A DNA stretch of 64,000 nucleotides, taken from contig NC_087245.1 in assembly GCF_037042905.1 (NCBI RefSeq), positions 7,998,001-8,062,000 on the forward strand. The letters are read 5' to 3'. Both the position numbers and the translations under genes were made by a program. Of the stretch, positions 1 to 64,000 are shown piece by piece; position 1 is the first letter of the stretch, and the number at the start of each line of letters is the position of its first letter. The notes under the pieces are model-generated. The model had not been told where the DNA came from and ran no database searches. It was given only the letters and a program-made list of their open reading frames with translations. Source of the DNA: Lytechinus pictus (lineage: Eukaryota).

Positions 1-44
1 CTCTTTTTATTCAAATCAACTTTTTGTTGGGGTGTACTTGTCCT
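1..44. mobile_element. Right end of a Kolobok-like non-autonomous DNA transposon, truncated by the window edge
   Basis: ...GTTGGGGTGTACTTGTCCT followed by TTAA. Similar TTAA-AGG termini occur at 48545-49139 and 61761. Confidence 0.4.
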
Positions 45-154
45 TTAATCAGTGTTGCATGGGACCGGAAATATAACTCTGACTACAATTCTGAATTATC
101 TGAATGATAAAACAAAAGTGATTCTGAAATCGCTAATCAGCTATTCAGTAAGTG

Positions 155-567
155 GACGCGTGGTGGCCGGGCGTGCTGGCCAGTGGTCACGACTCTCGTC
201 TTTCAATTAGAGGAAGCTGGGTTCGAATCCAAATCATGACGTGTTTTCCTTCAGCAAAGAATTTACACACATTGCGGCTACTTTCGACCCAGATAAGGTG
301 AATGGGTACCCGGTAGGATTTTATCCTTGACGATTTACCGGCGATATGGCGGCTCAGCTACGGCCGCGGTAATATGATACGAAGTATCAAAGCGCAATTG
401 AGTATGCATATAGTAACTGCGCTCTATAAATGGACATGTTATTATCATTATTATCATTATCGCTATTGTTAGTATTACTATTGTTTTATTATTATTATTA
501 TTACTATTACTATTATCATCATCATTATTATTATTATCATTGTTATCATTATTACTGTTATTATTAT
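155..567 (+). mobile_element. tRNA-derived SINE with (ATT)n tail
   Basis: A-box-like TGGCCAGTGG (~177), B box GGTTCGAATCC (220-230), central GACCCAG...AATGGGTACC shared with the SINE at 26731-27082, AAAGCGC...GCGCTCTATAAAT 3' end, ATT microsatellite 438-567. Confidence 0.75.
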
Positions 568-724
568 CAGTAACGGATGGGACCGGAAATGTAATTCTGA
601 CTTTGCTTTTAATTATCTAAATAATAGTAATGATAAATAATATTTGGTCACGACTTTTTAGCTTGAATAATTAATGGATCTTTATTGATATTTAGAAGGT
701 GTTGTAATGATAAAATTATATTAC

Positions 725-997
725 CTTCAACGATATATATTCTTGTACATTTCTTTTCCAATTCATCATCAAAGATTATTGCTACCACTTCATGTGTTCC
801 TATTGATACACTCCCTCCAACAGGATATCCTCCTAGAGTAGTATTAACCGACACAGCATCTCCGTGATATCGGTAACCATCAACAGATTTGGTGACATTG
901 TCTGCTCCAAAATCTGGTGCAAAATTGTAAGTCGCTTGATGTGGATCAGTGCTTACAGTGCGATTTAAGTCCGGACAGTTCACTGGTAGCTCGGTAA
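725..997 (-). CDS. HYR-repeat protein exon, B-type domain (B1); last exon in window, gene continues past position 1
   Basis: ttttgcag|TTACCGAG...GTTGAAG|gtaa; 273 bp, phase 1-1, open frame TELPVNCPDLNRTVSTDPHQATY...KKCTRIYIVE. Confidence 0.85.
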
Positions 998-1489
998 CTG
1001 CAAAATATTAATGACAAGAAAAATATAACTCGTTTTCCAATTAACACATTTATGTAAAATTTCCTAATATGTAAACTTAATGCCCTAATTCTATTCTCTT
1101 ACAAGCAGTATAATTAAGGTTTATGAGGGATGAAGCATAAGTTCTACATTTATTTTTTGATTTGCAACAGAACAGGAAATGCGATTGAAGTCAGGACGGT
1201 TCACCGGCAACTCGGTTATGCAAAATATTAATGACAAGAGAAATATGATGACTGGCTTCCCATTTAACAAATTTATAAGTAGACTTTCCTAATACGTAAT
1301 GTGAATTCCCATAAGTCCCTAGTATAGTCTCTTACAAGCAGTAATTAAGGTTTATGAAGTATAAAATCTACATCTAGTTTTCGATTTGCAACTGAATAAA
1401 TGATCTACCCTTATCATTATTTTATATCAGCATTCTTTATTGACTGACTAAAAAGAAACTTCAATATCTATTGGTGGCACGTCCCACAA

Positions 1490-1740
1490 GGGTCGTGTGG
1501 TCTAGTGGTAAGAGCATTGGACTCATAATCGAAAGGTTACGAGTTCGAATCCCCACTCTGCCATTGTCTCCACTTTGATAAAAAGGTCCGAGAGTATTAT
1601 CTGTCGTCTCTAAGGCCAGCCACTATGGCTGATTACGTAAAGTGTTTCCTAGGTTATTGGTTATATACCAGTTTGGCGTTTACCAGCAAAAATCTGTCCG
1701 GCCGAGTTCCTACGGGAGTTACTATAACCTACCAAGTTTT
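1490..1740 (+). mobile_element. SINE with tRNA-Met-like head
   Basis: TGGTCTAGTGGTAAGAGCA A box, CTCATAA anticodon-like loop, GAGTTCGAATCC B box; stems imperfect; followed by non-tRNA body. The 3' end is approximate. Confidence 0.55.
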
Positions 1741-1765
1741 AAATGTTATGAAGAAAAATGGATCA

Positions 1766-2839
1766 CAGGGGGGGATCCAGCTTTCGCCAATAGGGGGGGG
1801 GCCGAAAAATATTTTCATCAACATTTTTCTCTATTGGCCGCTATAATCTGTTTTTTTTTCTTTTGGTTTTTCAGGGGGTAGTCCTAACTAAAGACTGAAG
1901 TTTTAGTTTTTATTGTAATAAACAAGATAAGGTATCTCATGTCGACTTAATATAATATGCGACCGCGAAGCGCGAGCTCGAATTCTTTGATATTCTATGT
2001 CCTTAGACCTGAAGATTCTGAACAGTTGTTATATTCATGAACAAAGATAAATATCAAACTAAACAATGCGAGAGCGAAGCGCGAGCCGAAATTTTAATAT
2101 AGTAACGTGAAAAGGAACTCAATTAGGACTGTTTTAGTGATTAATGAAGAGGATACAAGTATCACCAATTAAATAATGAGTGTGCGAAGCGCGAGCTCAA
2201 AATTTTTGATATTCCGACCTGAAAACTGGACAGTCTAACTAAGCACATTTTTATTCAAATAAAGAACAAGCTTTGTCTCAAACAATTAAATGCGAGTGCG
2301 AAGCACGAGCTTAAATTTTTACTGACATAATAAAAGGGCATTTTTAGAAATTTTGGTAAGAATTCAATGGTAAGAAGAAGATAGGTATTTCACAAATCAA
2401 ACAATGCGAGCGTGCAGCTCGAGCTGAAAATTTTCATATATATTAACAATTTGTGTAAATCAAACAAAATAATGAAAGCTTGATGTGCGAGCTAAAATAT
2501 TGTGTGCAAATTGATTTCAGAACTGGATATATTAAGTGCCATTAAATCCTTTTGAATGAGATTCATTACACAGGCAATGCGAGCGCAAAGCGCGAGCGAA
2601 ATTTTTTATATGAATTCTATTTTCCAATTCTTCCCCTCACCTTTTTCTTGTTCCCTTTCGGGTCGGGCCGGCCGATACAAGGCTGTAAATCACACATCAT
2701 GGGTATAATACCTCTTTCTTACTTTTCTTTTTTTTTTAAATCGTTTCTATCAAGTTAAAGAGTACACTTTTTTCTGCAGATTGCCAAAAATATAGGGGGG
2801 AGGCGGGGCCGGCTCGGCCCCCTCCTGGATCCGCGCCTG
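1766..2839 (+). mobile_element. Non-autonomous DNA transposon (CAGGGGCGGATCCAG-type termini) with internal GCGAGCGCGAAGCGCGAGC repeats
   Basis: CAGGGGGGGATCCAG...CTGGATCCGCGCCTG, flanked on both sides by GATCA. Relatives at 32400 and 55938-56873. Confidence 0.75.
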
Positions 2840-2847
2840 GATCATTA

Positions 2848-3655
2848 GCAAAAGGGGTTGGATCAATTTTTCATCAGATTTGATTTTGTTGACCCAGTGT
2901 ATAGATTTTAATAGCTCTATAAGATGATACCAAAGAAAAGTTGAAATTCCCATTAAAAGGTGTATAAAACGTACAAAAACCGTTTTTTTTTCTTAAAAAA
3001 GGGTTGGATCACTTTCAGTTTGTTTGCAAAAGGGGCTATATCTAAGGTATTTTTTTGAAAAAGATATTTAAAAATATGAAGACAGGTAGATTTCTTTTGT
3101 ACCCAATTTTTGTTCACATGGAAGGGTAATATATTATGCTAATTTAGTTTTGCATAAGAATATTGCAATATATGAAAATAAAAAAGATTTATTTTCTTGG
3201 AATATTCTAATGTGGATCGAACCCTTTGCAAACAAACTCTTCCGAAGAGCACATTTGCAAAAGGGTTAGATCCATTTTTCATAAAATTTGATCTCTTTTT
3301 GTTTCAATGTATAAATTTTAGTCGCTCTGATGATACCAGAGAAAAGTTGAAATCCCCATTAAAAAGTAAATAAAACGTATAAAACCCTTTTTGCATAAGA
3401 AAGGTTTGGATCATTTTCAGTTTGTTTGTAAAACGGGCTAGATCTACAAAGGTAATTTTTTGAAAAATATATTAAAGAAAAGTGAAGACAGGTAAATTTC
3501 TTTTACACCCAATTTTATGTTCACATGGTAGGGTAATATATTATGACAATTTAGTTTTGCATAAGAGTATTGCAATATATGAGAATAAAAAAGCTTGATT
3601 TTCTTGGAATGGTCTAAAGTGGATCTAACCTCTTTTGCAAACAAACTCTATTTGT
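2848..3655. repeat. Two-copy ~409 bp tandem duplication
   Basis: GCAAAAGGG(G)TT(G/A)GATC...GATGATACCA(A/G)AGAAAAGTTGAAAT...GAAGACAGGTA...TTGCAAACAAACTCT recurs at 2848 and 3257. Confidence 0.8.
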
Positions 3656-3704
3656 AGGAGATATTTCAATTTGATTGTTGTGACTCGCATGACGAGACAC
3701 TATT

Positions 3705-4104
3705 GGGCGATTCCATGCTAGAAAAATCAGCTATTTTCGCAACATTTTTGCAACCTATTGTCCAAACAAACGAAGAACTTCAATTTATTTTGTGGTAATA
3801 ATAAAGTACTACTGGGTAGACATATGAAAAAATGACAACCAACAAAAATATGTTGTCCATGGATGAATTAGGGGTGAAAATATTGCGTGTCGTACAGGAC
3901 ATTTCTGAGTAACGTACGACACACAACATTTTCGCCCTTAATTCAGCCATAATCAAACATTTTTTTGTTGGTAATCTGTTTTTCACATGACTACTCACTA
4001 TAACTTTATTATTGACCAACAATAATTTTTCATTGCTCAAGCAGTCAGCTAAGAGACTATAAATTGTTGACAAAATGTCCCGTACGACACGTATGGAATC
4101 GCCC
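3705..4104. mobile_element. MITE with 12-bp TIR
   Basis: GGGCGATTCCAT...ATGGAATCGCCC, inside a region with repeated TGTGACTCGCGTGAC motifs (3679, 4271, 4606, 4640). Confidence 0.6.
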
Positions 4105-4746
4105 TACTAAAGATTCCTGGCCCCTCTGTATTTGTCTTTAATTTCCTCAGAAGATACACACCAGATATTGATAAAATTTTCTGGAGAGTATTTCGAAACA
4201 CCGGGAAATATCATCTTTAACGCCTCGGACATGATGGACTTTTGGTTTTGAGTTGATTGCCATTTGAAGATGTGACTCGCGTGACAAGTATCATTCTGGA
4301 CTATAGGTTGAACAAATTATCATGATTTTATACAGTAAGATGGGTAAAATATCATTCAAATAGAACATTTATGGTCACTTACACCCCATCTATTGTTTAA
4401 AACAAATGAATTTTAAAGCCGAGTTCTGATACATCTACTTACATGAAAGCATGTGGGACTACATAATTAATAGTCTCATATGTGTTATTAATAGCATTAA
4501 AAGTTTTTCTGAATAAAAGTAATCATTCACGCCTAAAGAAATGACATTTGCCAAAAAATCCCATTTATTATCCTTGTTTCCAAAAATATTGCTTGTTTTG
4601 TGATATGTGACTCGCGTGACATACCCTTAAAAACCTTAATGTGACCCGCGTGACAGAAGTTTAGGGAGATTTTTCGTAATGTAGGGATTTTCAGTTGGCA
4701 ATCTTCTTTGCTTGTTCGATTTAGTACCTTATATATATCTAAGTAT

Positions 4747-4779
<33 letters not shown>

Positions 4780-5523
4780 AACCCCTCAAAAAAAGTTTGG
4801 AAATCTGAGTTTTGCCATTAATTTCTCCCAACTCCCAATTTTACACAATGCATATTGATATCATTCAAAAGATCATTAAATTCTCTTTAAAATAATACCA
4901 TACTTGTTATGATCATGCCATCACGAAAAGAGCAGGATTCAAAAGTGTTGGATGAGTCTGAATTGAAAAGCTGCAAAACGAGCAGAAACAGTCATGGAGG
5001 GTCAATGAAAAACATTATTCTTTTGTCTGTGTCAAAAGAGACGAAAATTCATTCAAATCAAGCCCCTGCTTCTTCATTTTTGATGTCTTGTTGTGGTTTA
5101 TGTAGTGATGGTTCAGTGAGCTAACATGGTTTGAGCTGTGGTTTGAAATACCCATGCATGTTTGTTATGTGTTTGCTTGTGTGTGCAGAGGTATGATTGA
5201 TTCCATGTTAATGTTGATGTTAAAGGTGCATGAATACAAAATAAACTACTGAGGAACTCACTCATCGCCACGGAAAAAAACATTGACTTTCAGTATTGTG
5301 TCATTTTGCAACTTTTGACTTTTGACCTTGCCCCACATTTCAAGGCGCTGCACCTCCATGTGAACCAAAATCATATCATGTAGGGTATCATTTTAAAGAA
5401 AATTACATGATCTATTTATTGGTATCCATCACACATTAATATTCACTGATACCGGTGAGGGATCATCGAACAAAGTTAGATTTCCAAACTTGTGATCAAT
5501 ATGTGACCAATTTTAATTCTTAC

Positions 5524-5760
5524 GTGTATTCTGTACGTAGAATAAGCATTCAGCCGAGTTGTTATATTCATCGACAGCAAACATTGTTACTGCCGTGTAT
5601 CCAGGAGCGAGAGGTGCACCTTCTGTGACGTCATAAGTTACATTTGGGTAAGGACTAGCATCATAATAGGTATACATATCATTGGTCAATCCATGAAAGG
5701 TGTTTGGTGAATCGTTAGGGAGTGTTACATTGGAACACGTCACAATAGGAGGATCAGTGT
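5524..5760 (-). CDS. HYR exon, A-type (A1)
   Basis: ctttacag|ACACTGAT...AATACAC|gtaag; 237 bp, phase 1-1; DTDPPIVTC...PGYTAVTMFAVDEYNNSAECLFYV fits the HYR pattern D..PP...C...G.T.VT..A.D...N...C.F.V. Confidence 0.88.
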
Positions 5761-5829
5761 CTGTAAAGAAAATGGGAGTAAAACGAATCATGTTAACGTT
5801 ACTTTTTTAATCGATATGTAAGGTAAATC

Positions 5830-6251
5830 ATTAATAATCATTATTTTTACATGATGCGCTTGATGTACGTAGGCGCTTATCAATTTATTATTACCCCTGT
5901 CATCGGATTCAATTAGTAATTCCCGCATATGTACATCCTCTACTCTTTGGGGTTTATTATCATGGAGCGCCACGTGTAAGCCCTGTAATAAAACACCGGT
6001 AACTTCTTATTTTGTTACAAAAACAATCGACAGTTATTTTTTTTTTTCACAAAATCAATCGACGGCGCACGCAATTATGAACAAGCTACAATAAATTTCA
6101 CATCATTGCGGCTATCCACTTAGCCCCTGGGTGGAGAGTGGCAAAGTGTGGATTGATACCTTGCCAAATGACGTTTTATAGGCCGCGGTGGGATTCGAAC
6201 ACACGGACCTATGATTACAAGGCGAGAATCAGTATATACCACGGTTCTTCC
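5830..6251 (-). mobile_element. Degenerate tRNA-derived SINE in each array unit (also ~8300-8712, 10783-11192, 13251-13664, 15737-16149)
   Basis: Minus-strand GGAAGAACCGTGG...GTTCGAATCCCACCGCGG head; aligns by eye to the stand-alone copy at 26731-27082 plus an extra ~80 bp internal segment. Confidence 0.8.
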
Positions 6252-7143
6252 ACTTCTAATTATTAAGAATAACAGTAATTCTAAATCTCCCCTAAACATA
6301 TTTAATTGATTCAAATCGAAACCAAACCATAGTCAATTCATAATTAATTATAAACAAACTAATACAAGTCTGCTAAAAAAATCTTGCGCCAGAGTGAAAT
6401 ACATTCAATTCATCAAGATCTTCTATCAATAAAGATGATTTTTCATGATGAAATTATTCTTTCATCTAAATGAAGCACCTGCCATATGTATATACCGAAA
6501 GGCAGGAGTATATAAGTTTCAGAAATTCGCTTATTTAGAACAATGTCTTAATTAAATCGTTAGCTTAGAGTATACCAGAATACCAGAATTCAGTAAATAA
6601 AGAAACCTCTGTACAATGTTCCTTCTTTCAGCTCAATCCGTACCATATTTATCCCCAGATTTAATGTCATATCAAGCAAATGTGTAGAAATATGAAGATT
6701 AATCTTGAAACAATATGAAAATCTATACCTTTAAAACGTGACACTATGGTGATATATGGATATGGATATATGGTCTGATATATGGATGCAAAGTTGAATC
6801 CTCTTTGCTCAGTGCGTACCAAAAAAAAAATATATATTATGTCTCTCCAGGACAAATAAGAGATCTTTGTTACATTCATTTAAATAAAAATGGTCTGTGA
6901 GATATCTTCCTTAGTATCAGGGAAAATTAAGTAAATAAGTAAGGTTACCCTTTTGTATTAGTTGATAGCTTTTCTATTATTAGACTATGAAAAAAAACAA
7001 AATCAATAATCATGAGATTTCGAATTAAACAAATGTCAAAAAACGTGATTACTGTCTCAGGCACCATTTAGTCAGGATTCAATCTTTACACACACGTGAA
7101 TATAATTATTTATGAAGGTGATGTAACAATAAAATCATATTAC

Positions 7144-7416
7144 CTTCAACAGTATATATTCCTGTACATTTCTTTTCCAATTCATCATCAAAGATTATTG
7201 CTATCACTCCATGTGTTCCTATTGATACACTCCCTCCAACAGGGAATCTTCCTAGAGTAATATTAACAGACACAGCATCTCCGTGATATCGGTAACCATC
7301 AACAGATTTGGTGACATTGTCTGCTCCAAAATCTGGCGTAAAATTGTAAGTCGCTTGATGTGGATCAGTGCGTACAGTGCGATTTAAGTCCGGACAGTTC
7401 ACTGGTAGCTCGGTAA
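7144..7416 (-). CDS. HYR exon, B-type (B2)
   Basis: ttttgcag|TTACC...GAAG|gtaa, 273 bp, phase 1-1, open frame. Confidence 0.87.
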
Positions 7417-7994
7417 CTGCAAAATATTAATGACAAGAAAAATATAACTCGCTTCCCATTTAACACATTTATGTAGACTTTCCTAATGTGTAAACTTAAT
7501 TCCCTTATTCTATTCTCTTACAATCAGTAATTAAGGTTTATGAGGGATGAAGCAAAAGTTCTATATTTAGTTTCGATGTGCAACAAAACAGGAAATGCGA
7601 TTCAAGTCCGGATGGTTCACCGGCAACTCGGTTACGGCAAAATATTAATGACAAGAAAATATGATAACTCGCTTTCCATTTAACATATTTAAAAATAGAC
7701 TTTCCTAATATGTAAACTTATTTCCCTTAAGTCCCTGTCATATTCTCTTACAAGCAGTTTTCCATTCAAAAAATGAAATGCATACCTACTGAAAATGCAT
7801 ACATGGAAGGGGTTCTTCTTGAGACAGTGCACTTTGTGTAAAAGGAAAATTAATCCTCGCGACTAACAATAAAATACCTCGAATATATTTATTTCACCAT
7901 GGAGGAACGAGTAAGCTAGTTGGATAAGGATGTTCATGCAATGTTCATTTCTAAATCAGATTCTAAAAGAGATGTAACCAATGGCACTACCTAC

Positions 7995-8231
7995 GTGTGT
8001 TCTGTACGTAGAATAAGCATTCAGCCGAGTTGTTGTATTCATCGACAGCAAACATCGTTACTGCCGTGTATCCAGGAGCGAGAGGTGCACCTTCTGTGAC
8101 GTCATAAGTTACATTTGGGTAAGGACTAGCATCATAATAGGTATACATATCATTGGTCAATCCATGAAAGGTGTTTGGTGAATCGTTAGGGAGTGTTACG
8201 TTGGAACACGTCACAATAGGAGGATCAGTGT
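7995..8231 (-). CDS. HYR exon, A-type (A2)
   Basis: tttacag|ACACTG...ACAC|gtaggt, 237 bp, phase 1-1. Confidence 0.87.
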
Positions 8232-9623
8232 CTGTAAAGAAAATGGGGATAAAACGAATCATGTTATTGTTACTTTTTTACTCGATATGTAAGGTAAATC
8301 ATTAATAATAATTTGGCATGATGCCCTTGATGTACGTAGGCGCTTATCAATTCATTATTACCCCTGTCATCGGATTCAATTAGTAATTCCCGCATATGCA
8401 CATCCTCTACTCTTTGGGATTTATTATATGGAGCGCCAAGTGTAAGCCCTGTGATAAAACACCTGTAACTTCTTATTTTGTTACAAAAACAATCGACAGT
8501 TATGGTTTTTTTCACAAAATCAATCGACGGCGCACACAATTATGGACAAGCTACAATCAATTTCACACCATTGCGGCTATCCAATTAGCCTGGGTGGAGA
8601 GGGCAAAGTGTGGATTGATGCCTTGCCAAATGACGTTTTATAGGCCGCGGTGGGATTCGAACACACGGACCTATGATTACAAGGCGAGAATCAGTATACA
8701 CCACGGTTCTTTCACTTCTAATTATTAAGAATAACAGTAATTCTAAATCTCCCCTAAACATATTTAATTGATTCAAATCGAAACCAAACCATAGTCAATT
8801 CATAATTAATTATAAACAAACTAATACAAGTCTGCTAAAAAAAATATTGCGCCAGAGTGAAATACATTCAATTCATCAAGATCTTTTATCAATAAAGATG
8901 ATTTTTCATGATGAAATTATTCTTTCATCTAAATGAAGCACCTGCGATATGTATGTACCGAAAGGCAGGAGTATATAAGTTTCAGAAATTCGCTTATTTA
9001 GAACAATATCTTAATTAAATCGTTAGATTAGAGTATACCAGAATACCAGAATTCAGTAAATAAAGAAACCTCTGTACAATATTCCTTCTTTCAGCTCAAT
9101 CCGTACCATATTTATCCCCAGATTTAATGTCATATCAAGCAAATGTGTAGAAATATGAAGATTTATCTTGAAACAATATGAAAATCTATACCTTTAAAAC
9201 GTGACACTGCGGTGATATTTGATCTGTGTCATATATGGATATGGATATATGGTCTGATATATGGATGCAAAGTTGAATCCTCTTTGCTCAGTGCGTACCA
9301 AAAAAAAAATATATATTATGTCTCTCCAGGACAAATAAGAGATCTTTGTTACATTCATTTGAATAAAAATGGTCTGTGAGACATCTTCTTTAGTATAAGG
9401 GAAAATTAAGTAAATAAGTAAGGTTACCCTTTTTTATTAGTTGATAGCTTTTCTATTATTAGACTATGAAAAAAACAAAATCAATAATCATGAGATTTCG
9501 AATTAAACAAATGAAAAAAAAATCGGGATTACTGTCTCCGGCACCATTTAGTCAGGATTCAATCTTTACACACACGTGAATATAATTATTTATGAAGGTG
9601 ATGTAACAATAAAATCATATTAC

Positions 9624-9896
9624 CTTCAACAGTATATATTCCTGTACATTTCTTTTCCAATTCATCATCAAAGATTATTGCTATCACTCCATGTGTTCCT
9701 ATTGATACACTCCCTCCAACAGGGAATCTTCCTAGAGTAATATTAACAGACACAGCATCTCCGTGATATCGGTAACCATCAACAGATTTGGTGACATTGT
9801 CTGCTCCAAAATCTGGCGTAAAATTGTAAGTCGCTTGATGTGGACCAGTGCGTACAGTGCGATTTAAGTCCGGACAGTTCACTGGTAGCTCGGTAA
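9624..9896 (-). CDS. HYR exon, B-type (B3)
   Basis: Same splice signals, 273 bp, open frame. Confidence 0.87.
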
Positions 9897-10477
9897 CTGC
9901 AAAATATTAATGACAAGAAAAATTTGATTAGTCGCTTCCCATTTAACACATTTATGTAGACTTTCCTAATGTGTAAACTTAATTCCCTTATTCTATTCTC
10001 TTACAATCAGTAATTAAGGTTTATGAGGGATGAAGCAAAAGTTCTATATTTAGTTTCGATTTGCAACAAAACAGGAAATGCGATTCAAGTCCGGATGGTT
10101 CACCGGCAACTCGGTTACGGCAAAATATTAATGACAAAAAAATATGATAACTCGCTCTCCATTTAACATATTTATAAGTAGACTTTCCTAATATGCAAAC
10201 TTATTTCCCTTAAGTCCCTATCATATTCTCTTACAAGCAGTTTTCCATTCAAAAAATGAAATGCATACCTACTGAAAATGCATACATGGAAGGGGTTCTT
10301 CTTGAGACAGTGCACTTTGTGTAAAAGGAAAATTAATCCTCGCGACTAACAATAAAAGACCTCGAATATATTTATTTCACCATGGAGGAACGGGTAAGCT
10401 AGTTGGATAAGGATGTTCATGCAATGTTCATTTCTAAATCAGATTCTAAAAGAGATGTAACCAATGGCACTACCTAC

Positions 10478-10714
10478 GTGTATTCTGTACGTAGAATAAG
10501 CATTCAGCCGAGTTGTTATATTCATCGACAGCAAACATTGATACTGCCGTGTATCCAGGAGCGAGAGGTGCACCTTCTGTGACGTCATAAGTTACATTTG
10601 GGTAAGGACTAGCATCATAATAGGTATACATATCATTGGTCAATCCATGAAAGGTGTTTGGTGAATCGTTAGGGAGTGTTACATTGGAACACGTCACAAT
10701 AGGAGGATCAGTGT
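10478..10714 (-). CDS. HYR exon, A-type (A3)
   Basis: Same splice signals, 237 bp, open frame. Confidence 0.87.
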
Positions 10715-12092
10715 CTGTAAAGAAAATGGGAATAAAACGAATCATGTTAACATTACTTTTTTACTCGATATGTAAGGTAAATCATTAATAATAATTTGGC
10801 ATGATGCCCTTGATGTACGTTGGCGCTTATCAATTCATTATTACCCCTGTCATCGGATTCAATTAGTAATTCCTGCATATGCACATCCTCTACTCTTTGG
10901 GATTTATTATATGGAGCGCTAAGTGTAAGCCCTGTGATGTAACTTCTTATTTTGTTACAAAAACAATCGACAGTTATTATTTTTTTTCACAAAATCAAAA
11001 AATCAATCGACGGCGCACACAATTATGGACAAGCTACAATCAATTTCACACCATTGCGGCTATCTTCTTAGCCTGGGTGGAGAGGGCAAATTGTGGATTG
11101 ATGCCTTGCCAAAGGACGTTAGGCTGCGGTGGGATTCGAACACACGGACCTATGATTACAAGGCGAGAATCAGTATACACCACGGTTCTTCCACTTCTAA
11201 TTATTATGAATACCAGTAATTCTAAATCTCCCCTAAACATATTTAATCGATTCCAATCGAAACCAAACCATAGTCAATTGATAATTAATTATAAACAAAC
11301 TAATACAAGTCTGCTAAAAAAAATCTTGCGCCAGAGTGAAATACATTCAATTCATCAAGATCTTCTATCAATAAAGATGATTTTTCATGATGAAATTATT
11401 CTTTCATCTAAATGAAGCACCTGTGATATGTATATACCGAAAGGCAGGAGTATATAAGTTTCAGAAATTCGCTTATTTAGAACAATATCTTAATTAAATC
11501 GTTAGATTAGAGTATACCAGAATACCAGAATTCAGTAAATAAAGAAACCTCTGCACAATCTTCCTTCTTTCAGCTCAATCCGTACCTTATTTATCTCCAG
11601 ATTTAATGTCATATCAAGCAAATGTGTAGAAATATGAAGATTTATCTTGAAACAATATGAAAATCTATACCTTTAAAACGTGACACTATGGTGATATTGG
11701 ATTTGTGTGATATATGGATATGGATATATGGTCTGATATATGGATGCAAAGTTGAATCCTCTTTGCTCAGTGCGTACCAAAAAAAAATATATGTCTCTCC
11801 AGGACAAATAAGAGATCTTTGTTACATTCATTTGAATAAAAAGGGTCTGTGTGACATCTTCCTCAGTATCAGGGAAAATTAAGTAAATAAGTAAGGTTAC
11901 GCTTTTGTATTAGTTGATAGCTTTCCTATTATTAGACTATGAAAAAAAAAATCAATAATCATGAGATTTCGAATTAAAGAAATTAAAAAAAACGTGATTA
12001 CTGTCTTCGGCACTATTTGGTCAGGATTCAATCTTTACACGCACGTGAATATAATTATTTATGAAGGTGATGTAACAATAAAATCATATTAC

Positions 12093-12365
12093 CTTCAACA
12101 GTATATATTCCTGTACATTTCTTTTCCAATTCATCATCAAAGATTATTGCTTTCACTCCATGTGTTCCTATTGATACACTCCCTCCAACAGGGAATCCTC
12201 CTAGAGTAATATTAACAGACACAGCATCTCCGTGATATCGGTAACCATCAACAGATTTGGTGACATTGTCTGCTCCAAAATCTGGCGTAAAATTGTAAGT
12301 CGCTTGATGTGGATCAGTGCGTACAGTGCGATTTAAGTCCGGACAGTTCACTGGTAGCTCGGTAA
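12093..12365 (-). CDS. HYR exon, B-type (B4)
   Basis: Same splice signals, 273 bp, open frame. Confidence 0.87.
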
Positions 12366-12945
12366 CTGCAAAATATTAATGACAAGAAAAATATTATTAG
12401 TCGCTTCCCATTTAACACATTTATGTAGACTTTCCTAATGTGTAAACTTAATTCCCTTATTCGATTATCTTACAATCAGTAATTACGGTTTATGAGGGAT
12501 GAAGCAAAAGTTCTATATTTAGTTTCGATTTGCAACAAAACAGGAAATGCGATTCAAGTCCGGATGGTTCACCGGCAACTCGGTTACTGCAAGATATTAA
12601 TGACAAGAAAATATGATAACTCGCTTTCCATTTAACAAATTTATAAGTAGACTTTCCTGATATGTAAACTTAATTCCCCTAAGTCCCTATTCTGTTATCT
12701 TACAAGCAGTTTTTCATTCCAAAAATGAAATGTATACCTTATGAAAATGCATACATGGAAGGGTTCTTCTTGATACAGTGCACTTTGTGTAAAAGGGAAA
12801 TTAATCCTCGCGACTAACGATAAAAGACCTCGAATATATTTATTTCACCATGGAGGAACGGGTAAGCTAGTTGGATAAGGATGTTCATGCAATGTTCATT
12901 TCTAAATCAGATTCTAAAAGAGATGTAACCAATGGCACTACCTAC

Positions 12946-13182
12946 GTGTATTCTGTACGTAGAATAAGCATTCAGCCGAGTTGTTATATTCATCGACAGC
13001 AAACATTGTTACTGCCGTGTATCCAGGAGCGAGAGGTGCACCTTCTGTGACGTCATAAGTTACATTTGGGTACGGACTAGCATCATAATAGGTATACATA
13101 TCATTGGTCAATCCATGAAAGGTGTTTGGTGAATCGTTAGGGAGTGTTGCGTTGGAACACGTCACAATAGGAGGATCAGTGT
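12946..13182 (-). CDS. HYR exon, A-type (A4)
   Basis: Same splice signals, 237 bp, open frame. Confidence 0.87.
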
Positions 13183-14576
13183 CTGTAAAGAAAATGGGAA
13201 TAAAACGAATCATGTTAACGTTACTTTTTTAATCGATATGTAAGGTAAATCATTAATAATAGTTTGGCATGATGCCCTTGATGTACGTAGGCGCTTATCT
13301 ATTCATTATTACCCCTGTCATCGGATTCAATTAGTAATTCCCGCATATGCACATCCTCTACTCTTTGGGATTTATTATATGGAGCGCCAAGTGTAAGCCC
13401 TGTGATAAAACACCTGTAACTTCTTATTTTGTTACAAAAACAATCGACAGTTATGATATTTTTTCACAAAATCAATCGACGGCACACATAATCATGGACA
13501 AGCTCTAATCAATTTCACATCATTGCGGCTATCCACTTAGCCCCTGGGTGGAGAGTGGCAAAGTGTAGATTGATGCCTTGCCAAAGGACGTTAGGCCGCG
13601 GTGGGATTCGAACACATGGACCTCTGATTACAGGGCGAGAATCAGTATACACCACGGTTCTTCCACTTCTAATTATTAAGAATAACAGTAATTCTAAATC
13701 TCACCTAAACATATTTAATTGAATGAAATCGAAACCAAACCATAGTCAATTGATAATTAATTATCAATTATCAAACTAATACAAGTCTGCTAAAAAAATA
13801 TCGCGCCAGAGTGAAATACATTCAATTCATCAAGATCATCTACTGATCAATAAAGATGATTTTTCACGATGAAATTATTCTTTCATCTAAATGAAGCACC
13901 TGCGATGTGCATATACCGAAAGGCAGGAGTATATAAGTTTTAGAAATTCGCTTATACAATAAAGTCAGCAAAAAAATAGATCAATATGTTAATTAAATTA
14001 TTAGATTAGAGTATACCAGAATTCAGTAAATGAAGAAACCTCTGCACAATCTTCCTTCTTTCAGCTCAATCCGTACCTTATTTATCTCCAGATTTAATGT
14101 CATATCAAGCAAATGTGTAGAAATATGAAGATTTATCTTGAAACAATATGAAAATATATACCTTTAAAACGTGACACTATGGTGATATTGGATTTGTGTG
14201 ATATATGGATATATGGTCTGATATATGGATGCAAAGTTGAATCCTCTTTGCTCAGTGCGTACCAAAAAAAAATATATGTCTCTCCAGGACAAATAAGAGA
14301 TCTTTGTTACATTCATTTGAATAAAAAGGGTCTGCGTGACATCTTCTTCAGTATCAGGGAAAATTAAGTAAATAAGTAAGGTTACCCTTTTGTATTAGTT
14401 GATAGCTTTCCTATTATTAGACTATGAAAAAAAAATCAATAATCATGAGATTTTGAATTAAACAAATAAAAAAAAACGTGATTACTGTCTTCGGCACTAT
14501 TTGGTCAGGATTCAATCTTTACACACACGTGAATATAATTATTTATGAAGGTGATGTAACAATAAAATCATATTAC

Positions 14577-14849
14577 CTTCAACAGTATATATTCCTGTAC
14601 ATTTCTTTTCCAATTCATCATCAAAGATTATTGCTATCACTCCATGTGTTCCTATTGATACACTCCCTCCAACAGGGAATCCTCCTAGAGTAATATTAAC
14701 AGACACAGCATCTCCGTGATATCGGTAACCATCAACAGATTTGGTGACATTGTCTGCTCCAAAATCTGGCGTAAAATTGTAAGTCGCTTGATGTGGATTA
14801 GTGCGTACAGTGCGATTTAAGTCCGGACAGTTCACTGGTAGCTCGGTAA
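14577..14849 (-). CDS. HYR exon, B-type (B5)
   Basis: Same splice signals, 273 bp, open frame. Confidence 0.87.
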
Positions 14850-15429
14850 CTGCAAAATATTAATGACAAGAAAAATATGATTAGTCGCTTCCCATTTAAC
14901 ACATTCATGTAGACTTTCCTAATGTGTAAACTTAATTCCCTTATTCGATTCTCTTACAATCAGTAATTAAGGTTTGTGAGGGATGAAGCAAAAGTTCTAT
15001 ATTTAGTTTCGATGTGCAACAAAACAGGAAATGCGATTCAAGTCCGGATGGTTCACCGGCAACTCGGTTACGGCAAAATATTAATGACAAGAAATATGAT
15101 AACTCGCTTTCCATTTAACAAATTTATAAGTAGACTTTCCTGATATGTAAACTTAATTCCCCTAAGTCCCTATTCTGTTATCTTACAAGCAGTTTTTCAC
15201 TCAAAAAATGAAATGTATACCTAATGAAAATGCATACATGGAAGGGGTTCTTCTTGATACAGTGCACTTTGTGTAAAAGGAAAATTAATCCTCGCGACTA
15301 ACAATAAAAGACCTCGAATATATTTATTTCACCATGGAGGAACGGGTAAGCTAGTTGGATAAGGATGTTCATGCAATGTTCATTTCTAAATCAGATTCTA
15401 AAAGAGATGTAACCAATGGCACTACCTAC

Positions 15430-15666
15430 GTGTGTTCTGTACGTAGAATAAGCATTCAGCCGAGTTGTTATATTCATCGACAGCAAACATTGTTACTGCC
15501 GTGTATCCAGGAGCGAGAGGTGCACCTTCTGTGACGTCATAAGTTACATTTGGGTAAGGACTAGCATCATAATAGGTATACATATCATTGGTCAATCCAT
15601 GAAAGGTGTTTGGTGAATCGTTAGGGAGTGTTGCGTTGGAACACGTCACAATAGGAGGATCAGTGT
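15430..15666 (-). CDS. HYR exon, A-type (A5)
   Basis: Same splice signals, 237 bp, open frame. Confidence 0.87.
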
Positions 15667-17006
15667 CTGTAAAGATAATGGGGATAAAACGAATCATGTT
15701 ATTGTTACTTTTTTACTCGATATGTAAGGTAAATCATTAATAATAATTTGGCATGATGCCCTTGATGTACGTAGGCGCTTATCAATTCATTATTACCCCT
15801 GTCATCGGATTCAATTAGTAATTCCCGCATATGCACATCCTCTACTCTTTGGGATTTATTATATGGAGCGCCAAGTGTAAGCCCTGTGATAAAACACCTG
15901 TAACTTCTTATTTTGTTACAAAAACAATCGACAGTTATGATTTTTTTTCACAAAATCAATCGACGGCGCACATAATTATGGACAAGCTACAATCAATTTT
16001 ACATCATTGCGGCTATCCACTTAGCCCCTGGGTGGAGAGTGGCAAAGTGTGGAATTGACGCCTTGCCAAAGGACGTTAGGCCGTGGTGGGATTCGAACAC
16101 ACGGACTTCTGATTACAAGGCGAGAATCGGAATGCACCACGACTCTTCCATTTCAAACTTTTAAGAATAACAGTTATTCTCAATCTCACCTAAACATATT
16201 AAATTGAATGAAAGTGAAACCAAACCATAGTCAATTGATATTCAATTATAAACAAAGAAATACAAGTCTGCTTGAAAAAATATCTTGCACCAGAAAGAAA
16301 TACATTCAATTCATCAAGATCTATCAATAAAGATGAATTTCATGATGTCATTATTGTTTTATCTAAATGAGGCACCTGCGATGTGTATACATCGAAAGGC
16401 ACGGGTATATCAATTTCAGAAATTCGCTTTTTTCAATAAAGTCAGCAAAAAGTTAGAACAATATCTTCATTAAATCGTTAGGTAAGAGTACACCAGAATT
16501 CAGTAAATAAAGAAACCTCTTTCAGTTCAATCCGTATCATATTTATCTCCATATTCAATGTCATATCAAGAAAATATGTAGAAATATGCAGATTCCATTA
16601 CTTGAAACAATATGCAAATTTAAACCTTTAAAACGTGATACTAATATTGGGTATGTGTCTTTATATGGATGCAAAGTTGAACCCTCTTTCCTCAGTGCGT
16701 AACAAAAAATATGTCTCTCCAGGACAAATAAGAGATTATTCATTTAAATAAAAAGTGTCTGTGAGACATTTTCCTCAGTATCAGAAAAAATTAAGTAAAT
16801 AATTAAGGTTACCCTTTTGTATTAGTTGATAGCTTTTCTATTATTAGAATACGAAAAAACAAATTCAATAATCATGAGATTTCGAATGAAACAAAAAAAT
16901 TGATTACTGTCTTCGGCATCATTTGGTCACGATTCAATCTTTACACACACATGAATATAAAGTTATTAATATTTATGAAGGTGATGTGACAATAAAATCA
17001 TATTAC

Positions 17007-17279
17007 CTTCAACAGTATATATTCCTGTACATTTCTTTTCCAATTCATCATCGAAGATTGTTGCTACCACTTCATGTGTTCCTATTGATACACTCCCTCC
17101 AACAGGATATCCTCCTAGAGTAATATTAACCGACACAGCATCTCCGTGATATCGGTAACCAGAGGAAGATTTGGTGACACTGTCTGCTCCAAAATCAGGC
17201 GTAAAACTGTAGATCGCCTGACCTGGATCAGTGCTTACAGTGCGATTTAAGTCAGGACAGTCCACTGGTAGCTCGGTAA
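17007..17279 (-). CDS. HYR exon, B'-type (B6)
   Basis: ctttcag|TTACC...GAAG|gtaa, 273 bp; TELPVDCPDLNRTVSTDPGQAIYSF... Confidence 0.87.
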
Positions 17280-17684
17280 CTGAAAGAATAACAGAATTAA
17301 GTGCATAATGCTTTTCTGTATCTACCTGTAACATACGTTATGAACATCATATCATTCACATCGATCCTTCACACCGATCACACACCGATCCTCCTTTTGC
17401 ACCTTAGTCAAATTGTTGGTATGTCGTCCCGGAACAAGATAAATGTTGCTTTTTTTTAAGTTATGAAAATAGAAATATTCAAACAAAACTATTATGTTTA
17501 TATATAAAAATGATATACTAAATAAACCTTTTTGCTAGTAAGCTTTACGATCCATAGACAATAATTATTGTATCATTATTAAATTCATGGTTATTATTAA
17601 TATCATCGCTTTTGTTGTGATATGGGCTTTTAATTTATTGTAATGAATGAAAGTATAAAATAAGCTAGGGAGCAGTAAACTTAC

Positions 17685-17951
17685 GTGGATTAAACACATA
17701 GAAAAGGCAAGTGGCAGTATTATTGCAAATATCCGTTGAATACAATGTAACCGGTGTGTATCCTGGAGGGAATAAGTCTCCTTTGTTAGCAATTGTGACA
17801 TTATAGCTAATCCCACTAGGATTAGGATTAGCATCTGTAGTAGTGTATCCATTATTTAGAGTCAATCCATAAAAGGAATTGGAAAAGAAGGGATGAGTCC
17901 TTCCGTTTGAACACGTTACCTCTGGAGGATCGGGGTCGGTCAAACAGTAAT
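17685..17951 (-). CDS. HYR exon, C-type (A-related, 4 Cys) (C1)
   Basis: attttcag|ATTACTGT...AATCCAC|gtaag, 267 bp, phase 1-1; DYCLTDPDPPEVTC...GDLFPPGYTPVTLYSTDICNNTATCLFYV. Confidence 0.87.
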
Positions 17952-17972
17952 CTGAAAATAAGAATGGGGATA

Positions 17973-18214
17973 CAGTAGTATATGCAACGCAAATTAATTT
18001 TTCGACATGTTCATTACGAAAATCCAGTTTTGTGATAGATTTCGACATAATATTCAGAAAATGATATCATATTCCACCCTTCTCTCTTTCGTTTGCCTTC
18101 TTTTTCTTTTTTTTTATTTCTTGGTCATGATTTTTTTTTTTTTTTTTTTTTTTGGGGGGGGGGGGGAGTGGGGGAGCAAGCGCCCCTTATAGCTTCCACA
18201 TCTGTATGCCACTG
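17973..18214. mobile_element. Small MITE (CAGTGGCGTA-type termini)
   Basis: CAGTAGTATA...TATGCCACTG; internal TTCGACAT...TTTTGTGATAGATTT shared with 52093-52279. Confidence 0.55.
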
Positions 18215-19144
18215 CGTTTTATGAACAGACTTGCATGTTTTACCTGACAGTTATGAATTGCGCTCCTCTTTCAATCAACATTCATCTATACAGGTTTTAA
18301 CCTTGTCAGAGTTATTCCTTTTTAAACAAAACATTTTTTTCTGAATATATTGGTACACCTATAAGTCAAGTTCAATGTTTTTCACTCATGTAGCTAAAAG
18401 CGACATTATTGATATTGTGGCTAATTTGGATCATAAAAAATCTTCCTGGCTATGGTGATGTTAATAATTTGATTTTGAAAGGCGTAATACATGAAATTTT
18501 CGTTCCCTTGACGAGATATCACTCCTTACTGGTCTGGTCCCAGATAAAAAGAAAATTGCTAAGACCATTGCATTGTATAAAATGGTTAACAAGTTGAGTA
18601 TTAGAAAATATTATCATATCATCATTATATCAATATTATCATGTCTAAAAAATTTAGAAGGTTATTTATAGCAAAACAAGTCATATCCTAAAATTTGAAT
18701 ATTGTTCAAACTTTCTGATTTGATTTAAAGAAAGCATTATACATAACACGCATTATCAAAATTTTGACGATAAAATTTGACCGTTGCTTACATCTAGTCG
18801 GCATTTTTCTGAACTCCTCCATGGCCTTCAAAATCATTAACCATTAATTATATAAATTTTCTCATTTTGGAGTGCGCGGGAAGGCCTTGGAACGATTTAA
18901 AAGCTTCCTTTCTCGTAGCTCAGGCAACCTATATGTCGCTATATGTCATTGCATATTAATAATCATATACAGAAAAAACATTTTGACCGAAATAATTCTT
19001 ACAAAATTTGACAATCGATACCTTTATTGTTCTCATCGGATTTTTATTGTTTAACCTGTGCAATTTGAAGGAAATCATTAGTAATATTTTACTTAGAATT
19101 GAAATTTCATACCCATCTTAATAAAATTATTCGAACATTATTAC

Positions 19145-19417
19145 CTTCAACGGTATATATTCCTGTACATTTCTTTTCCAATTCATCATCAAAGATTATT
19201 GCTATAACTTCACGTGTTCCTATTGATACACTCCCTCCAACAGGATATCCTCCTAGAGTAATATTAACCGACACAGCATCTCCGTGATATCGGTAACCAG
19301 AGGAAGATTTGGTGACACTGTCTGCTCCAAAATCAGGCGTAAAACTGTAGGTCGCCTGACCTGGATCAGTGCTTACAGTGCGATTCAAGTCAGGACAGTC
19401 CACTGGTAGCTCGGTAA
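19145..19417 (-). CDS. HYR exon, B'-type (B7)
   Basis: ctttcag|TTACC...GAAG|gtaa, 273 bp, open frame. Confidence 0.87.
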
Positions 19418-19822
19418 CTGAAAGAATAACAGAATTAAGTGCATAATGCTTTTCTGTATCTACCTGTAACATACGTTATGAACATCATATCATTCACATC
19501 GATCCTTCACACCGATCACACACCGATCCTCCTTTTGCACCTTAGTCAAATTGTTGGTATGTCGTCCCGGAACAAGATAAATGTTGCTTTGTTTTAAGTT
19601 ATGAAAATAGAAATATTCAAACAAAACTATTATGTTTATATATAAAAATGATATACTAAATAAACCTTTTTGCTAGTAAGCTTTACGATCCATAGACAAT
19701 AATTATTGTATCATTATTAAATTCATGGTTATTATTAATATCATCGCTTTTGTTGTGATGTGGGCTTTTACTTTATTGTAATGAATGAAAGTATAAAATA
19801 AGCTAAGGAGCAGTAAACTTAC

Positions 19823-20086
19823 GTGGATTAAACACAGAGAAAAGGCAAGTGGCAGTATTATTGCAAATATCCGTTGAATACAATGTAACCGGTGTGTATC
19901 CTGGAGGGAATAAGTCTCCTTTGTTAGCAATTGTGACATTATAGCTAATCCCACTAGGATTAGGATTAGCATCTGTAGTAGTGTATCCATTATTTAGAGT
20001 CAATCCATAAAAGGAATTGGAAAAGAAGGGATGAGTCCTTCCGTTTGAACACGTTACCACTGGAGGATCGGAGTCGTTAGTACAGT
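19823..20086 (-). CDS. HYR exon, C-type (C2); first HYR exon recognised after the signal-peptide exon
   Basis: tttgtttgcag|ACTGTACT...AATCCAC|gtaag, 264 bp, phase 1-1; DCTNDSDPPVVTC... Confidence 0.87.
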
Positions 20087-21629
20087 CTGCAAACAAAAGA
20101 GAGAAAATAACGCGATACAAGATATAAAATTTTCAATGGTAAAACCCTAATTGACATAGAAGTAGATGTTGCCGCAATTCATCAGAAAAAAGAGAGAAAT
20201 CCCTAAACTCTCGATATTCTGTAGACAAAGTAATTATAAGTTTGTCAACTTCCTAATTGTTAGTGTACTTATAGTAGTTTTTTTTTTTTGTTTATGATTA
20301 AAAGAAAATCCCCATAACATTCTGTGCCCAATTAAATTAAACTTAAAAAACATATTTTCAGACTGAATGGATATGCAGACCCATTAAAATGACGAAGCAT
20401 ACAAATAAACTTAACTTCTAACAAAACATAAAAAATATATTTTCAGTGAATTATTTTTGTATATTTACATAAATAATTTCCACATTAGAATATGATCTTA
20501 TCGCAGACATAATATTTGGGAAAAAAGTAAGCATTTGGCTGCAAAAAAACTCTTTTCACCCCCGCTCCGCGAACACAGACTGTCGTCACAAGCCACCCAG
20601 AATACGCCACTGGGGTGAGCATTTACACATTTCAATAACATTATATATTACTCCCACTTTTCTGACACCCTGTGGAGCCGCGTTATGTGCAAACGCCGGG
20701 ATATGTGCAAATAACGGTATATGTGCAAAATTTCGCCAGGATTTGTGCAAACAACCGTATTTGTTCAAATGGTATAGGAGACTATGTTCTCCAGCTAGAT
20801 TTGCGTGCCAAAATAGATTTTATCAGCTAACTCTGTCAGTTTTGGGGTGCTGATTCAAAAAATTAGGGTGCTATTTTTTCCGAGCACGTCTTCTTCTATG
20901 GTTCAAGATGGGGCGCGGTAGATTCGATAGTGGACAAAATTCTCTATCGTTCTGTGTAAAATTTATTTCCAGAAGTTATGTAATTCTGCTGCTTTTAAAA
21001 GGTAAATTTCGTTAAAAGTTTTCACATTTCATTAAAAGTCTATGGAAGAGCGAGGAAATAGCCAAAGAATTTGTGCACTTCTTCTGTATCGACATCATTC
21101 AATTCAAAATAATAAATCGTATCGACATGGGGATTGGTGTTCTGGAGAGCTGTGATTTTAAGCTACATTTCTATGTAAGACTCATTGCCATTGGTCATTT
21201 AACTCTTTTGATAAAACAAAATCATTAATTAATTGAAATAATTGTCTCGAAATCAGAAAATCTCGGGTTGACGTTATGGGCGATACTATTACGGCAGAGG
21301 GGGAATTCACACGTGCAGCTCGGCCTCTCCGCATGCGTGATCAACTTGAGACGATGACCAAACATATTTTTGCGAGGGATTTAGAAGAAGAAAACCTCTT
21401 AAATATGTTTAAATCTAAATATTTTGACTATAAACTTTAGTAACACGATCCAGTATGCATTGAGATTGGTCCTGTTTAGTGCTCTCACCCCTATTTTGAT
21501 AATGGGAACGCCCGGTGGTATCACATCTCCAGTCAAGCATACCCGTAAGTAAACAACTTTAATAAGGCACACATCAAGTTGATCCCCTGGCTTGTCACGG
21601 TGTCCAAAATAGGGGTAAAGTTTTCATAA

Positions 21630-22290
21630 TGATAAATGGTGGCAATACCCATGTTTGTGATACCAATAGTTTCATTTAAATCATAAATGTTATTGTAGCT
21701 CATCAAATTAGGCCGCCATCTTGAATTTCAACATGGCCGCCATCTTGAAATAGGTTTTGTCTTTTATCTTGACCTTGTGAGCCATTCAAATACTTATAAA
21801 TGGTGGAAATACCCGTTAGTTGTACCAAAAACGTAATTAGATCAAAAATTTTCTTCCAATTCATTAAGCTTGACTGTCATCTTGAATTTCAGTATGGCCG
21901 CTATCTTTAATTTCAATATGGCTGCCATCTTAAAATGGAGTCAGTCCGTTTTCTCGACTTGCGAGCTATGATATCCCTCAAATATGGTTCAAATATACCC
22001 ATGTATGTGATACAAAAGACTAATTAGATCAGGATTTTTCTTCTTTCAACTTATCAAGCTTGGCTGCCATCTTGAATTTCAATATGGCCGCCATCTTAAA
22101 ATAGGTTTTATCGTTTATCTCGATCGTGAGCAATGAAATTCATATGAAATGATGGCAGTAGGGCCTAATCATGTTTGTAAAACAAGCTTCATTCAAGTTA
22201 GTACATCTATCATCTTTGGCTGCCATATTGAATTTCAATATGGCCGCCATTAACACATTTCGATGTTTCCTCTTCTATCTTGACCTGTAA
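21630..22290. repeat. Degenerate ~170 bp tandem repeat with paired GGCCGCCATCTTG motifs
   Basis: GGC(C/T)GCCATCTTGAATTTCAA(T/C)ATGGCCGCCAT recurs at ~21711, 21870, 22061 and 22217. Confidence 0.75.
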
Positions 22291-22619
22291 GCACATGGAT
22301 ATTTGTCTTATATCAGTGATAAATAGAACTAACCATTTCCGTCCGTTCTGCCGTTTTGAATCTCCTTAGCTTCCACCAGTTTTTTTTTATCCAGAATTTT
22401 CTACTCTCTGTGTATAAGCTTATGAAAGTGACTATGAACTGTGAAGATTACAGAAGAGAAGCCAGGAGCAATATTTACATCAAAGTTCCAAGTGCAACTG
22501 GTGAGAATTCTACCTTCAAGTTCGACCAGCTGTGTGATATTTTGTACTAATTTACTGTACAGTCCCATACTTTCACTTTTCCGTGCTTGAAAACTCCTCA
22601 CTTGGCCCTGTGTGTACTA

Positions 22620-22881
22620 CAGAGTGAGTCAGAAAAATGTCCCACTTTTGTAAAGTTGAATTGTTTAAAATATGAATATTTAATCATTAGTTTCATGATA
22701 TGTCTTGAAAGAGGTATCCTCCAAGTACATTCAGGTACCATTTTCATTTGATCACGTGCACGCATGACTGAACATCGGACAATCTTTAGAAGACTGTCAG
22801 ATCTCACTTGCGCCAAGTTACTGGGTGATGAATAAAACAGTGCTTTAGACAAAGACAGTCAGACAGACAGACTGGCATGCT

Positions 22882-22912
<31 letters not shown>

Positions 22913-23703
22913 ACAACACACATGGTAATAACTGGTTCATAATTTTCTCTTTTCTGATTAAGCATTTATTTTTAGCAAGATCGCTGAATGTTTAAGTGGC
23001 AATTCCCGACAATCTTTCCCCTTAAAACACATTCACTACCACCATCATATCATCATCATCCTCATTGTCATCATCTTGATCTTCATCATCATCATCAAGT
23101 GCACATAAATCGAATATGCTGGTTATGTCTTTTGTTGGTTAACAACGAAAATTTACAATGGATGTCTGTGCTTTTGTTGCACTTGCCTATAAAAGGGCTT
23201 GCCTGATTTGGCAGCAGTCACTTGAGCCTCTTTTTACAGTAGCAAAAGTACACGAATCATGGTTCGTCCTCAATTCACACCACAACATAGGTCATTTATG
23301 GTCACCGAGTATGCAAGGACTCAGAGTGTAGCAGTTGTTTTGCAAGGGTTTCGCCGCCGTTACCCAGATGTTCGGTGTCCCAGCAGAAAGACTGTTCTCC
23401 GGAATGTTCAGAAATATCACCGAACAGGAACGTACGTGTGTGTGTGTGTTTCAGTCTGTCGGACTGTCTTTGTTCAAAAGAGTGTTTTATTCCCCACCCA
23501 GTAACTTGGCGCAAGTGAGATCTGACAGTCTTCTAAAGATTGTCCGCTGTTCAGTCATGCGTGCAGGGGATCAAATGAAAAAGGTACCTGAATGTACTGG
23601 GAGGATACCTCTATCAAGACATATCATGAAACTAATGATTAAATATTCATATTTTAAACAATTCAACTTTACAAAAGTGGGACATTTTTTCTGACTCACT
23701 CTG
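22620..23703 (+). mobile_element. Non-autonomous Tc1/mariner-superfamily element with ~250 bp TIRs
   Basis: TA|CAGAGTGAGTCAGAAAAATGTCCCAC...GTGGGACATTTTTTCTGACTCACTCTG|TA; arms 22620-~22875 and ~23450-23703. Confidence 0.9.
23259..23504 (+). pseudogene. Truncated transposase: N-terminal HTH only (DUF4817-like), reading into the right TIR
   Basis: MVRPQFTPQHRSFMVTEYARTQSVAVVLQGFRRRYPDVRCPSRKTVLRNVQKYHRTGT matches the F...Y...S...FRRR.P...PSR.T....V.KF..TG pattern of mariner-like transposase N-termini. Confidence 0.75.
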
Positions 23704-23843
23704 TATATTGACGTGATTCTTGGAGACAGTCTCCACTCATTGCAAGTCAACCGTGAAGTGAACAGCATTAAAACTTGCTCTTCAATATTAAATTTGCAAA
23801 CCTGAATAGCTCATTCTGCGACCACTTTCGTCCTTATACTTTC

Positions 23844-26699
23844 TAGTCCAGTCATTTTAGCCCAAATTTTTACCAAACTTGGAACAAATTGCAACATATT
23901 TTTTTTCACCACAATGCATTTCTGTGAGGTCCCTATATAAAGGGGTCTGCCGAAGTCACCAACCCCTTTTTGTCTTGCCTCGCCTTTGTTGGTGTGACTA
24001 ACACGCATAAATACATGTGTGCGTATAGCGATAGAAAGGTTTATATTACTTAAATTGATATGTGGGCAAAGGGCCTTTTCTACATATAAAAGCAACTTTT
24101 ATGTTAATGAAATCTCTTGGAAAAGTTAGAGGATGCTTTGCTCTGCATGCTGCATGCAATAACGTTCAAGAACATTAAAGCATAGTCCCACAATAGCCTG
24201 TCGAATGTACCCCCTTATCCGTAGCTTAACTATAAAAACATCGTGCTTTTTGGAGCCCCAAATGTGACAAAGTAGTGTTTTGCTACAGAGAAAAAAAAAC
24301 TTTTATTATCTTGAAGTCACTTGGAGGCAAAATAGTAGGCTTTTCTCTATCAGTACATATAAAGAGGTGATGGCAAAGCAAATCCTAACCCTTAGGGGTC
24401 TGCCGAAGTCACCAACCCCTTTTTGTATTTTGCCCATTTCTTGGAAAATTCGTAATTTTTAGCCCCATTGAGGCAAAAGGCGTTTCCCCTTTGCAGTAAA
24501 CTACTTTTATTGTTTTGTTAGCACTTGGGGATGAAAAAATAGTTTTCCCTCTATCAGCTAAATATAAGGAAGTGCTGACACAGCAAAGCCTATCCCCACG
24601 GGGTTTGCTAAAGTCACTCATCCCTTTTCCATATTTTGCCAATTTTATGGAAAAATCTATAAATCCAGAGGCGTTTCAAACCGCCTCGATCACAAGAATC
24701 CCCGTTAAATTACGAGAACATTTTTAGGCTAAAAAATACCCATTAATTATTCCTACATTCACACCGCCCCGAAACATACCCTTCGGGATAAATTCCTGAA
24801 GTTAGGAGCATGCACAGTATGGTCTAATAAGCAGGCAAGGCGCGAGATTCAAAACCACTAGCCCAGCAGCCACCCACGGCGCCCGCGCCCAACAACACGC
24901 TGGGCTAAAAGTTCCCGTAAATTGCTTTCACATTGCCAAAATACCTGCGACCTTGGAAAAATCCCCGCGAAAGTTCTCGTAATTTTGCCAAGTACCTACT
25001 ATTTAGCGGGTATTTTCTTTTGGGGAAATTACGCGTAGTTTGCTTTCATATTACCAAAATACCTGGTATTTTCTGATCGGGGTAAATTTCCCGATCAGAG
25101 AATACCTGGAACTGACGAACTTCGAGGCGGTCTGAAACCATGAGGCAAACAGATGTTTCTCCTATTATAGTGAAAGCCACTTTTAATGTTTTAAAACCAC
25201 TTGAAAATGAAAGAGTAGCCTTTTCTTCTATCTGCTTCGTACAAAGAAGTGCTGGCGTATCAAATCCTACATCCTTCAGGGGGCTGCCCAAATCACCCTA
25301 CTTTTGCATACTAGTATTTTGCCAATTTCTTGGAAAATTCTTCATTTTGGAGCCCCATTGCGTTTCCTCTTTGCAGTACACCACTTTTATTGTTTTGTAA
25401 CCACTTGGAGATAACAAAATTAGATTTTCCTCTATCAGTTACATAAAGAGGTGCTGGCTCAGCAAACCCTGCCTCTCAGGGGTTTGCCGAAGTCTCCCCA
25501 CCCTTTTTGCATATTTTGTCAATTTATGGAAAGATCTACCAATTCGGAGCCCTCATTATGCAAAAATGTTTTTCTGATATATAGCAAACCACTTTCATTG
25601 TTTCGCAACCACTTGGAGATAAAAAGAGTAGATTTTCCTCTATCAGCTACATATAATGAAGTGCTGGCTCAGCAAAGCCTACCCCCTCAGGGGTTCCCGA
25701 AGCCTCCCCACCCTTTTTGCATATTTTCCCCCTTGTTAATTTATAATTTATGGGAAAAATCTGCCAATTTGGAGCCCCGTTTGAGGCAAAACGTTGTTTC
25801 TGCTTTATAGCAAACCTTTTTCATTGTTTCGTTACCACTTGGAGATAAAAAAGTAGATTTTCCCTTTTCAGCTACACATAAAGAAGTGCTGGCTCAGCAA
25901 AGCCTTCCCCCTCAGGGGTTCCCAAAGTCTCTTTACCCTTTTTGCCCATTTTCCCTCTTTATCAAAACAAAATCGCAAATTTTGTACCCCTCCCACATTC
26001 ATCCAAAAGGCATTTCTGCTATATGGTAAAGTCACTTTTATTATTTGAAACCACTTAAAGATGAATAGGTTTCGTTTATCAGCGCATCGACCCCTTCCCT
26101 CATCAGGGGCTCCAAATTGACAGATTTTCCCATAAATTGGCAAAATACGGAAAATGGGTGAGTGACTTCGGTAGTATAATAGTAGAATAATAGGATGTGG
26201 CAGGTTTAATAGCTACATTTCATTTTTCTCTTGAACTCTGAAATCGAACAGGCAGAAAATATCATTATTTTGGTGTACAACGTCACGTGACTAGCATATG
26301 ACAGTTTCCGTGCCTAGACCCTTTCATGTTAAACAATTAATACAGTCCAAACAGAATCGAATCTATGCATTTAATGTTGATAGTAACAATGTTCTTGTAG
26401 TTTAAATCTTTGCTTAATGATATTTATATGAGGCCAATGTTTATAGTAGTATCGAGTCCGGAATTGATATGATTTTGCAATCGGGTCTGAGTAGTACACT
26501 AGCGTCGTCTGCTACATAAACTAAATGAGCGAATATGACCAAAACTAACCATTATGTTTATGCAAATTAGAACACTTTCCCCTATTCGGATTTTCTGGGA
26601 CTTTTAGTATGGTCTTCTATGGACCTCAAAGAAATGTTCTGCATTGGAATAAATTCTGTTGCAATTTGTTCCAAGTGAAAAGTTAACATGACTGGACTA
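23844..26699. mobile_element. Large non-autonomous TIR element with an internal ~180 bp satellite
   Basis: TAGTCCAGTCAT...ACTTGGAACAAATTGCAACA...GAGGTCC at the left, inverted at 26621-26699; TTC on both flanks; internal CCACTTGGAGAT...CTATCAGCTACATA...GGGGTTTGCCGAAGTC repeats. Confidence 0.7.
24672..25139. mobile_element. MITE nested in the satellite
   Basis: GTTTCAAACCGCCTCGA...TCGAGGCGGTCTGAAAC inverted termini, interrupting a satellite unit. Confidence 0.7.
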
Positions 26700-26730
26700 T
26701 TCTATTAATACTAGTAGATGCTTAAAAACG

Positions 26731-27082
26731 TAATAATAATAATCCGATTTTATATAGCGCTTAATACATCGGAACGAAGTGTCTAAGCGCTTTACAGATT
26801 ATTACCCAGGTCATCGGATTCAGTCAGTTATTCCCACACACAATGTATGCACATCCTCCACTCATTGGGGAGTATTCCAGTCAGTCGCCAGTGAGGCGCA
26901 CACAGTACTGGACAAGCTACAATGACTTTCACATCCTACTGGGTACCCATTTAGCACCTGGATCGAGAGTGACAAAGTGTGGATTAACACATTGCCAAAG
27001 AACGACAAACCGCGGTGGGATTCGAACACACAACCCTCTGTTTACAAGGCGAGAGTCAGAACCACTACACCACGGTTCTTCC
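26731..27082 (-). mobile_element. Full-length tRNA-derived SINE
   Basis: Minus strand: TGGTGTAGTGG A box, GTTCGAATCC B box, CCAGGTGCTAAATGGGTACC core, GTAAAGCGCTTAG...AAGCGCTATATAAA and (ATT)n tail. Confidence 0.85.
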
Positions 27083-27231
27083 TCCTCCTGTAAAACCTGA
27101 TTAAACTACCTCATATATTTCCAAAAACGATGTCTTTGGGTTCCATATCATTGCCATAATAATAGGCTTACTTGTTGCATGTTAGAAACTCACCTTAAAA
27201 CCAAACTTTCTCCATTTGGAAACCATAATTA

Positions 27232-29111
27232 CACTACTCAAAAAAAGTTAAGGACCACTTTTTAATGTGTGTATACAATTTTCAAACCGGGTGTTGTATT
27301 TCTAGAAATACCCGAATATGGCTGTCTTGAATCTCCTCAAACACCCTGTAACAATTTCACACATGGGTGGTTTCAGTTGTTGCATGATGTCTCTCGCATT
27401 ATTGCATATCCTGAAAAGTGGGCCCATTGTGAAGTGGTACAAATGTGGATTCAAATGCATTTTCTGTCTTTAGTCTCTACAATCAACAAATTGCTGACAA
27501 CAGCAATGCCAAGATACAGCTGTCCAGGATGCCATCAAACACAATGAAATCAATTTCACACATGCAGTTCTTTCATGTCTCTTGCATCATTGCAATGTGC
27601 CCGTACAAAAGTGGCTTCCAAAGCATTTTCTGTCTTTAGTCTCTACAATCAACAACTTGCTGACAATAGCAATGCCAAGATACAGCTGTCCAGAATGCCA
27701 TCAAACACAATGACATCAATTTCACACATGCAGTTCTTTCATGATGTCTCTGGCATCATTGCAGTGGGCCATAAGACAAGTGTCTTCCAAAGCATTTTCC
27801 GTCTTTAGTCTGTACAATCAACAACTTGCCTACAACAGCAATGCCAAGACACCACCTAAGTGAAACAGATCCCTAGGGATGCTGGAAGCTGGCCTCAGTC
27901 AGCGAAGAGTAGCCAGAATGATGGGCGTGTCACACAGTGTCATTAGCAGAGCAAATCAAAGACACCGAGAGACAGGGCTATACTCCGAGAGACCCCGCAG
28001 TGGCCGACCAGTTTCGACAACCCCTAGAGATGATCGCTACTTGACGAATCTCAGCCTCCACAACCGCTTTCACAGTGCACGCCGCCTCAACAATGACTTC
28101 GCTGCAGCAACTGGAGTGATTGTTTCCACTCAAACAATCCGTAACCGACTTCACAGAGCCAATATGCATGCCAGACGGCCAGCTCAGTGTGTCCCACTCA
28201 CCCCTGCTCACAGAAGAATTCGTCTCAACTGGGCCCGGGAGCATGTCAGATGGACCAGACAGCAATGGCGTAGAGTTCACAGATGAGCAGAGCAGATTTT
28301 CCCTTGACCACAATGATGGACGTTCGAGAGTCTGGAGGCGACCAGGAGAGAGATTTGCAGACCCCTGTATTGCAGAACATGACCGTTATGGGGGAGGCAG
28401 CGTCATGGTGTGGGGAGGCATCATCTACGCCAACCGTACTCGTCTCTACGTGGTCCCAGGGGGAGCAATGACAGGAGTGAGGTACAGGGATGAGGTCCTT
28501 GAACCTATAGTGGTGCCATTTGCAGAAAATGTGGGACAAAACATCATTTTCATGGATGACAATGCCCGTGCCCACCGAGCTAGGGTGGTGACCGAGTTCC
28601 TTGAGGGCCAGGGGATTGAGCGTATGGAGTGGCCAGCGAGGTCCCCGGACTTAAACCCGATAGAGCACGTCTGGGACATGATGGGGAGGAGTCTCGAGCA
28701 GCTCGAAGCCCATCCACTTGGACTGCAGCAGCTGGGTGTGGCTCTGGAGGCTGCATGGGATGCACTGGACGTCAGAGACATCAATCGCCTCATCAGCTCC
28801 ATGAGACAGCGCTGTGAAGCCGTTATTGCTGCAGGAGGTGGTCACACTCGTTACTGAACTGCCTGAAAGACACTCAGACATTCGTTTTTACCACTTCATG
28901 TCGGTAGCTGATACCCCTCGGGGCCCACTTTTCAGGATGTGCAGTGATGCGAGAGACATTGTGCAACAACTGAAACCACCCATGCGTGAAATTGATTACA
29001 GCGTGTTTAAGGACATTTAGGACAGTTGTACTGAGGTATTTCCAGAAATAAAACACCTTGTATAAAATCTGTACGTTTTAAAAAGTGGTCCTTAACTTTT
29101 TTTGAGTAGTG
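27232..29111 (+). mobile_element. Tc1-family transposon, full length
   Basis: TA TSD; perfect 34-bp TIR CACTACTCAAAAAAAGTTAAGGACCACTTTTTAA extending imperfectly to ~195 bp (27232-27426 / 28921-29111). Confidence 0.95.
27841..28857 (+). pseudogene. Tc1 DD34E transposase with two frameshifts
   Basis: Paired-like HTH, GRP linker, FTDE, VWGGI, MDDNA-34aa-E (SPDLNPIEHVW), C-terminal GGHTRY; frame breaks at ~27870 and ~28275. Confidence 0.92.
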
Positions 29112-29754
29112 TATTACGGATTAACCTAAACATTAATCATGTAAAAGATCAATCATTAATTAAATTATTTGGTATCTTTTATAGTAAAGGGTTATTTGTT
29201 AATAATCATTGAATGATAATAGACCTCATGATTACTTATCTGAGCGATTGACAATAAAGGTAGAATTGATCGACACTTGTATCATCGAGAATTAAACGTC
29301 TAGAAACCGTTGACATTCTGGAAATTTGTGGCTATCTTTTTTCCTAGGGGGTCATATTTATCTCTTTTAAGACCCTGTTCACCTACAAACGCACTTGGAA
29401 AGAATTCCGCAAGACAAGCATTTAACTCCTGTAGAAGAACCATAACCGTTACAAGAGCTCACCTGGATGTCATTGGTTCTTACAACCTAAACATCTCTCA
29501 TCTTGGAGAGGTGAAAGAATGACCGCCAAGAATTGATTCAGTCAACTAATTTTAAAATCATTTCAAACACCAAAATCTCGCCGGAATGTAATTTCAAAAC
29601 GAGTGCTTGCATGGATACAATTTTATCCCTTGCTAACAGTAGTCGGTCGCTTGAAGGGCCTTGGTTTTACCTTTCCCTTCCGTAGCCTGCAATGAATATC
29701 ATATTAGTTCCCCACGCTGTTCCCGAACCTAATGCTACGTGCAGGAGTTGATTT

Positions 29755-29973
29755 CAGAGACACCAACTCTCCCGCTTTCGGCGGGAGATCTCCCGCCGAA
29801 AGCCCATTTTCCCAAAATCTCCCGCTTGAGATTTAATATCTCCCGCCGGCATGGCTCTGTGTCTCCCGCTTAAGATATATTTTCTTCCCCTTATAATATC
29901 TTTCTCCCGCCCAAACACCTTTTTAAACACTGTATGATTTGATTCATTAGATTGTTTTTTTTTACTTAGAGCT

Positions 29974-30031
<58 letters not shown>

Positions 30032-30201
30032 CCTGAGATAGCACGGGAGAGCCTCTAGGACCCTAGAGCTACACCCCGACCGCAAGGGACTTCGCGCTCG
30101 TGATGTGCGCTTCGCGCAAATCAAGTTGAAGTCTCCAGTTTGCTTAGGGATCCAGGCGGGAGAATCTTCAGATCAGAAGGTGCTTGGCGTTGGAGTCTCT
30201 G
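29755..30201. mobile_element. MITE with 6-bp TSD (TGATTT) and internal (TA)n
   Basis: CAGAGACACCAAC...GTTGGAGTCTCTG; removing it restores the satellite consensus AGTTGATTTTGAC. Confidence 0.75.
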
Positions 30202-31060
30202 TGATTTTGACTTGTCAGTTCCGTCCCCAGGTGTTTTGAATTGGATCAATCCTGCGCAGCTCCGGGATCTATCATGAAGTGAAAGATCTGTTAGAGTTGG
30301 TTGAGTTCTGTTTCGAGGCATGTTGGCCTAGATCCTGCAGCTATAATTGCCTTACGACTCAATCCTGCAAAAAGTTGATTTGGACCTGTCTGTTCTGTTT
30401 CCAGGTGTTTTGACCTGGATCAGTCCTGCAGCTCCAGGATTTATCATCACGTCAAAGATCGTCAGAGTTGATTTGGACCGGTCAGGTCTGTTTCAGGCTG
30501 TTGGCCTGGATCCTACAGCTATATATAATTGATCTATCACGACCAAATCCTGCAGAAGTTGATTTGACTTGTCTGTTCTGTTTCAAGGTGTTATGACCTG
30601 GATCAATCAACTTCTTGTAAAAGCTGATTTTGACCTGTCAGTTCTGATTGCACATGTTTTGACTGGGATCCTGCAGCTCCAGGAATTATCATCACGTCAA
30701 AGATCTAGCAAAAGTTGACTTGTACCGGTCAGTTCTGTTTCAGGCGTGTTGGCCTGGATCCTGCAATTCCTATCACGACTTGAAAGTTCTTGCAGAAGTT
30801 GATTTTGACCTGCCAGGTGCCCAGGTCCAATTGCAGGTGTTTTGACTGGGATCCTGCAGCTCCAGGATTTATCATCACGTCAAAGATCTAGCAAGAGTTG
30901 ATTTGGACCGGTCAGTTCTCTTTTAGGCGTGTTGGCCTGGATCCTATCATTACTTGAAAGCTCTTGCAGAAGTTGATTTTGACCTGTCAGTTCTGATTGC
31001 AGGTGTTTTAACTGGGATTCTGCAGCTTCAAGATCTCTCATGACTTAAAATATCTTGCAG
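30202..31060. repeat. ~85-90 bp minisatellite with dimeric higher-order structure
   Basis: About ten copies of GTTGATTT(T/G)GACC(T/G)GTCAGTTCTG...GGATCCTGCAGCT...ATCACG. Confidence 0.85.
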
Positions 31061-32399
31061 GACTATGCATTTTAGCTTCCCTTTGCCCTCAAAGTTCAGT
31101 GCATTTTCGAGTGTCCCATGCTACATCCACTACAATACCTTGTCTCATTTTCATAACAGGAGAGATCCTATATAATTGTCTAATAGACAGCATATTTAAT
31201 AACCCAGTAATGATTTTTCTGTGTGTTAGCTGTGTCATGTAAGTATGAAGAAAAATAATGAAATTATGTACACGAAATTAGGTTTGCTACCTATATACGA
31301 TTATTATGCAGATAATCTTTTGGACTTCATCTGAATTCTTTTTTTATATATGAGATATTTTTTAAAATTCCAAGTTTCATACTTTGACCAATTAATGTTC
31401 TAACCATATTCTCGTTAAAATGTTATGTCCAGATGTTGTATTCAGGAATATTATTATCTATAGTTTCTATGGAAAAGATGTTGCTTAGCAATAGTTGCTA
31501 TACATGGTTGGAATGTTGTTTGATATGTGATTGTGAAAATTCAAAATATAGTAAAAAAATTGAGATAAAACCCCTAAATTGGTGGTTGCGAAGGTAAATA
31601 AGTATACCTAGTAACTGTTGCTATACGAGGAGAGATCAGGTTGCCCCCCCCCCCCCCTCCACGTATGTTCATCATCCATAGGCTATGTATCAACCCAGCG
31701 GAGTTCGCCATTAAAGGCCTTTGCACAGTTTCAACGTTGGTGTCGTGATACTTTCAATAAAGAAAATGTGTGTCGTACCCATGACAACATGTATTGTTGC
31801 TGGAATTTCCAGGAATTTAAAGTGGATATGGTGTGATCAAAATATGAAAACTTATAACCCATATGTCAATGGTCATATGACTTTGGTTAAGAATATCGTG
31901 CACAAATAAAGGCAGATCAGCCTAATTGCATATCATTGTCTAATACGTATAGATCGAGTGTGGGAGACGGGGGTAAAAAATTTCAACATTTTATTCTCTT
32001 TATTCTACCAAGTTCTCAATTTTTTTTGATACTTTTTTTCTATAGTATGTCATTTTGTTGTTATTTTATTGTATATTTGCGTTGAGTTTGACAACTCTCC
32101 AGTTTTTTTAATGTGTAAGCAAGATGAATAGTCAGTGGATCTTGGGGCTATATGGCAATTGAAATCACGTACGTCAAGTGGCGTTATTCATCTGATCGGG
32201 GGGGGGGTGAGAGCAATATACTAGTATTGAGCTGAAAATTTAAAAAAAAATGGTGCCCTCCCCCCTCCATAAAGAGCTGTTAGTAGACGGGGATATATAA
32301 AACGTGTGTGAAGCGGGGGTCAAAGCAACATATTGAGCTGAAAATTCAACAATAATATTTAAGGGTAAACCCCCCCCCCCGTCAAGAGCTATCAGTAGA

Positions 32400-33690
32400 C
32401 AGGGGCGGATCCAGCCTTTGCCAATAGGGGGGGCGAATTTTTTTTCAGCCACATTTTCCCGATCGGCCGCTCGAAGTTGATTTTTGTTTGTATTTTTGAA
32501 GGGGTAGTCTTATAATAATAATTTCTAAGCTTTGTAAATCAACGTAAATATATAATAATCTCATAAGCCTTATTTAAATAGTGCGAGTGCAAAGAGCGAG
32601 CTTTTTTTTTTTCAAGTATTTTGTCCTAAAATTTCAATATTCTGGGCAATGTTTGTGATCCTAAACCAAATGAGTATCCACCAACTAAATAATTACTGCG
32701 AGCGCGAACAGAAAATTTTAATATATGTTTTTATCTGATCAAAAATGGATCTGTTAACGGCTGCTTATAGTTAGCCATGAAGACCTTACATTTTTCAACA
32801 ATCAAATAATGCGAGCGAAAAGCGTGAGCTGAAAATTTTGACATTTCTAAACGAAGTATGGAAATTCTAAGCACTTTTTGTAATCGTGATAAGGATAAGT
32901 ATATAACTAAACAATTGATGCGAGCGCGAAGCGCATGCGGAAAAAAAATCGAGATTTACACCTAAAAATGGGACACTGTTCATTTTTTGTAAATCATGAA
33001 AATGATAATTGGAAATCTTTCTACCTTAATAATGCGAGCACAAAGCGCGAGCAGAAAATGTTTGATATATTGGATGATTTAAATAGAGAACAAGCTGCGT
33101 ATCTGAATAAACATGCGCGACCTAAATCTGGGCATTCTAAATACCTTTTTTTATCATGAAAATCAATAAAGCGATCTGAAAAAGGGACAATTTAAGCTCT
33201 GTATTTCAAGCACTTTGTAGGAAAATTGTGAGGTGGATATGGATCAGTTTAAAATAAGCTGATATGTTTCAATATTATTCCTTTGAGCTTTGACATATAG
33301 GACCGGGCAATCCTAAGAACATTATGTCATCAAATGAAAATGATGACTGTCTTCCTATTTCTCTTCCTAAGCACGAAATAGAACTTGTCGATATTCCATT
33401 CTGAAAAATTACATAGTGATTATTTAATCAATATCTTATTTATTAATGTAATAAGCCTAATGAGAGCGCGAAATCTCTTAATATTATGGCTTGAAAACTG
33501 GACATTTAAAGCACTTTTGTAATTATGATGCACGAGTTAATATATTTTCAACAATCAATGCGAGCGCAACTGTCATGAAATGGGGATTTTAAGTAGTTTG
33601 TTATAGAATTAATATTGAGATATATATACATAACTCACCAGGATTATATGAAAGAGAGGGGGAAAGGAACACCCCCTTCTTCCAATCCGC
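32400..33690 (+). mobile_element. Non-autonomous DNA element, CAGGGGCGGATCCAG family
   Basis: 5' end matches 1766 and the reverse complement of 56873; periodic GCGAGCGCGAAGCGCG motifs; 3' end approximate. Confidence 0.7.
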
Positions 33691-34603
33691 TTAAGACAAC
33701 ATTATACCTTCTAATTTCTTCTTCTTTCTCTTTTTTTTTAAAAATTTCTTGTACATACCATTTCAAGATCTTATTTATTTTTAATAGTAATTCCTATTGG
33801 TTTTTATAGTGTAAACAGATTTTACCTTTTATAATTATAATTCTATACGTGTTGAGGACCCCACTGGAAATAAGCTTTCGAACTATTCTGTTAAAGATTA
33901 CTGACTTTTATTTTTTAATTTCATTTATTTATTCATTTATTTATTTATTCATCTATTCATTTATTCATTTATTTTTATTCTTATTCATTATTTTTGGGGG
34001 AGGGGTCCTTTCAATCATCATACAATAATCGTTCCGAATCCTCCTTCATTTAGGTTATGTAAATGATACACCAAAATATTAAATTAAGAGGAAAGGAAGA
34101 CACAGTAATTTTACAGCTACAACTAGTAAAGTATATTCATTTGCGAAAAAAAAAGGTATTTCTTTTTTATCTTAAGACCATTCCGGGGACATTCATAATG
34201 TAATTTATAGTCAAAGAAGTAAATTGTGTCAGGAACTCCTTGGCTGCAGTAAAAAAATATTGTTTTTAAAAATGGATAACCGTTTTTAATAAAGTATCAT
34301 ATCCATCTTTAGTCGAAGTGCCAGGAATGAGCTCTTTGGTGTAAAAACCGCTTGCAAACCAATTCTGCACATTGAAGAATAAACGCTGACTAAACAAAAG
34401 AAAATTATAAACTGATTGAAATTGCCATTGCATAAAATGATATGTTCAAATGAAATTGGAATCATGCAGTATTTTGTTTGTTATACACAAAGAAAACTCA
34501 GACCATGACACCCATCATGATTTTTGCATACAATATGATTCTATAACATATATTTACATCAGGACAATTTATATAATTATAGATACACACACACACACAC
34601 ACC

Positions 34604-34652
<49 letters not shown>

Positions 34653-36369
34653 GTAATAGATATGCGCTATGTATACAGTCAATGTGAGTATGTTACATAT
34701 GCAATCTTGCAACCTAAATTTGCCTTTTGGTAATTCAGGAAAGAAATGATAATTCTCGAAAATGAAATCATTTATGTGTCAGGTATATTCCGAGCATTTT
34801 CCAAAATCGTTAAACCATTAATTTCACAGATTAAGTGTCAAAATTAAGCACTAAAGTGCGAAGTGATCATTACAAGTGGAAAAGTTACGTGGAAAATACC
34901 ACCTTACACCAGTATGGGACTAGATGGGGACTAGATATCCGTCCCCGCAGAGACGGCGATCAGCCCGTGTGCGCACGCTAAAATTTATCATTCTGCGGCT
35001 CGCGTGCTAGGAATGAACTTGATTTTTCTCTCAATTACGAAACTCATAGTGGAAAAGGTTATCCAACATGCATTGATATACTCGTAAAATCTATCGTCAT
35101 GTTTCATTTACAACACAAAATATAGAAACCCATCTTTCGGAGAAATATTAGTAAGTTGTTCGAATCTAAAGATTTTCTTTTAAAAATATAACAAAAATTT
35201 ACCTGATTTCAAATGCCTGTCATTTCCTTAAAAAAACTGGAATCAATAATCCACCACCGTTATCAGTTATGAAAAATTCTAGGAAATGTACTAAGATGCT
35301 TTTGAAGAAAATTAAAATTTTAGGTTCTGATATGGAATGGGAAGATTCGAAAATAAGGATTTTGCAATGCTATATCAAATTTCTGTTATATTTTCATCAA
35401 TTTTGGGATTGCATCGAAATGACTGATAATTCGACGTCTTACCAACACTTGCTTTTAAATTTGGTATATGTTGGTACACTGATAGTCAACGTAAATGATA
35501 AACATTCATAGCCTCACTAAAATTTAACGATTCCATTGTTTTTATGATATTAATGTCGCAGACATTTTAGAGAGTGAGCAAAGTGATGCTCACGAACGTC
35601 GCTAACAATACGGCTAGGCGAGAAGGCCTTTCAATGGCGCGCTCCGCTGAGTTGAGGCCGTGAACATACGTGCCCCTAACTAAAAATGGTCAGCAACTCA
35701 GCATCATATACTCTACCTGTCAGCCAAATTCCATGCTCGTACCGTAATCTGAACAATTCTTGCTTTTTTTTGCACCGATCATCTAGACAAATTGGGCACC
35801 GTTTCATGCCGACTTCTAACTGCAAAGCCGGTCATATGGCAAGTAATGAGCTTTTTTGTATTAAGTAGTTTTTATTGACAATATCAATTCATATACAAAA
35901 TAAAATATATATAACAAATAGAAGTTTGATGTCTTTACAAATTGATAAAGACCTTGACAACTTATAAATTTAACATCATTTTTTTTCTTGAATGTTACAA
36001 TAAAACACAATGTCAGACATCTTCTAATACATAATTATAAATAACATTGATAATAATAATATGCATTAAGAATAAACTTCTACAATAAATTCAACATATT
36101 GAATTTTTTTTCAGTGTCAAATAAAAACATAAAGAAGAGATTTTCAAAATAAACAAAAATAAATCATTAATAACACCTAACGAATTGAAGCCATCAGCAT
36201 ATTTTTTTTAAAACCCATCGCCTCGGCCTCTTCACTCAAATAAAATCAATCTCAACAACAAACTCAGCCCTGGACCCTACCCCTCCCCCCCCCCCTCCCT
36301 AAAACACCCCCATCCCCTATCCGGTGGAGAACTGGCTCTGGGCTCCAATAAATGGTCCAATATTTAAGT

Positions 36370-39351
36370 TTTCCCATTTAGAGAAATGGATTGTAAGAGT
36401 CCCCCTCTTTGTTGATATATTCTTTTCTTCTCTTTCCCCCAATACTATTTTTTATTTCATTCAATGAAGGAGGTTTTTTTAATTCTCGGTTTTTGTAAAT
36501 AAGATATTTAACTAAAATCAAGACATGATTAATTAATGGATATTTACCTTTACTTTTCTCCTCCTTCCCGAAAAGAATTTCCTGCCAACTAAATTTATTT
36601 ATTTCAAAATTTAAACTTCTTGCACACAGATCCCAAAGTGATTTTGAAAATTCACAAGTATAAAATAGATGTTCATACGTTCCTTCTTCCTTTTGACAAA
36701 ATGAGCATAAATTGGTCGAAACAAGACCAAACGGAAAAGGTGGTGGTAAGTGTATACAATATTATGCAAGAGTTTATACTGAAAATCCCTTAATCGACTA
36801 TTCAGTGTGCAATATCTTAGTCTTAAAAATATACTTTCTATTTCCTTATTGGTAAGATCATAATTCGTTCTAATTTTGTCGAAAATAGAAGGTTTAATTT
36901 CATTTTTATTCAACAGCTGTTCGTATATTTCTTGTGATTTTAAAACATTAAATTAGTTGTTTTCTTACCCAAATTGAAATCGATTCCAAAGTTATGCTTT
37001 GCATTTATTTCGATATTGTTCTTCCAACTTACGGGTAAACAGGCATATATATGCTTGATCTTTTCAACATCATTTGCATCTAAATTCAAATTAAGAAAAT
37101 GTGTATCACATTTTAGTTTACCATTATTATCCAAAATATGATGCAATTTATAAACCTCTTTATCGTATAGAATCTTATCAAATATACAACTCCCTTTATA
37201 TCAAATAAGCTTATTATTAAAAATCACCACTTTCCCAAACTCTGTACTTCTAATATGTCTTATATTTACCCACTCTTCTAATAAGTCCATGTAAAATTTT
37301 GAAGCTGTTACTTTCAATAAACCTGGTATATAGTCACATGAAAATATCAAATCTCCACCCAAATGTTTAGTGGCAAAATTAAAGTACTGTTTCCATTTCA
37401 TATCTTCATCTTTACTTAAAAGTCTTTTAATCCACATCATTCGCTGTGCCTTTACCTGCACAGGGAGGTTTAACATCTCTAATCCTCCTTGCTTATAGTC
37501 TAAAACATTGTATTCCTATTAATTTTGTCTTTCTTACCTTTCCATAAGAAATCAAAAGTTAATTCATCCAATGATTCATAAACCCACTTAGGAACAGGAG
37601 TAAGAGACGCTCGATAGAGGACTTTAGAATAGATATGCACCTTTGATAGTTGAATCTTCCCCATAAGCGTTATATCCCTTAGCTTCCAAAAGTTCAAGAG
37701 TGTTTTAATTTTGCTTAAGATTTCTTTGTAATTTAGATCTTCTTTCTTATGTTCATCTAGGGTGAAAAATACTCCTAAAGCTTTAAGAAAAGGAGAAGTC
37801 AAATTCCAAATGCTGACATGAACCTAATTTTAATACTTTAGTTTTGTCATTATTGATTTTTAATCCAGAAAGTTTTTCAAAATCTGCAAATAAAACTTTT
37901 AGTCTATCAACTGATTTTACATTACGAGCAAAAACTGTCATATCATCTGCATAAAGTGCTAATTTAATTTCTTTATCTCCAAATTTAATTCCTTCAATCG
38001 GATTATCTTTCGTAATTTATGAGCCATTACTTCAATACACAAAATAAATCGGTAAGGACTAAGAGGATCCCCTTGCCTCACCCCCTTTTTATTTCAAAAT
38101 AACCAGTGGAATTTCCTTCATTTAAAACACAACTTAGAGTGTCAGTATTCCATCTGTGGTTTTTCTTTTATTACTTTGCATCAACTGGTTGAAATAACGC
38201 GAGTCTCTTTCACCACATACCAGGAGGCACGAGATCGAACCTTAACACCTTCATTAACATAACTATAGATTTCCCTTAATTTCTCTTTTGTATTTTTTAG
38301 TTTTTCTAAAGTATTTGCATCAGTACGATCTTTCAATTGTTCTTCTAAAAACTGTATATCTCTTTCTTAATCCGTTTTCATTATCCTTCTTTTATCAGCC
38401 AATTTTTTCGAAAATTTTTGTGTAAAACTTCGAATGTTCATTTTTAGAAAATCCCATAACAACCTCTTATCTTTTATTTCAGATTGCAATTCATTTCTCA
38501 ATTCACGAATTTCTTTCTTTAATTCTTTAACATAATCTTCATTTTCACATAAACTATTATTAAATTTCCAATATGACCTCTTCCTTCCATTAACTTTATT
38601 TTTTGTTTTGTCGAATAAGTGTACAAAAATTGAATGATGATCAGGGGCCACAGATGGAATTATATCGCACTTTATAACCATTTCCTCTAAACATTCAGAA
38701 ATTATCCAGTAATCAAGTCTGCTTTGCATGAAGGGGTTCTTTTGCATGTATGTAAATTGTCTTTTCAGGGGATGTCTACATCTCCAAACGTCAAAAAATT
38801 GGAAGTCTTCCATAAATTTTCAAAAGTCTCGATTGAATCTATTTGAAATCCTATTTAGAGATTGTCCGTTATAATCTAAATTATTGTCCCTAATCATGTT
38901 AAAATCACCACCTATTATAACAGGGTATTTATCTTTATTCAACTTAGCAAGGGTATTTCGTATTTTTTTGAGAAATTGCAATTGTTCATTTTCAAAATTT
39001 CTTGTAGGAAATATACATTTCCTAAAATCAACCTAACCCCTTGAAACTTAAATCTATAAATAGAAATCTACCCTCATTGTCTCTTAAGACTTGTAATATC
39101 TCCATATCTACCGTTGGCGCAATTAAAACTAATATACCCTTGCTATGAGCTGAACCATGACTAAAATAACTGATGCCGTCCCACGACGAATCCCATCTAT
39201 CCTCACATTCCCTAGTACTAAAGGTTTCTTGCAAAAAGACAATATCGGCCCCTTTATCTTTACACCAAAAAAAGATACGGTCTCTTTTATCACTATCTCT
39301 AATTCCTTTCACATTGAGGGATATCAATTTACAACTAATCTGGAGACTCAT
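36370..39351 (-). pseudogene. LINE ORF2 (AP endonuclease + reverse transcriptase), frameshifted and internally deleted
   Basis: ISLNVKGIRD, VFLQETFS, GGDFN, SRLDYW, PDHH, WKFNNSL; GVRQGDPLSP, LYADD, LGV; RDFQYKLLHNI. Confidence 0.92.
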
Positions 39352-39995
39352 AAAAAATCAGATACAAAACAAATAGCCTAACACCGGTGCCAATCCCCCA
39401 CCCAAGGGGATCCCATAAATTAGAGCCCCCGTCCCCTCCCATCCCAGACCCCCCCCCAAAAAAAAAAAAACCCCAGGGTTACTCCGAAGAGTAAGCTTCA
39501 TGCTATGAGCAAGAGGCAACGGGGGAACGTCCATGACTATCGTAGGCAAAACCCTCTCCTCCGACAATGAAAGAAGAAGAAAAAAAAAATAAAAGTGATC
39601 TAACAAGCACTCTAAATTACAGGGATCCAAACAAATTCGGACGGACTACAACCCCAGACCAAACAAAATCAGGTCCCCACCCCAAACAAATATTATACGA
39701 GTGCGAGAACCAGAATTTAAATCATAAACAACTCAGACCAAACCCCAACAGGTCTATAGAATGTTAACAACCCCAATCAAGGTGTATCTGCTCTATTATC
39801 GCCATTATACAGATATATTAGAATTATCATGAGCACGAATCAAGAAGGCAACTGATGTCTTCTAGTCACCAATATGCGTCACTCATTTAAAATTCTATCC
39901 TACCTATATTAAACCAGAAAAGAACAATGTAAGCATACAAACGACCATCTGTAAAACTTCCAGTCGGTTAAAATATTTGTCCAAAGACGACTAAT

Positions 39996-40444
39996 ACCGT
40001 GTTTACACTTAATCGGCAATTGGTTCTGAACCAAATGCCGATGCAGAATCGGCATTTGGATTGCGTTTACACGTTGTTACAGCTCGCGGTTCAGAACCGC
40101 GAGCCGATGCAAAAACCTGAAATTATACGCATACCTACAATATACGTCATAATAAAGACAACGCTGGATCAGTGCGCTTACAATTACGTCACAATGGTAA
40201 AGTAATTGAAATGCGCACAAATTGCCGGTGCAGAATCGGCTTTCTGTTTACACGTAGTAAAAAAGCCGATTCTGCATCGGCTCGCGGTTCAGAACCTACT
40301 ACTTTGGTGGTGCAAATTGCCGGTTCTGAACCGCGAGCCGATTCAAGTTGCTCGCGTTTACACGCTATGAAAAAGCCGATGCTGAATCGGCTCGCGGTTC
40401 AGAACCGCGAGCCGATTCAAATGCCGATTAAGTGTAAACACTGT
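39996..40444. mobile_element. PIF/Harbinger-like MITE
   Basis: AAT|ACCGTGTTTACACTTAATCGGCA...TGCCGATTAAGTGTAAACACTGT|AAT (3-bp TSD); internal palindromes GCTCGCGGTTCAGAACCGCGAGC. Confidence 0.85.
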
Positions 40445-40589
40445 AATGGTCTACTATTCATACCAGTTTCTTAAGGCTTCAATAGTGAATTACAACCCAA
40501 ATTGAAAATTCAGATAAAATAGCTTGGCACTGCATGCCATATCGAAATCAACACAATATACATTGTAGTTTAACTATTCAAAACATCTA

Positions 40590-41880
40590 GGCCCCCATCT
40601 CACTAGGAAGGCGATCGTGGCGACCATGGCGATCTGTGTAAATCCCGCAAATCGTAGCAGAATCTTCCTCGAATTCTATTTTTAGCCTGCGAGACGATTG
40701 CACTGCAACTTCTATGCGACCGACCTGCGCTGAAGGCGATGGTAATACGCTGAAAGTACGACGATGCCACTTTCTTGCGACGATTCGAGGCAGATGTGAT
40801 GCGCTGCTTCTGCGATCAAAGCGATCGTACAACGAGGCTCATACGCTAATTAGGACCTCGGTACGGTGGTGCTACGAATGAAGCGATTATGTTACGTTCA
40901 TGATGGGCTCTTGAAACGATTTCAAGCAATCGGCATACTAATCGCGGCACATGACACATTTTTCAGTCGATTGCCAACCTCCGACCAACATGGATGTCCA
41001 GAATTTGGTTGGACTTATACATGATCTTGGCATTCTAAAAACACATCAGTTAAAAGTTGAATGCGAGGACAGGAGAAGGAGGAGGCCAAAAAGATACAGG
41101 GTCCGATCCTGGCTGTCACCTAAGTCATAATATACAATATTTTTAAAATTTCATTCAAAAGATGTCGATGCTGAGCCTAATAATTAATATGAGGGATGCA
41201 TCCAGAATTTCATAAAAGAGCATAAAAATCTTTGATATTCTGTTTATTTTTTTCCACAAAGTTTGTCACTCAAAAATATTTGTTAAATTCCTTTCAAATT
41301 TGCTGACAAGAAGTAGTCTACTGATGTGAGAGCACTCATAAAAAGGGAGGGGGAGGGGGGCACAATGCCAGAATCTCCCTAAAGATTGCCTTTCCCAATC
41401 AATACATTAGTGATCGAATCATTAACAAAATTTGATGTTGTCTTCTGTTACTGTGGTTAGAATTCAATTTATTTTCAAAACATAATCAATTTATTTATTT
41501 CTGCAGAGGTAACCCATTTCGTCATCAAGACATGTGAGCGTCTTTTTTCTCTTTCCAGCTGGCTCAGCAGTAAGATTTTCATCCTCCTCCTGTACCCCCT
41601 CCTCTTCCTCCTCTACATCATCCCTCCTCTACCACCACCATAACCCCTTGTTCTTCCCCTTCGACCGCCGGCCTAAGAGGGGTAGCTTGGGCAGCTTTCC
41701 CTTTTCTGGTCCTTTTTCTGGGAGGTATGTTTGAAAACGCCGTGGTATCGCCTCGTAATCTGTTGCAAATATGATAATCCGCCACCATCGGCACGGCGTT
41801 TTATAGCAGCGCGGACGGTTGTTGCGCAATCGCTGCCCAGTCATCAGCGGCGCAGCAAAAGCGCAATACCCATTGACAGT
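40590..41880. mobile_element. Harbinger-type transposon remnant with the starts of two convergent ORFs
   Basis: Left end GGCCCCCATCTCACTAGG. On +, ATG 40990 gives MDVQ...RRRRRPKRYRVRSWL (transposase N-terminal motif). On -, ~41728 gives (M)PPRKRTRKGK...EEEEEGVQEEDE. Right TIR not found. Confidence 0.6.
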
Positions 41881-43599
41881 CCACACCAAAAAATAAAATC
41901 TCATGTCATTATAATATAAATGCGTAATCAAGAAGATAACTATTAATGCAATGCTCTTTTCATGTTCAAAACAGCCCTAGTCCAAAGCAAAATAATCATA
42001 AATTAAAATTCAAGGATCTTTTAAGTAAAACATAAAAGTGTTGTCATCTAGAATTCAATACCAAAACAATTTTAACAAAATGTAGGTTATTCACTGAATT
42101 TCACTGTTTCTAATGACAACTGTTTCTTCAAGAATTGAAATGAAATTTTAACAGCGTTATCCTTTTAAACGCAGCCTAAAAAGATTGGAAAAAAAACCTA
42201 AGAAAATTTACATGTGCATGATTCTGGCACATAAATAGATATCACTGATGGTATTTTCATGCCGGCATGCATAATATCAGCTCAAACTATCTCTACAGGT
42301 CCAACAATATCAGTGTAGCATATAGGAGCAGTCACATAAATTTAATTCTGTTGATCAATGTAGACATACAGAATTGTAATCATTGAAAAAAGGAACTTTC
42401 ATTAATGATATAAGATTAAATAAACTGTAAATGTTATTTTGCCTTCAATAAATTACGTTAAATTCTATGGCCCTTGTCTACAAAATGAACCTAATTAATG
42501 CAATACACGTTACATATTCAAATAATCTATAATGTTTTAAATGACTTTAACAAAAAGCACTATTTAACAAAACAAAAAGACCATGAAACCAGCTGATACT
42601 CACTATCTAATTCTAATTCTATTCCAGTGAATCTGTATCAGTTAATAATCAGGTCCTTATACGAAATGGTGTTAAAACCAAAATACAAACATCATGGTGT
42701 TCTTCAGGAATTTACCCTGACTTCAAAATTCATAAACAATAGGAACTATTTGTTCATGAAATTGTACATTTTTTTTAAATAAAATGAGCTTTATATCAAA
42801 TTACTGAACATCTTGTTTGGTGTTGATAATGAGGCTTTAATTGAGGGCCTCAGTGATTACAAAACCAAATCAAAGGTGTAACATTTTAAGTAGAACCATC
42901 GAAACTACGAAACATTTGCACTAACTGTGACAATGCAGACATGAACCCCAAACACAATAATAATAATAAAACATCAGGTAGTTACATTATTTTTCCCCTG
43001 AGACAGTACTGTAAACAAAAGCAAGCCTAGAACCTAAACATATATCATGTAACAACCATAAAAAAAAAAACACATAGCTTAAACTTGAACATATTTTCAT
43101 ATTCATGTTTTCAAACATTTTGGATTATAAAGAGGGTTTTATTTTATCAATTATGTAAGATTTCCTACATAGGGCCTCAATTGTAAAAAAGACAAAGAAA
43201 CAGTCCAAAATTGCCTCAGGATTATTAAAGAGGTACCAAACATTTCAGTTTTTAAATCATACCAAACTCTAAACTTGACTAGATCTAGCCTCTCTCTACC
43301 AGGATATTGTGATGAAAAGGCAAACATTATTTAAAGCTTCAGTTTCAGATGTAGAAAAAATAAGTTTCAGCTCAATTTTCTGAATAAAAGTAAATTTAGG
43401 TAACAAACAGAAAGAATCAGACTCAGAGCTGGATTCAGAGTCATAATACTTATTCTGGAGTATATTTCCTTTGACTTTAGAAGCATATACTTGATAAATT
43501 GGTGTAACCTAAAGTTTACAAATCTGCTACATTTTCTTTGATCATTTAGATAGGTCTTTCTATGCCCAGGTTTCGCAATTCATCAAATAAAGCTTTCTG

Positions 43600-44376
43600 A
43601 TCACCTAAGGGAACGAACTTACTATCGATATACAGCTTTCTTGGTTCTGCTCATGAGAAGTATGCTCTCTTTCCGGCTGTCTTAGCCGCATGAAGCAGTG
43701 GGAATTGGGGTTTTCTAGCCTCCCGGACAGCTTTTGGAAGATCATCCGTTATTACATACTTGGTGCCTTTAAGATTCTTCGCATTTCTCATAATCTTTTC
43801 TTTATCTGGATAACGCAGCATCCTTGCTTTAATCGGACGAGGTCATCGTGGAGCCGGACATCGGTGGACTCGCTGAAACTCTACTCCTCGAATATCATCC
43901 TCGTTCATCTTCAATTTCTCCTTCATAAAATCTCTTACCACCTTTTGCGTATCCTCTCGTTCAGCTGGGCCTCCTTCTTCTGCTATCCCCCAAAACACAA
44001 TGTTTTCTCGTGCGGCGTAAACACTCAGCTTTTCCAGCTCCATCGTCAAATTCTCAAACTTTTCCTTGAAGTTTTTTTCTACCTGGGGTATGGTCTCCCT
44101 AGTAATTTTCTCCGTCACGTTGGCGTTGTAGGCTACCGATGTAATTAATTCCGTTGACTTCGTTTCCATTTCCATTTTACGAGACATTGTGTTACGAATC
44201 TGGTTTTCCGTATTTTTCTCAAGTCTATCTAGCCTTTCTTGCGTCTGTATGAAATGGTCGTTCATCAGCTGCTTGAGAGATTCAGTCTCTTCATACTCAT
44301 GCCTTGGCCCAGCGGCCCTTGCAGCCTGGCTACCGGGGCTAGAGGACGGCTTCTTTCGCTTGTCTCGGTTCGACAT
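43600..44376 (-). pseudogene. LINE ORF1 (coiled coil + RRM-like), disrupted
   Basis: RENIVFWGIAEE...EDT...VRDFM...EFQRVHR...*PRPIKARMLRY...ITDDLPKAVREAR...LYID, typical of L1-type ORF1p. Confidence 0.85.
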
Positions 44377-45960
44377 TGCAGGTGCTAGCGGGTAAACTCA
44401 ATCTACGCAAAGTCAATACAAAATCAGGAGAGGGTCCGCATACGTGCTCACTTGTTAAAAGTCATGCGATCGGATGATTATGATGATCGGAGCTTGATTA
44501 TGCCCATCGATTGCATTGGCCGCTTGTCTATAGGTAAACTTTGAGCATATCTTAGAAACAGTTCAGGTCATGAAATGAATCTTTTTCAGCAACGTCCATG
44601 GTAATTCTCACTTTATTTGGTACGCGAACAGTAAAGATGAATAACGATACATATCTAACATTGATCATACCGTTGTAAACAGAGTTATTTCTTAGCAAAT
44701 AGTGCTTAATTACTTTTTAAAGAAAATCCTTATGTAATCGATTACAAACGATTACTGAATTTCCTTATACGATGATATACATGGATTAAAACTATTCTAC
44801 GCTCTTCACCGTCCCGAAAGTATGCTGAAAATTAGATAAACCTTTCGTTTGTTACAATATATATATATATATATGTATATCATATATATATATTACTGGC
44901 GTAAATCCGGTCCGAGCAGGAGGGGGTTGATAGCAATATATTGACCTAAAAATTCAAAATTTGGGGGACACCCCCACACCAAGGGCTGTGTATACGGGGT
45001 TATATAACCGTGAACATATACTATAATCTTTCAGTTAAAGGCTATAATGATTTTTTCAATGGCTAAATTGTATTGGATTCGTTGTGATTAAAGTAATAAA
45101 GCGAGCGAGAAAATTTTCAGTAATTGAAACTTGAAGGATATAATGGTATCCAAAAACCTGTTTTCAAATGGTGTGAATCACATCAGGAGCAAAATATACG
45201 TAAGTAGAATCTATACTGTAAATGCTTGATTTTTTCAATTGCTATATTGTAATGTATTTGTTGGTATATTTAAGTAATGAATTATAGTAAATATCACTAA
45301 GCGAGCGAAACAAGCGAGCAAATTTTTAAAGTTGAAAGACCAAATGATGACCAAAATCTTCTTTCAATGTGTGTGTAATTATTAGATAAATGCAGCGAGT
45401 GAGCGTAGTGAGCTAGCCTTCAGTCGTTTAAAAAGATATACTTATATTACAGAGGATGATACATGTAACGGTAGTTTATCAGAATCATAAACTTAAAAGA
45501 AATATATAAGAAGGGAAGAAATATAGAGAGAAAATGAGGATTAAACTGTCCAGATTTTGTTCAATGAAGGCGTTTATATCTCTATTTGTCACTTTTCACC
45601 CTGACCACCTAGGTGTTGTAAATGGGCACTGGTATTTCATTGAATGCTCGAGGGTCTGATCAAGGTAGCCGTGCATGCTCAATCATGGGTTTTTTAAAAT
45701 GTGCAGCGCTGAGAATAATGTGTATTTCCATGTATTGCTTTTTTTTTTCTCAAGAAAATGTGGTTTTTCAATGGACAACCATTTTGCCATTTAAACGCAT
45801 AGATCTACCCATTTTAAGAAGAATGATATTCAAATTCAAATTATTTTGGGGTGCGCTGTTATCCCACTTTGATCAAATTGTTTGTCTTGTTAATGTAAAT
45901 CATATGAAACTTATTTCTACATTAGGGATTACACATTGCTACAGATTAAAAAGGATCCGT

Positions 45961-46123
45961 ATACCATGGTCATATTTGTTCTACGGCGGCCGTACGGCGA
46001 GTCGAAAACAGCCGTTTTAACATTTTTTTTCAAACTACATATAGGTGGTTTGAATCAAAATTAATAAAACGGCTGTATTCGACTCGCCGTACGGCCGCCG
46101 TAGAACAAATGTGACCATGGTAT
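45961..46123. mobile_element. ~160 bp palindromic MITE
   Basis: ATACCATGGTCATATTTGTTCTACGGCGGCCGTACGGCGAGTCGAAAACAGCCGTTTTA with a near-perfect inverted copy. Confidence 0.85.
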
Positions 46124-46163
46124 AAGCACTACTTGATCTTCCAAGAGATAAAAATCAACGTAC

Positions 46164-46245
46164 CTGAGTCAACTAACGAGGCGAGAAGCAACACTAGCAT
46201 GCATTGCGCAATCCGTAGTCTTAAGCTATGTCGGTGGTCCACCAT
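46164..46245 (-). CDS. First coding exon (signal peptide) of the HYR-repeat gene; exon spans 46164-46255
   Basis: ccaatcag|GCAACAAACCATGG (strong Kozak); MVDHRHSLRLRIAQCMLVLLLASLVDS then G|gtacgt phase-1 donor, compatible with all HYR exons. The link to the HYR exons is inferred. Confidence 0.72.
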
Positions 46246-47153
46246 GGTTTGTTGCCTGATTGGAGATATAACAAAATAAATCACTAAATAACTGTCAGTC
46301 CTCAAATAGGTCATGGGAAAGGTTAAGAAACAGATGATGTCTATTAAGAACCCCCCTCCCCCCCCCCCCCAAAAAAAAAAGTAGCTCTTCAATTCGATGT
46401 AAACATGGAAGGGAATTTTCTTATAGACTTCATTCTCTCTAATATCTTCATTTAGAATTTATTCATGGTATCAATAATACAAGAAGATAGTATAATTCGA
46501 AGAAGAATTTTTTTTTTTAATCACAAAAAAACATATGCATGAGACAGGGTTGTGGTCGCCGCCAGCCCTCAAGGATTCTATTAAGTGCTCGGTAAAAAAA
46601 GTGGGGAAAGAGGAGAAAGAAGAAGCAAAAGGAAGAAAGGAGAAAGAATGCTCCTGTAACACTTAAATACACGTATTAATCAAAATGAAAATGACGTCGT
46701 ATTAGGTCGTCCCCCACCCCCTATCAAAATACCCGGGCGCCATCCGTGATATAAATGTTTACTAGCTTGGTCACACTGGCAGATTAATATTCACTAATTA
46801 GATCCCCGTGAAGAACAGCTATTTTCAGATGAAAATGGCTATCCAGCCTATTAATGGTCAATAAATCATATCAATTTAAAAGCAGAAACATTGTTTTCAC
46901 TTCCTTGAACATACACACAGAATTGAAAAGGTCGGAATCTAATCCATTGTATATGCCTAACACACAACTTATCCCATGTCATGTTCAATATAATATACTG
47001 GACGCAAAGCTCATCATTTGGGGAGCAAAGAAAGCCAAAGATAATATTCGACACAAACATTGCTAAGAGATGTCCTGAATACATCGCATTCATTGATGAA
47101 AAAATTATTTATTCCGATGTTGCAACGTGTTCCACAAAACCTTTTCTTATTAC

Positions 47154-47269
47154 CTTCTGTTAATCTGCTGTGCAGCCTTGTCGAAATAGCACATCGAGAC
47201 TAAAAGTACACCTGTGTGTCATTTAACTACTCGCACAGCTATCTATATTATTCGCTCACCCGAAAGAAT
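47154..47269 (-). other. Candidate non-coding exon 1 (5' UTR)
   Basis: Begins at Inr-like GCATTCT 29 nt after TATATAA; ends at CAGAAG|gtaata. Confidence 0.5.
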
Positions 47270-47400
47270 GCAAGCATGGTAAGTTTAATTATTATATATG
47301 AATTCCGGGTACCCCTCCGTGGGTGTTGTGCAGAACAACAGGAGGGTTGGGATTGTGACGTCATGAGCATGATGAGTGGTTTGAACTTTGTCGCACGTCA
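47265..47400 (-). promoter_or_regulatory. Candidate core promoter: TATA box, Inr and CRE
   Basis: TATATAA 47298-47292 (minus), Inr A at 47269, palindromic TGACGTCA 47356-47363, half-site TGACGTG 47400-47394. Confidence 0.55.
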
Positions 47401-47869
47401 ACATATTTGTACTTGTTGTAGTGGTTCACCCAAAGGGGAAAATGGTTCAGCGACTATCGTAATTCAAGTTCAGAGCTATAGCGTCACGTTATCTTAACAA
47501 CAACACTTATGGTAAAATAACTGCAGGGGAAGTGGGCACACCGCGGGTACACCGCCTCTTGCAGTCTCGCCTGTATTACAACATAAAAATATTTTAACCA
47601 GTACGAGGGTGATGGCAACCAATTTTGGGCAGTATTTTACCCATTGTGGGAAGTATATTGTCCAGAGAGGTTAAAAACAAGCAGCAATTACTTTAGAATG
47701 GGCAAAATTTTCATCACGCTGGATAAAAAAAAATGCCCAATGTTGGTTGGACACATAATTACCCTCATTCAGCATTTTTACCCAATATTTTTAGAGTGTA
47801 ACCAATTCAATATAGCAGCATTGCTGACTATAGAATAATTATTTAAAAGAATACCACTCATAAATTATG

Positions 47870-49428
47870 ATAATAAAATACTATGTTCCTTGACCCGAAA
47901 TAACATTTGACCTTGATCATGTGATCCAAGACTTGTGCAAAGAGATCAGCTATACTTGATTACCCCTATGTCCACATTTCATGAACTATATCCATAAACT
48001 TTCAAAGTAATGATGGCAATTACCCCCAATACGGTCAAAGTTCATTGACCTTAAATGACCCTTGGCCTCGGTCATGTGACCTGAAACTCATGCAGGATAT
48101 TAAGTATTACTTGATTGCTCTTAATAAGTTATGTCCAAGTTTCATGAACTAGATCCATACACATTCGACATTGCAAAAAACGTTACATTGGTTTAGATTT
48201 CGTTTTGATTCCCCAGCTATTAATCTAAGTTCATTAACTCTATTAAAATGACCTTTGACCTTGTTCATGTGATATGAACCCGCACGGGATATCCAGTGAT
48301 ATTTGATTACTCATATGTCCAAGTTCACTACAGATCCATAATAAACTATCAAAGTTATGATGGAAATTCAAAAACTACCCCCAAGGTGGTCAAAGTTCAT
48401 TGACCCTAAATGACATTTGACCTTGGTCATTTCACCTGAAACTCAGGCAGTATATTTAGTAAAAGTTGATTACCCTTATATCCAAGTCTAATTAATGTAC
48501 TTTCTAAGTTATGATGACATTTCACAAACTTGACCTTAGGTTAGAGGGGAATCCAACCCAAATAAAAACTTGTTTTTATAAGGAAAAGAAAAATCAGACA
48601 AGTTGATAGGTGAAAGTTTGAACAATATTGGACAAACAATAAGAAAGTTATGAATTTTTAAAAGTTATAAATATTGGTAATCACTATACCCATGGAGACT
48701 TCAAATTGGCCGCATATGGGAAGTCATAGTGATGTAAGGCAAGGACTACTCTTCCATGTACTCCAATACATATTATGGCTAAAATGTCATTTTCCCCAAA
48801 AGTTTTATTTCAAATTAAATTTTTCTTTCATGAGGACATAAAACAATATACTACCTGGGTTATATTTAGATTACTGCCCCAGGGGAATGGGTACTTAGGA
48901 GAAAACCACAAATCCCTGATAATAAAGTACATGGCCTATGGGAAAGTTGTCCTTGCCCCTTGTCATAATTTACTCACTCAGTTGCCAATTTGAAATCTAC
49001 ATAGTATTAGTGATCTCTATTTTAAAGCAGCTATAACTTTCTTATTGCTTGTCCGATTTCTTTCAAACTTTCACCATTCTGTTTAATTTATTTTTCTCCT
49101 TCCCAACACAACATTTTATAGCCAAGGCTGGATTCCCCTTTAAGATTTCGATGTTGATTTCCCTAACATGACTAAGGTCAAAGGTCATTGACCCTAAATG
49201 ACATTTAACCTTAGTCATGTGACCTGAAAATCAGACAGGATGTGAAGTAATACTGGATTACCCTTACGTTCAATTTTCATGAACTATACTCATATACTTT
49301 CTAAGTTACGATGACATTTCAAAAACTTAACTTTAGATTAGGTTTAGATTTCAATGTTGACTCGACGCCGCCACCGCCGTCTCCGCCGTCGGAAAATTGG
49401 CGCCTATGCTAAGCAGGAGAGACAAAAC
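47870..49428 (-). mobile_element. Helentron/DINE-like element with ~185 bp core tandem repeats
   Basis: Repeated TGAC(A/C)TTTGACCTTGGTCATGTGACCTGAAACT; end GACGCCGCC...GTCGGAAA..GGCGCCTAT...GCAGGAGAGACAAAA is the reverse complement of the starts at 52372 and 61035. Confidence 0.65.
48545..49139. mobile_element. Kolobok-like non-autonomous element nested in the previous repeat
   Basis: TTAG|AGGGGAATCCAACC...GGCTGGATTCCCCT|TTAA, plus subterminal inverted GGTGAAAGTTTGAA...CAATAAGAAAGTTAT. Confidence 0.75.
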
Positions 49429-49469
49429 GGAATAAAATTTAATTAATTATATATTTCTAATCGTTATAA

Positions 49470-50310
49470 ACAGAATCTTTATAAGTATAAAAAATATCGC
49501 AATACACTCTCAGGTGTAATAATCGAAATTCGAAAGAAAAAAAATTATTCTAAAGAGATAGAAAACGCAAAAGGGAATTTGAATGCGACGTGGAATGCTA
49601 TAAATAAATTAATAAACAAAAACAAACCACAAAGTAACATTGAAATGCTTGAAATTCAAAATGAAGTATCTACTGAACCATTAAAAATTGCTCAATCGTT
49701 TAATCATTTTTTACGAACATCGATCCTGACTTGCCGTAAAAAATAAGAGTAATATTAAACATTTTACGATCCCAACCCAAATACAATGTGCTTTATTTCA
49801 ACAGATCTACATGCACTACTTAAGATAGTCGAAGCTTTAACTTCAATAAAGTCAAAAGGATATGACGAAATTAGCACAAAATTTTAGAGCATGTAGTATA
49901 TTGCATTGTCTCTCCATTGGAACATATTCTGTCACTCTCGACAGGATGTTGTCCTGATTTATTTAAAGTAGCAAAAGTTTTCCCAGTTTACAAAAAAAAG
50001 ATGAGCATACCACAGTTACTAATTATCATCCTATATCACCTTACCATGTATATCGAAAAATTTTGGGGAAACTGTTTACAAACGATCGGATTCTGTTTTT
50101 ATCACCAAATTAAATTCTTACACCAGCTCAATCGGCTTTAGAAAAAAAAAATTCTCTACCGATTTAGCAATAATTAAACTCCATGATTATATTTTAGCTT
50201 CCCTCTCCAAAAGAAACCATAATTATAATCGCTTTATTAATGGACTTGAGTAGGCCTCCGACACTATTGACCATTAACTGTAGCCTGATAAAAAATAATA
50301 AATTCATTAC
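49470..50310 (+). pseudogene. Heavily degraded LINE reverse transcriptase fragment (CR1/L2-like group)
   Basis: YSKEIENAKGNLNATWNAINKL, SKGYDEIS, PDLFKVAKVFPVYKK, NYHPIS, QIGFRKK, STDLA, MDLSR..DTIDH, across frameshifts. Confidence 0.8.
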
Positions 50311-50541
50311 CTTGATGAAAATATATTTAACTTTTTTTTTTAAGTCAGACCCTACACTCGCACTCACCGCCACTGAGGGAATAGTTTGACCATGGATCAT
50401 TCGCTCCATGGTTTGACTAACCCTATTCTAGGCCTATACCATGTATACTTAGTTGGTATCTATCGCTTTTGGAGCGGTCTCTAATCTGTGTTATACTCAT
50501 TAAAGTTTAATACAATCCTTCCAGATGGTGATCACTGTGCT

Positions 50542-51969
50542 CATGTCGTGCCAGGGGGGCGGTGGGGGCGGTCGCCCCCCCCCCCCCAAAAAAAAAAAAA
50601 AAAAACGAAAAAAAAAAAGGGGAAAAAAAGAGGAGAAAAGGAAAAGCGAAGGGAGGATAGGGAAGAAAGGTTGCTTTGTGGGTTTTTCTTTTTATTCTTA
50701 ATTTTTTTCTCAAAAGAAAAACTCCTTCACTCTTGCATCAAATTTTTATATATGAATTTTGCTTCCGCGCTGCGCGCGGTTAAACATGTTAAATGACAAT
50801 ATGCAGTTCTCCTTTGTTTCCCTCGCCCTTTCTCTAACCCTGTTTTTCCACCTGAGCTATATGTATTTCTTGCCGGTTAAAGTTCAAACGTATACATTAG
50901 GGCATGGAATTAGAGTAAGGTTAGGCCGAAGTATGTGAAGTCATCTTCTTTTTTTTTTTTCAAATTGATCGCGCAACTTCTGGTCGGGTCGGCTCCGGGC
51001 GGGTATAATCTTTATATCAATTTCTGCCGTCACCTCCATAAAGGCATCTTCTCCCGCTTTTCGGCTCATTACTAAACATCCATAATTTGGGGGCACAGGT
51101 TCCTAATTTAAAAAGAGGAAGGTATAAAATTTGTGTCGTTTAAAAAAAAGTACAATATTTTTTTTATCAAATTCTATTAAACTTCATGTCATTTCCCTGC
51201 ACATTCATCTCCTCTCCTGTTTTGCGCCCTCAGTTTGAAATTTTGAATGACACTTAAATTTCTTTATCATTCAAAATGAAGCGCTTCAGGATAAGTCAAA
51301 GAAATTATACATCATCCTTTTTTTATATAATTTCAATAAGTTTCAACTTTTTGCGCACTATTTTCCTTGTAATGAAGTTCAATATTCTTAGACAATCAAT
51401 TGAATTAGAGCCGATGGGGTATTAGAGATATCTGCATTTGATGAAACGTCCGCCCATTGACATTTCAGAGTTTCATTGCTCTGCGCGGGGAGGAATATCT
51501 TCCTCCCGGCATATACCCTTCTTCTCCTCTATTTTGCGAGTTAAAGAAATGCACTGTCGCTAAATTGTTTGTAATCAAATTTGATCTTTCCAAGGAAAGC
51601 ATTCGATATAACTTAGACAATACCCTTTTCTCGGAACCCTTTTCTTTGCAAAAGAAAATGATAAAACGCTTTAGCTTCCGCGCTTCGCGAGGGGTAATTA
51701 TTATTTTAATTTCCTCCATTTTATCCCTTTTCTGTGCGTTCACAATCACCTTTGAAAACAAGGTTCAAAATCACAATATATTCAACTGAATTGGAGCTGA
51801 TATTGGTATTATAGAGACAAGAGAGACGGCTCCTTTTCATTTTAATGTATGAAACACCGAAAGCTTGCACCCACCCCCTAGGGAGCGCGCTACGCGCGCT
51901 CTGTAAGTGTTGGCACGCTTCGCGTGCATTTACCGCCCCCTCCAAAATTAAATCCTGGCTACGCGGTTG
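50542..51969. mobile_element. Probable non-autonomous DNA element
   Basis: GC-rich termini (GCCAGGGGGGCGG... and ...CCTGGCTACGCGGTTG) and internal CGCGCTTCGCG motifs; no TSD seen. Confidence 0.45.
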
Positions 51970-52092
51970 GCCTGAAACAAATGCTGCGCGTAAAAACAAA
52001 AACTTGTAGGTGTCTTTGGGGAAGAATTACTTTGGTTTAATAGGTTACTTGACAAACAAACGAAAACGTGCAGTCATCACGAGAATTTTACA

Positions 52093-52279
52093 CAGTGGCG
52101 TAATGATCCAAAATGAGCAAAAAAAGAAATTCGACATTGTTGTTACAAAAATTCAATTTTGTGATAGATTTTTTACAAAATTTATAAAAAATATCATACT
52201 TCATCATTCTCTCCTTCCTTTTTTCTTTTTTTTCTTGGTAGTGAAAAATTCGGGAGCAAGAGCCCAACCCCAGCCACTG
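52093..52279. mobile_element. Small MITE
   Basis: CAGTGGCGTA...GCCACTG; related to 17973-18214. Confidence 0.6.
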
Positions 52280-52371
52280 CTTTTTACCATGATAAGGGGT
52301 TAATTCTAAGGGAATACCCAAGGGACCTCTCCCGATGCCTTTATTATTCATCTTATTTACTGTCGATATCA

Positions 52372-52540
52372 TTTTTGTCTTGCCTGCATAGCAGGGCGAG
52401 AATATAGGCGCCGCTTTTCCGACGGCGGCGGCGTCAACACCAAATCTTAACCGAAGGTTAAGTTTTTGAAATATCATCATAACTTAAAAAGTATGTGAGC
52501 CTAGTTCATGAAACTTGGAAATAACAGTTATCAAGTTATA
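52372..52540 (+). mobile_element. 5' fragment of the Helentron/DINE-like family
   Basis: TTTTTGTCTTGCCTGCATAGCAGGGCGAGA...GACGGCGGCGGCGTCAAC. Confidence 0.6.
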
Positions 52541-52600
52541 TAATGATATAAACCATTTACGATAAACCGACCATCCAGTTGCCTATTCAATTGCGCACTA

Positions 52601-53238
52601 TACAACGTGTCTCACTAAAATACTGATGGCACTCCATGGGTATAATTTTAAAATTACAACATTATATCGATCATCACACCCGTAAACTGTTATTCATTTT
52701 CTAAACTGGATTAAATGTTATAAATATGGTCTAATTATCAGAAAGATATAAGCATTTTGTTTCATTACACATCAGGTAACATCTCCATCCAAATTTTGTT
52801 TTAAGTAGTATTTGTCAGGTTCTGCCTAGATTTGTTGTCTATTCAAGTGGTGCAATTTGTATCTATTCAATTCACGTTCATTTTGCTCAAGACTTTGGGA
52901 TGAACTATTCATTTACTCCCCTCTCGCGAATAGATATTTTTACATATGTATGCATGAAGCTGAACGCGAATATGAATGTATATAATTTGACCACTTTAGC
53001 TGAACCTGACTACACATACTATTAAAAACAAAACTTGGAATTAGAGATTTTCTGATGAGTGTTGTGAGGAAGACTCATATCTCTGTTTTTCAGCGGAATG
53101 TACCGCATAAAATTTAAGCCAGATGTATAAAATAAATGTCGACGATTAAAAAAAATTGTTTTAACAATATGATTTGGTAATTTTCAAATTATACTCATTT
53201 AGAGTTCCATTAGTATTTTTTGTTGGACACACAACATA
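52601..53238. mobile_element. Old fold-back MITE
   Basis: Degenerate long inverted arms (AAAATACTGATGGCACTC / GAGTTCCATTAGTATTTT; GTCAGGTTC / GAACCTGAC). Confidence 0.6.
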
Positions 53239-54059
53239 TCTATGTATTATTACACAAGATAAATTTGATTGAAATTCTTGAAAGTATTTTTACATCAGAA
53301 CACATGAACGATTATATGTAAATAAACCAAACTTAGTGAAAAGCGTATGCGAGGGGTGTAAAAAGAAAACTATTTGTAAGTTACATGTCAACCATATCTA
53401 ATGCCTGTCAACTGCATATCTACAGTGATTTGCCTCAAAAGAAAAATATCCTTTCATCATCAACGTGAAGGTATTCATTCTTAAGTAAATAGAGTCGATG
53501 AACACAATATTGTTTGGAATGAATTCCAATCATCGGGATCAACCATAAAATTATTTTTATAATCTCCCATTGAAATGGGAATGGCTCGTGTAATGTCGGA
53601 TGCCATGTCACAATTCAAACCGACGATGAAATGTGCAAGTCTGAAATTTCTTTGGAATTGCATTCGGGTCTACAATACATTAGTAACTATAGTAATAACA
53701 ACCACAATGATAAAATTAATTTTAAAAAGCTTTAACTTAGTATGTCAATGGTCACTTTGCTTCGATAAAATCGTTCATCCCGTGATTGTTCATGATTGTT
53801 TTTTCACTTTTCGGAATGTAAACAAAACTTAAATATTTCAAAACTTATTTATTTCAAAACTAAATAACCAACTTGAGTATTACGAGGGCCCGCCCCCTCC
53901 CTATTGGAGGCGCAAAAAAGGGAGAAAGAAAGGGAGAAGAAGGGGAAAGAGAGGAGGAAAAAAGAAGAGGAAATAAGACAATACACGGCAGAAAAATCTT
54001 ATCCACCTACCACTTGCAAGAACAAATACTGCTTTGAATTCTTTTGTGATAGTTTGTAT

Positions 54060-54413
54060 CAAAGAATTGAATAAGTTACCACAAAGCTTTAGATCCAGTT
54101 CAACACTGCCCATATTTAAAAATTCATGTCGAAAATATTTATTTAAAAGATTACAAAGTGTCTTTAATTGAATCTTGACAAACCATATGTGTGCGTGAGG
54201 GTGTGTGTGTATTTTTGTATGTATTTTTCTTATTTACTCTCTAGATTATCATTGTATATATTTTTCATCTCATTCTTGCTGTACTGTACTGTATAAGGGG
54301 CCCCTCTCACAAGCTCTGCTTCTATGTGGTCCCAAACCTATCATGTATTCTCATTTCTTGTTAAATATGTCTCTTGTTTTGATTGGTTTAAATAAACTTG
54401 AACTTGAACTTGA
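54060..54413 (+). mobile_element. LINE 3' end fragment
   Basis: CACAAGC..GCTTCTATGTG hairpin, AATAAA and (CTTGAA)n tail; 5' boundary approximate. Confidence 0.55.
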
Positions 54414-54434
54414 TAAAATTTTCATGAATTCCTA

Positions 54435-55929
54435 CACTGGCGTAAATCCGTGTTGATGGGTGGGGGGGATGACTGAAATATTTTGGCATTTTTTTGCAAT
54501 CATGTTTTCAGATATGCAAGGAATTGTCATTTATATGTCCACAGTGGGTCACGGCATTGGGGGGCACCAGCAAAATTTTTGAATCACTGAGTGAGTGCGC
54601 TAGTGAGGGCGCGAAGCGCGCTCAGTTACCAGTTATACTGACCTAATATAGACATTTTAAGGACAATGTCATTAAACGGATATGTATCTCACTGATCAAA
54701 TAATGCGAGCGCGAAGCGCGAGCTGAAATTTTTTATATTCACACCTAAAAAGGGACATTATAATCAAATTTGTGTAATCATGATAGGTACCTGTCTCGCT
54801 AAACAATGCGAGCGCGAAGCGCGAGCAGAAAACTTAGATAATTCAGACCTGAAGTGGGGCATTCTAAGGTTCCTTTGTAGGAATTAACTAGGACCATACG
54901 TATTTCATTAACCAAACGATGCGAGCGCGAAGCGCGAGCTGAAAATTTTTGATATTCAGGTCAGAAGAAGGGACATTTTAAGGACTGATTTTAGGAATTC
55001 ATGAAGAGCAGACATATCTCACCAATCCACTAATGCGAACGTAATCACGGACAGGAAATGTTTCATATATACGAAGACCTTAACATGGGGCAATCACTTT
55101 TTGAGTCATGAAAGAGAAGCATATGTCACTACATAAAACAATGATAACTCAAGTGCTAGGAAATATATTTGGTTTATATTGACTTGAAAACGGGATGTTT
55201 TAGTACAACAGGATTATATATCTCGTTAAACAGACAATGCGAGCACCAGGAACAATGAAGACGTAGGCGCTGGCTGGGCAAATTATGTTTCATAAAGTTA
55301 TGATAAAAATGTTTCTTATGTAATGTAACATAACATAATTATAATATAATATAACATTATAATGAATAATATTTTCTTCTTTCCCAATACGTTTCTCTTC
55401 CTTTCTCTCTCTTTTCTCCTTTCCCTCCTTTCCCCGTTTTTTTTTTTTGGTCAGCCGATGGGGGGATGTGCCCCCCATGCCCCCCGTAGTTACGCCACTG
55501 TATGTCCATATGGCAAATACCCCTCCAATATTATTATCTTTTTTACCCCATGATGGTTTAATAGTTTTATTAGAGATTACATTCAAAAATTTTTGACATT
55601 CCATCTTAATCCCTTCCCAAAGACCTCAACATTGATGAATTGGAAGAAACGGGGGTTTCTCTTCAATGTTATAATAAGGACATTAGTATTTCGTTTGGAA
55701 ATGGTGAACTGGCTCTTTATTTGCATTTTATGATTCAATAATATTGTTTTATTTGTTAAGCGGTATTTTAGGAAGAATTTTCACCAATAAAACAATTATC
55801 TCTTGTGATTTTTTTCTTCATTTCTTTCGTAAAAAGTGGGGGGATGTTTGTACAGGCCATCCCCCCTCCTCGAAAAGTGGGGGGGATATATCCCCCCCAT
55901 CCCCCCCCCCCCCGGGATTTACGCCAGTG
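54435..55929. mobile_element. hAT-like non-autonomous element, 8-bp TSD AATTCCTA
   Basis: 15-bp TIR CACTGGCGTAAATCC / GGATTTACGCCAGTG; TSD at 54427-54434 and 55930-55937. Confidence 0.9.
54542..55500. mobile_element. Nested hAT-like element, 8-bp TSD TATGTCCA
   Basis: CAGTGG...GCCACTG termini; TSD at 54534-54541 and 55501-55508; GCGAGCGCGAAGCGCGAGC repeats. Confidence 0.85.
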
Positions 55930-55937
55930 AATTCCTA

Positions 55938-56873
55938 TATTAGCTAAATTGTCCCTTTTTCAGAAAGGAATATCGACAAGTGTAATCTCGCGCATAGGAA
56001 GAGGAATAGGGAGATAGTCATAATTTTCATATGATGTCCTTAGACATGTTAGAATGTCCCGGTCCTAGGTCAAAATAATAATAAGAAATATTAGCTCGCG
56101 CTTTGCGCTCGCATCATTTATTAAGTGCGATCCACATCCACCTCACAATATTCCTGCACAGTGCGTGAAATAGTGCTTAAATTGACCCTTTTTTCAGATC
56201 GGAATATCAAATATATATTCAGCTCGCGCTTCGCCCCCGCATTATTGGTGTAGGAAGATACCAAATTACCCATCCTTTTTCATGATTTGCAAAACATGAC
56301 AGTATCCCGTTTTTAGGTCTAATATCTCTTTTTTTCCGCTATAGCGCTTCGCACTCGCATCAATTGTTTAGTTGTATACGTATCCCATTTATGATAACAA
56401 AAAGTGCTTAGAATGTCCATATTTTAGGTCGGAATGTAAAAAATGTTCAGCTCGTATTCGCGCTCGCATTATTTAATCGTTGAAATATGTACCGTCACAA
56501 TGGCTGGCTAACTGCAAAAAAGTCATTACCAGGTTTCTTTTCGATCAGGCCAGAACGCATACTAAAAATTTCTGCGGCTCGCACTTCGCGCTCGCAATAA
56601 TTATATAGTTACATACGCATCTTGTTTAGGAACACAACATAGCCATGTTCAATTTTCAGGACAAAAAAACATGAAATTTCCAACAACAAAAAATAGCTCG
56701 CGTTTCGAGCTCGCGCTATTTGAATAGGGCTTATGTGATTTATAAGAATAAAGTGACTATACCTTTCAAAGAAACAATCAAAAAACAACTTTGAGCGGCC
56801 GGTCGGGGAAAATATGGGATAAAATTTTTCGCCCCCCCCCCCCCTCTATTAACGGGAGCTGGATCCGCCCCTG
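55938..56873 (-). mobile_element. CAGGGGCGGATCCAG-family element, reverse orientation
   Basis: CTGGATCCGCCCCTG ending at 56873; colinear with 32400-33400. Confidence 0.8.
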
Positions 56874-58592
56874 TTAGGTGCCAATTGGATCGAGAAAATA
56901 GTATGGAAATATACATGTAGCTTGCACAGGATCTTTTCGTCCATTATATATTATATTGCCATGGAATTCAGGAGCCACAAAAGATGGGAAGGAGGCTAAA
57001 GACCCCCCCCCCACCCATTTCCACTAAACGGATGCAGTTAATTGCCATCTGATTTTGTGTTGTTGTTGTTGTTTTTGTTTGCATGATGACCTGTTTTAAA
57101 TGCCAATGTCTTGCGCCTGCGCTATACAGGTATATAGTTTATATTGTGATATCTGATTAATTTCAACATGGGGTTCAATGTTTTATTTACATTCTTTTTT
57201 TATATAGGAAAGTCATAAAACAAGCCAGTTACGTTCATTTTTTTCAATCTAGCAAATTTACATCAAACACCGCTGAAGGAAAAGAGGCATTAATATGAAC
57301 AAATATTGAACCCCATCCCCTCTTTCATGGTTATATTTTGTTGTTTTATCGTTGAGAGCTTTGTCCCATATGATACGAGCGAAGATAAATCAATAATGGA
57401 AATAAAAGAATATCAGAAAATTCATCCTTGTAAGAAAAAAATAGATATGTGTGTTTAGTGGGTGGGGTAAAACATCTTTATGTATACCCGACTCTCATGT
57501 TTATGGGTTGTAAATTCATTTCGCAAAGATATAATTCGTTTATGCAAAACATTGCGAAATATTATTACTAAAATAATCGTTTGGTTCAAATAAGTAATTT
57601 CAGGTAAGAAAAATGTAAGTGCAATATCAATTTTAGTGAGAATAAAAACTGTATGGTTATCTAGAAGGCACAAATGGGAAGGGGGTTAGGGCCCATGGAT
57701 GATTTCTTTTACAAGGTCAACATTAATTACGTCATGTCTGGCCTCCTAAAATTTTTTTGGCCCATACTGCTACTGCTAGAAGGGGAATATATTTCTTGTG
57801 ATTTGATGTAGGCTGCATATTATAAGATAGGATCATCAATGAGAAACACCTAAGATTTTGGTTCATTAGAAAGGAAAGTCAGGGAAGTCATCACTGGATT
57901 AATTTTGATTAAATAGAAGCAGGAAGGTTGATAGAAAAAAGCTTGTGAAAAGCAGCATTTTTTGAATTTCTTAAAACTTTTTTTTCGAGGTTTCTAACTA
58001 TGGGGTATTATGTGTATCAGTGATTATTTGCATTGTTATCTTACACAAGGGTGCTGCCAGTATAAATGAAATACATTATCCGAGATTATTAAGAATGTAA
58101 GCCTATTTTTCCAAAATTTGTCTAAATGCAAGATTATATAACTGTAAGCTCCTTTCATAAAGCTCAGGACTTCTCCGACGACTTCCCTTTATTAATGAAT
58201 AACATAAGCTTATATTATGATTATGTCGTTAGGGTAGTATTTCGTAATGACAAATTAATTTTTCAGTACCTCGTAATGGGAAGCCTTTAGTTTATGATGT
58301 TTTGCATAAATAGCTAACATGTCAAAGAAACCATACGTGGAATGTACCTGTATATGTTGTAGGCCTACATTCAATAGCAATATAACAATAAAATGCAAAG
58401 TTTTACTCATGAAGTAAAAGAAAAGAATAGAAAAATAAGAGTAAATTGAAGGCATCAAGTCATGCAGCATCAATCGTAGTTGATGATTGAATTAATACAT
58501 GTGTGATCGTCAACAGAACAAAGTGATGATTAAGAGATTTTGAAATTTTTTTTTTTTTTTTTTATTACAGCCAGTCCTGGTGCGAAAACGTG

Positions 58593-59314
58593 TTTATACG
58601 CCCGTCCTATGAGACGTATTAAGATATCACGCTCGGTGTCCGTCCGTCCGTGTTTCCTTGTAAACGCGATAACTTCAGTTAAACGTAACCTAAGCTCATA
58701 TAATTTGGTGTGTATGATACTAGCATGAATCCCAGGAAGCCTTTTGATTTTGAGGTAAAAAGGTCAAAGGTGCACAGTGACATGTTTTCATCTACCCTTC
58801 TGCAGTCCTTGTAAACGCGATAACTTCAGTTTAATCTAATCTAGGCTCATATAATTTTGTGTGTATGATACTAGCATGAATCCCAGGAAGCCTATTGATT
58901 TTGAAGTCAAAAGGTCAAAGGTCAACATCACAGTGGCATGTTTTCATTTTACCATCTGAAGTCCATATGAACGCGATAACTTTAGTTTAACTTAACCTAG
59001 GCTCATATAATTTAGTGTGTACGATACTAGCATGAATCCCAGGACGCCTGTTGAGTTTGAGGTCAAAAGGTCAAATGTGAAGATCACTGTGACATGTTAT
59101 CATCTTACCCTTCAAGTCCTTGTAAACGCGATAACTTTAGTTTAACTTGACCTAGGCTCATATAATTTGGTGTGTATGATACTAGCATGGAACCCAGGAA
59201 GTCTATTGATTTTGAGGTCAGAAGGGCAAAGGTGAAGTCGCCACCTTCCACTTTTCTTGCTTGACCAATTACTCCATTTTTCCGCACTACAGTCGCCTTA
59301 GCGACACTCTTGTT
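58593..59314 (+). mobile_element. Helentron-associated / DINE-1-like element with four ~155 bp core repeats
   Basis: TTTATACGCCCGTC start, (GTCC)n, repeats at ~58656/58807/58962/59118, 3' hairpin GTCGC-CTTA-GCGAC, then ACTCTTGTT. Confidence 0.75.
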
Positions 59315-60617
59315 AAATTGTAAAATCATTTTCTAGAAGCGTGTTTTACTCTTTGAAATCCAGAAACCGTTCACAGGGTGACTATTCGGTATCCTTTCGA
59401 CAAGTAGGCCTATAATTTTTTTATTTGCACAATCATGCGTGAAATATCATGACTTAGAAGACTTCAAATATATGTTTAAGTACATAATTATATCAATAAG
59501 TAATATGCTAGAATATAACTGTCATTCAGTTAGTTTTAGGTATCATTCTAAAAAAAAGGTTTGTCTATTCATTTATATCTGAAGTAAGCATGCCATAACT
59601 TATATATAGATCAAACGTAAAAGGAAATACATTAAAGATAAAAACTACAAATACGTCATCGTTTATTGACCATGACTGCGATATTAAATTAATGATCGGT
59701 AATTATTGGTTACTCCTGGGACGCAATAAAAAGTGTTCATTCATAACTTTTGATAAATTAAGTGTTTGAGATCATGGACCTATTACAAACATACAATTAG
59801 AATAAAAATCAATAAAATGAGATAAATCCCCTTCTTGATAAAGCAAATCATTTTCATAAATCTAAGAACGACCGCCCCCCCCCCCTCCTGTGGACCTGGA
59901 AAAAAGTTATATCAAGTACCCAACAATAAACTTAACCCTATATTAGATTATAATAATTATAATACACCCGTAAATCAATTCATGTGATCTATGACTCATT
60001 CATATTTACTATTATCAAATATTATTTCCTCCGAAAAGAATGGGACCACTGTGAATGAGATTATCAGGCCGTGGAAATTTCTTTTCATTTTTTGGAATAC
60101 GCCCTGAAGATGATAAATCAAATATTTTATATTTTTGACAAACGTTCGTTGTAACACATTTCATGTAATATGTGTGGATTTTAATCAATAAATATGTGAG
60201 GATTTTAATCAATAAATTTTGAAACTTGTAATACCATGTAGCATTCACAGCATGAATTGCAATTTTCAGGCGCAGCATTCAGGTATACCGATGTACACAT
60301 GCCTGTCCATGGGTTTTAAAAATACCCCCCCTAACAGTTTTTATACTTCAAATAACACCCTTAACGAGGACATTGCGCGGTTTCTTATTACACTGACCCC
60401 TAATATACAGGATTGATAAAATTCCGAAACTTAAATCACTTAAATGAAAAGCTCCATAATGGACCCCCTTTAAAAAAAAAATTAGTCATGTTTTGACCCC
60501 TTAATATGTAACGCACGTTACACCCATATACCTTTATGCCCTGTTCGCCCCCTGTTTTATTTGATGTTGTTTTTTTTTTCTTCAATGACCATTAGTACAT
60601 TATTGTTTTCATAGCAG

Positions 60618-60774
60618 GGGGCGTTTCATGAAAGGACTTGACGGACGTTTTATCCGACAAGTCCCATTTTATCCGACAGTTACCATAGTAATAGTACTTC
60701 TCAGCCAATCAACATCAGAGAAAGATGTCAGATCTGACAACTTGTCGGATGAAAATGTTGATGAAACACTCCCC
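60618..60774. mobile_element. Small MITE
   Basis: GGGGCGTTTCAT...ATGAAACACTCCCC termini and inner TCCGACAAG / CTTGTCGGA. Confidence 0.6.
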
Positions 60775-61034
60775 AGAAGTTACTGTCGTGATATTTTTTG
60801 TCCATTCATTTTTTTTCCAATGCAAGGAAATGTTATTATTTTATTGCGTCACCTGTGTCTGGAAAGCGAAGTGTATTATTTTCACTCGATACAGTTGATT
60901 GGGACGATACACCGGTATTCTCCCTACATAATATGTGAAAGGATATAATTTGACTCGTTAATAACCTTACCAGTGAGGTCTATCTTGCCCATTACAAAGA
61001 GCACCAGAAGTCAAATTAGATTCAGCGTTACTAC

Positions 61035-61460
61035 TTTTTGTCTCGTCTGCATATGCGGCGCCGTCAACATCAAATCTTAGAATTGGGTTAAGTTTTTGAA
61101 ATGACATCATAACTTAGAAAGTATATGGACCTATTTCATGAAACTTAGACACAAGGGTATTCAAGTATTACTGAAGATCTTACCGAGTTTAAAGTCAAAT
61201 GATTAAGGTCAAAGGTTATTTAGGGTCACTGAACTTTGGACATGTTGGGGGTTTTTGTTGAATTTCCATTAACTTAAGTTTTATGGAGCTATAACTTGGA
61301 CATATGTGTAATCAAGTATCATTGAACATCCTGTGCGAGTTTCAGGTCACATGACCAAGGTCGAAGGTCATTTTACGTCGATGAACTTTGGCCATGTTAT
61401 AGGTGAATTGCCATCATAACTTTGAAGTTTATAGATATAGATAAGGAAACGTGGACATGT
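61035..61460 (+). mobile_element. Helentron/DINE-like family copy
   Basis: TTTTTGTCTCGTCTGC...GGCGCCGTCAACATCAAATCTTA and AGGTCACATGACCAAGGTC core repeats. Confidence 0.65.
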
Positions 61461-61760
61461 GTTTTTCTTACAATGCAGACATTCTTTGCTGGGGATTTAA
61501 CAGCATGTCTTACATTGCACATTATGTAAACACTTTTACGGTTGGAAAACTCTGGCAAATACAACTGTCCCTTTGTTAGCTTACTAACAATTGGCTGATG
61601 ACGTCACAGCCAAAATGATATCTGGGCCTCAGGTGCAAGAGATGGAGATCAATTAGCAATTAATAAAATGCGATTTCATTTAAAAATCTTTATAAAAATA
61701 TATTTGTATTAAGTACTGCACATCAATATAAATCAACCTGAATTTGGATTGCAAGGTTCG

Positions 61761-62400
61761 TTAAAGGCCAAATCCATCCCAACAACCACAGACTTGATGG
61801 ATTTGAATATTTCATGAAAATCGGGTGCAAAATATCTTGTTATGAACTTTTAAGGTGAAATTTACCCCAACCAACTAGTTGATTGATTAAAAGAGAGAAA
61901 CAACATTAGGCGTGACACTGAAAACTGATAAAAATCAATGAACGTTAGAAAAATAATATGACAATTAGATTTCTGCCTGTTTTCACGAACATAACTTTAT
62001 TGTCAACAATGGAGATATGAAAATGCGCGAAAGCTCGATGATGTCATACATTTTGAGAAAAAAAATTAATTCAATCCTATGAAGTTAAACATTAATGCGT
62101 GCATCAGCCTCCTATACAATGTAAAAGACGAATCAATATAGTCTCAAATTGAATGTTGAATTAAATTCAAATTCCATTCGATACTATGATAGAAATGAAC
62201 CTGATTGTGATGCATCTTCTGCGTGTCAGCAGCTTGGAGCATGTTCATCAGAGTATTCATAATATTGGGGCCAAAAATGAAAATTTTATTACTTTCTTAT
62301 TAAATATCGGGTTTGTATAACATTTTTAGTGGTTTGCATGTTACATTTTCCTCTTATTTCATACAGGTCATCTTGCTATAAGAGTGGACTTTGACTTTCT
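61761..62400. mobile_element. Degenerate Kolobok-like MITE remnants
   Basis: TTAAAGGCCAAATCCATCCCAAC and TTAAGGTGAAATTTACCCCAAC starts; GTGGACTTTGACTTT end. Confidence 0.4.
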
Positions 62401-64000
62401 TCCCGTTGATGTCTAAAATCCAAAACATTCGAAGTTAAAATATACGATCGCATTTGTGGTAAATTGATATCGTTTTTTTATCGTACATAGTGGGAATGCC
62501 TACATGAAATACTAAAGATTATTGGGACAAGCTTCTGTTTGTCAAAGATATCTTTCAAGCAAGATAATATTCCTATGGGAAGAGGTTATGCAACAAAACG
62601 CACTGAATGTGTTCGAGAATGGTATGACTGATTCACACTGCTTAAAACTTCTGGGTTCACATTATTTCATGCAGTGGGATTGGCCGGGGGAATTGAGTGA
62701 TCTTTTCTGTTTTCGATTGCTTTTCTCCTCTACTTGTGATCTGGTATGGACTCATTTCCACCCCCATGCACATTTCTTTAAACAAACGATCAAACACAAT
62801 GGTAGCAGACAAAATATCACAACCACAGGAATGAAGATCTGTCCATGCATGGCACGCACTTCGTTTTCACTCTTGTCACAAGAGGTTATGATTTATGATT
62901 TATATTTTTAGCTGTTCGAATTGATAAAAGGAAATGATATACACGGTTGATCAGTGAAATATAAATATCTCAGAGAATCTGTGCTGTGACAATCAAACGT
63001 TATCCTCTCTTCCCTTCCTACTATCCATTTTATCATCTAAGCAACGATTTTTCCCCTATTGGAAAAAAAAACTATATTGCTTACGATACAATGTATTTTT
63101 TTTTCAGTTCAATATATTTATTTTCTCAGCATAAAAAAGATGATATATATATACAATATGTACAAGAATGACAAATAGTATCAGAGAAAATTGGAAACTG
63201 CAAAATTGTGCTACATGTTTCATTTTATCCATAAATCAGCAATAATTGAAAGACACTGAAACATATGTGATTCAATTGACTGACATATTTTTTTTTAAAT
63301 CGTGTACCTATCACACAATTTGTATTGGTTCATAAGCTCGATATCAGCATCAGACAGGGTATTGCTATCGAATGATTGGTACAATAATGGGCATTGGTAT
63401 TTGGAAGTCAATCATGCGTGTTTGCGTGATTACCATTATACCATATTTTCATGATTGGGTCAGTTGAGCACCTCGTATAGTGTGACAAATAAAGGTGGTT
63501 AAAACCTGCTATAACACTCAATTAAAATAATTTCAATCATGTCTTATAATGACCTACCATCAGTGGTCCAAGACCGGTCGCTTACTTCTGTTTTTCTGTT
63601 TTGTAAAACTATTTCTTTCTATAACATAATATCGCCTTTTGGATAAAACAGATGGTATTATAAAAGGGAGAGATGCGGCATATTCTTTCCTTCTAAATTG
63701 ATTTATAACATGATGGTTGAAAGATACGAATTGAGATGAGTCCTGAAAGCCCTATCACTATGATGCTGTCTAAAGATTATCGTCTACAGACACAATTGCG
63801 AACGTCTAAAAGCATGCTTGAGTCCTGAAGTCGTTCTTCATGGATCCAGTTATTGCAAGGCGGTGTATATGGGTTAATAAGTTCTCTTTAAAAGGTTGAC
63901 GAGCCGGCACCCCCGACACCCCTCCCAAAAAAAAAAGGAAAAAAAGAATCTGACCAATGAATCGTCATGAGATAGCATCGTGTGAAGGGAGGTTAAGATG

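Follow-up and report, generated by a model that had tools for sequence, protein, structure and literature searches.

Organization of the locus

The analyzed window (a single stretch of 64,000 nucleotides) is located on Lytechinus pictus chromosome CM073226.1, and the locus sequence L002 is its reverse complement. The minus strand of the window carries, from 20086 to 725, a chain of 14 intact exons that encode HYR-type domains of three kinds, here called A, B and C, arranged in the order C-B-C-B-A-B-A-B-A-B-A-B-A-B. The exons are 237, 264, 267 or 273 nt long, each a multiple of three and each in phase 1-1, so that they can be joined in any combination without a frame shift; all 14 are preceded by a polypyrimidine tract with AG and followed by GTAAG, GTAGG or GTAAT. 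The chain opens with two C-B pairs, namely a C-type exon of 264 nt (exon 1, 19823..20086; 29.5 bits against the Pfam HYR family PF02494, whose gathering score is 21.7 bits), a B-type exon of 273 nt (exon 2, 19145..19417), a C-type exon of 267 nt (exon 3, 17685..17951; 26.7 bits) and another B-type exon (exon 4, 17007..17279). The young array then begins with an A-type HYR exon of 237 nt (exon 5, 15430..15666) and continues with A exons at 12946..13182 (exon 7), 10478..10714 (exon 9), 7995..8231 (exon 11; 20.5 bits, E 6e-4, slightly below the cut-off) and 5524..5760 (exon 13, the final young copy), which alternate with B exons at 14577..14849 (exon 6), 12093..12365 (exon 8), 9624..9896 (exon 10) and 7144..7416 (exon 12, the query in our search for relatives of the B domain). 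The terminal B exon (exon 14, 725..997) belongs to an older lineage and ends with IYIVE, as does the last B of L. variegatus; its last base is position 725, at which the range described in an earlier note on this DNA begins. A tblastn search revealed no further HYR-type exons in the window. The claim of that note, 14 intact single-domain exons in phase 1-1 with strict alternation of A or C with B, thus agrees with what is present on the minus strand.

The spliced exons amount to 3,627 nt free of stop codons, i.e. 1,208 complete codons and split ends. The product is acidic (pI 4.17; D+E 147 vs K+R 48) and contains 48 N-x-S/T sequons, or 3.4 per domain, in line with the acidity and the several sequons per domain proposed earlier; each domain has two cysteines, except for the C-type, which has four. 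The length of ~1236 codons given in the note holds for its 14-exon part, and the total is reached by adding the candidate signal-peptide exon described below. The 14-exon product is identical to RefSeq XP_063951643.1 of LOC129254729 ("uncharacterized protein, partial"), and the reading of the exon chain from the sequence alone arrived independently at what the machine annotation gives. The last 25 residues of that model and its stop codon come from reading through into the intron (648..724, minus strand). The gene is therefore already machine-annotated, albeit unstudied and of an ordinary kind, and nothing here overturns current understanding. A literature search on six locus names, comprising this gene and its relatives, returned no mention of them, and the view that this is not a named, characterized gene stands.

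As the first coding exon we propose a candidate of 27 codons and 1 nt that would encode a signal peptide (46164..46245, minus strand). It is predicted from sequence features: it begins with MVDHRHSLRLR, includes a hydrophobic core and ends with LVDS, followed by a G, in the start context ACCATGG and with the donor CAG/GTACGT. It was the sole strong match in a scan of the upstream minus strand for an ATG, a hydrophobic core and a phase-1 GT donor. Its last G would form an Asp codon with the AC of exon 1, giving a mature end D-C-T-N-D-S-D-P-P, similar to relatives in which QDCTTDTTPP follows the signal peptide. Comparison with the signal peptide of S. purpuratus LOC589903 revealed a weak order-specific similarity (shuffle test z 3.6, p 0.007 uncorrected for 9 tests), while BLASTP produced no alignment between the candidate and the S. 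purpuratus signal peptide, and tblastn with the signal peptides of eight relatives returned only noise. Neither the open reading frames immediately upstream of exon 1 nor the segment 47,000-47,700, at the end of the range described earlier, yielded a convincing signal-peptide exon. The candidate is absent from RefSeq, where the current model lacks a start codon and carries a 5' partial flag. We rejected an older RefSeq start, MAAKDDR (window ~22,200), which falls in a short amino-acid repeat, encodes no signal peptide, would depend on a weak donor and is no longer used by RefSeq in its present release. The putative first intron (20087..46163, minus strand) would span 26 kb and contains remains of transposons, including open reading frames with Tc1/mariner HTH and DDE domains (27879-28857) and a fragment of a LINE endonuclease (39028-39351); no other gene was called in 20094-30093.

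Domain identity and predicted fold

The three types of exons differ in their visibility to Pfam: the C-type exons pass the HYR gathering score, young A exons score 20.3-20.5 bits (E 6e-4), and B exons have no match, although 5 of 38 B-type relatives reach E-values of 0.003-0.1. AlphaFold2 returned confident models both for the A+B pair (pLDDT 93.6, pTM 0.81) and for B alone (pLDDT 92.7). Among AFDB/Swiss-Prot models, B is matched best by HYR domains from SRPX2 and SRPX (TM by query 0.53-0.59), with hyalin also among the matches; in the ESM-Atlas, B matches HYR clusters (TM 0.60-0.69, rmsd 2.2-2.7 A), with bacterial HYR proteins among the nearest folds. Over its full length, the model of the pair superposes on stretches of two consecutive HYR domains. 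Among solved structures, the matches listed were Ig-like, PKD and cadherin-like domains of a generic kind (Z up to 6.4), none of them named as HYR. Cysteines close to the N- and C-terminal ends of the domains (C8 and C71 in A, C86 and C162 in B, in the numbering of the pair) show little or no variation across 31 A-B pairs. Each A, C and B exon encodes a single beta-sandwich of the HYR fold with a conserved pair of cysteines, and the A-B pair is modeled as one confident unit. The AlphaFold check suggested with the earlier note supports its description of B as a divergent HYR domain, although the Pfam search misses it.

The kinship of A and B is suggested by predicted fold and context, and not by sequence profiles: hhalign of a B profile (38 sequences) against an A/HYR profile (29 sequences) gave a probability of 2.5% and an E-value of 0.018 over 30 columns, shallow alignments were likewise non-significant, and searches of both profiles against the sequences of PDB chains found nothing meaningful. 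A search with the B domain among 1.84 billion representatives retrieved 33 significant matches, of which the named strong ones are all from sea urchins and the others are open reading frames on contigs; ten weaker matches are ENA/Logan contigs, and a few weak ones are long proteins on environmental contigs that resemble ordinary multi-HYR proteins. The B domain, which the models assign to the HYR fold, goes unrecognized by Pfam, and echinoderm genomes would be better annotated with a Pfam-style family built for the A-B cassette.

The tandem array and divergence of its copies

Exons 5 to 13 lie within a young tandem array (5500..17006, minus strand) with a 2.48 kb unit that comprises one A and one B exon; there are four full units and one extra A exon, and the homology ends just downstream of exon 13. 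The units are 2,430-2,484 bp long and differ from each other by 2.8-6.1% over their whole length. Tandem Repeats Finder, with a longest period of 500, missed the array, which was detected by a separate repeat search. Exons of the young copies differ by 0.4-2% and introns by 2-9%, a 3-4-fold lower divergence in the exons, but the intron flanks adjacent to the exons are as uniform as the exons themselves, so that gene conversion or recent duplication accounts for the low divergence of the exons no less well than purifying selection. The four young B copies show four changes, all non-synonymous, and the variable sites in young A exons include 4 synonymous and 3 non-synonymous ones; with counts this small, purifying selection on the young exons is not demonstrable from either exon vs intron divergence or synonymous counts. 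Between older B copies dN/dS is 0.3-0.8. Within the gene, A/C-type domains are only ~50% identical, whereas their partner B domains are 86-90% identical.

The idea that the A+B pair is the unit of evolution fits both the genomic tandem unit and the comparative data, as A directly precedes B in every recovered echinoid relative in which both domains were detected; the linker between them is short and conserved (N-x-L-T-E-L-P-V-x-C-P). Because all exons are in phase 1-1 and the A+B unit resides in repeated DNA of 2.48 kb, unequal crossing-over could add or remove whole domain pairs with the reading frame kept. The length of the ectodomain would consequently vary among lineages and apparently also among L. 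pictus assemblies: an older model from this species, XP_054749220.1, has three C-B and three A-B units, while the window has two C-B and five A-B units, and the third C domain of the older model has no equal in the window (the best match is identical at 66/75 positions). This difference in copy number could be one between assemblies rather than between alleles. In a phylogenetic tree the B domains cluster by genus (support for the Lytechinus clade 100/99), which indicates that the arrays were expanded or homogenized lineage by lineage. The locus is thus a clean example of frame-neutral duplication of an exon pair that alters protein length, with arrays built separately in Lytechinus, Strongylocentrotus and Diadema and differing between two assemblies of one species.

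A probable downstream anchor and the proposed extent of the gene

The C-terminus had been placed outside the window, and extension past position 1 indeed locates a probable C-terminus 14.1 kb away. There, 14.1 kb downstream of exon 14, we found an HYR exon that RefSeq does not call (L001:9768-10001; 234 nt, phase 1-1, Pfam HYR 27.2 bits), followed by LOC129254719, which encodes B'-SEA-EGF-transmembrane-tail. The SEA domain scores 46.4 bits in Pfam (cut-off 26.4), and a hydrophobic segment of 27 residues (252-278) comes after it. The annotated Met of LOC129254719 is a codon split as A/TG across the junction with the HYR exon, which argues that the model is truncated at its 5' end. The 14.1 kb in between contain no gene, only retrotransposon debris. 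The predicted splice from exon 14 to the downstream HYR exon keeps the frame open with all phases fitting, and the concatenated frame, inclusive of the candidate signal-peptide exon, is open over 1,690 aa. In L. variegatus LOC121432183 the last B is followed by HYR-B'-SEA-EGF-TM with the same junction residues as in L. pictus (IVE-D-DQPPN and IQ-M-TELP), and in S. purpuratus XP_030829885.1 the whole A-B array is joined to the same tail. Exon phase, synteny and the models from other species together suggest that, in the genetic-model species L. pictus, RefSeq has probably divided one anchored protein of 1,690 aa into two models.

We consider it likely that the window covers the 5' two-thirds of one gene, whose product would be a type I membrane glycoprotein of ~1,690 residues with a glycosylated stalk or adhesion array. 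The predicted order is signal peptide, (C-B)x2, (A-B)x5, canonical HYR, B', SEA, EGF, TM helix and a cytoplasmic tail of ~100 residues. RefSeq would have split this gene into LOC129254729 (the array, 5' partial and with a read-through end) and LOC129254719, leaving the intervening HYR exon uncalled. Between the secreted and cell-surface locations entertained in the earlier note, the latter appears most likely, as HYR-B'-SEA-EGF-TM-tail follows in phase in the exons downstream.

Two other explanations of the array were weighed against a single anchored protein. It may be a separate gene, as in RefSeq, that ends by intronic polyadenylation after exon 14 and encodes a secreted hyalin-like matrix protein, with LOC129254719 as a separate neighbor, or else both isoforms may exist. 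In its favor, 14.1 kb separate exon 14 from the exon that follows, AATAAA motifs occur within 200 nt after the stop at 648, and both RefSeq releases end with the same 25 read-through residues at that stop, which could belong to a real short secreted isoform. Nonetheless, LOC129254719 lacks a signal peptide and starts at a split codon, so it needs upstream coding exons, and with no gene called in between these would be the exons of the array; furthermore, in the models of both L. variegatus and S. purpuratus the B array runs on into the anchor through the same junction residues, and the phases all fit, which makes this explanation rather unlikely. We regard it as very improbable that the array is a non-functional gene, either a duplicate in decay or a tandem repeat whose copies were multiplied by the assembly. 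The near-identity of the young units, which are prone to assembler error, would agree with this, as would the missing annotated start codon and the absence of demonstrable constraint on the young copies; however, 14/14 exons keep an open frame, cysteines, sequons and canonical splice sites, the 3-6% divergence of the units with private substitutions argues that they are distinct copies, dN/dS of the older B copies is below 1, and the same architecture is modeled in S. purpuratus, L. variegatus and two Diadema species.

Relatives and proposed function

The closest relatives, S. purpuratus LOC105439738 (XP_030829885.1) and LOC105439979 and L. variegatus LOC121432183, share the A-B alternation, the linker, the junction residues and the C-terminal HYR-B'-SEA-EGF-TM-tail; their B domains are 71-76% identical to B of L. 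pictus, and they are probable orthologues or co-orthologues. They differ in lineage-specific copy number and repeat sequences, and the S. purpuratus model has 170 unrelated N-terminal residues.

Hyalin, a secreted matrix protein with an adhesive role in the sea urchin hyaline layer, gave the HYR domain its founding member. It resembles the L. pictus protein as an extracellular echinoid protein with tandem HYR-fold domains and appears among the structural matches of B, but its repeats are canonical HYR domains with no A/B alternation, and its matches to B are weak (TM 0.47-0.49, E 0.06-0.19). Orthology to hyalin proper was rejected, as the nearest relatives are uncharacterized LOC genes and hyalin is only a weak structural match. 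The label "hyalin-like" carried by relatives is an automatic name. Vertebrate SRPX2 and SRPX provide the best structural match of B over the whole domain, but at 14-22% identity and with a single HYR among sushi domains rather than an array. Membrane-tethered mucins of the MUC1 and MUC3/12/13/17 type have a long, glycosylated and repetitive ectodomain, SEA-EGF-TM and a short tail. The predicted L. pictus protein likewise sets a long, glycosylated and repetitive ectodomain on SEA, which has a G-S-[VI]-[VI] site like the cleavage site of MUC1, beside EGF, one TM helix and a short tail; its repeats, however, are folded, N-glycosylated HYR domains and not Pro/Thr/Ser-rich, O-glycosylated sequence, and no PTS region, the mark of a mucin, was found in the 1,690-aa model.

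Given this composition, we infer that the protein would form an acidic, heavily N-glycosylated, rod-like stalk or a multivalent adhesion array on the cell surface. The SEA domain contains the motif F-R-P-G-S-V-I-A, whose G-S-V-I resembles the self-cleaving site of the MUC1 type, so the array may, by analogy, be held non-covalently and shed there, while the conserved cytoplasmic tail could provide a link to the inside of the cell.

In S. purpuratus, Sp-Ebr1_5 (SPU_006534, "egg bindin receptor 1-5") is described as combining TM, SEA and seven HYR domains; Kober & Pogson (2017; PMC5521101) place it fifth in a ranking of 1,008 strongylocentrotid genes under positive selection and locate its selected codons within the HYR domains. 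It has the same class of architecture as the L. pictus protein, as compared by description and not by sequence, and its name comes from similarity to EBR1 and not from a binding experiment. The main role of our protein might be recognition, with the A-B array as a fast-evolving, length-polymorphic surface for sperm or microbes on an EBR1-like egg-coat or epithelial receptor, in which the numbers and variants of pairs would differ between individuals and SEA would release a decoy or the tail would signal. The positive selection within the HYR domains of Sp-Ebr1_5 (PMC5521101), the low identity of A/C domains relative to their B partners, and the variation of arrays by lineage and by assembly all point in this direction; on the other hand, Sp-Ebr1_5 is only a possible orthologue, no dN/dS between older B copies exceeds 1, and the young copies contain too few changes to test, which makes recognition as the main role doubtful in comparison with the stalk or adhesion array. 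If true, it would be an EBR1-like system made from an HYR domain pair found only in sea urchins. The strong positive selection reported in a gene of the same architecture means that the family merits a study of expression and binding.

EBR1 of Mesocentrotus franciscanus contains species-specific arrays of CUB-TSP1 exon repeats, the copy number of which is disputed between cDNA and assemblies (PMC13672419). The likeness to the L. pictus locus lies in near-identical multi-exon units in tandem within one gene for an echinoid extracellular protein; the domains differ, and EBR1, which is secreted and ADAMTS-like, is documented to act in sperm binding. Such repeat arrays are common in extracellular proteins of sea urchins.

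Exon organization and identity of the gene

Six-frame translation of the window revealed two alternating kinds of open frame of ~90 residues between positions 648 and 20120 of the minus strand, and from these the boundaries of 14 exons were read off and then fixed by script. Numbered along the gene, all on the minus strand, the canonical HYR exons comprise the C-type exons 1 (20086-19823) and 3 (17951-17685) and the A-type exons 5 (15666-15430), 7 (13182-12946), 9 (10714-10478), 11 (8231-7995) and 13 (5760-5524); each is followed by a B-type exon, namely 2 (19417-19145), 4 (17279-17007), 6 (14849-14577), 8 (12365-12093), 10 (9896-9624), 12 (7416-7144) and 14 (997-725). The exons measure 237-273 nt, all divisible by three, and every one is of phase 1-1, with a pyrimidine tract and AG on its 5' side and GTAAG, GTAGG or GTAAT on its 3' side; the split codon encodes Leu at every A-to-B junction and Asp at every B-to-A junction. 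Spliced together they give 3,627 nt free of stops, so that the alternating 14-exon chain proposed in an earlier note from the sequence alone proved right in all checkable details. Its description of an acidic product with several N-x-S/T sequons per domain also agrees with the computed values (pI 4.17, 48 sequons over the 14 domains). Each domain of the array product has two cysteines, but the C-type has four. A tblastn search of the whole window found no additional HYR-type exons.

The follow-up sequence search recovered LOC129254729 of L. pictus. Its locus sequence matches the window exactly in reverse complement, which puts the window at CM073226.1 7,998,001-8,062,000 of GCA_037042905.1. 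The current RefSeq product XP_063951643.1 (1,236 aa, labeled "partial") corresponds to the 14-exon chain residue for residue, apart from three additional residues translated from the intron that precedes exon 1 and 25 from intron read-through after exon 14. Thus the gene is annotated, though uncharacterised, in keeping with the earlier note, which did not recognise it as a named gene; literature searches by locus name returned no mention of it or its relatives. The locus is a genuine gene whose kind is familiar, machine-annotated in RefSeq before this analysis. What is new here is the probable union of two RefSeq models in one anchored protein, the interpretation of B as a cryptic HYR domain from its predicted fold, the A-B cassette, and a copy number specific to lineage and assembly.

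Nature of the B domain

The Pfam HYR model matches the C-type exons above threshold, falls just short for the young A exons (the near-identical copies in exons 5-13) and misses B altogether; among B-type relatives only 5 of 38 reach even E 0.003-0.1, and profile-profile comparison of B with A/HYR gave no significant similarity. The predicted structures bear out the proposal that B is a divergent HYR domain. The AF2 model of the A-B pair, for which 31 naturally occurring pairs were aligned, is confident (pLDDT 93.6, pTM 0.81), and B alone was modeled with pLDDT 92.7. The Swiss-Prot models closest to B belong to SRPX2/SRPX, whose HYR domains match it at TM 0.53-0.59; hyalin comes next. A shape search of the ESM Atlas with B returned HYR clusters (TM 0.60-0.69, rmsd 2.2-2.7 A). 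The model of the A-B pair aligns over all 169 residues to tandem HYR-HYR stretches of many HYR proteins, and language-model features agree with the assignment; among solved structures, the models matched only generic Ig-like, PKD and cadherin-like sandwiches. These structural matches indicate that, as judged from its predicted fold, B is a cryptic HYR-fold domain, diverged past the reach of the Pfam model.

Repeat unit, divergence and copy number

The repeat search gave a start-to-start spacing of 2,469-2,484 bp for four to five young units, with the two older units, of the C-B kind, spaced at 2,138 bp. The young units diverge by 2.8-6.1% over their full length; their exons differ by 0.4-2.1% and their introns by 2-9%, and the intron stretches flanking the young exons are as uniform as the exons themselves. 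Low exon divergence therefore does not prove exon-specific constraint, and recent duplication or conversion tracts would explain the uniformity of the exons equally well. The four young B copies differ by four changes, all non-synonymous, the variable sites of the young A copies are about equally synonymous (4) and non-synonymous (3), and pairs of older B copies show dN/dS of 0.3-0.8.

The young array stops just past exon 13. The intron between exons 13 and 14 spans 4.5 kb versus the usual 0.58 kb, and its homology to the standard intron is confined to the final 345 bp, which assigns exon 14 to an older terminal unit. The 5' part of this intron (window 1343-5523) is replaced by ~4.2 kb of unrelated DNA, which delimits the young array on its downstream side. 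Within it lie a 400 bp direct repeat (2843-3240 and 3252-3649, with 84% identity) and, at 3782-4028, a palindrome of 250 bp. In all five A-B units, the A-to-B intron contains a partial copy (~105 bp) of the intron/exon-B boundary, ~220 bp upstream of the B exon (minus strand, 15033-15135, 12549-12650, 10080-10183, 7597-7700 and 1181-1290). These copies span the first 12 codons of exon B (T-E-L-P-V-N...), and their acceptor AG is altered to CG, so that each is a decoy acceptor that has been disarmed. Neither of the C-B units has such a copy.

In the older RefSeq product, XP_054749220.1, the C-B and A-B units number three each. The last of its three C domains finds a best match of only 66/75 residues in the window, which indicates that the two L. 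pictus assemblies differ by real sequence and not by collapse alone. The start of that older model (MAAKDDR) is gone from the current release; the DNA that supplied its start codon contains a short tandem amino-acid repeat, K-M-A-A-I-L-K-F (window 21700-22260, minus strand).

The A-B cassette among relatives

A phmmer search with one B exon against 1.84 billion representatives returned only 33 matches. The named strong ones all come from S. purpuratus, Lytechinus or Diadema; the others are contig ORFs, with a few weak matches in long environmental-contig proteins that resemble ordinary multi-HYR proteins. In relatives with both domains detected, A immediately precedes B, and the linker N-x-L-T-E-L-P-V-x-C-P is almost invariant across 31 A-B pairs. 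Together with the genomic repeat, which is itself an A-B unit, this bears out the suggestion that the di-domain is the unit of evolution. Besides the arrays, A-B heads a ZP-domain protein of Lytechinus (P0013), stands at the front of Lytechinus SUSD2-like proteins with AMOP/vWD/sushi domains (P0047, P0048), and occurs in a membrane protein of Lytechinus whose Pfam match to Ig_ILCR1 is weak and below threshold (P0010) and in small proteins of the form SP-A-B-HYR-TM (P0003, P0009). Judging from these sequences, the cassette is a shuffled module as well as a repeat unit. Its presence also in Diadema proteins makes it common to distantly related sea urchins, to which, by the named strong matches, it appears to be restricted.

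In the tree of B domains the copies group by genus: all those of Lytechinus form one clade (100/99), the S. purpuratus array copies a second and Diadema a third, which indicates that each lineage built or homogenised its arrays independently. The terminal L. pictus B and the one B domain of L. variegatus lie together in a group that the tree leaves unresolved.

The probable C-terminal anchor

The C-terminus was expected to lie outside the window, and an in-phase module was indeed found there. In S. purpuratus XP_030829885.1 the last B is followed by an HYR domain, a B-like domain, SEA, EGF, a transmembrane helix and a tail, and a search with this tail retrieved LOC129254719 of L. pictus and LOC121432183 of L. 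variegatus. LOC129254719 lies on the same chromosome and strand as the array. In its locus sequence (L001) we found an uncalled HYR exon (L001:9768-10001, CM073226.1 7,984,584-7,984,351; 234 nt, phase 1-1, CAG/AT...A/GTGAGT, Pfam HYR 27.2 bits) that begins 14.1 kb downstream of exon 14, across a stretch containing only retrotransposon fragments. The last base of this exon (L001:10001, CM073226.1 7,984,351) is the first coding base of LOC129254719, whose annotated Met is the codon A/TG split over the downstream junction of the HYR exon; hence the model is 5'-truncated. The join of exon 14 to the HYR exon reads IVE-D-DQPPN, identical to the L. variegatus model, and the next junction, IQ-M-TELP, matches it as well. 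The whole concatenated frame, from candidate signal peptide to tail, is open over 1,690 residues, and the two RefSeq models are probably parts of one anchored protein.

The cytoplasmic tail motif L-F-x-x-Y-K-S-R-E/Q-Q-R-R ... R-D-T-Y-Y is common to Lytechinus and Strongylocentrotus, a hint that the tail has a partner inside the cell; the end of the L. pictus model is different (…VGVLIYQE), perhaps through a mis-called last exon. Residues 1-170 of XP_030829885.1 are unrelated to the family and lack a signal peptide; this N-terminus looks as if part of a different gene, possibly derived from a transposon, had been fused on, and the model is probably chimeric.

Possible function

The acidic chain of HYR folds with its many N-glycosylation sites would form a rod-like glycoprotein projecting from the cell, and its length could change through unequal crossing-over between 2.48 kb units, as the symmetric-phase exons sit in repeated DNA. 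MUC1-type SEA domains self-cleave at a site that the motif F-R-P-G-S-V-I-A of the downstream SEA domain resembles, so the ectodomain may be held non-covalently and then shed. An alternative emphasis to such a structural stalk would be a role in recognition. Sp-Ebr1_5, of comparable architecture (TM, SEA and seven HYR), is ranked fifth among positively selected strongylocentrotid genes (Kober & Pogson 2017, PMC5521101), and a precedent for exon-repeat arrays that are specific to a species is found in EBR1 (PMC13672419).

Candidate signal-peptide exon and putative first intron

In several relatives a signal peptide directly precedes the first A-type domain, and in four (P0014, P0015, P0020, P0047) it is followed by D/T-C-T-x-D and then a conserved PP; exon 1 begins in a like manner. 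When the upstream minus strand was scanned for an ATG combined with a hydrophobic core and a donor of phase 1, a single strong candidate emerged, 46245-46164, with start context ACCATGG, donor CAG/GTACGT and small residues at -3 and -1; its final G completes the Asp. Its similarity to the signal peptide of S. purpuratus LOC589903, a gene that shares its scaffold with the arrays of that species, is weak (z 3.6, p 0.007 uncorrected).

Directly downstream of the candidate is a 166 bp near-perfect palindrome (45960-46124, 89%) that may be a MITE-like insertion. The putative first intron also includes a Tc1/mariner transposase remnant on the plus strand (27879-28857) in two overlapping frames (HTH_Tnp_Tc3_2 72 bits, DDE_3 59 bits), and a run of minus-strand ORFs (36600-39351 and 43843-44376) that reads as a degraded non-LTR retrotransposon. 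Pfam supports just 39028-39351, through a weak match to Exo_endo_phos (18.8 bits versus a cut-off of 24.5), while 38367-38813 and 37500-37802 gave no relevant Pfam match; the 177-aa coiled-coil ORF at 43843-44376, which matches no Pfam family, may encode an ORF1-like protein.

Follow-up and report, generated by a model that had tools for sequence, protein, structure and literature searches.

Five near-identical two-exon units in a predicted membrane glycoprotein gene of the sea urchin Lytechinus pictus, probably kept alike by repeated exchange

In the human LPA gene, the KIV-2 unit spans 5.5 kb, contains exons of 160 and 182 bp and has a copy number that ranges from 1 to more than 40 (PMC4378929), and in sea urchins EBR1 possesses multiple HYR repeats and is species-specific (PMC8403831). 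The array analysed here, which lies within a 64,000-nucleotide stretch of the Lytechinus pictus genome (hereafter the window), is a further case of this familiar kind of repeat-length gene, comparable to both LPA KIV-2 and the HYR repeats of EBR1. As in KIV-2, the genomic unit is made up of just two exons with two introns and codes for a single block of the protein in frame; the introns have been homogenised, with paralogous sequence variants common to several units through duplication or gene conversion. However, the unit is 2.47 kb long and encodes two separate modules of about 80-90 aa (170 aa together) instead of one kringle, the copies number five and are known here from one assembly, and the product is a predicted sea-urchin membrane glycoprotein. 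The HYR-SEA-TM domain architecture seen in this gene and in its S. purpuratus relatives is the same as that of 'EBR1_5', with which an identity of this gene would be a lead only; the examined part contains no CUB or TSP1 repeats, and one module in two (A) cannot be recognised as HYR. It is likely that the repeated units, termed BA after their two exons, are tandem duplicates of a two-exon block that have been kept alike by repeated exchange, any gain or loss of a unit changing the protein by 170 aa.

Self-BLAST and repeat-family analysis placed the minus-strand array at window positions 5501-16897, where four full units and a partial one follow each other with a period of about 2.47 kb (Table 1). 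This agrees with the original prediction of an exon-pair tandem array of about 2.48 kb in about five units, since the copy starts were found to be spaced by 2430-2484 nt (2480, 2469, 2484 and 2430 from exon A1 to A5; 2471, 2483, 2468 and 2484 from exon B0 to B4). Tandem Repeats Finder is blind to such a period, the longest that it handles being 500. When the L. pictus genome was queried with a whole unit, the matches listed were flanking and SINE copies only; queries with intron 1 or module A were cleaner, and the intron 1 of the young units (9897-10477 in U2) was found only in the array, as four copies and a partial one.

Table 1. Features of the array and its surroundings, in window coordinates and in order of position.
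Feature	Position	Strand	Length and phase	Evidence or remark
Exon A(-1), older module-A copy	725..997	-		4.8-5.1% from A1-A4
Long intron B0 to A(-1)	998..5523	-		homology with the young intron 1 (581 nt) limited to end segments of 23 nt and 345 nt
Partial unit U0	5501-7034	-		self-BLAST, repeat families
Exon B0, last B exon	5524..5760	-		X1 and X2 contigs match 237/237 bases; spliced over a 4.5-kb intron to A(-1)
SINE copies equivalent to that of U2	~5869-6250, 8340-8721, 13291-13672, 15775-16156	-		one per unit
Full unit U1	7035-9514	-		self-BLAST, repeat families
Exon A1	7144..7416	-		joint 5760/7144 (CT..AC on + strand) in runs X1, X2
Exon B1	7995..8231	-		joint 7416/7995 (CT..AC on + strand) in RNA-like contig
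Full unit U2	9515-11994	-		self-BLAST, repeat families
Exon A2	9624..9896	-		splice sites read directly; AlphaFold model of module
Old duplication inside intron 1	10079..10241	-		copies acceptor region and first ~35 nt of exon A
Exon B2	10478..10714	-		splice sites read directly; XP_063951643.1
tRNA-like SINE in intron 2 of U2	10823..11204	-		repeat candidates genome-wide, box-B-like motif
Full unit U3	11985-14467	-		self-BLAST, repeat families
Exon A3	12093..12365	-		splice sites, XP_063951643.1
Exon B3	12946..13182	-		splice sites, XP_063951643.1
Full unit U4	14468-16897	-		self-BLAST, repeat families
Exon A4, module A	14577..14849	-	273 nt, phase 1-1	splice sites, XP_063951643.1
Exon B4, HYR-like	15430..15666	-	237 nt, phase 1-1	AG/GT intact; in RefSeq XP_063951643.1
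Distal intron 2 of U4, older array edge	16125..17006	-		9-12% from other four copies; block distances
Exon A5	17007..17279	-		about 9% from A1-A4
Exon B5'	17685..17951	-	267 nt, phase 1-1	Pfam HYR 28.1 bits, above cut-off
Exon A6	19145..19417	-		about 9% from young A exons; splice sites
Exon B6'	19823..20086	-	264 nt	Pfam HYR 29.5 bits

Each unit comprises an exon B of 237 nt and an exon A of 273 nt, whose sum of 510 nt adds 170 aa to the protein in frame, and the splice sites are intact in 14/14 exons. Because both exons are of phase 1-1, the gain or loss of a unit would shift the protein by exactly 170 aa with the frame kept; the 170-aa step that had been claimed for this array is thus exact, and its junctions were confirmed by the RefSeq model XP_063951643.1 (L. 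pictus LOC129254729), which equals the predicted exon chain of two B'A and five BA pairs, that is, 14 exons; the exons were searched one by one, and the chain as a whole was compared by way of this database protein. Transcription and serial splicing of the repeated exons are seen from the presence of all 14 exons in the RefSeq model and from the joints and back-joins of RNA-like contigs (Logan contigs), for which 23 runs were in the set and three provided splice joints. The back-joins 7416>5524 and 8231>7144 found in these contigs are those expected when repeated exons are mapped onto part of an array. Additionally, the variant states of exon B4 were matched exactly by an RNA contig in run X4.

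The steps in length had been described as changes in HYR number, which was only half right. Exon B is a marginal HYR, since the ORF-extended exon scored 19-20 bits against Pfam HYR PF02494, missing the cut-off of 21.7, and the exact exon gave no PF02494 match; it is 46-49% identical to the neighbouring B' exons, which pass the HYR cut-off at 28-29.5 bits. Module A, on the other hand, matched no Pfam family, and its profile was not similar to that of B (hhalign probability 0.6%). The AlphaFold model of module A2 is a beta-sandwich with a pLDDT of 90, its best PDB match (E = 0.04) pointed to generic Ig-like, PKD or cadherin folds, and its conserved cysteine pair, C7 and C83, has an HYR-like spacing; as modelled, module A is a predicted beta-sandwich module that stays unclassified. 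In-phase exons located 13-27 kb further downstream encode an HYR (27.2 bits), an A-like module, a SEA domain (27.4 bits, cut-off 26.4) and a transmembrane helix, with an acceptor in phase 1; basic residues come after the hydrophobic stretch, LVGIIVGTTTSALFLIIVTISLVMIAV. Judging from their phase and from homology to S. purpuratus XP_030829885.1, these exons probably belong to the LOC129254729 transcript, and this minus-strand gene would present an extracellular chain in which two B'A pairs are followed by five BA pairs.

Whole-unit identity in the unit alignment was 94.2-97.2%. Divergence among units amounted to 0.4-2.1% in the exons, 2.1-5.0% in intron 1, 3.2-7.5% in the SINE and, in the distal part of intron 2, 1.6-6.5% among U0-U3. 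Therefore, the introns, which had been described as almost as similar as the exons, are indeed very similar (about 1-6%), but their divergence is 2-5 times that of the exons. In the same way, the term 'very young' holds for the near-identical units in a relative sense, the array being set within an older layered series, as indicated by the distal intron of U4 (9-12%), the part of the A(-1) flanking intron at 998-1342 (about 15% away from intron 1 of the young units) and exons A5 and A6 (about 9%). The shift in U4 divergence begins at the end of the SINE, where a run of sites separating U4 from U1-U3 (123/4) starts at about window position 11172, within U2. The SINE itself is, as had been noticed, a real interspersed repeat that is present in every unit, with more than 3000 first-look candidates in the genome at about 81% identity and a tRNA box-B-like motif in each unit on the minus strand (6189, 8651, 11130, 13602 and 16087), although its copies matched no significant Rfam family and contained no intact tRNA according to ARAGORN. 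Because the copies differ from each other by 3-7.5%, the SINE insertion predates the duplications. The block duplicated in tandem would have consisted of two symmetric phase-1 exons and their introns, with the SINE already resident.

The mosaic sharing of variants among units that had been proposed is real, since sharing changes along the unit. Among the informative sites of the four full units, 25 showed the split 12/34, nine the split 14/23 and two the split 13/24, arranged in blocks, and the diagnostic 17-mer was confirmed to be restricted to positions 13957 and 16434. When the five units were considered, nine distinct partitions were found and 175/325 site pairs were incompatible. The closest pairs are (U0,U1) and (U2,U3) in the distal intron and (U1,U2) and (U3,U4) in exon A and intron 1, and over the 108 nt at 10715-10822 U1 and U4 are only 0.9% apart, compared with 4.6-5.6% for adjacent units. 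A stepwise recent duplication without later exchange, in which the conflicting variants reflect recurrent mutation at hypermutable sites, would be in agreement with the fact that, after a register shift, most informative sites fit the single tree ((1,2),(3,4)). Moreover, single-tree simulations with rate heterogeneity, a null fitted to the data, already gave a mean of 63 incompatible pairs and an Rm of about 7, and the observed Hudson-Kaplan Rm (12) was dropped as a discriminating statistic. However, at least 175 incompatible pairs were reached in just 3/300 simulations without recombination, the incompatibility is spatially clustered (0/5000 permutations as low), and the closeness of U1 and U4 over the above 108 nt contrasts with the roughly 5% between adjacent units. 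Such a history would also leave unexplained why identity reaches about 91% between the A exons of the two unit types, B'A and BA, when their B and B' partners share only 46-49%, and why modules cluster by species in two lineages of identical architecture. It is considered quite improbable, although part of the mosaic could be due to recurrent mutation. Exchange between units, as postulated in the original prediction, is instead supported by the block-wise changes of nearest neighbour, the clustering test and the species-wise grouping of modules. The units would be kept alike by unequal crossing-over of misaligned units together with short gene-conversion tracts, and such exchange would give rise both to the mosaic of shared variants and to modules that are closer within species than between species.

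Exon A appears to be the most recently homogenised part of the unit, with none of about 65 synonymous sites variable versus 46/685 in the flanks (binomial P = 0.011). In exon B, pS was intron-like (3.8-7.5%) in 9/10 pairs and 0 for B0-B2, with pN of at most 1.1%, and this exon is under purifying selection. At one codon of module A the residue is D, G or N, and the synonymous sites of exon A are invariant. This residue could be viewed as hypervariable and, together with unit number, as a target of diversifying selection in a rapidly evolving EBR1_5-like HYR-SEA-TM recognition receptor, a reading that is given very little credence; if it were true, repeat-length alleles would have a part in how L. 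pictus recognises gametes or tells self from non-self.

Relatives were found in S. purpuratus, where LOC105439738 and LOC105439979 (XP_030829885.1 and XP_030829896.1) share the B'A + (BA)n organisation. Their internal units are nearly identical too, and the chain leads on to HYR, an A-like module, SEA, EGF and a transmembrane region. Their modules are 64-74% identical to those of the window. On the other hand, S. purpuratus has two loci rather than one and one B'A unit rather than two, and the module clades are species-specific: all seven A modules of L. pictus are united in one clade (support 99/96) and the 12 of S. purpuratus in another (93/90), and the same was seen for the five L. pictus (100/99) and ten S. 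purpuratus (99/97) B modules. In these module trees, the grouping points to either concerted evolution or parallel expansion in each lineage. An old array of fixed length, homogenised by gene conversion alone and with a stable, non-polymorphic number of BA units, would be consistent with the presence of five BA units both in the window and in LOC105439738 (one B'A and five BA). It would equally suit the contigs of a relative that carry a segment of the young-type intron 1 at about 90% identity, and the unit type therefore predates that species split. However, other models differ in number, with six BA units in the older LOC105439979 model and three BA plus three B'A in the earlier L. pictus model, and five near-identical direct repeats of 2.5 kb would offer a ready substrate for unequal exchange. 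Hence, a fixed length is regarded as rather unlikely, and under repeated exchange unit number would be expected to vary between haplotypes. In the contigs of the relative mentioned above, word depth was 105-265 for exon-like contigs and about 22 for flank contigs, which is a hint only, word depth not being copy number. A search for an L. variegatus protein, which covered models of 680-2163 aa, found none.

The earlier RefSeq model of the L. pictus locus, XP_054749220.1, contains three B'A and three BA pairs, versus two and five in the current one, and its third B' matches nothing in this genome at more than 67% identity, which hints that unit number differs between L. pictus sequences. The two models may nonetheless differ by assembly or gene-model error instead of representing true alleles; the earlier one contains a read-through segment. 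The current model ends at a read-through, with the in-phase HYR, SEA and transmembrane exons lying further downstream. The disagreement between the models, as well as the difficulty of assembling 2.5-kb tandem repeats that are 94-98% identical, would also be compatible with an assembly artefact, be it a collapse or expansion of the real number of copies or a tandem stitching of haplotypes. Some RNA contigs even have a B0- or B4-type exon followed by an A1-type exon, pairings that differ from the assembly; these were discounted, as more than 31 nt separate the variants and a de Bruijn assembly may join them into a path chimera. Against an artefact, many substitutions and indels distinguish the units, whose flanks are specific to their position, which is not the behaviour of identical graph loops, and two haplotypes cannot yield five copies. 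Furthermore, the window contains no Ns, intron 1 and module A searches detected no second copy of the locus among 368 contigs, and exact B0-type and B4-type exons were recovered in independent runs. An artefact is thus very unlikely.

The array offers a small and clean case of concerted evolution within one gene, with five two-exon units in which an old SINE serves as a built-in marker. Since the two RefSeq models disagree and the current one stops at a read-through, gene models at LOC129254729 are unreliable, and the same warning extends to short-read genotypes. Laboratory breeding of L. pictus is possible, and if unit number proves polymorphic, the locus could be used to obtain direct rates of unequal exchange and gene conversion, and to test whether adhesion or recognition depends on the length of an HYR-type surface protein.

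Within the long intron between B0 and A(-1), an interspersed repeat of 1.07 kb occupies 1766-2839 and a foldback lies at about 3705-4104. The internal duplication of intron 1, in which the acceptor AG was lost (gccg versus gcag), occurs in every unit and also in the A(-1) intron.

The tandem sequence in this window is a genuine array of expressed, in-frame exon pairs, and its units evolve in concert. Repeat finding and self-BLAST located direct repeats with a period of 2468–2484 bp from window position 5501 to ~16897, and the aligned units share 94.2–97.2% identity, which agrees with the original prediction of about five tandem units of ~2.48 kb, each holding an exon pair. The minus strand is the coding strand, with two open exon-sized frames per unit, the HYR-like exon B and exon A. 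Both exons are in phase 1-1, with two split-codon bases at the start and one at the end, and B and A together comprise 510 nt, confirming the anticipated protein step of 170 aa per unit. Frames are open and AG/GT sites are canonical in every exon copy of the window (5/5 B, 7/7 A and 2/2 of the B-related exons B'). Read in the direction of the gene, the exons run B6' A6 B5' A5, then the young array B4 A4 B3 A3 B2 A2 B1 A1 B0, and, after a 4.5-kb intron, A(-1). A search of the species' own 812-Mb genome found a single locus, without a haplotig copy.

Positions of representative exons, older related copies and downstream exons (window coordinates; negative values precede the window start)
Feature	Position	Strand	Details
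Exon B of unit U2	10714-10478	minus	237 nt; acceptor ...ttacag/AC; donor C/gtaggt
Exon A of unit U2	9896-9624	minus	273 nt; acceptor ...ttgcag/TT; donor G/gtaata
Older related copy	689-1342		repeat finding and self-BLAST
Older related copy	16893-17290		repeat finding and self-BLAST
Older related copy	19139-19428		repeat finding and self-BLAST
HYR exon	-13391..-13648		tblastn with P0030
A-like exon	-19494..-19817		tblastn with P0030
SEA piece	-20364..-20495		tblastn with P0030
SEA piece	-22997..-23170		tblastn with P0030
Transmembrane/tail exon	-26965..-27162		tblastn with P0030

The introns contain further elements. The intron between B0 and A(-1) harbors a 1.07-kb interspersed repeat (1766–2839), which is a fairly recent insertion because it shares up to 95% identity with many other copies elsewhere, and a foldback element (~3705–4104) with a self-match in inverted orientation. 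Intron 1, between B and A, carries in every unit an old internal duplication of ~165 bp (10079–10241 versus 9858–10011; also 959–1109/1180–1392), a copy of the exon-A acceptor region plus the exon's first ~35 nt. Its upstream copy is a dead decoy acceptor, since the AG has been lost (gccg for gcag).

The exon model is right, because XP_063951643.1 ('LOC129254729, partial [Lytechinus pictus]', 1236 aa) is identical to the predicted exon chain, junction residues included (..TVE-D-TDPP.., ..QNT-L-TELP..). Logan contigs from three runs ('organism A') match introns of this locus without mismatch over 557–648 nt, and in contigs of these runs the joints 5760/7144 and 7416/7995 correspond to removal of intron 2 (A to the next B) and intron 1, respectively. 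Joints that go back (7416>5524 and 8231>7144) were also observed, as expected when serial B-A-B-A exons are mapped to just part of an array. Exon B0 was recovered at 237/237 bases in one Logan contig and all three B4-versus-B1 states (8035, 8056, 8198) in another; therefore, at least two unit-specific exon variants are present in independent data.

Regarding module identity, B' scored 26.7–29.5 bits, above the Pfam HYR threshold, and B scored 19–20 bits, below the cut-off of 21.7; when trimmed to the exact exon, B had no Pfam HYR match. The expectation that the units count HYR domains stood for B, which is HYR-type (46–49% identity to B'), and failed for module A, which had no Pfam match and reached a probability of only 0.6% against B in profile-profile comparison. 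A phmmer search of 1.84 billion representative proteins yielded only 29 matches for module A, and all the named ones looked up came from sea urchins. AlphaFold, run with 16 relatives, confidently predicted a beta-sandwich (pLDDT 90.3), for which the Foldseek matches, to Ig-like, PKD, cadherin and Rib domains, were all weak (best E = 0.04), and a conserved cysteine pair (C7/C83) is reminiscent of HYR. Each unit thus combines one HYR-type and one unclassified beta-sandwich module, rather than two established HYRs.

Mosaic sharing of variants among units, also predicted, was borne out and is evidence of exchange between them. In the four full units (U1–U4), informative sites fall in blocks: 12|34 is supported over exon A and intron 1 and once more around the SINE, and 14|23 near the acceptor of exon B and within the distal intron. 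At 10715–10822, the non-adjacent U1 and U4 are 0.9% apart, versus 4.6–5.6% for adjacent units. Over exon A and intron 1, U1 is nearest to U2 and U3 to U4; at the end of the distal intron (11601–11994), the nearest pairs are (U0,U1) at 2.1% and (U2,U3) at 1.6%. Part of this pattern is a register shift, which points to a breakpoint of duplication close to where the SINE ends; such a shift cannot account for the 14|23 block. Across five units, the 26 informative sites form 9 partitions, with 175 of 325 pairs incompatible, a number reached in only 3 of 300 single-tree simulations, and incompatibility between neighboring sites was below all 5000 permutations.

The two exons differ in their substitutions. 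Exon A has no variable site among ~65 synonymous ones, versus 46 of 685 in the flanks (binomial P = 0.011, Fisher P = 0.026), and all four of its differences are protein-changing, two of them hitting a single codon (D, G or N). This codon (9845–9846; equivalents 7365–7366, 12314–12315 and 14798–14799) reads D, G, D and N across the four young copies, and may encode a hypervariable surface residue, small as the numbers are. In exon B, synonymous divergence is intron-like (3.8–7.5% in 9 of 10 pairs) and pN is at most 1.1%. From these patterns, again with small numbers, we read exon B as being under purifying selection and exon A as more recently homogenised.

Divergence among units is 0.4–1.1% in exon A, 0.4–2.1% in exon B, 2.1–5.0% in intron 1 and 3.2–7.5% in the SINE; in distal intron 2, it is 1.6–6.5% among U0–U3 and 9–12% between U4 and the rest. 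The SINE was resident before the units multiplied, given its genome-wide copies (>3000 first-look candidates, ~81% identity) and the single tRNA box-B-like motif, on the gene strand, in each unit. A further copy of this tRNA-like SINE lies at 26895–27059 (box-B-like motif at 27016–27027, minus; 78% identity to the U3 copy). The array itself is nested inside older layers: relative to the young A exons, divergence is 4.8–5.1% for A(-1) and ~9% for A5 and A6, and the intron flanking A(-1) is ~15% from its young counterpart. A second young duplication lies upstream of the array, where the B'-intron-A blocks of U5 and U6 (17001–17938 versus 19139–20076) share 98.4% identity over 938 bp, exceeding that of the main-array units; the sequence upstream of their B' acceptors differs. 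In a relative ('organism B'), contigs align to exon A and to the young-specific segment of intron 1 with ~90% identity; therefore, the unit type is older than the split from this organism, yet the L. pictus copies are only 2–5% apart.

Relatives in S. purpuratus share this architecture, and their internal units are nearly identical. In XP_030829885.1 (P0030), 1 B'A + 5 BA precede HYR, an A-like module, SEA, EGF and a transmembrane region; P0001, a further relative, has 1 B'A + 5 BA and is truncated; and P0038, an older model, has 1 B'A + 6 BA. For L. variegatus, no protein model was found among lengths of 680–2163 aa. In ML trees, all L. pictus A modules group together (99/96), as do all those of S. 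purpuratus (93/90), B modules likewise separate by species, and A modules from B'A and BA units cluster by species, not position. Such grouping has the pattern of concerted evolution, which parallel expansion in each lineage would also give.

Copy-number variation of the units is plausible. The sole evidence of a within-species difference is the unit count of XP_054749220.1 (3 B'A + 3 BA), an earlier RefSeq model of the same locus. This difference could reflect an assembly or model error; the third B' of that model matches nothing in the present genome at more than 67% identity, and the model was therefore built on different DNA. The closest analogue of the array is human LPA KIV-2, a 5.5-kb unit with two exons present in 1 to >40 copies (PMC4378929). 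Its nearest counterparts among sea-urchin proteins are two surface proteins with HYR repeats, EBR1 (PMC8403831) and 'EBR1_5', the latter described as having a transmembrane region, SEA and seven HYRs, with positive selection in the HYRs (PMC5521101); LOC129254729 resembles 'EBR1_5' in its predicted architecture.

A tblastn search with P0030 located further exons before the window start. RefSeq model XP_063951643.1 is probably split or truncated, because it terminates in read-through of the donor of exon A(-1) (exon at 725–997) and in-phase HYR, A-like, SEA and transmembrane-helix exons lie 13–27 kb downstream (within NC_087245.1:7970838-7984609). The acceptor of the downstream HYR exon is in phase 1, compatible with the A(-1) donor, HYR and SEA score 27.2 and 27.4 bits in Pfam, and the last exon codes for a hydrophobic segment with basic residues after it. 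We infer that the gene encodes a type I membrane glycoprotein and that its present RefSeq model is a split one.

Elsewhere in the window, translation alone indicated Tc1/mariner-type transposase-like ORFs at 27879–28857 (+) and LINE endonuclease plus reverse transcriptase-like ORFs at 36611–39351 (-). Four short tandem-repeat arrays lie outside the gene (25521–25959, 27437–27849, 30206–30608 and 58655–59233), with periods of 156–311 bp and 79–89% matches.
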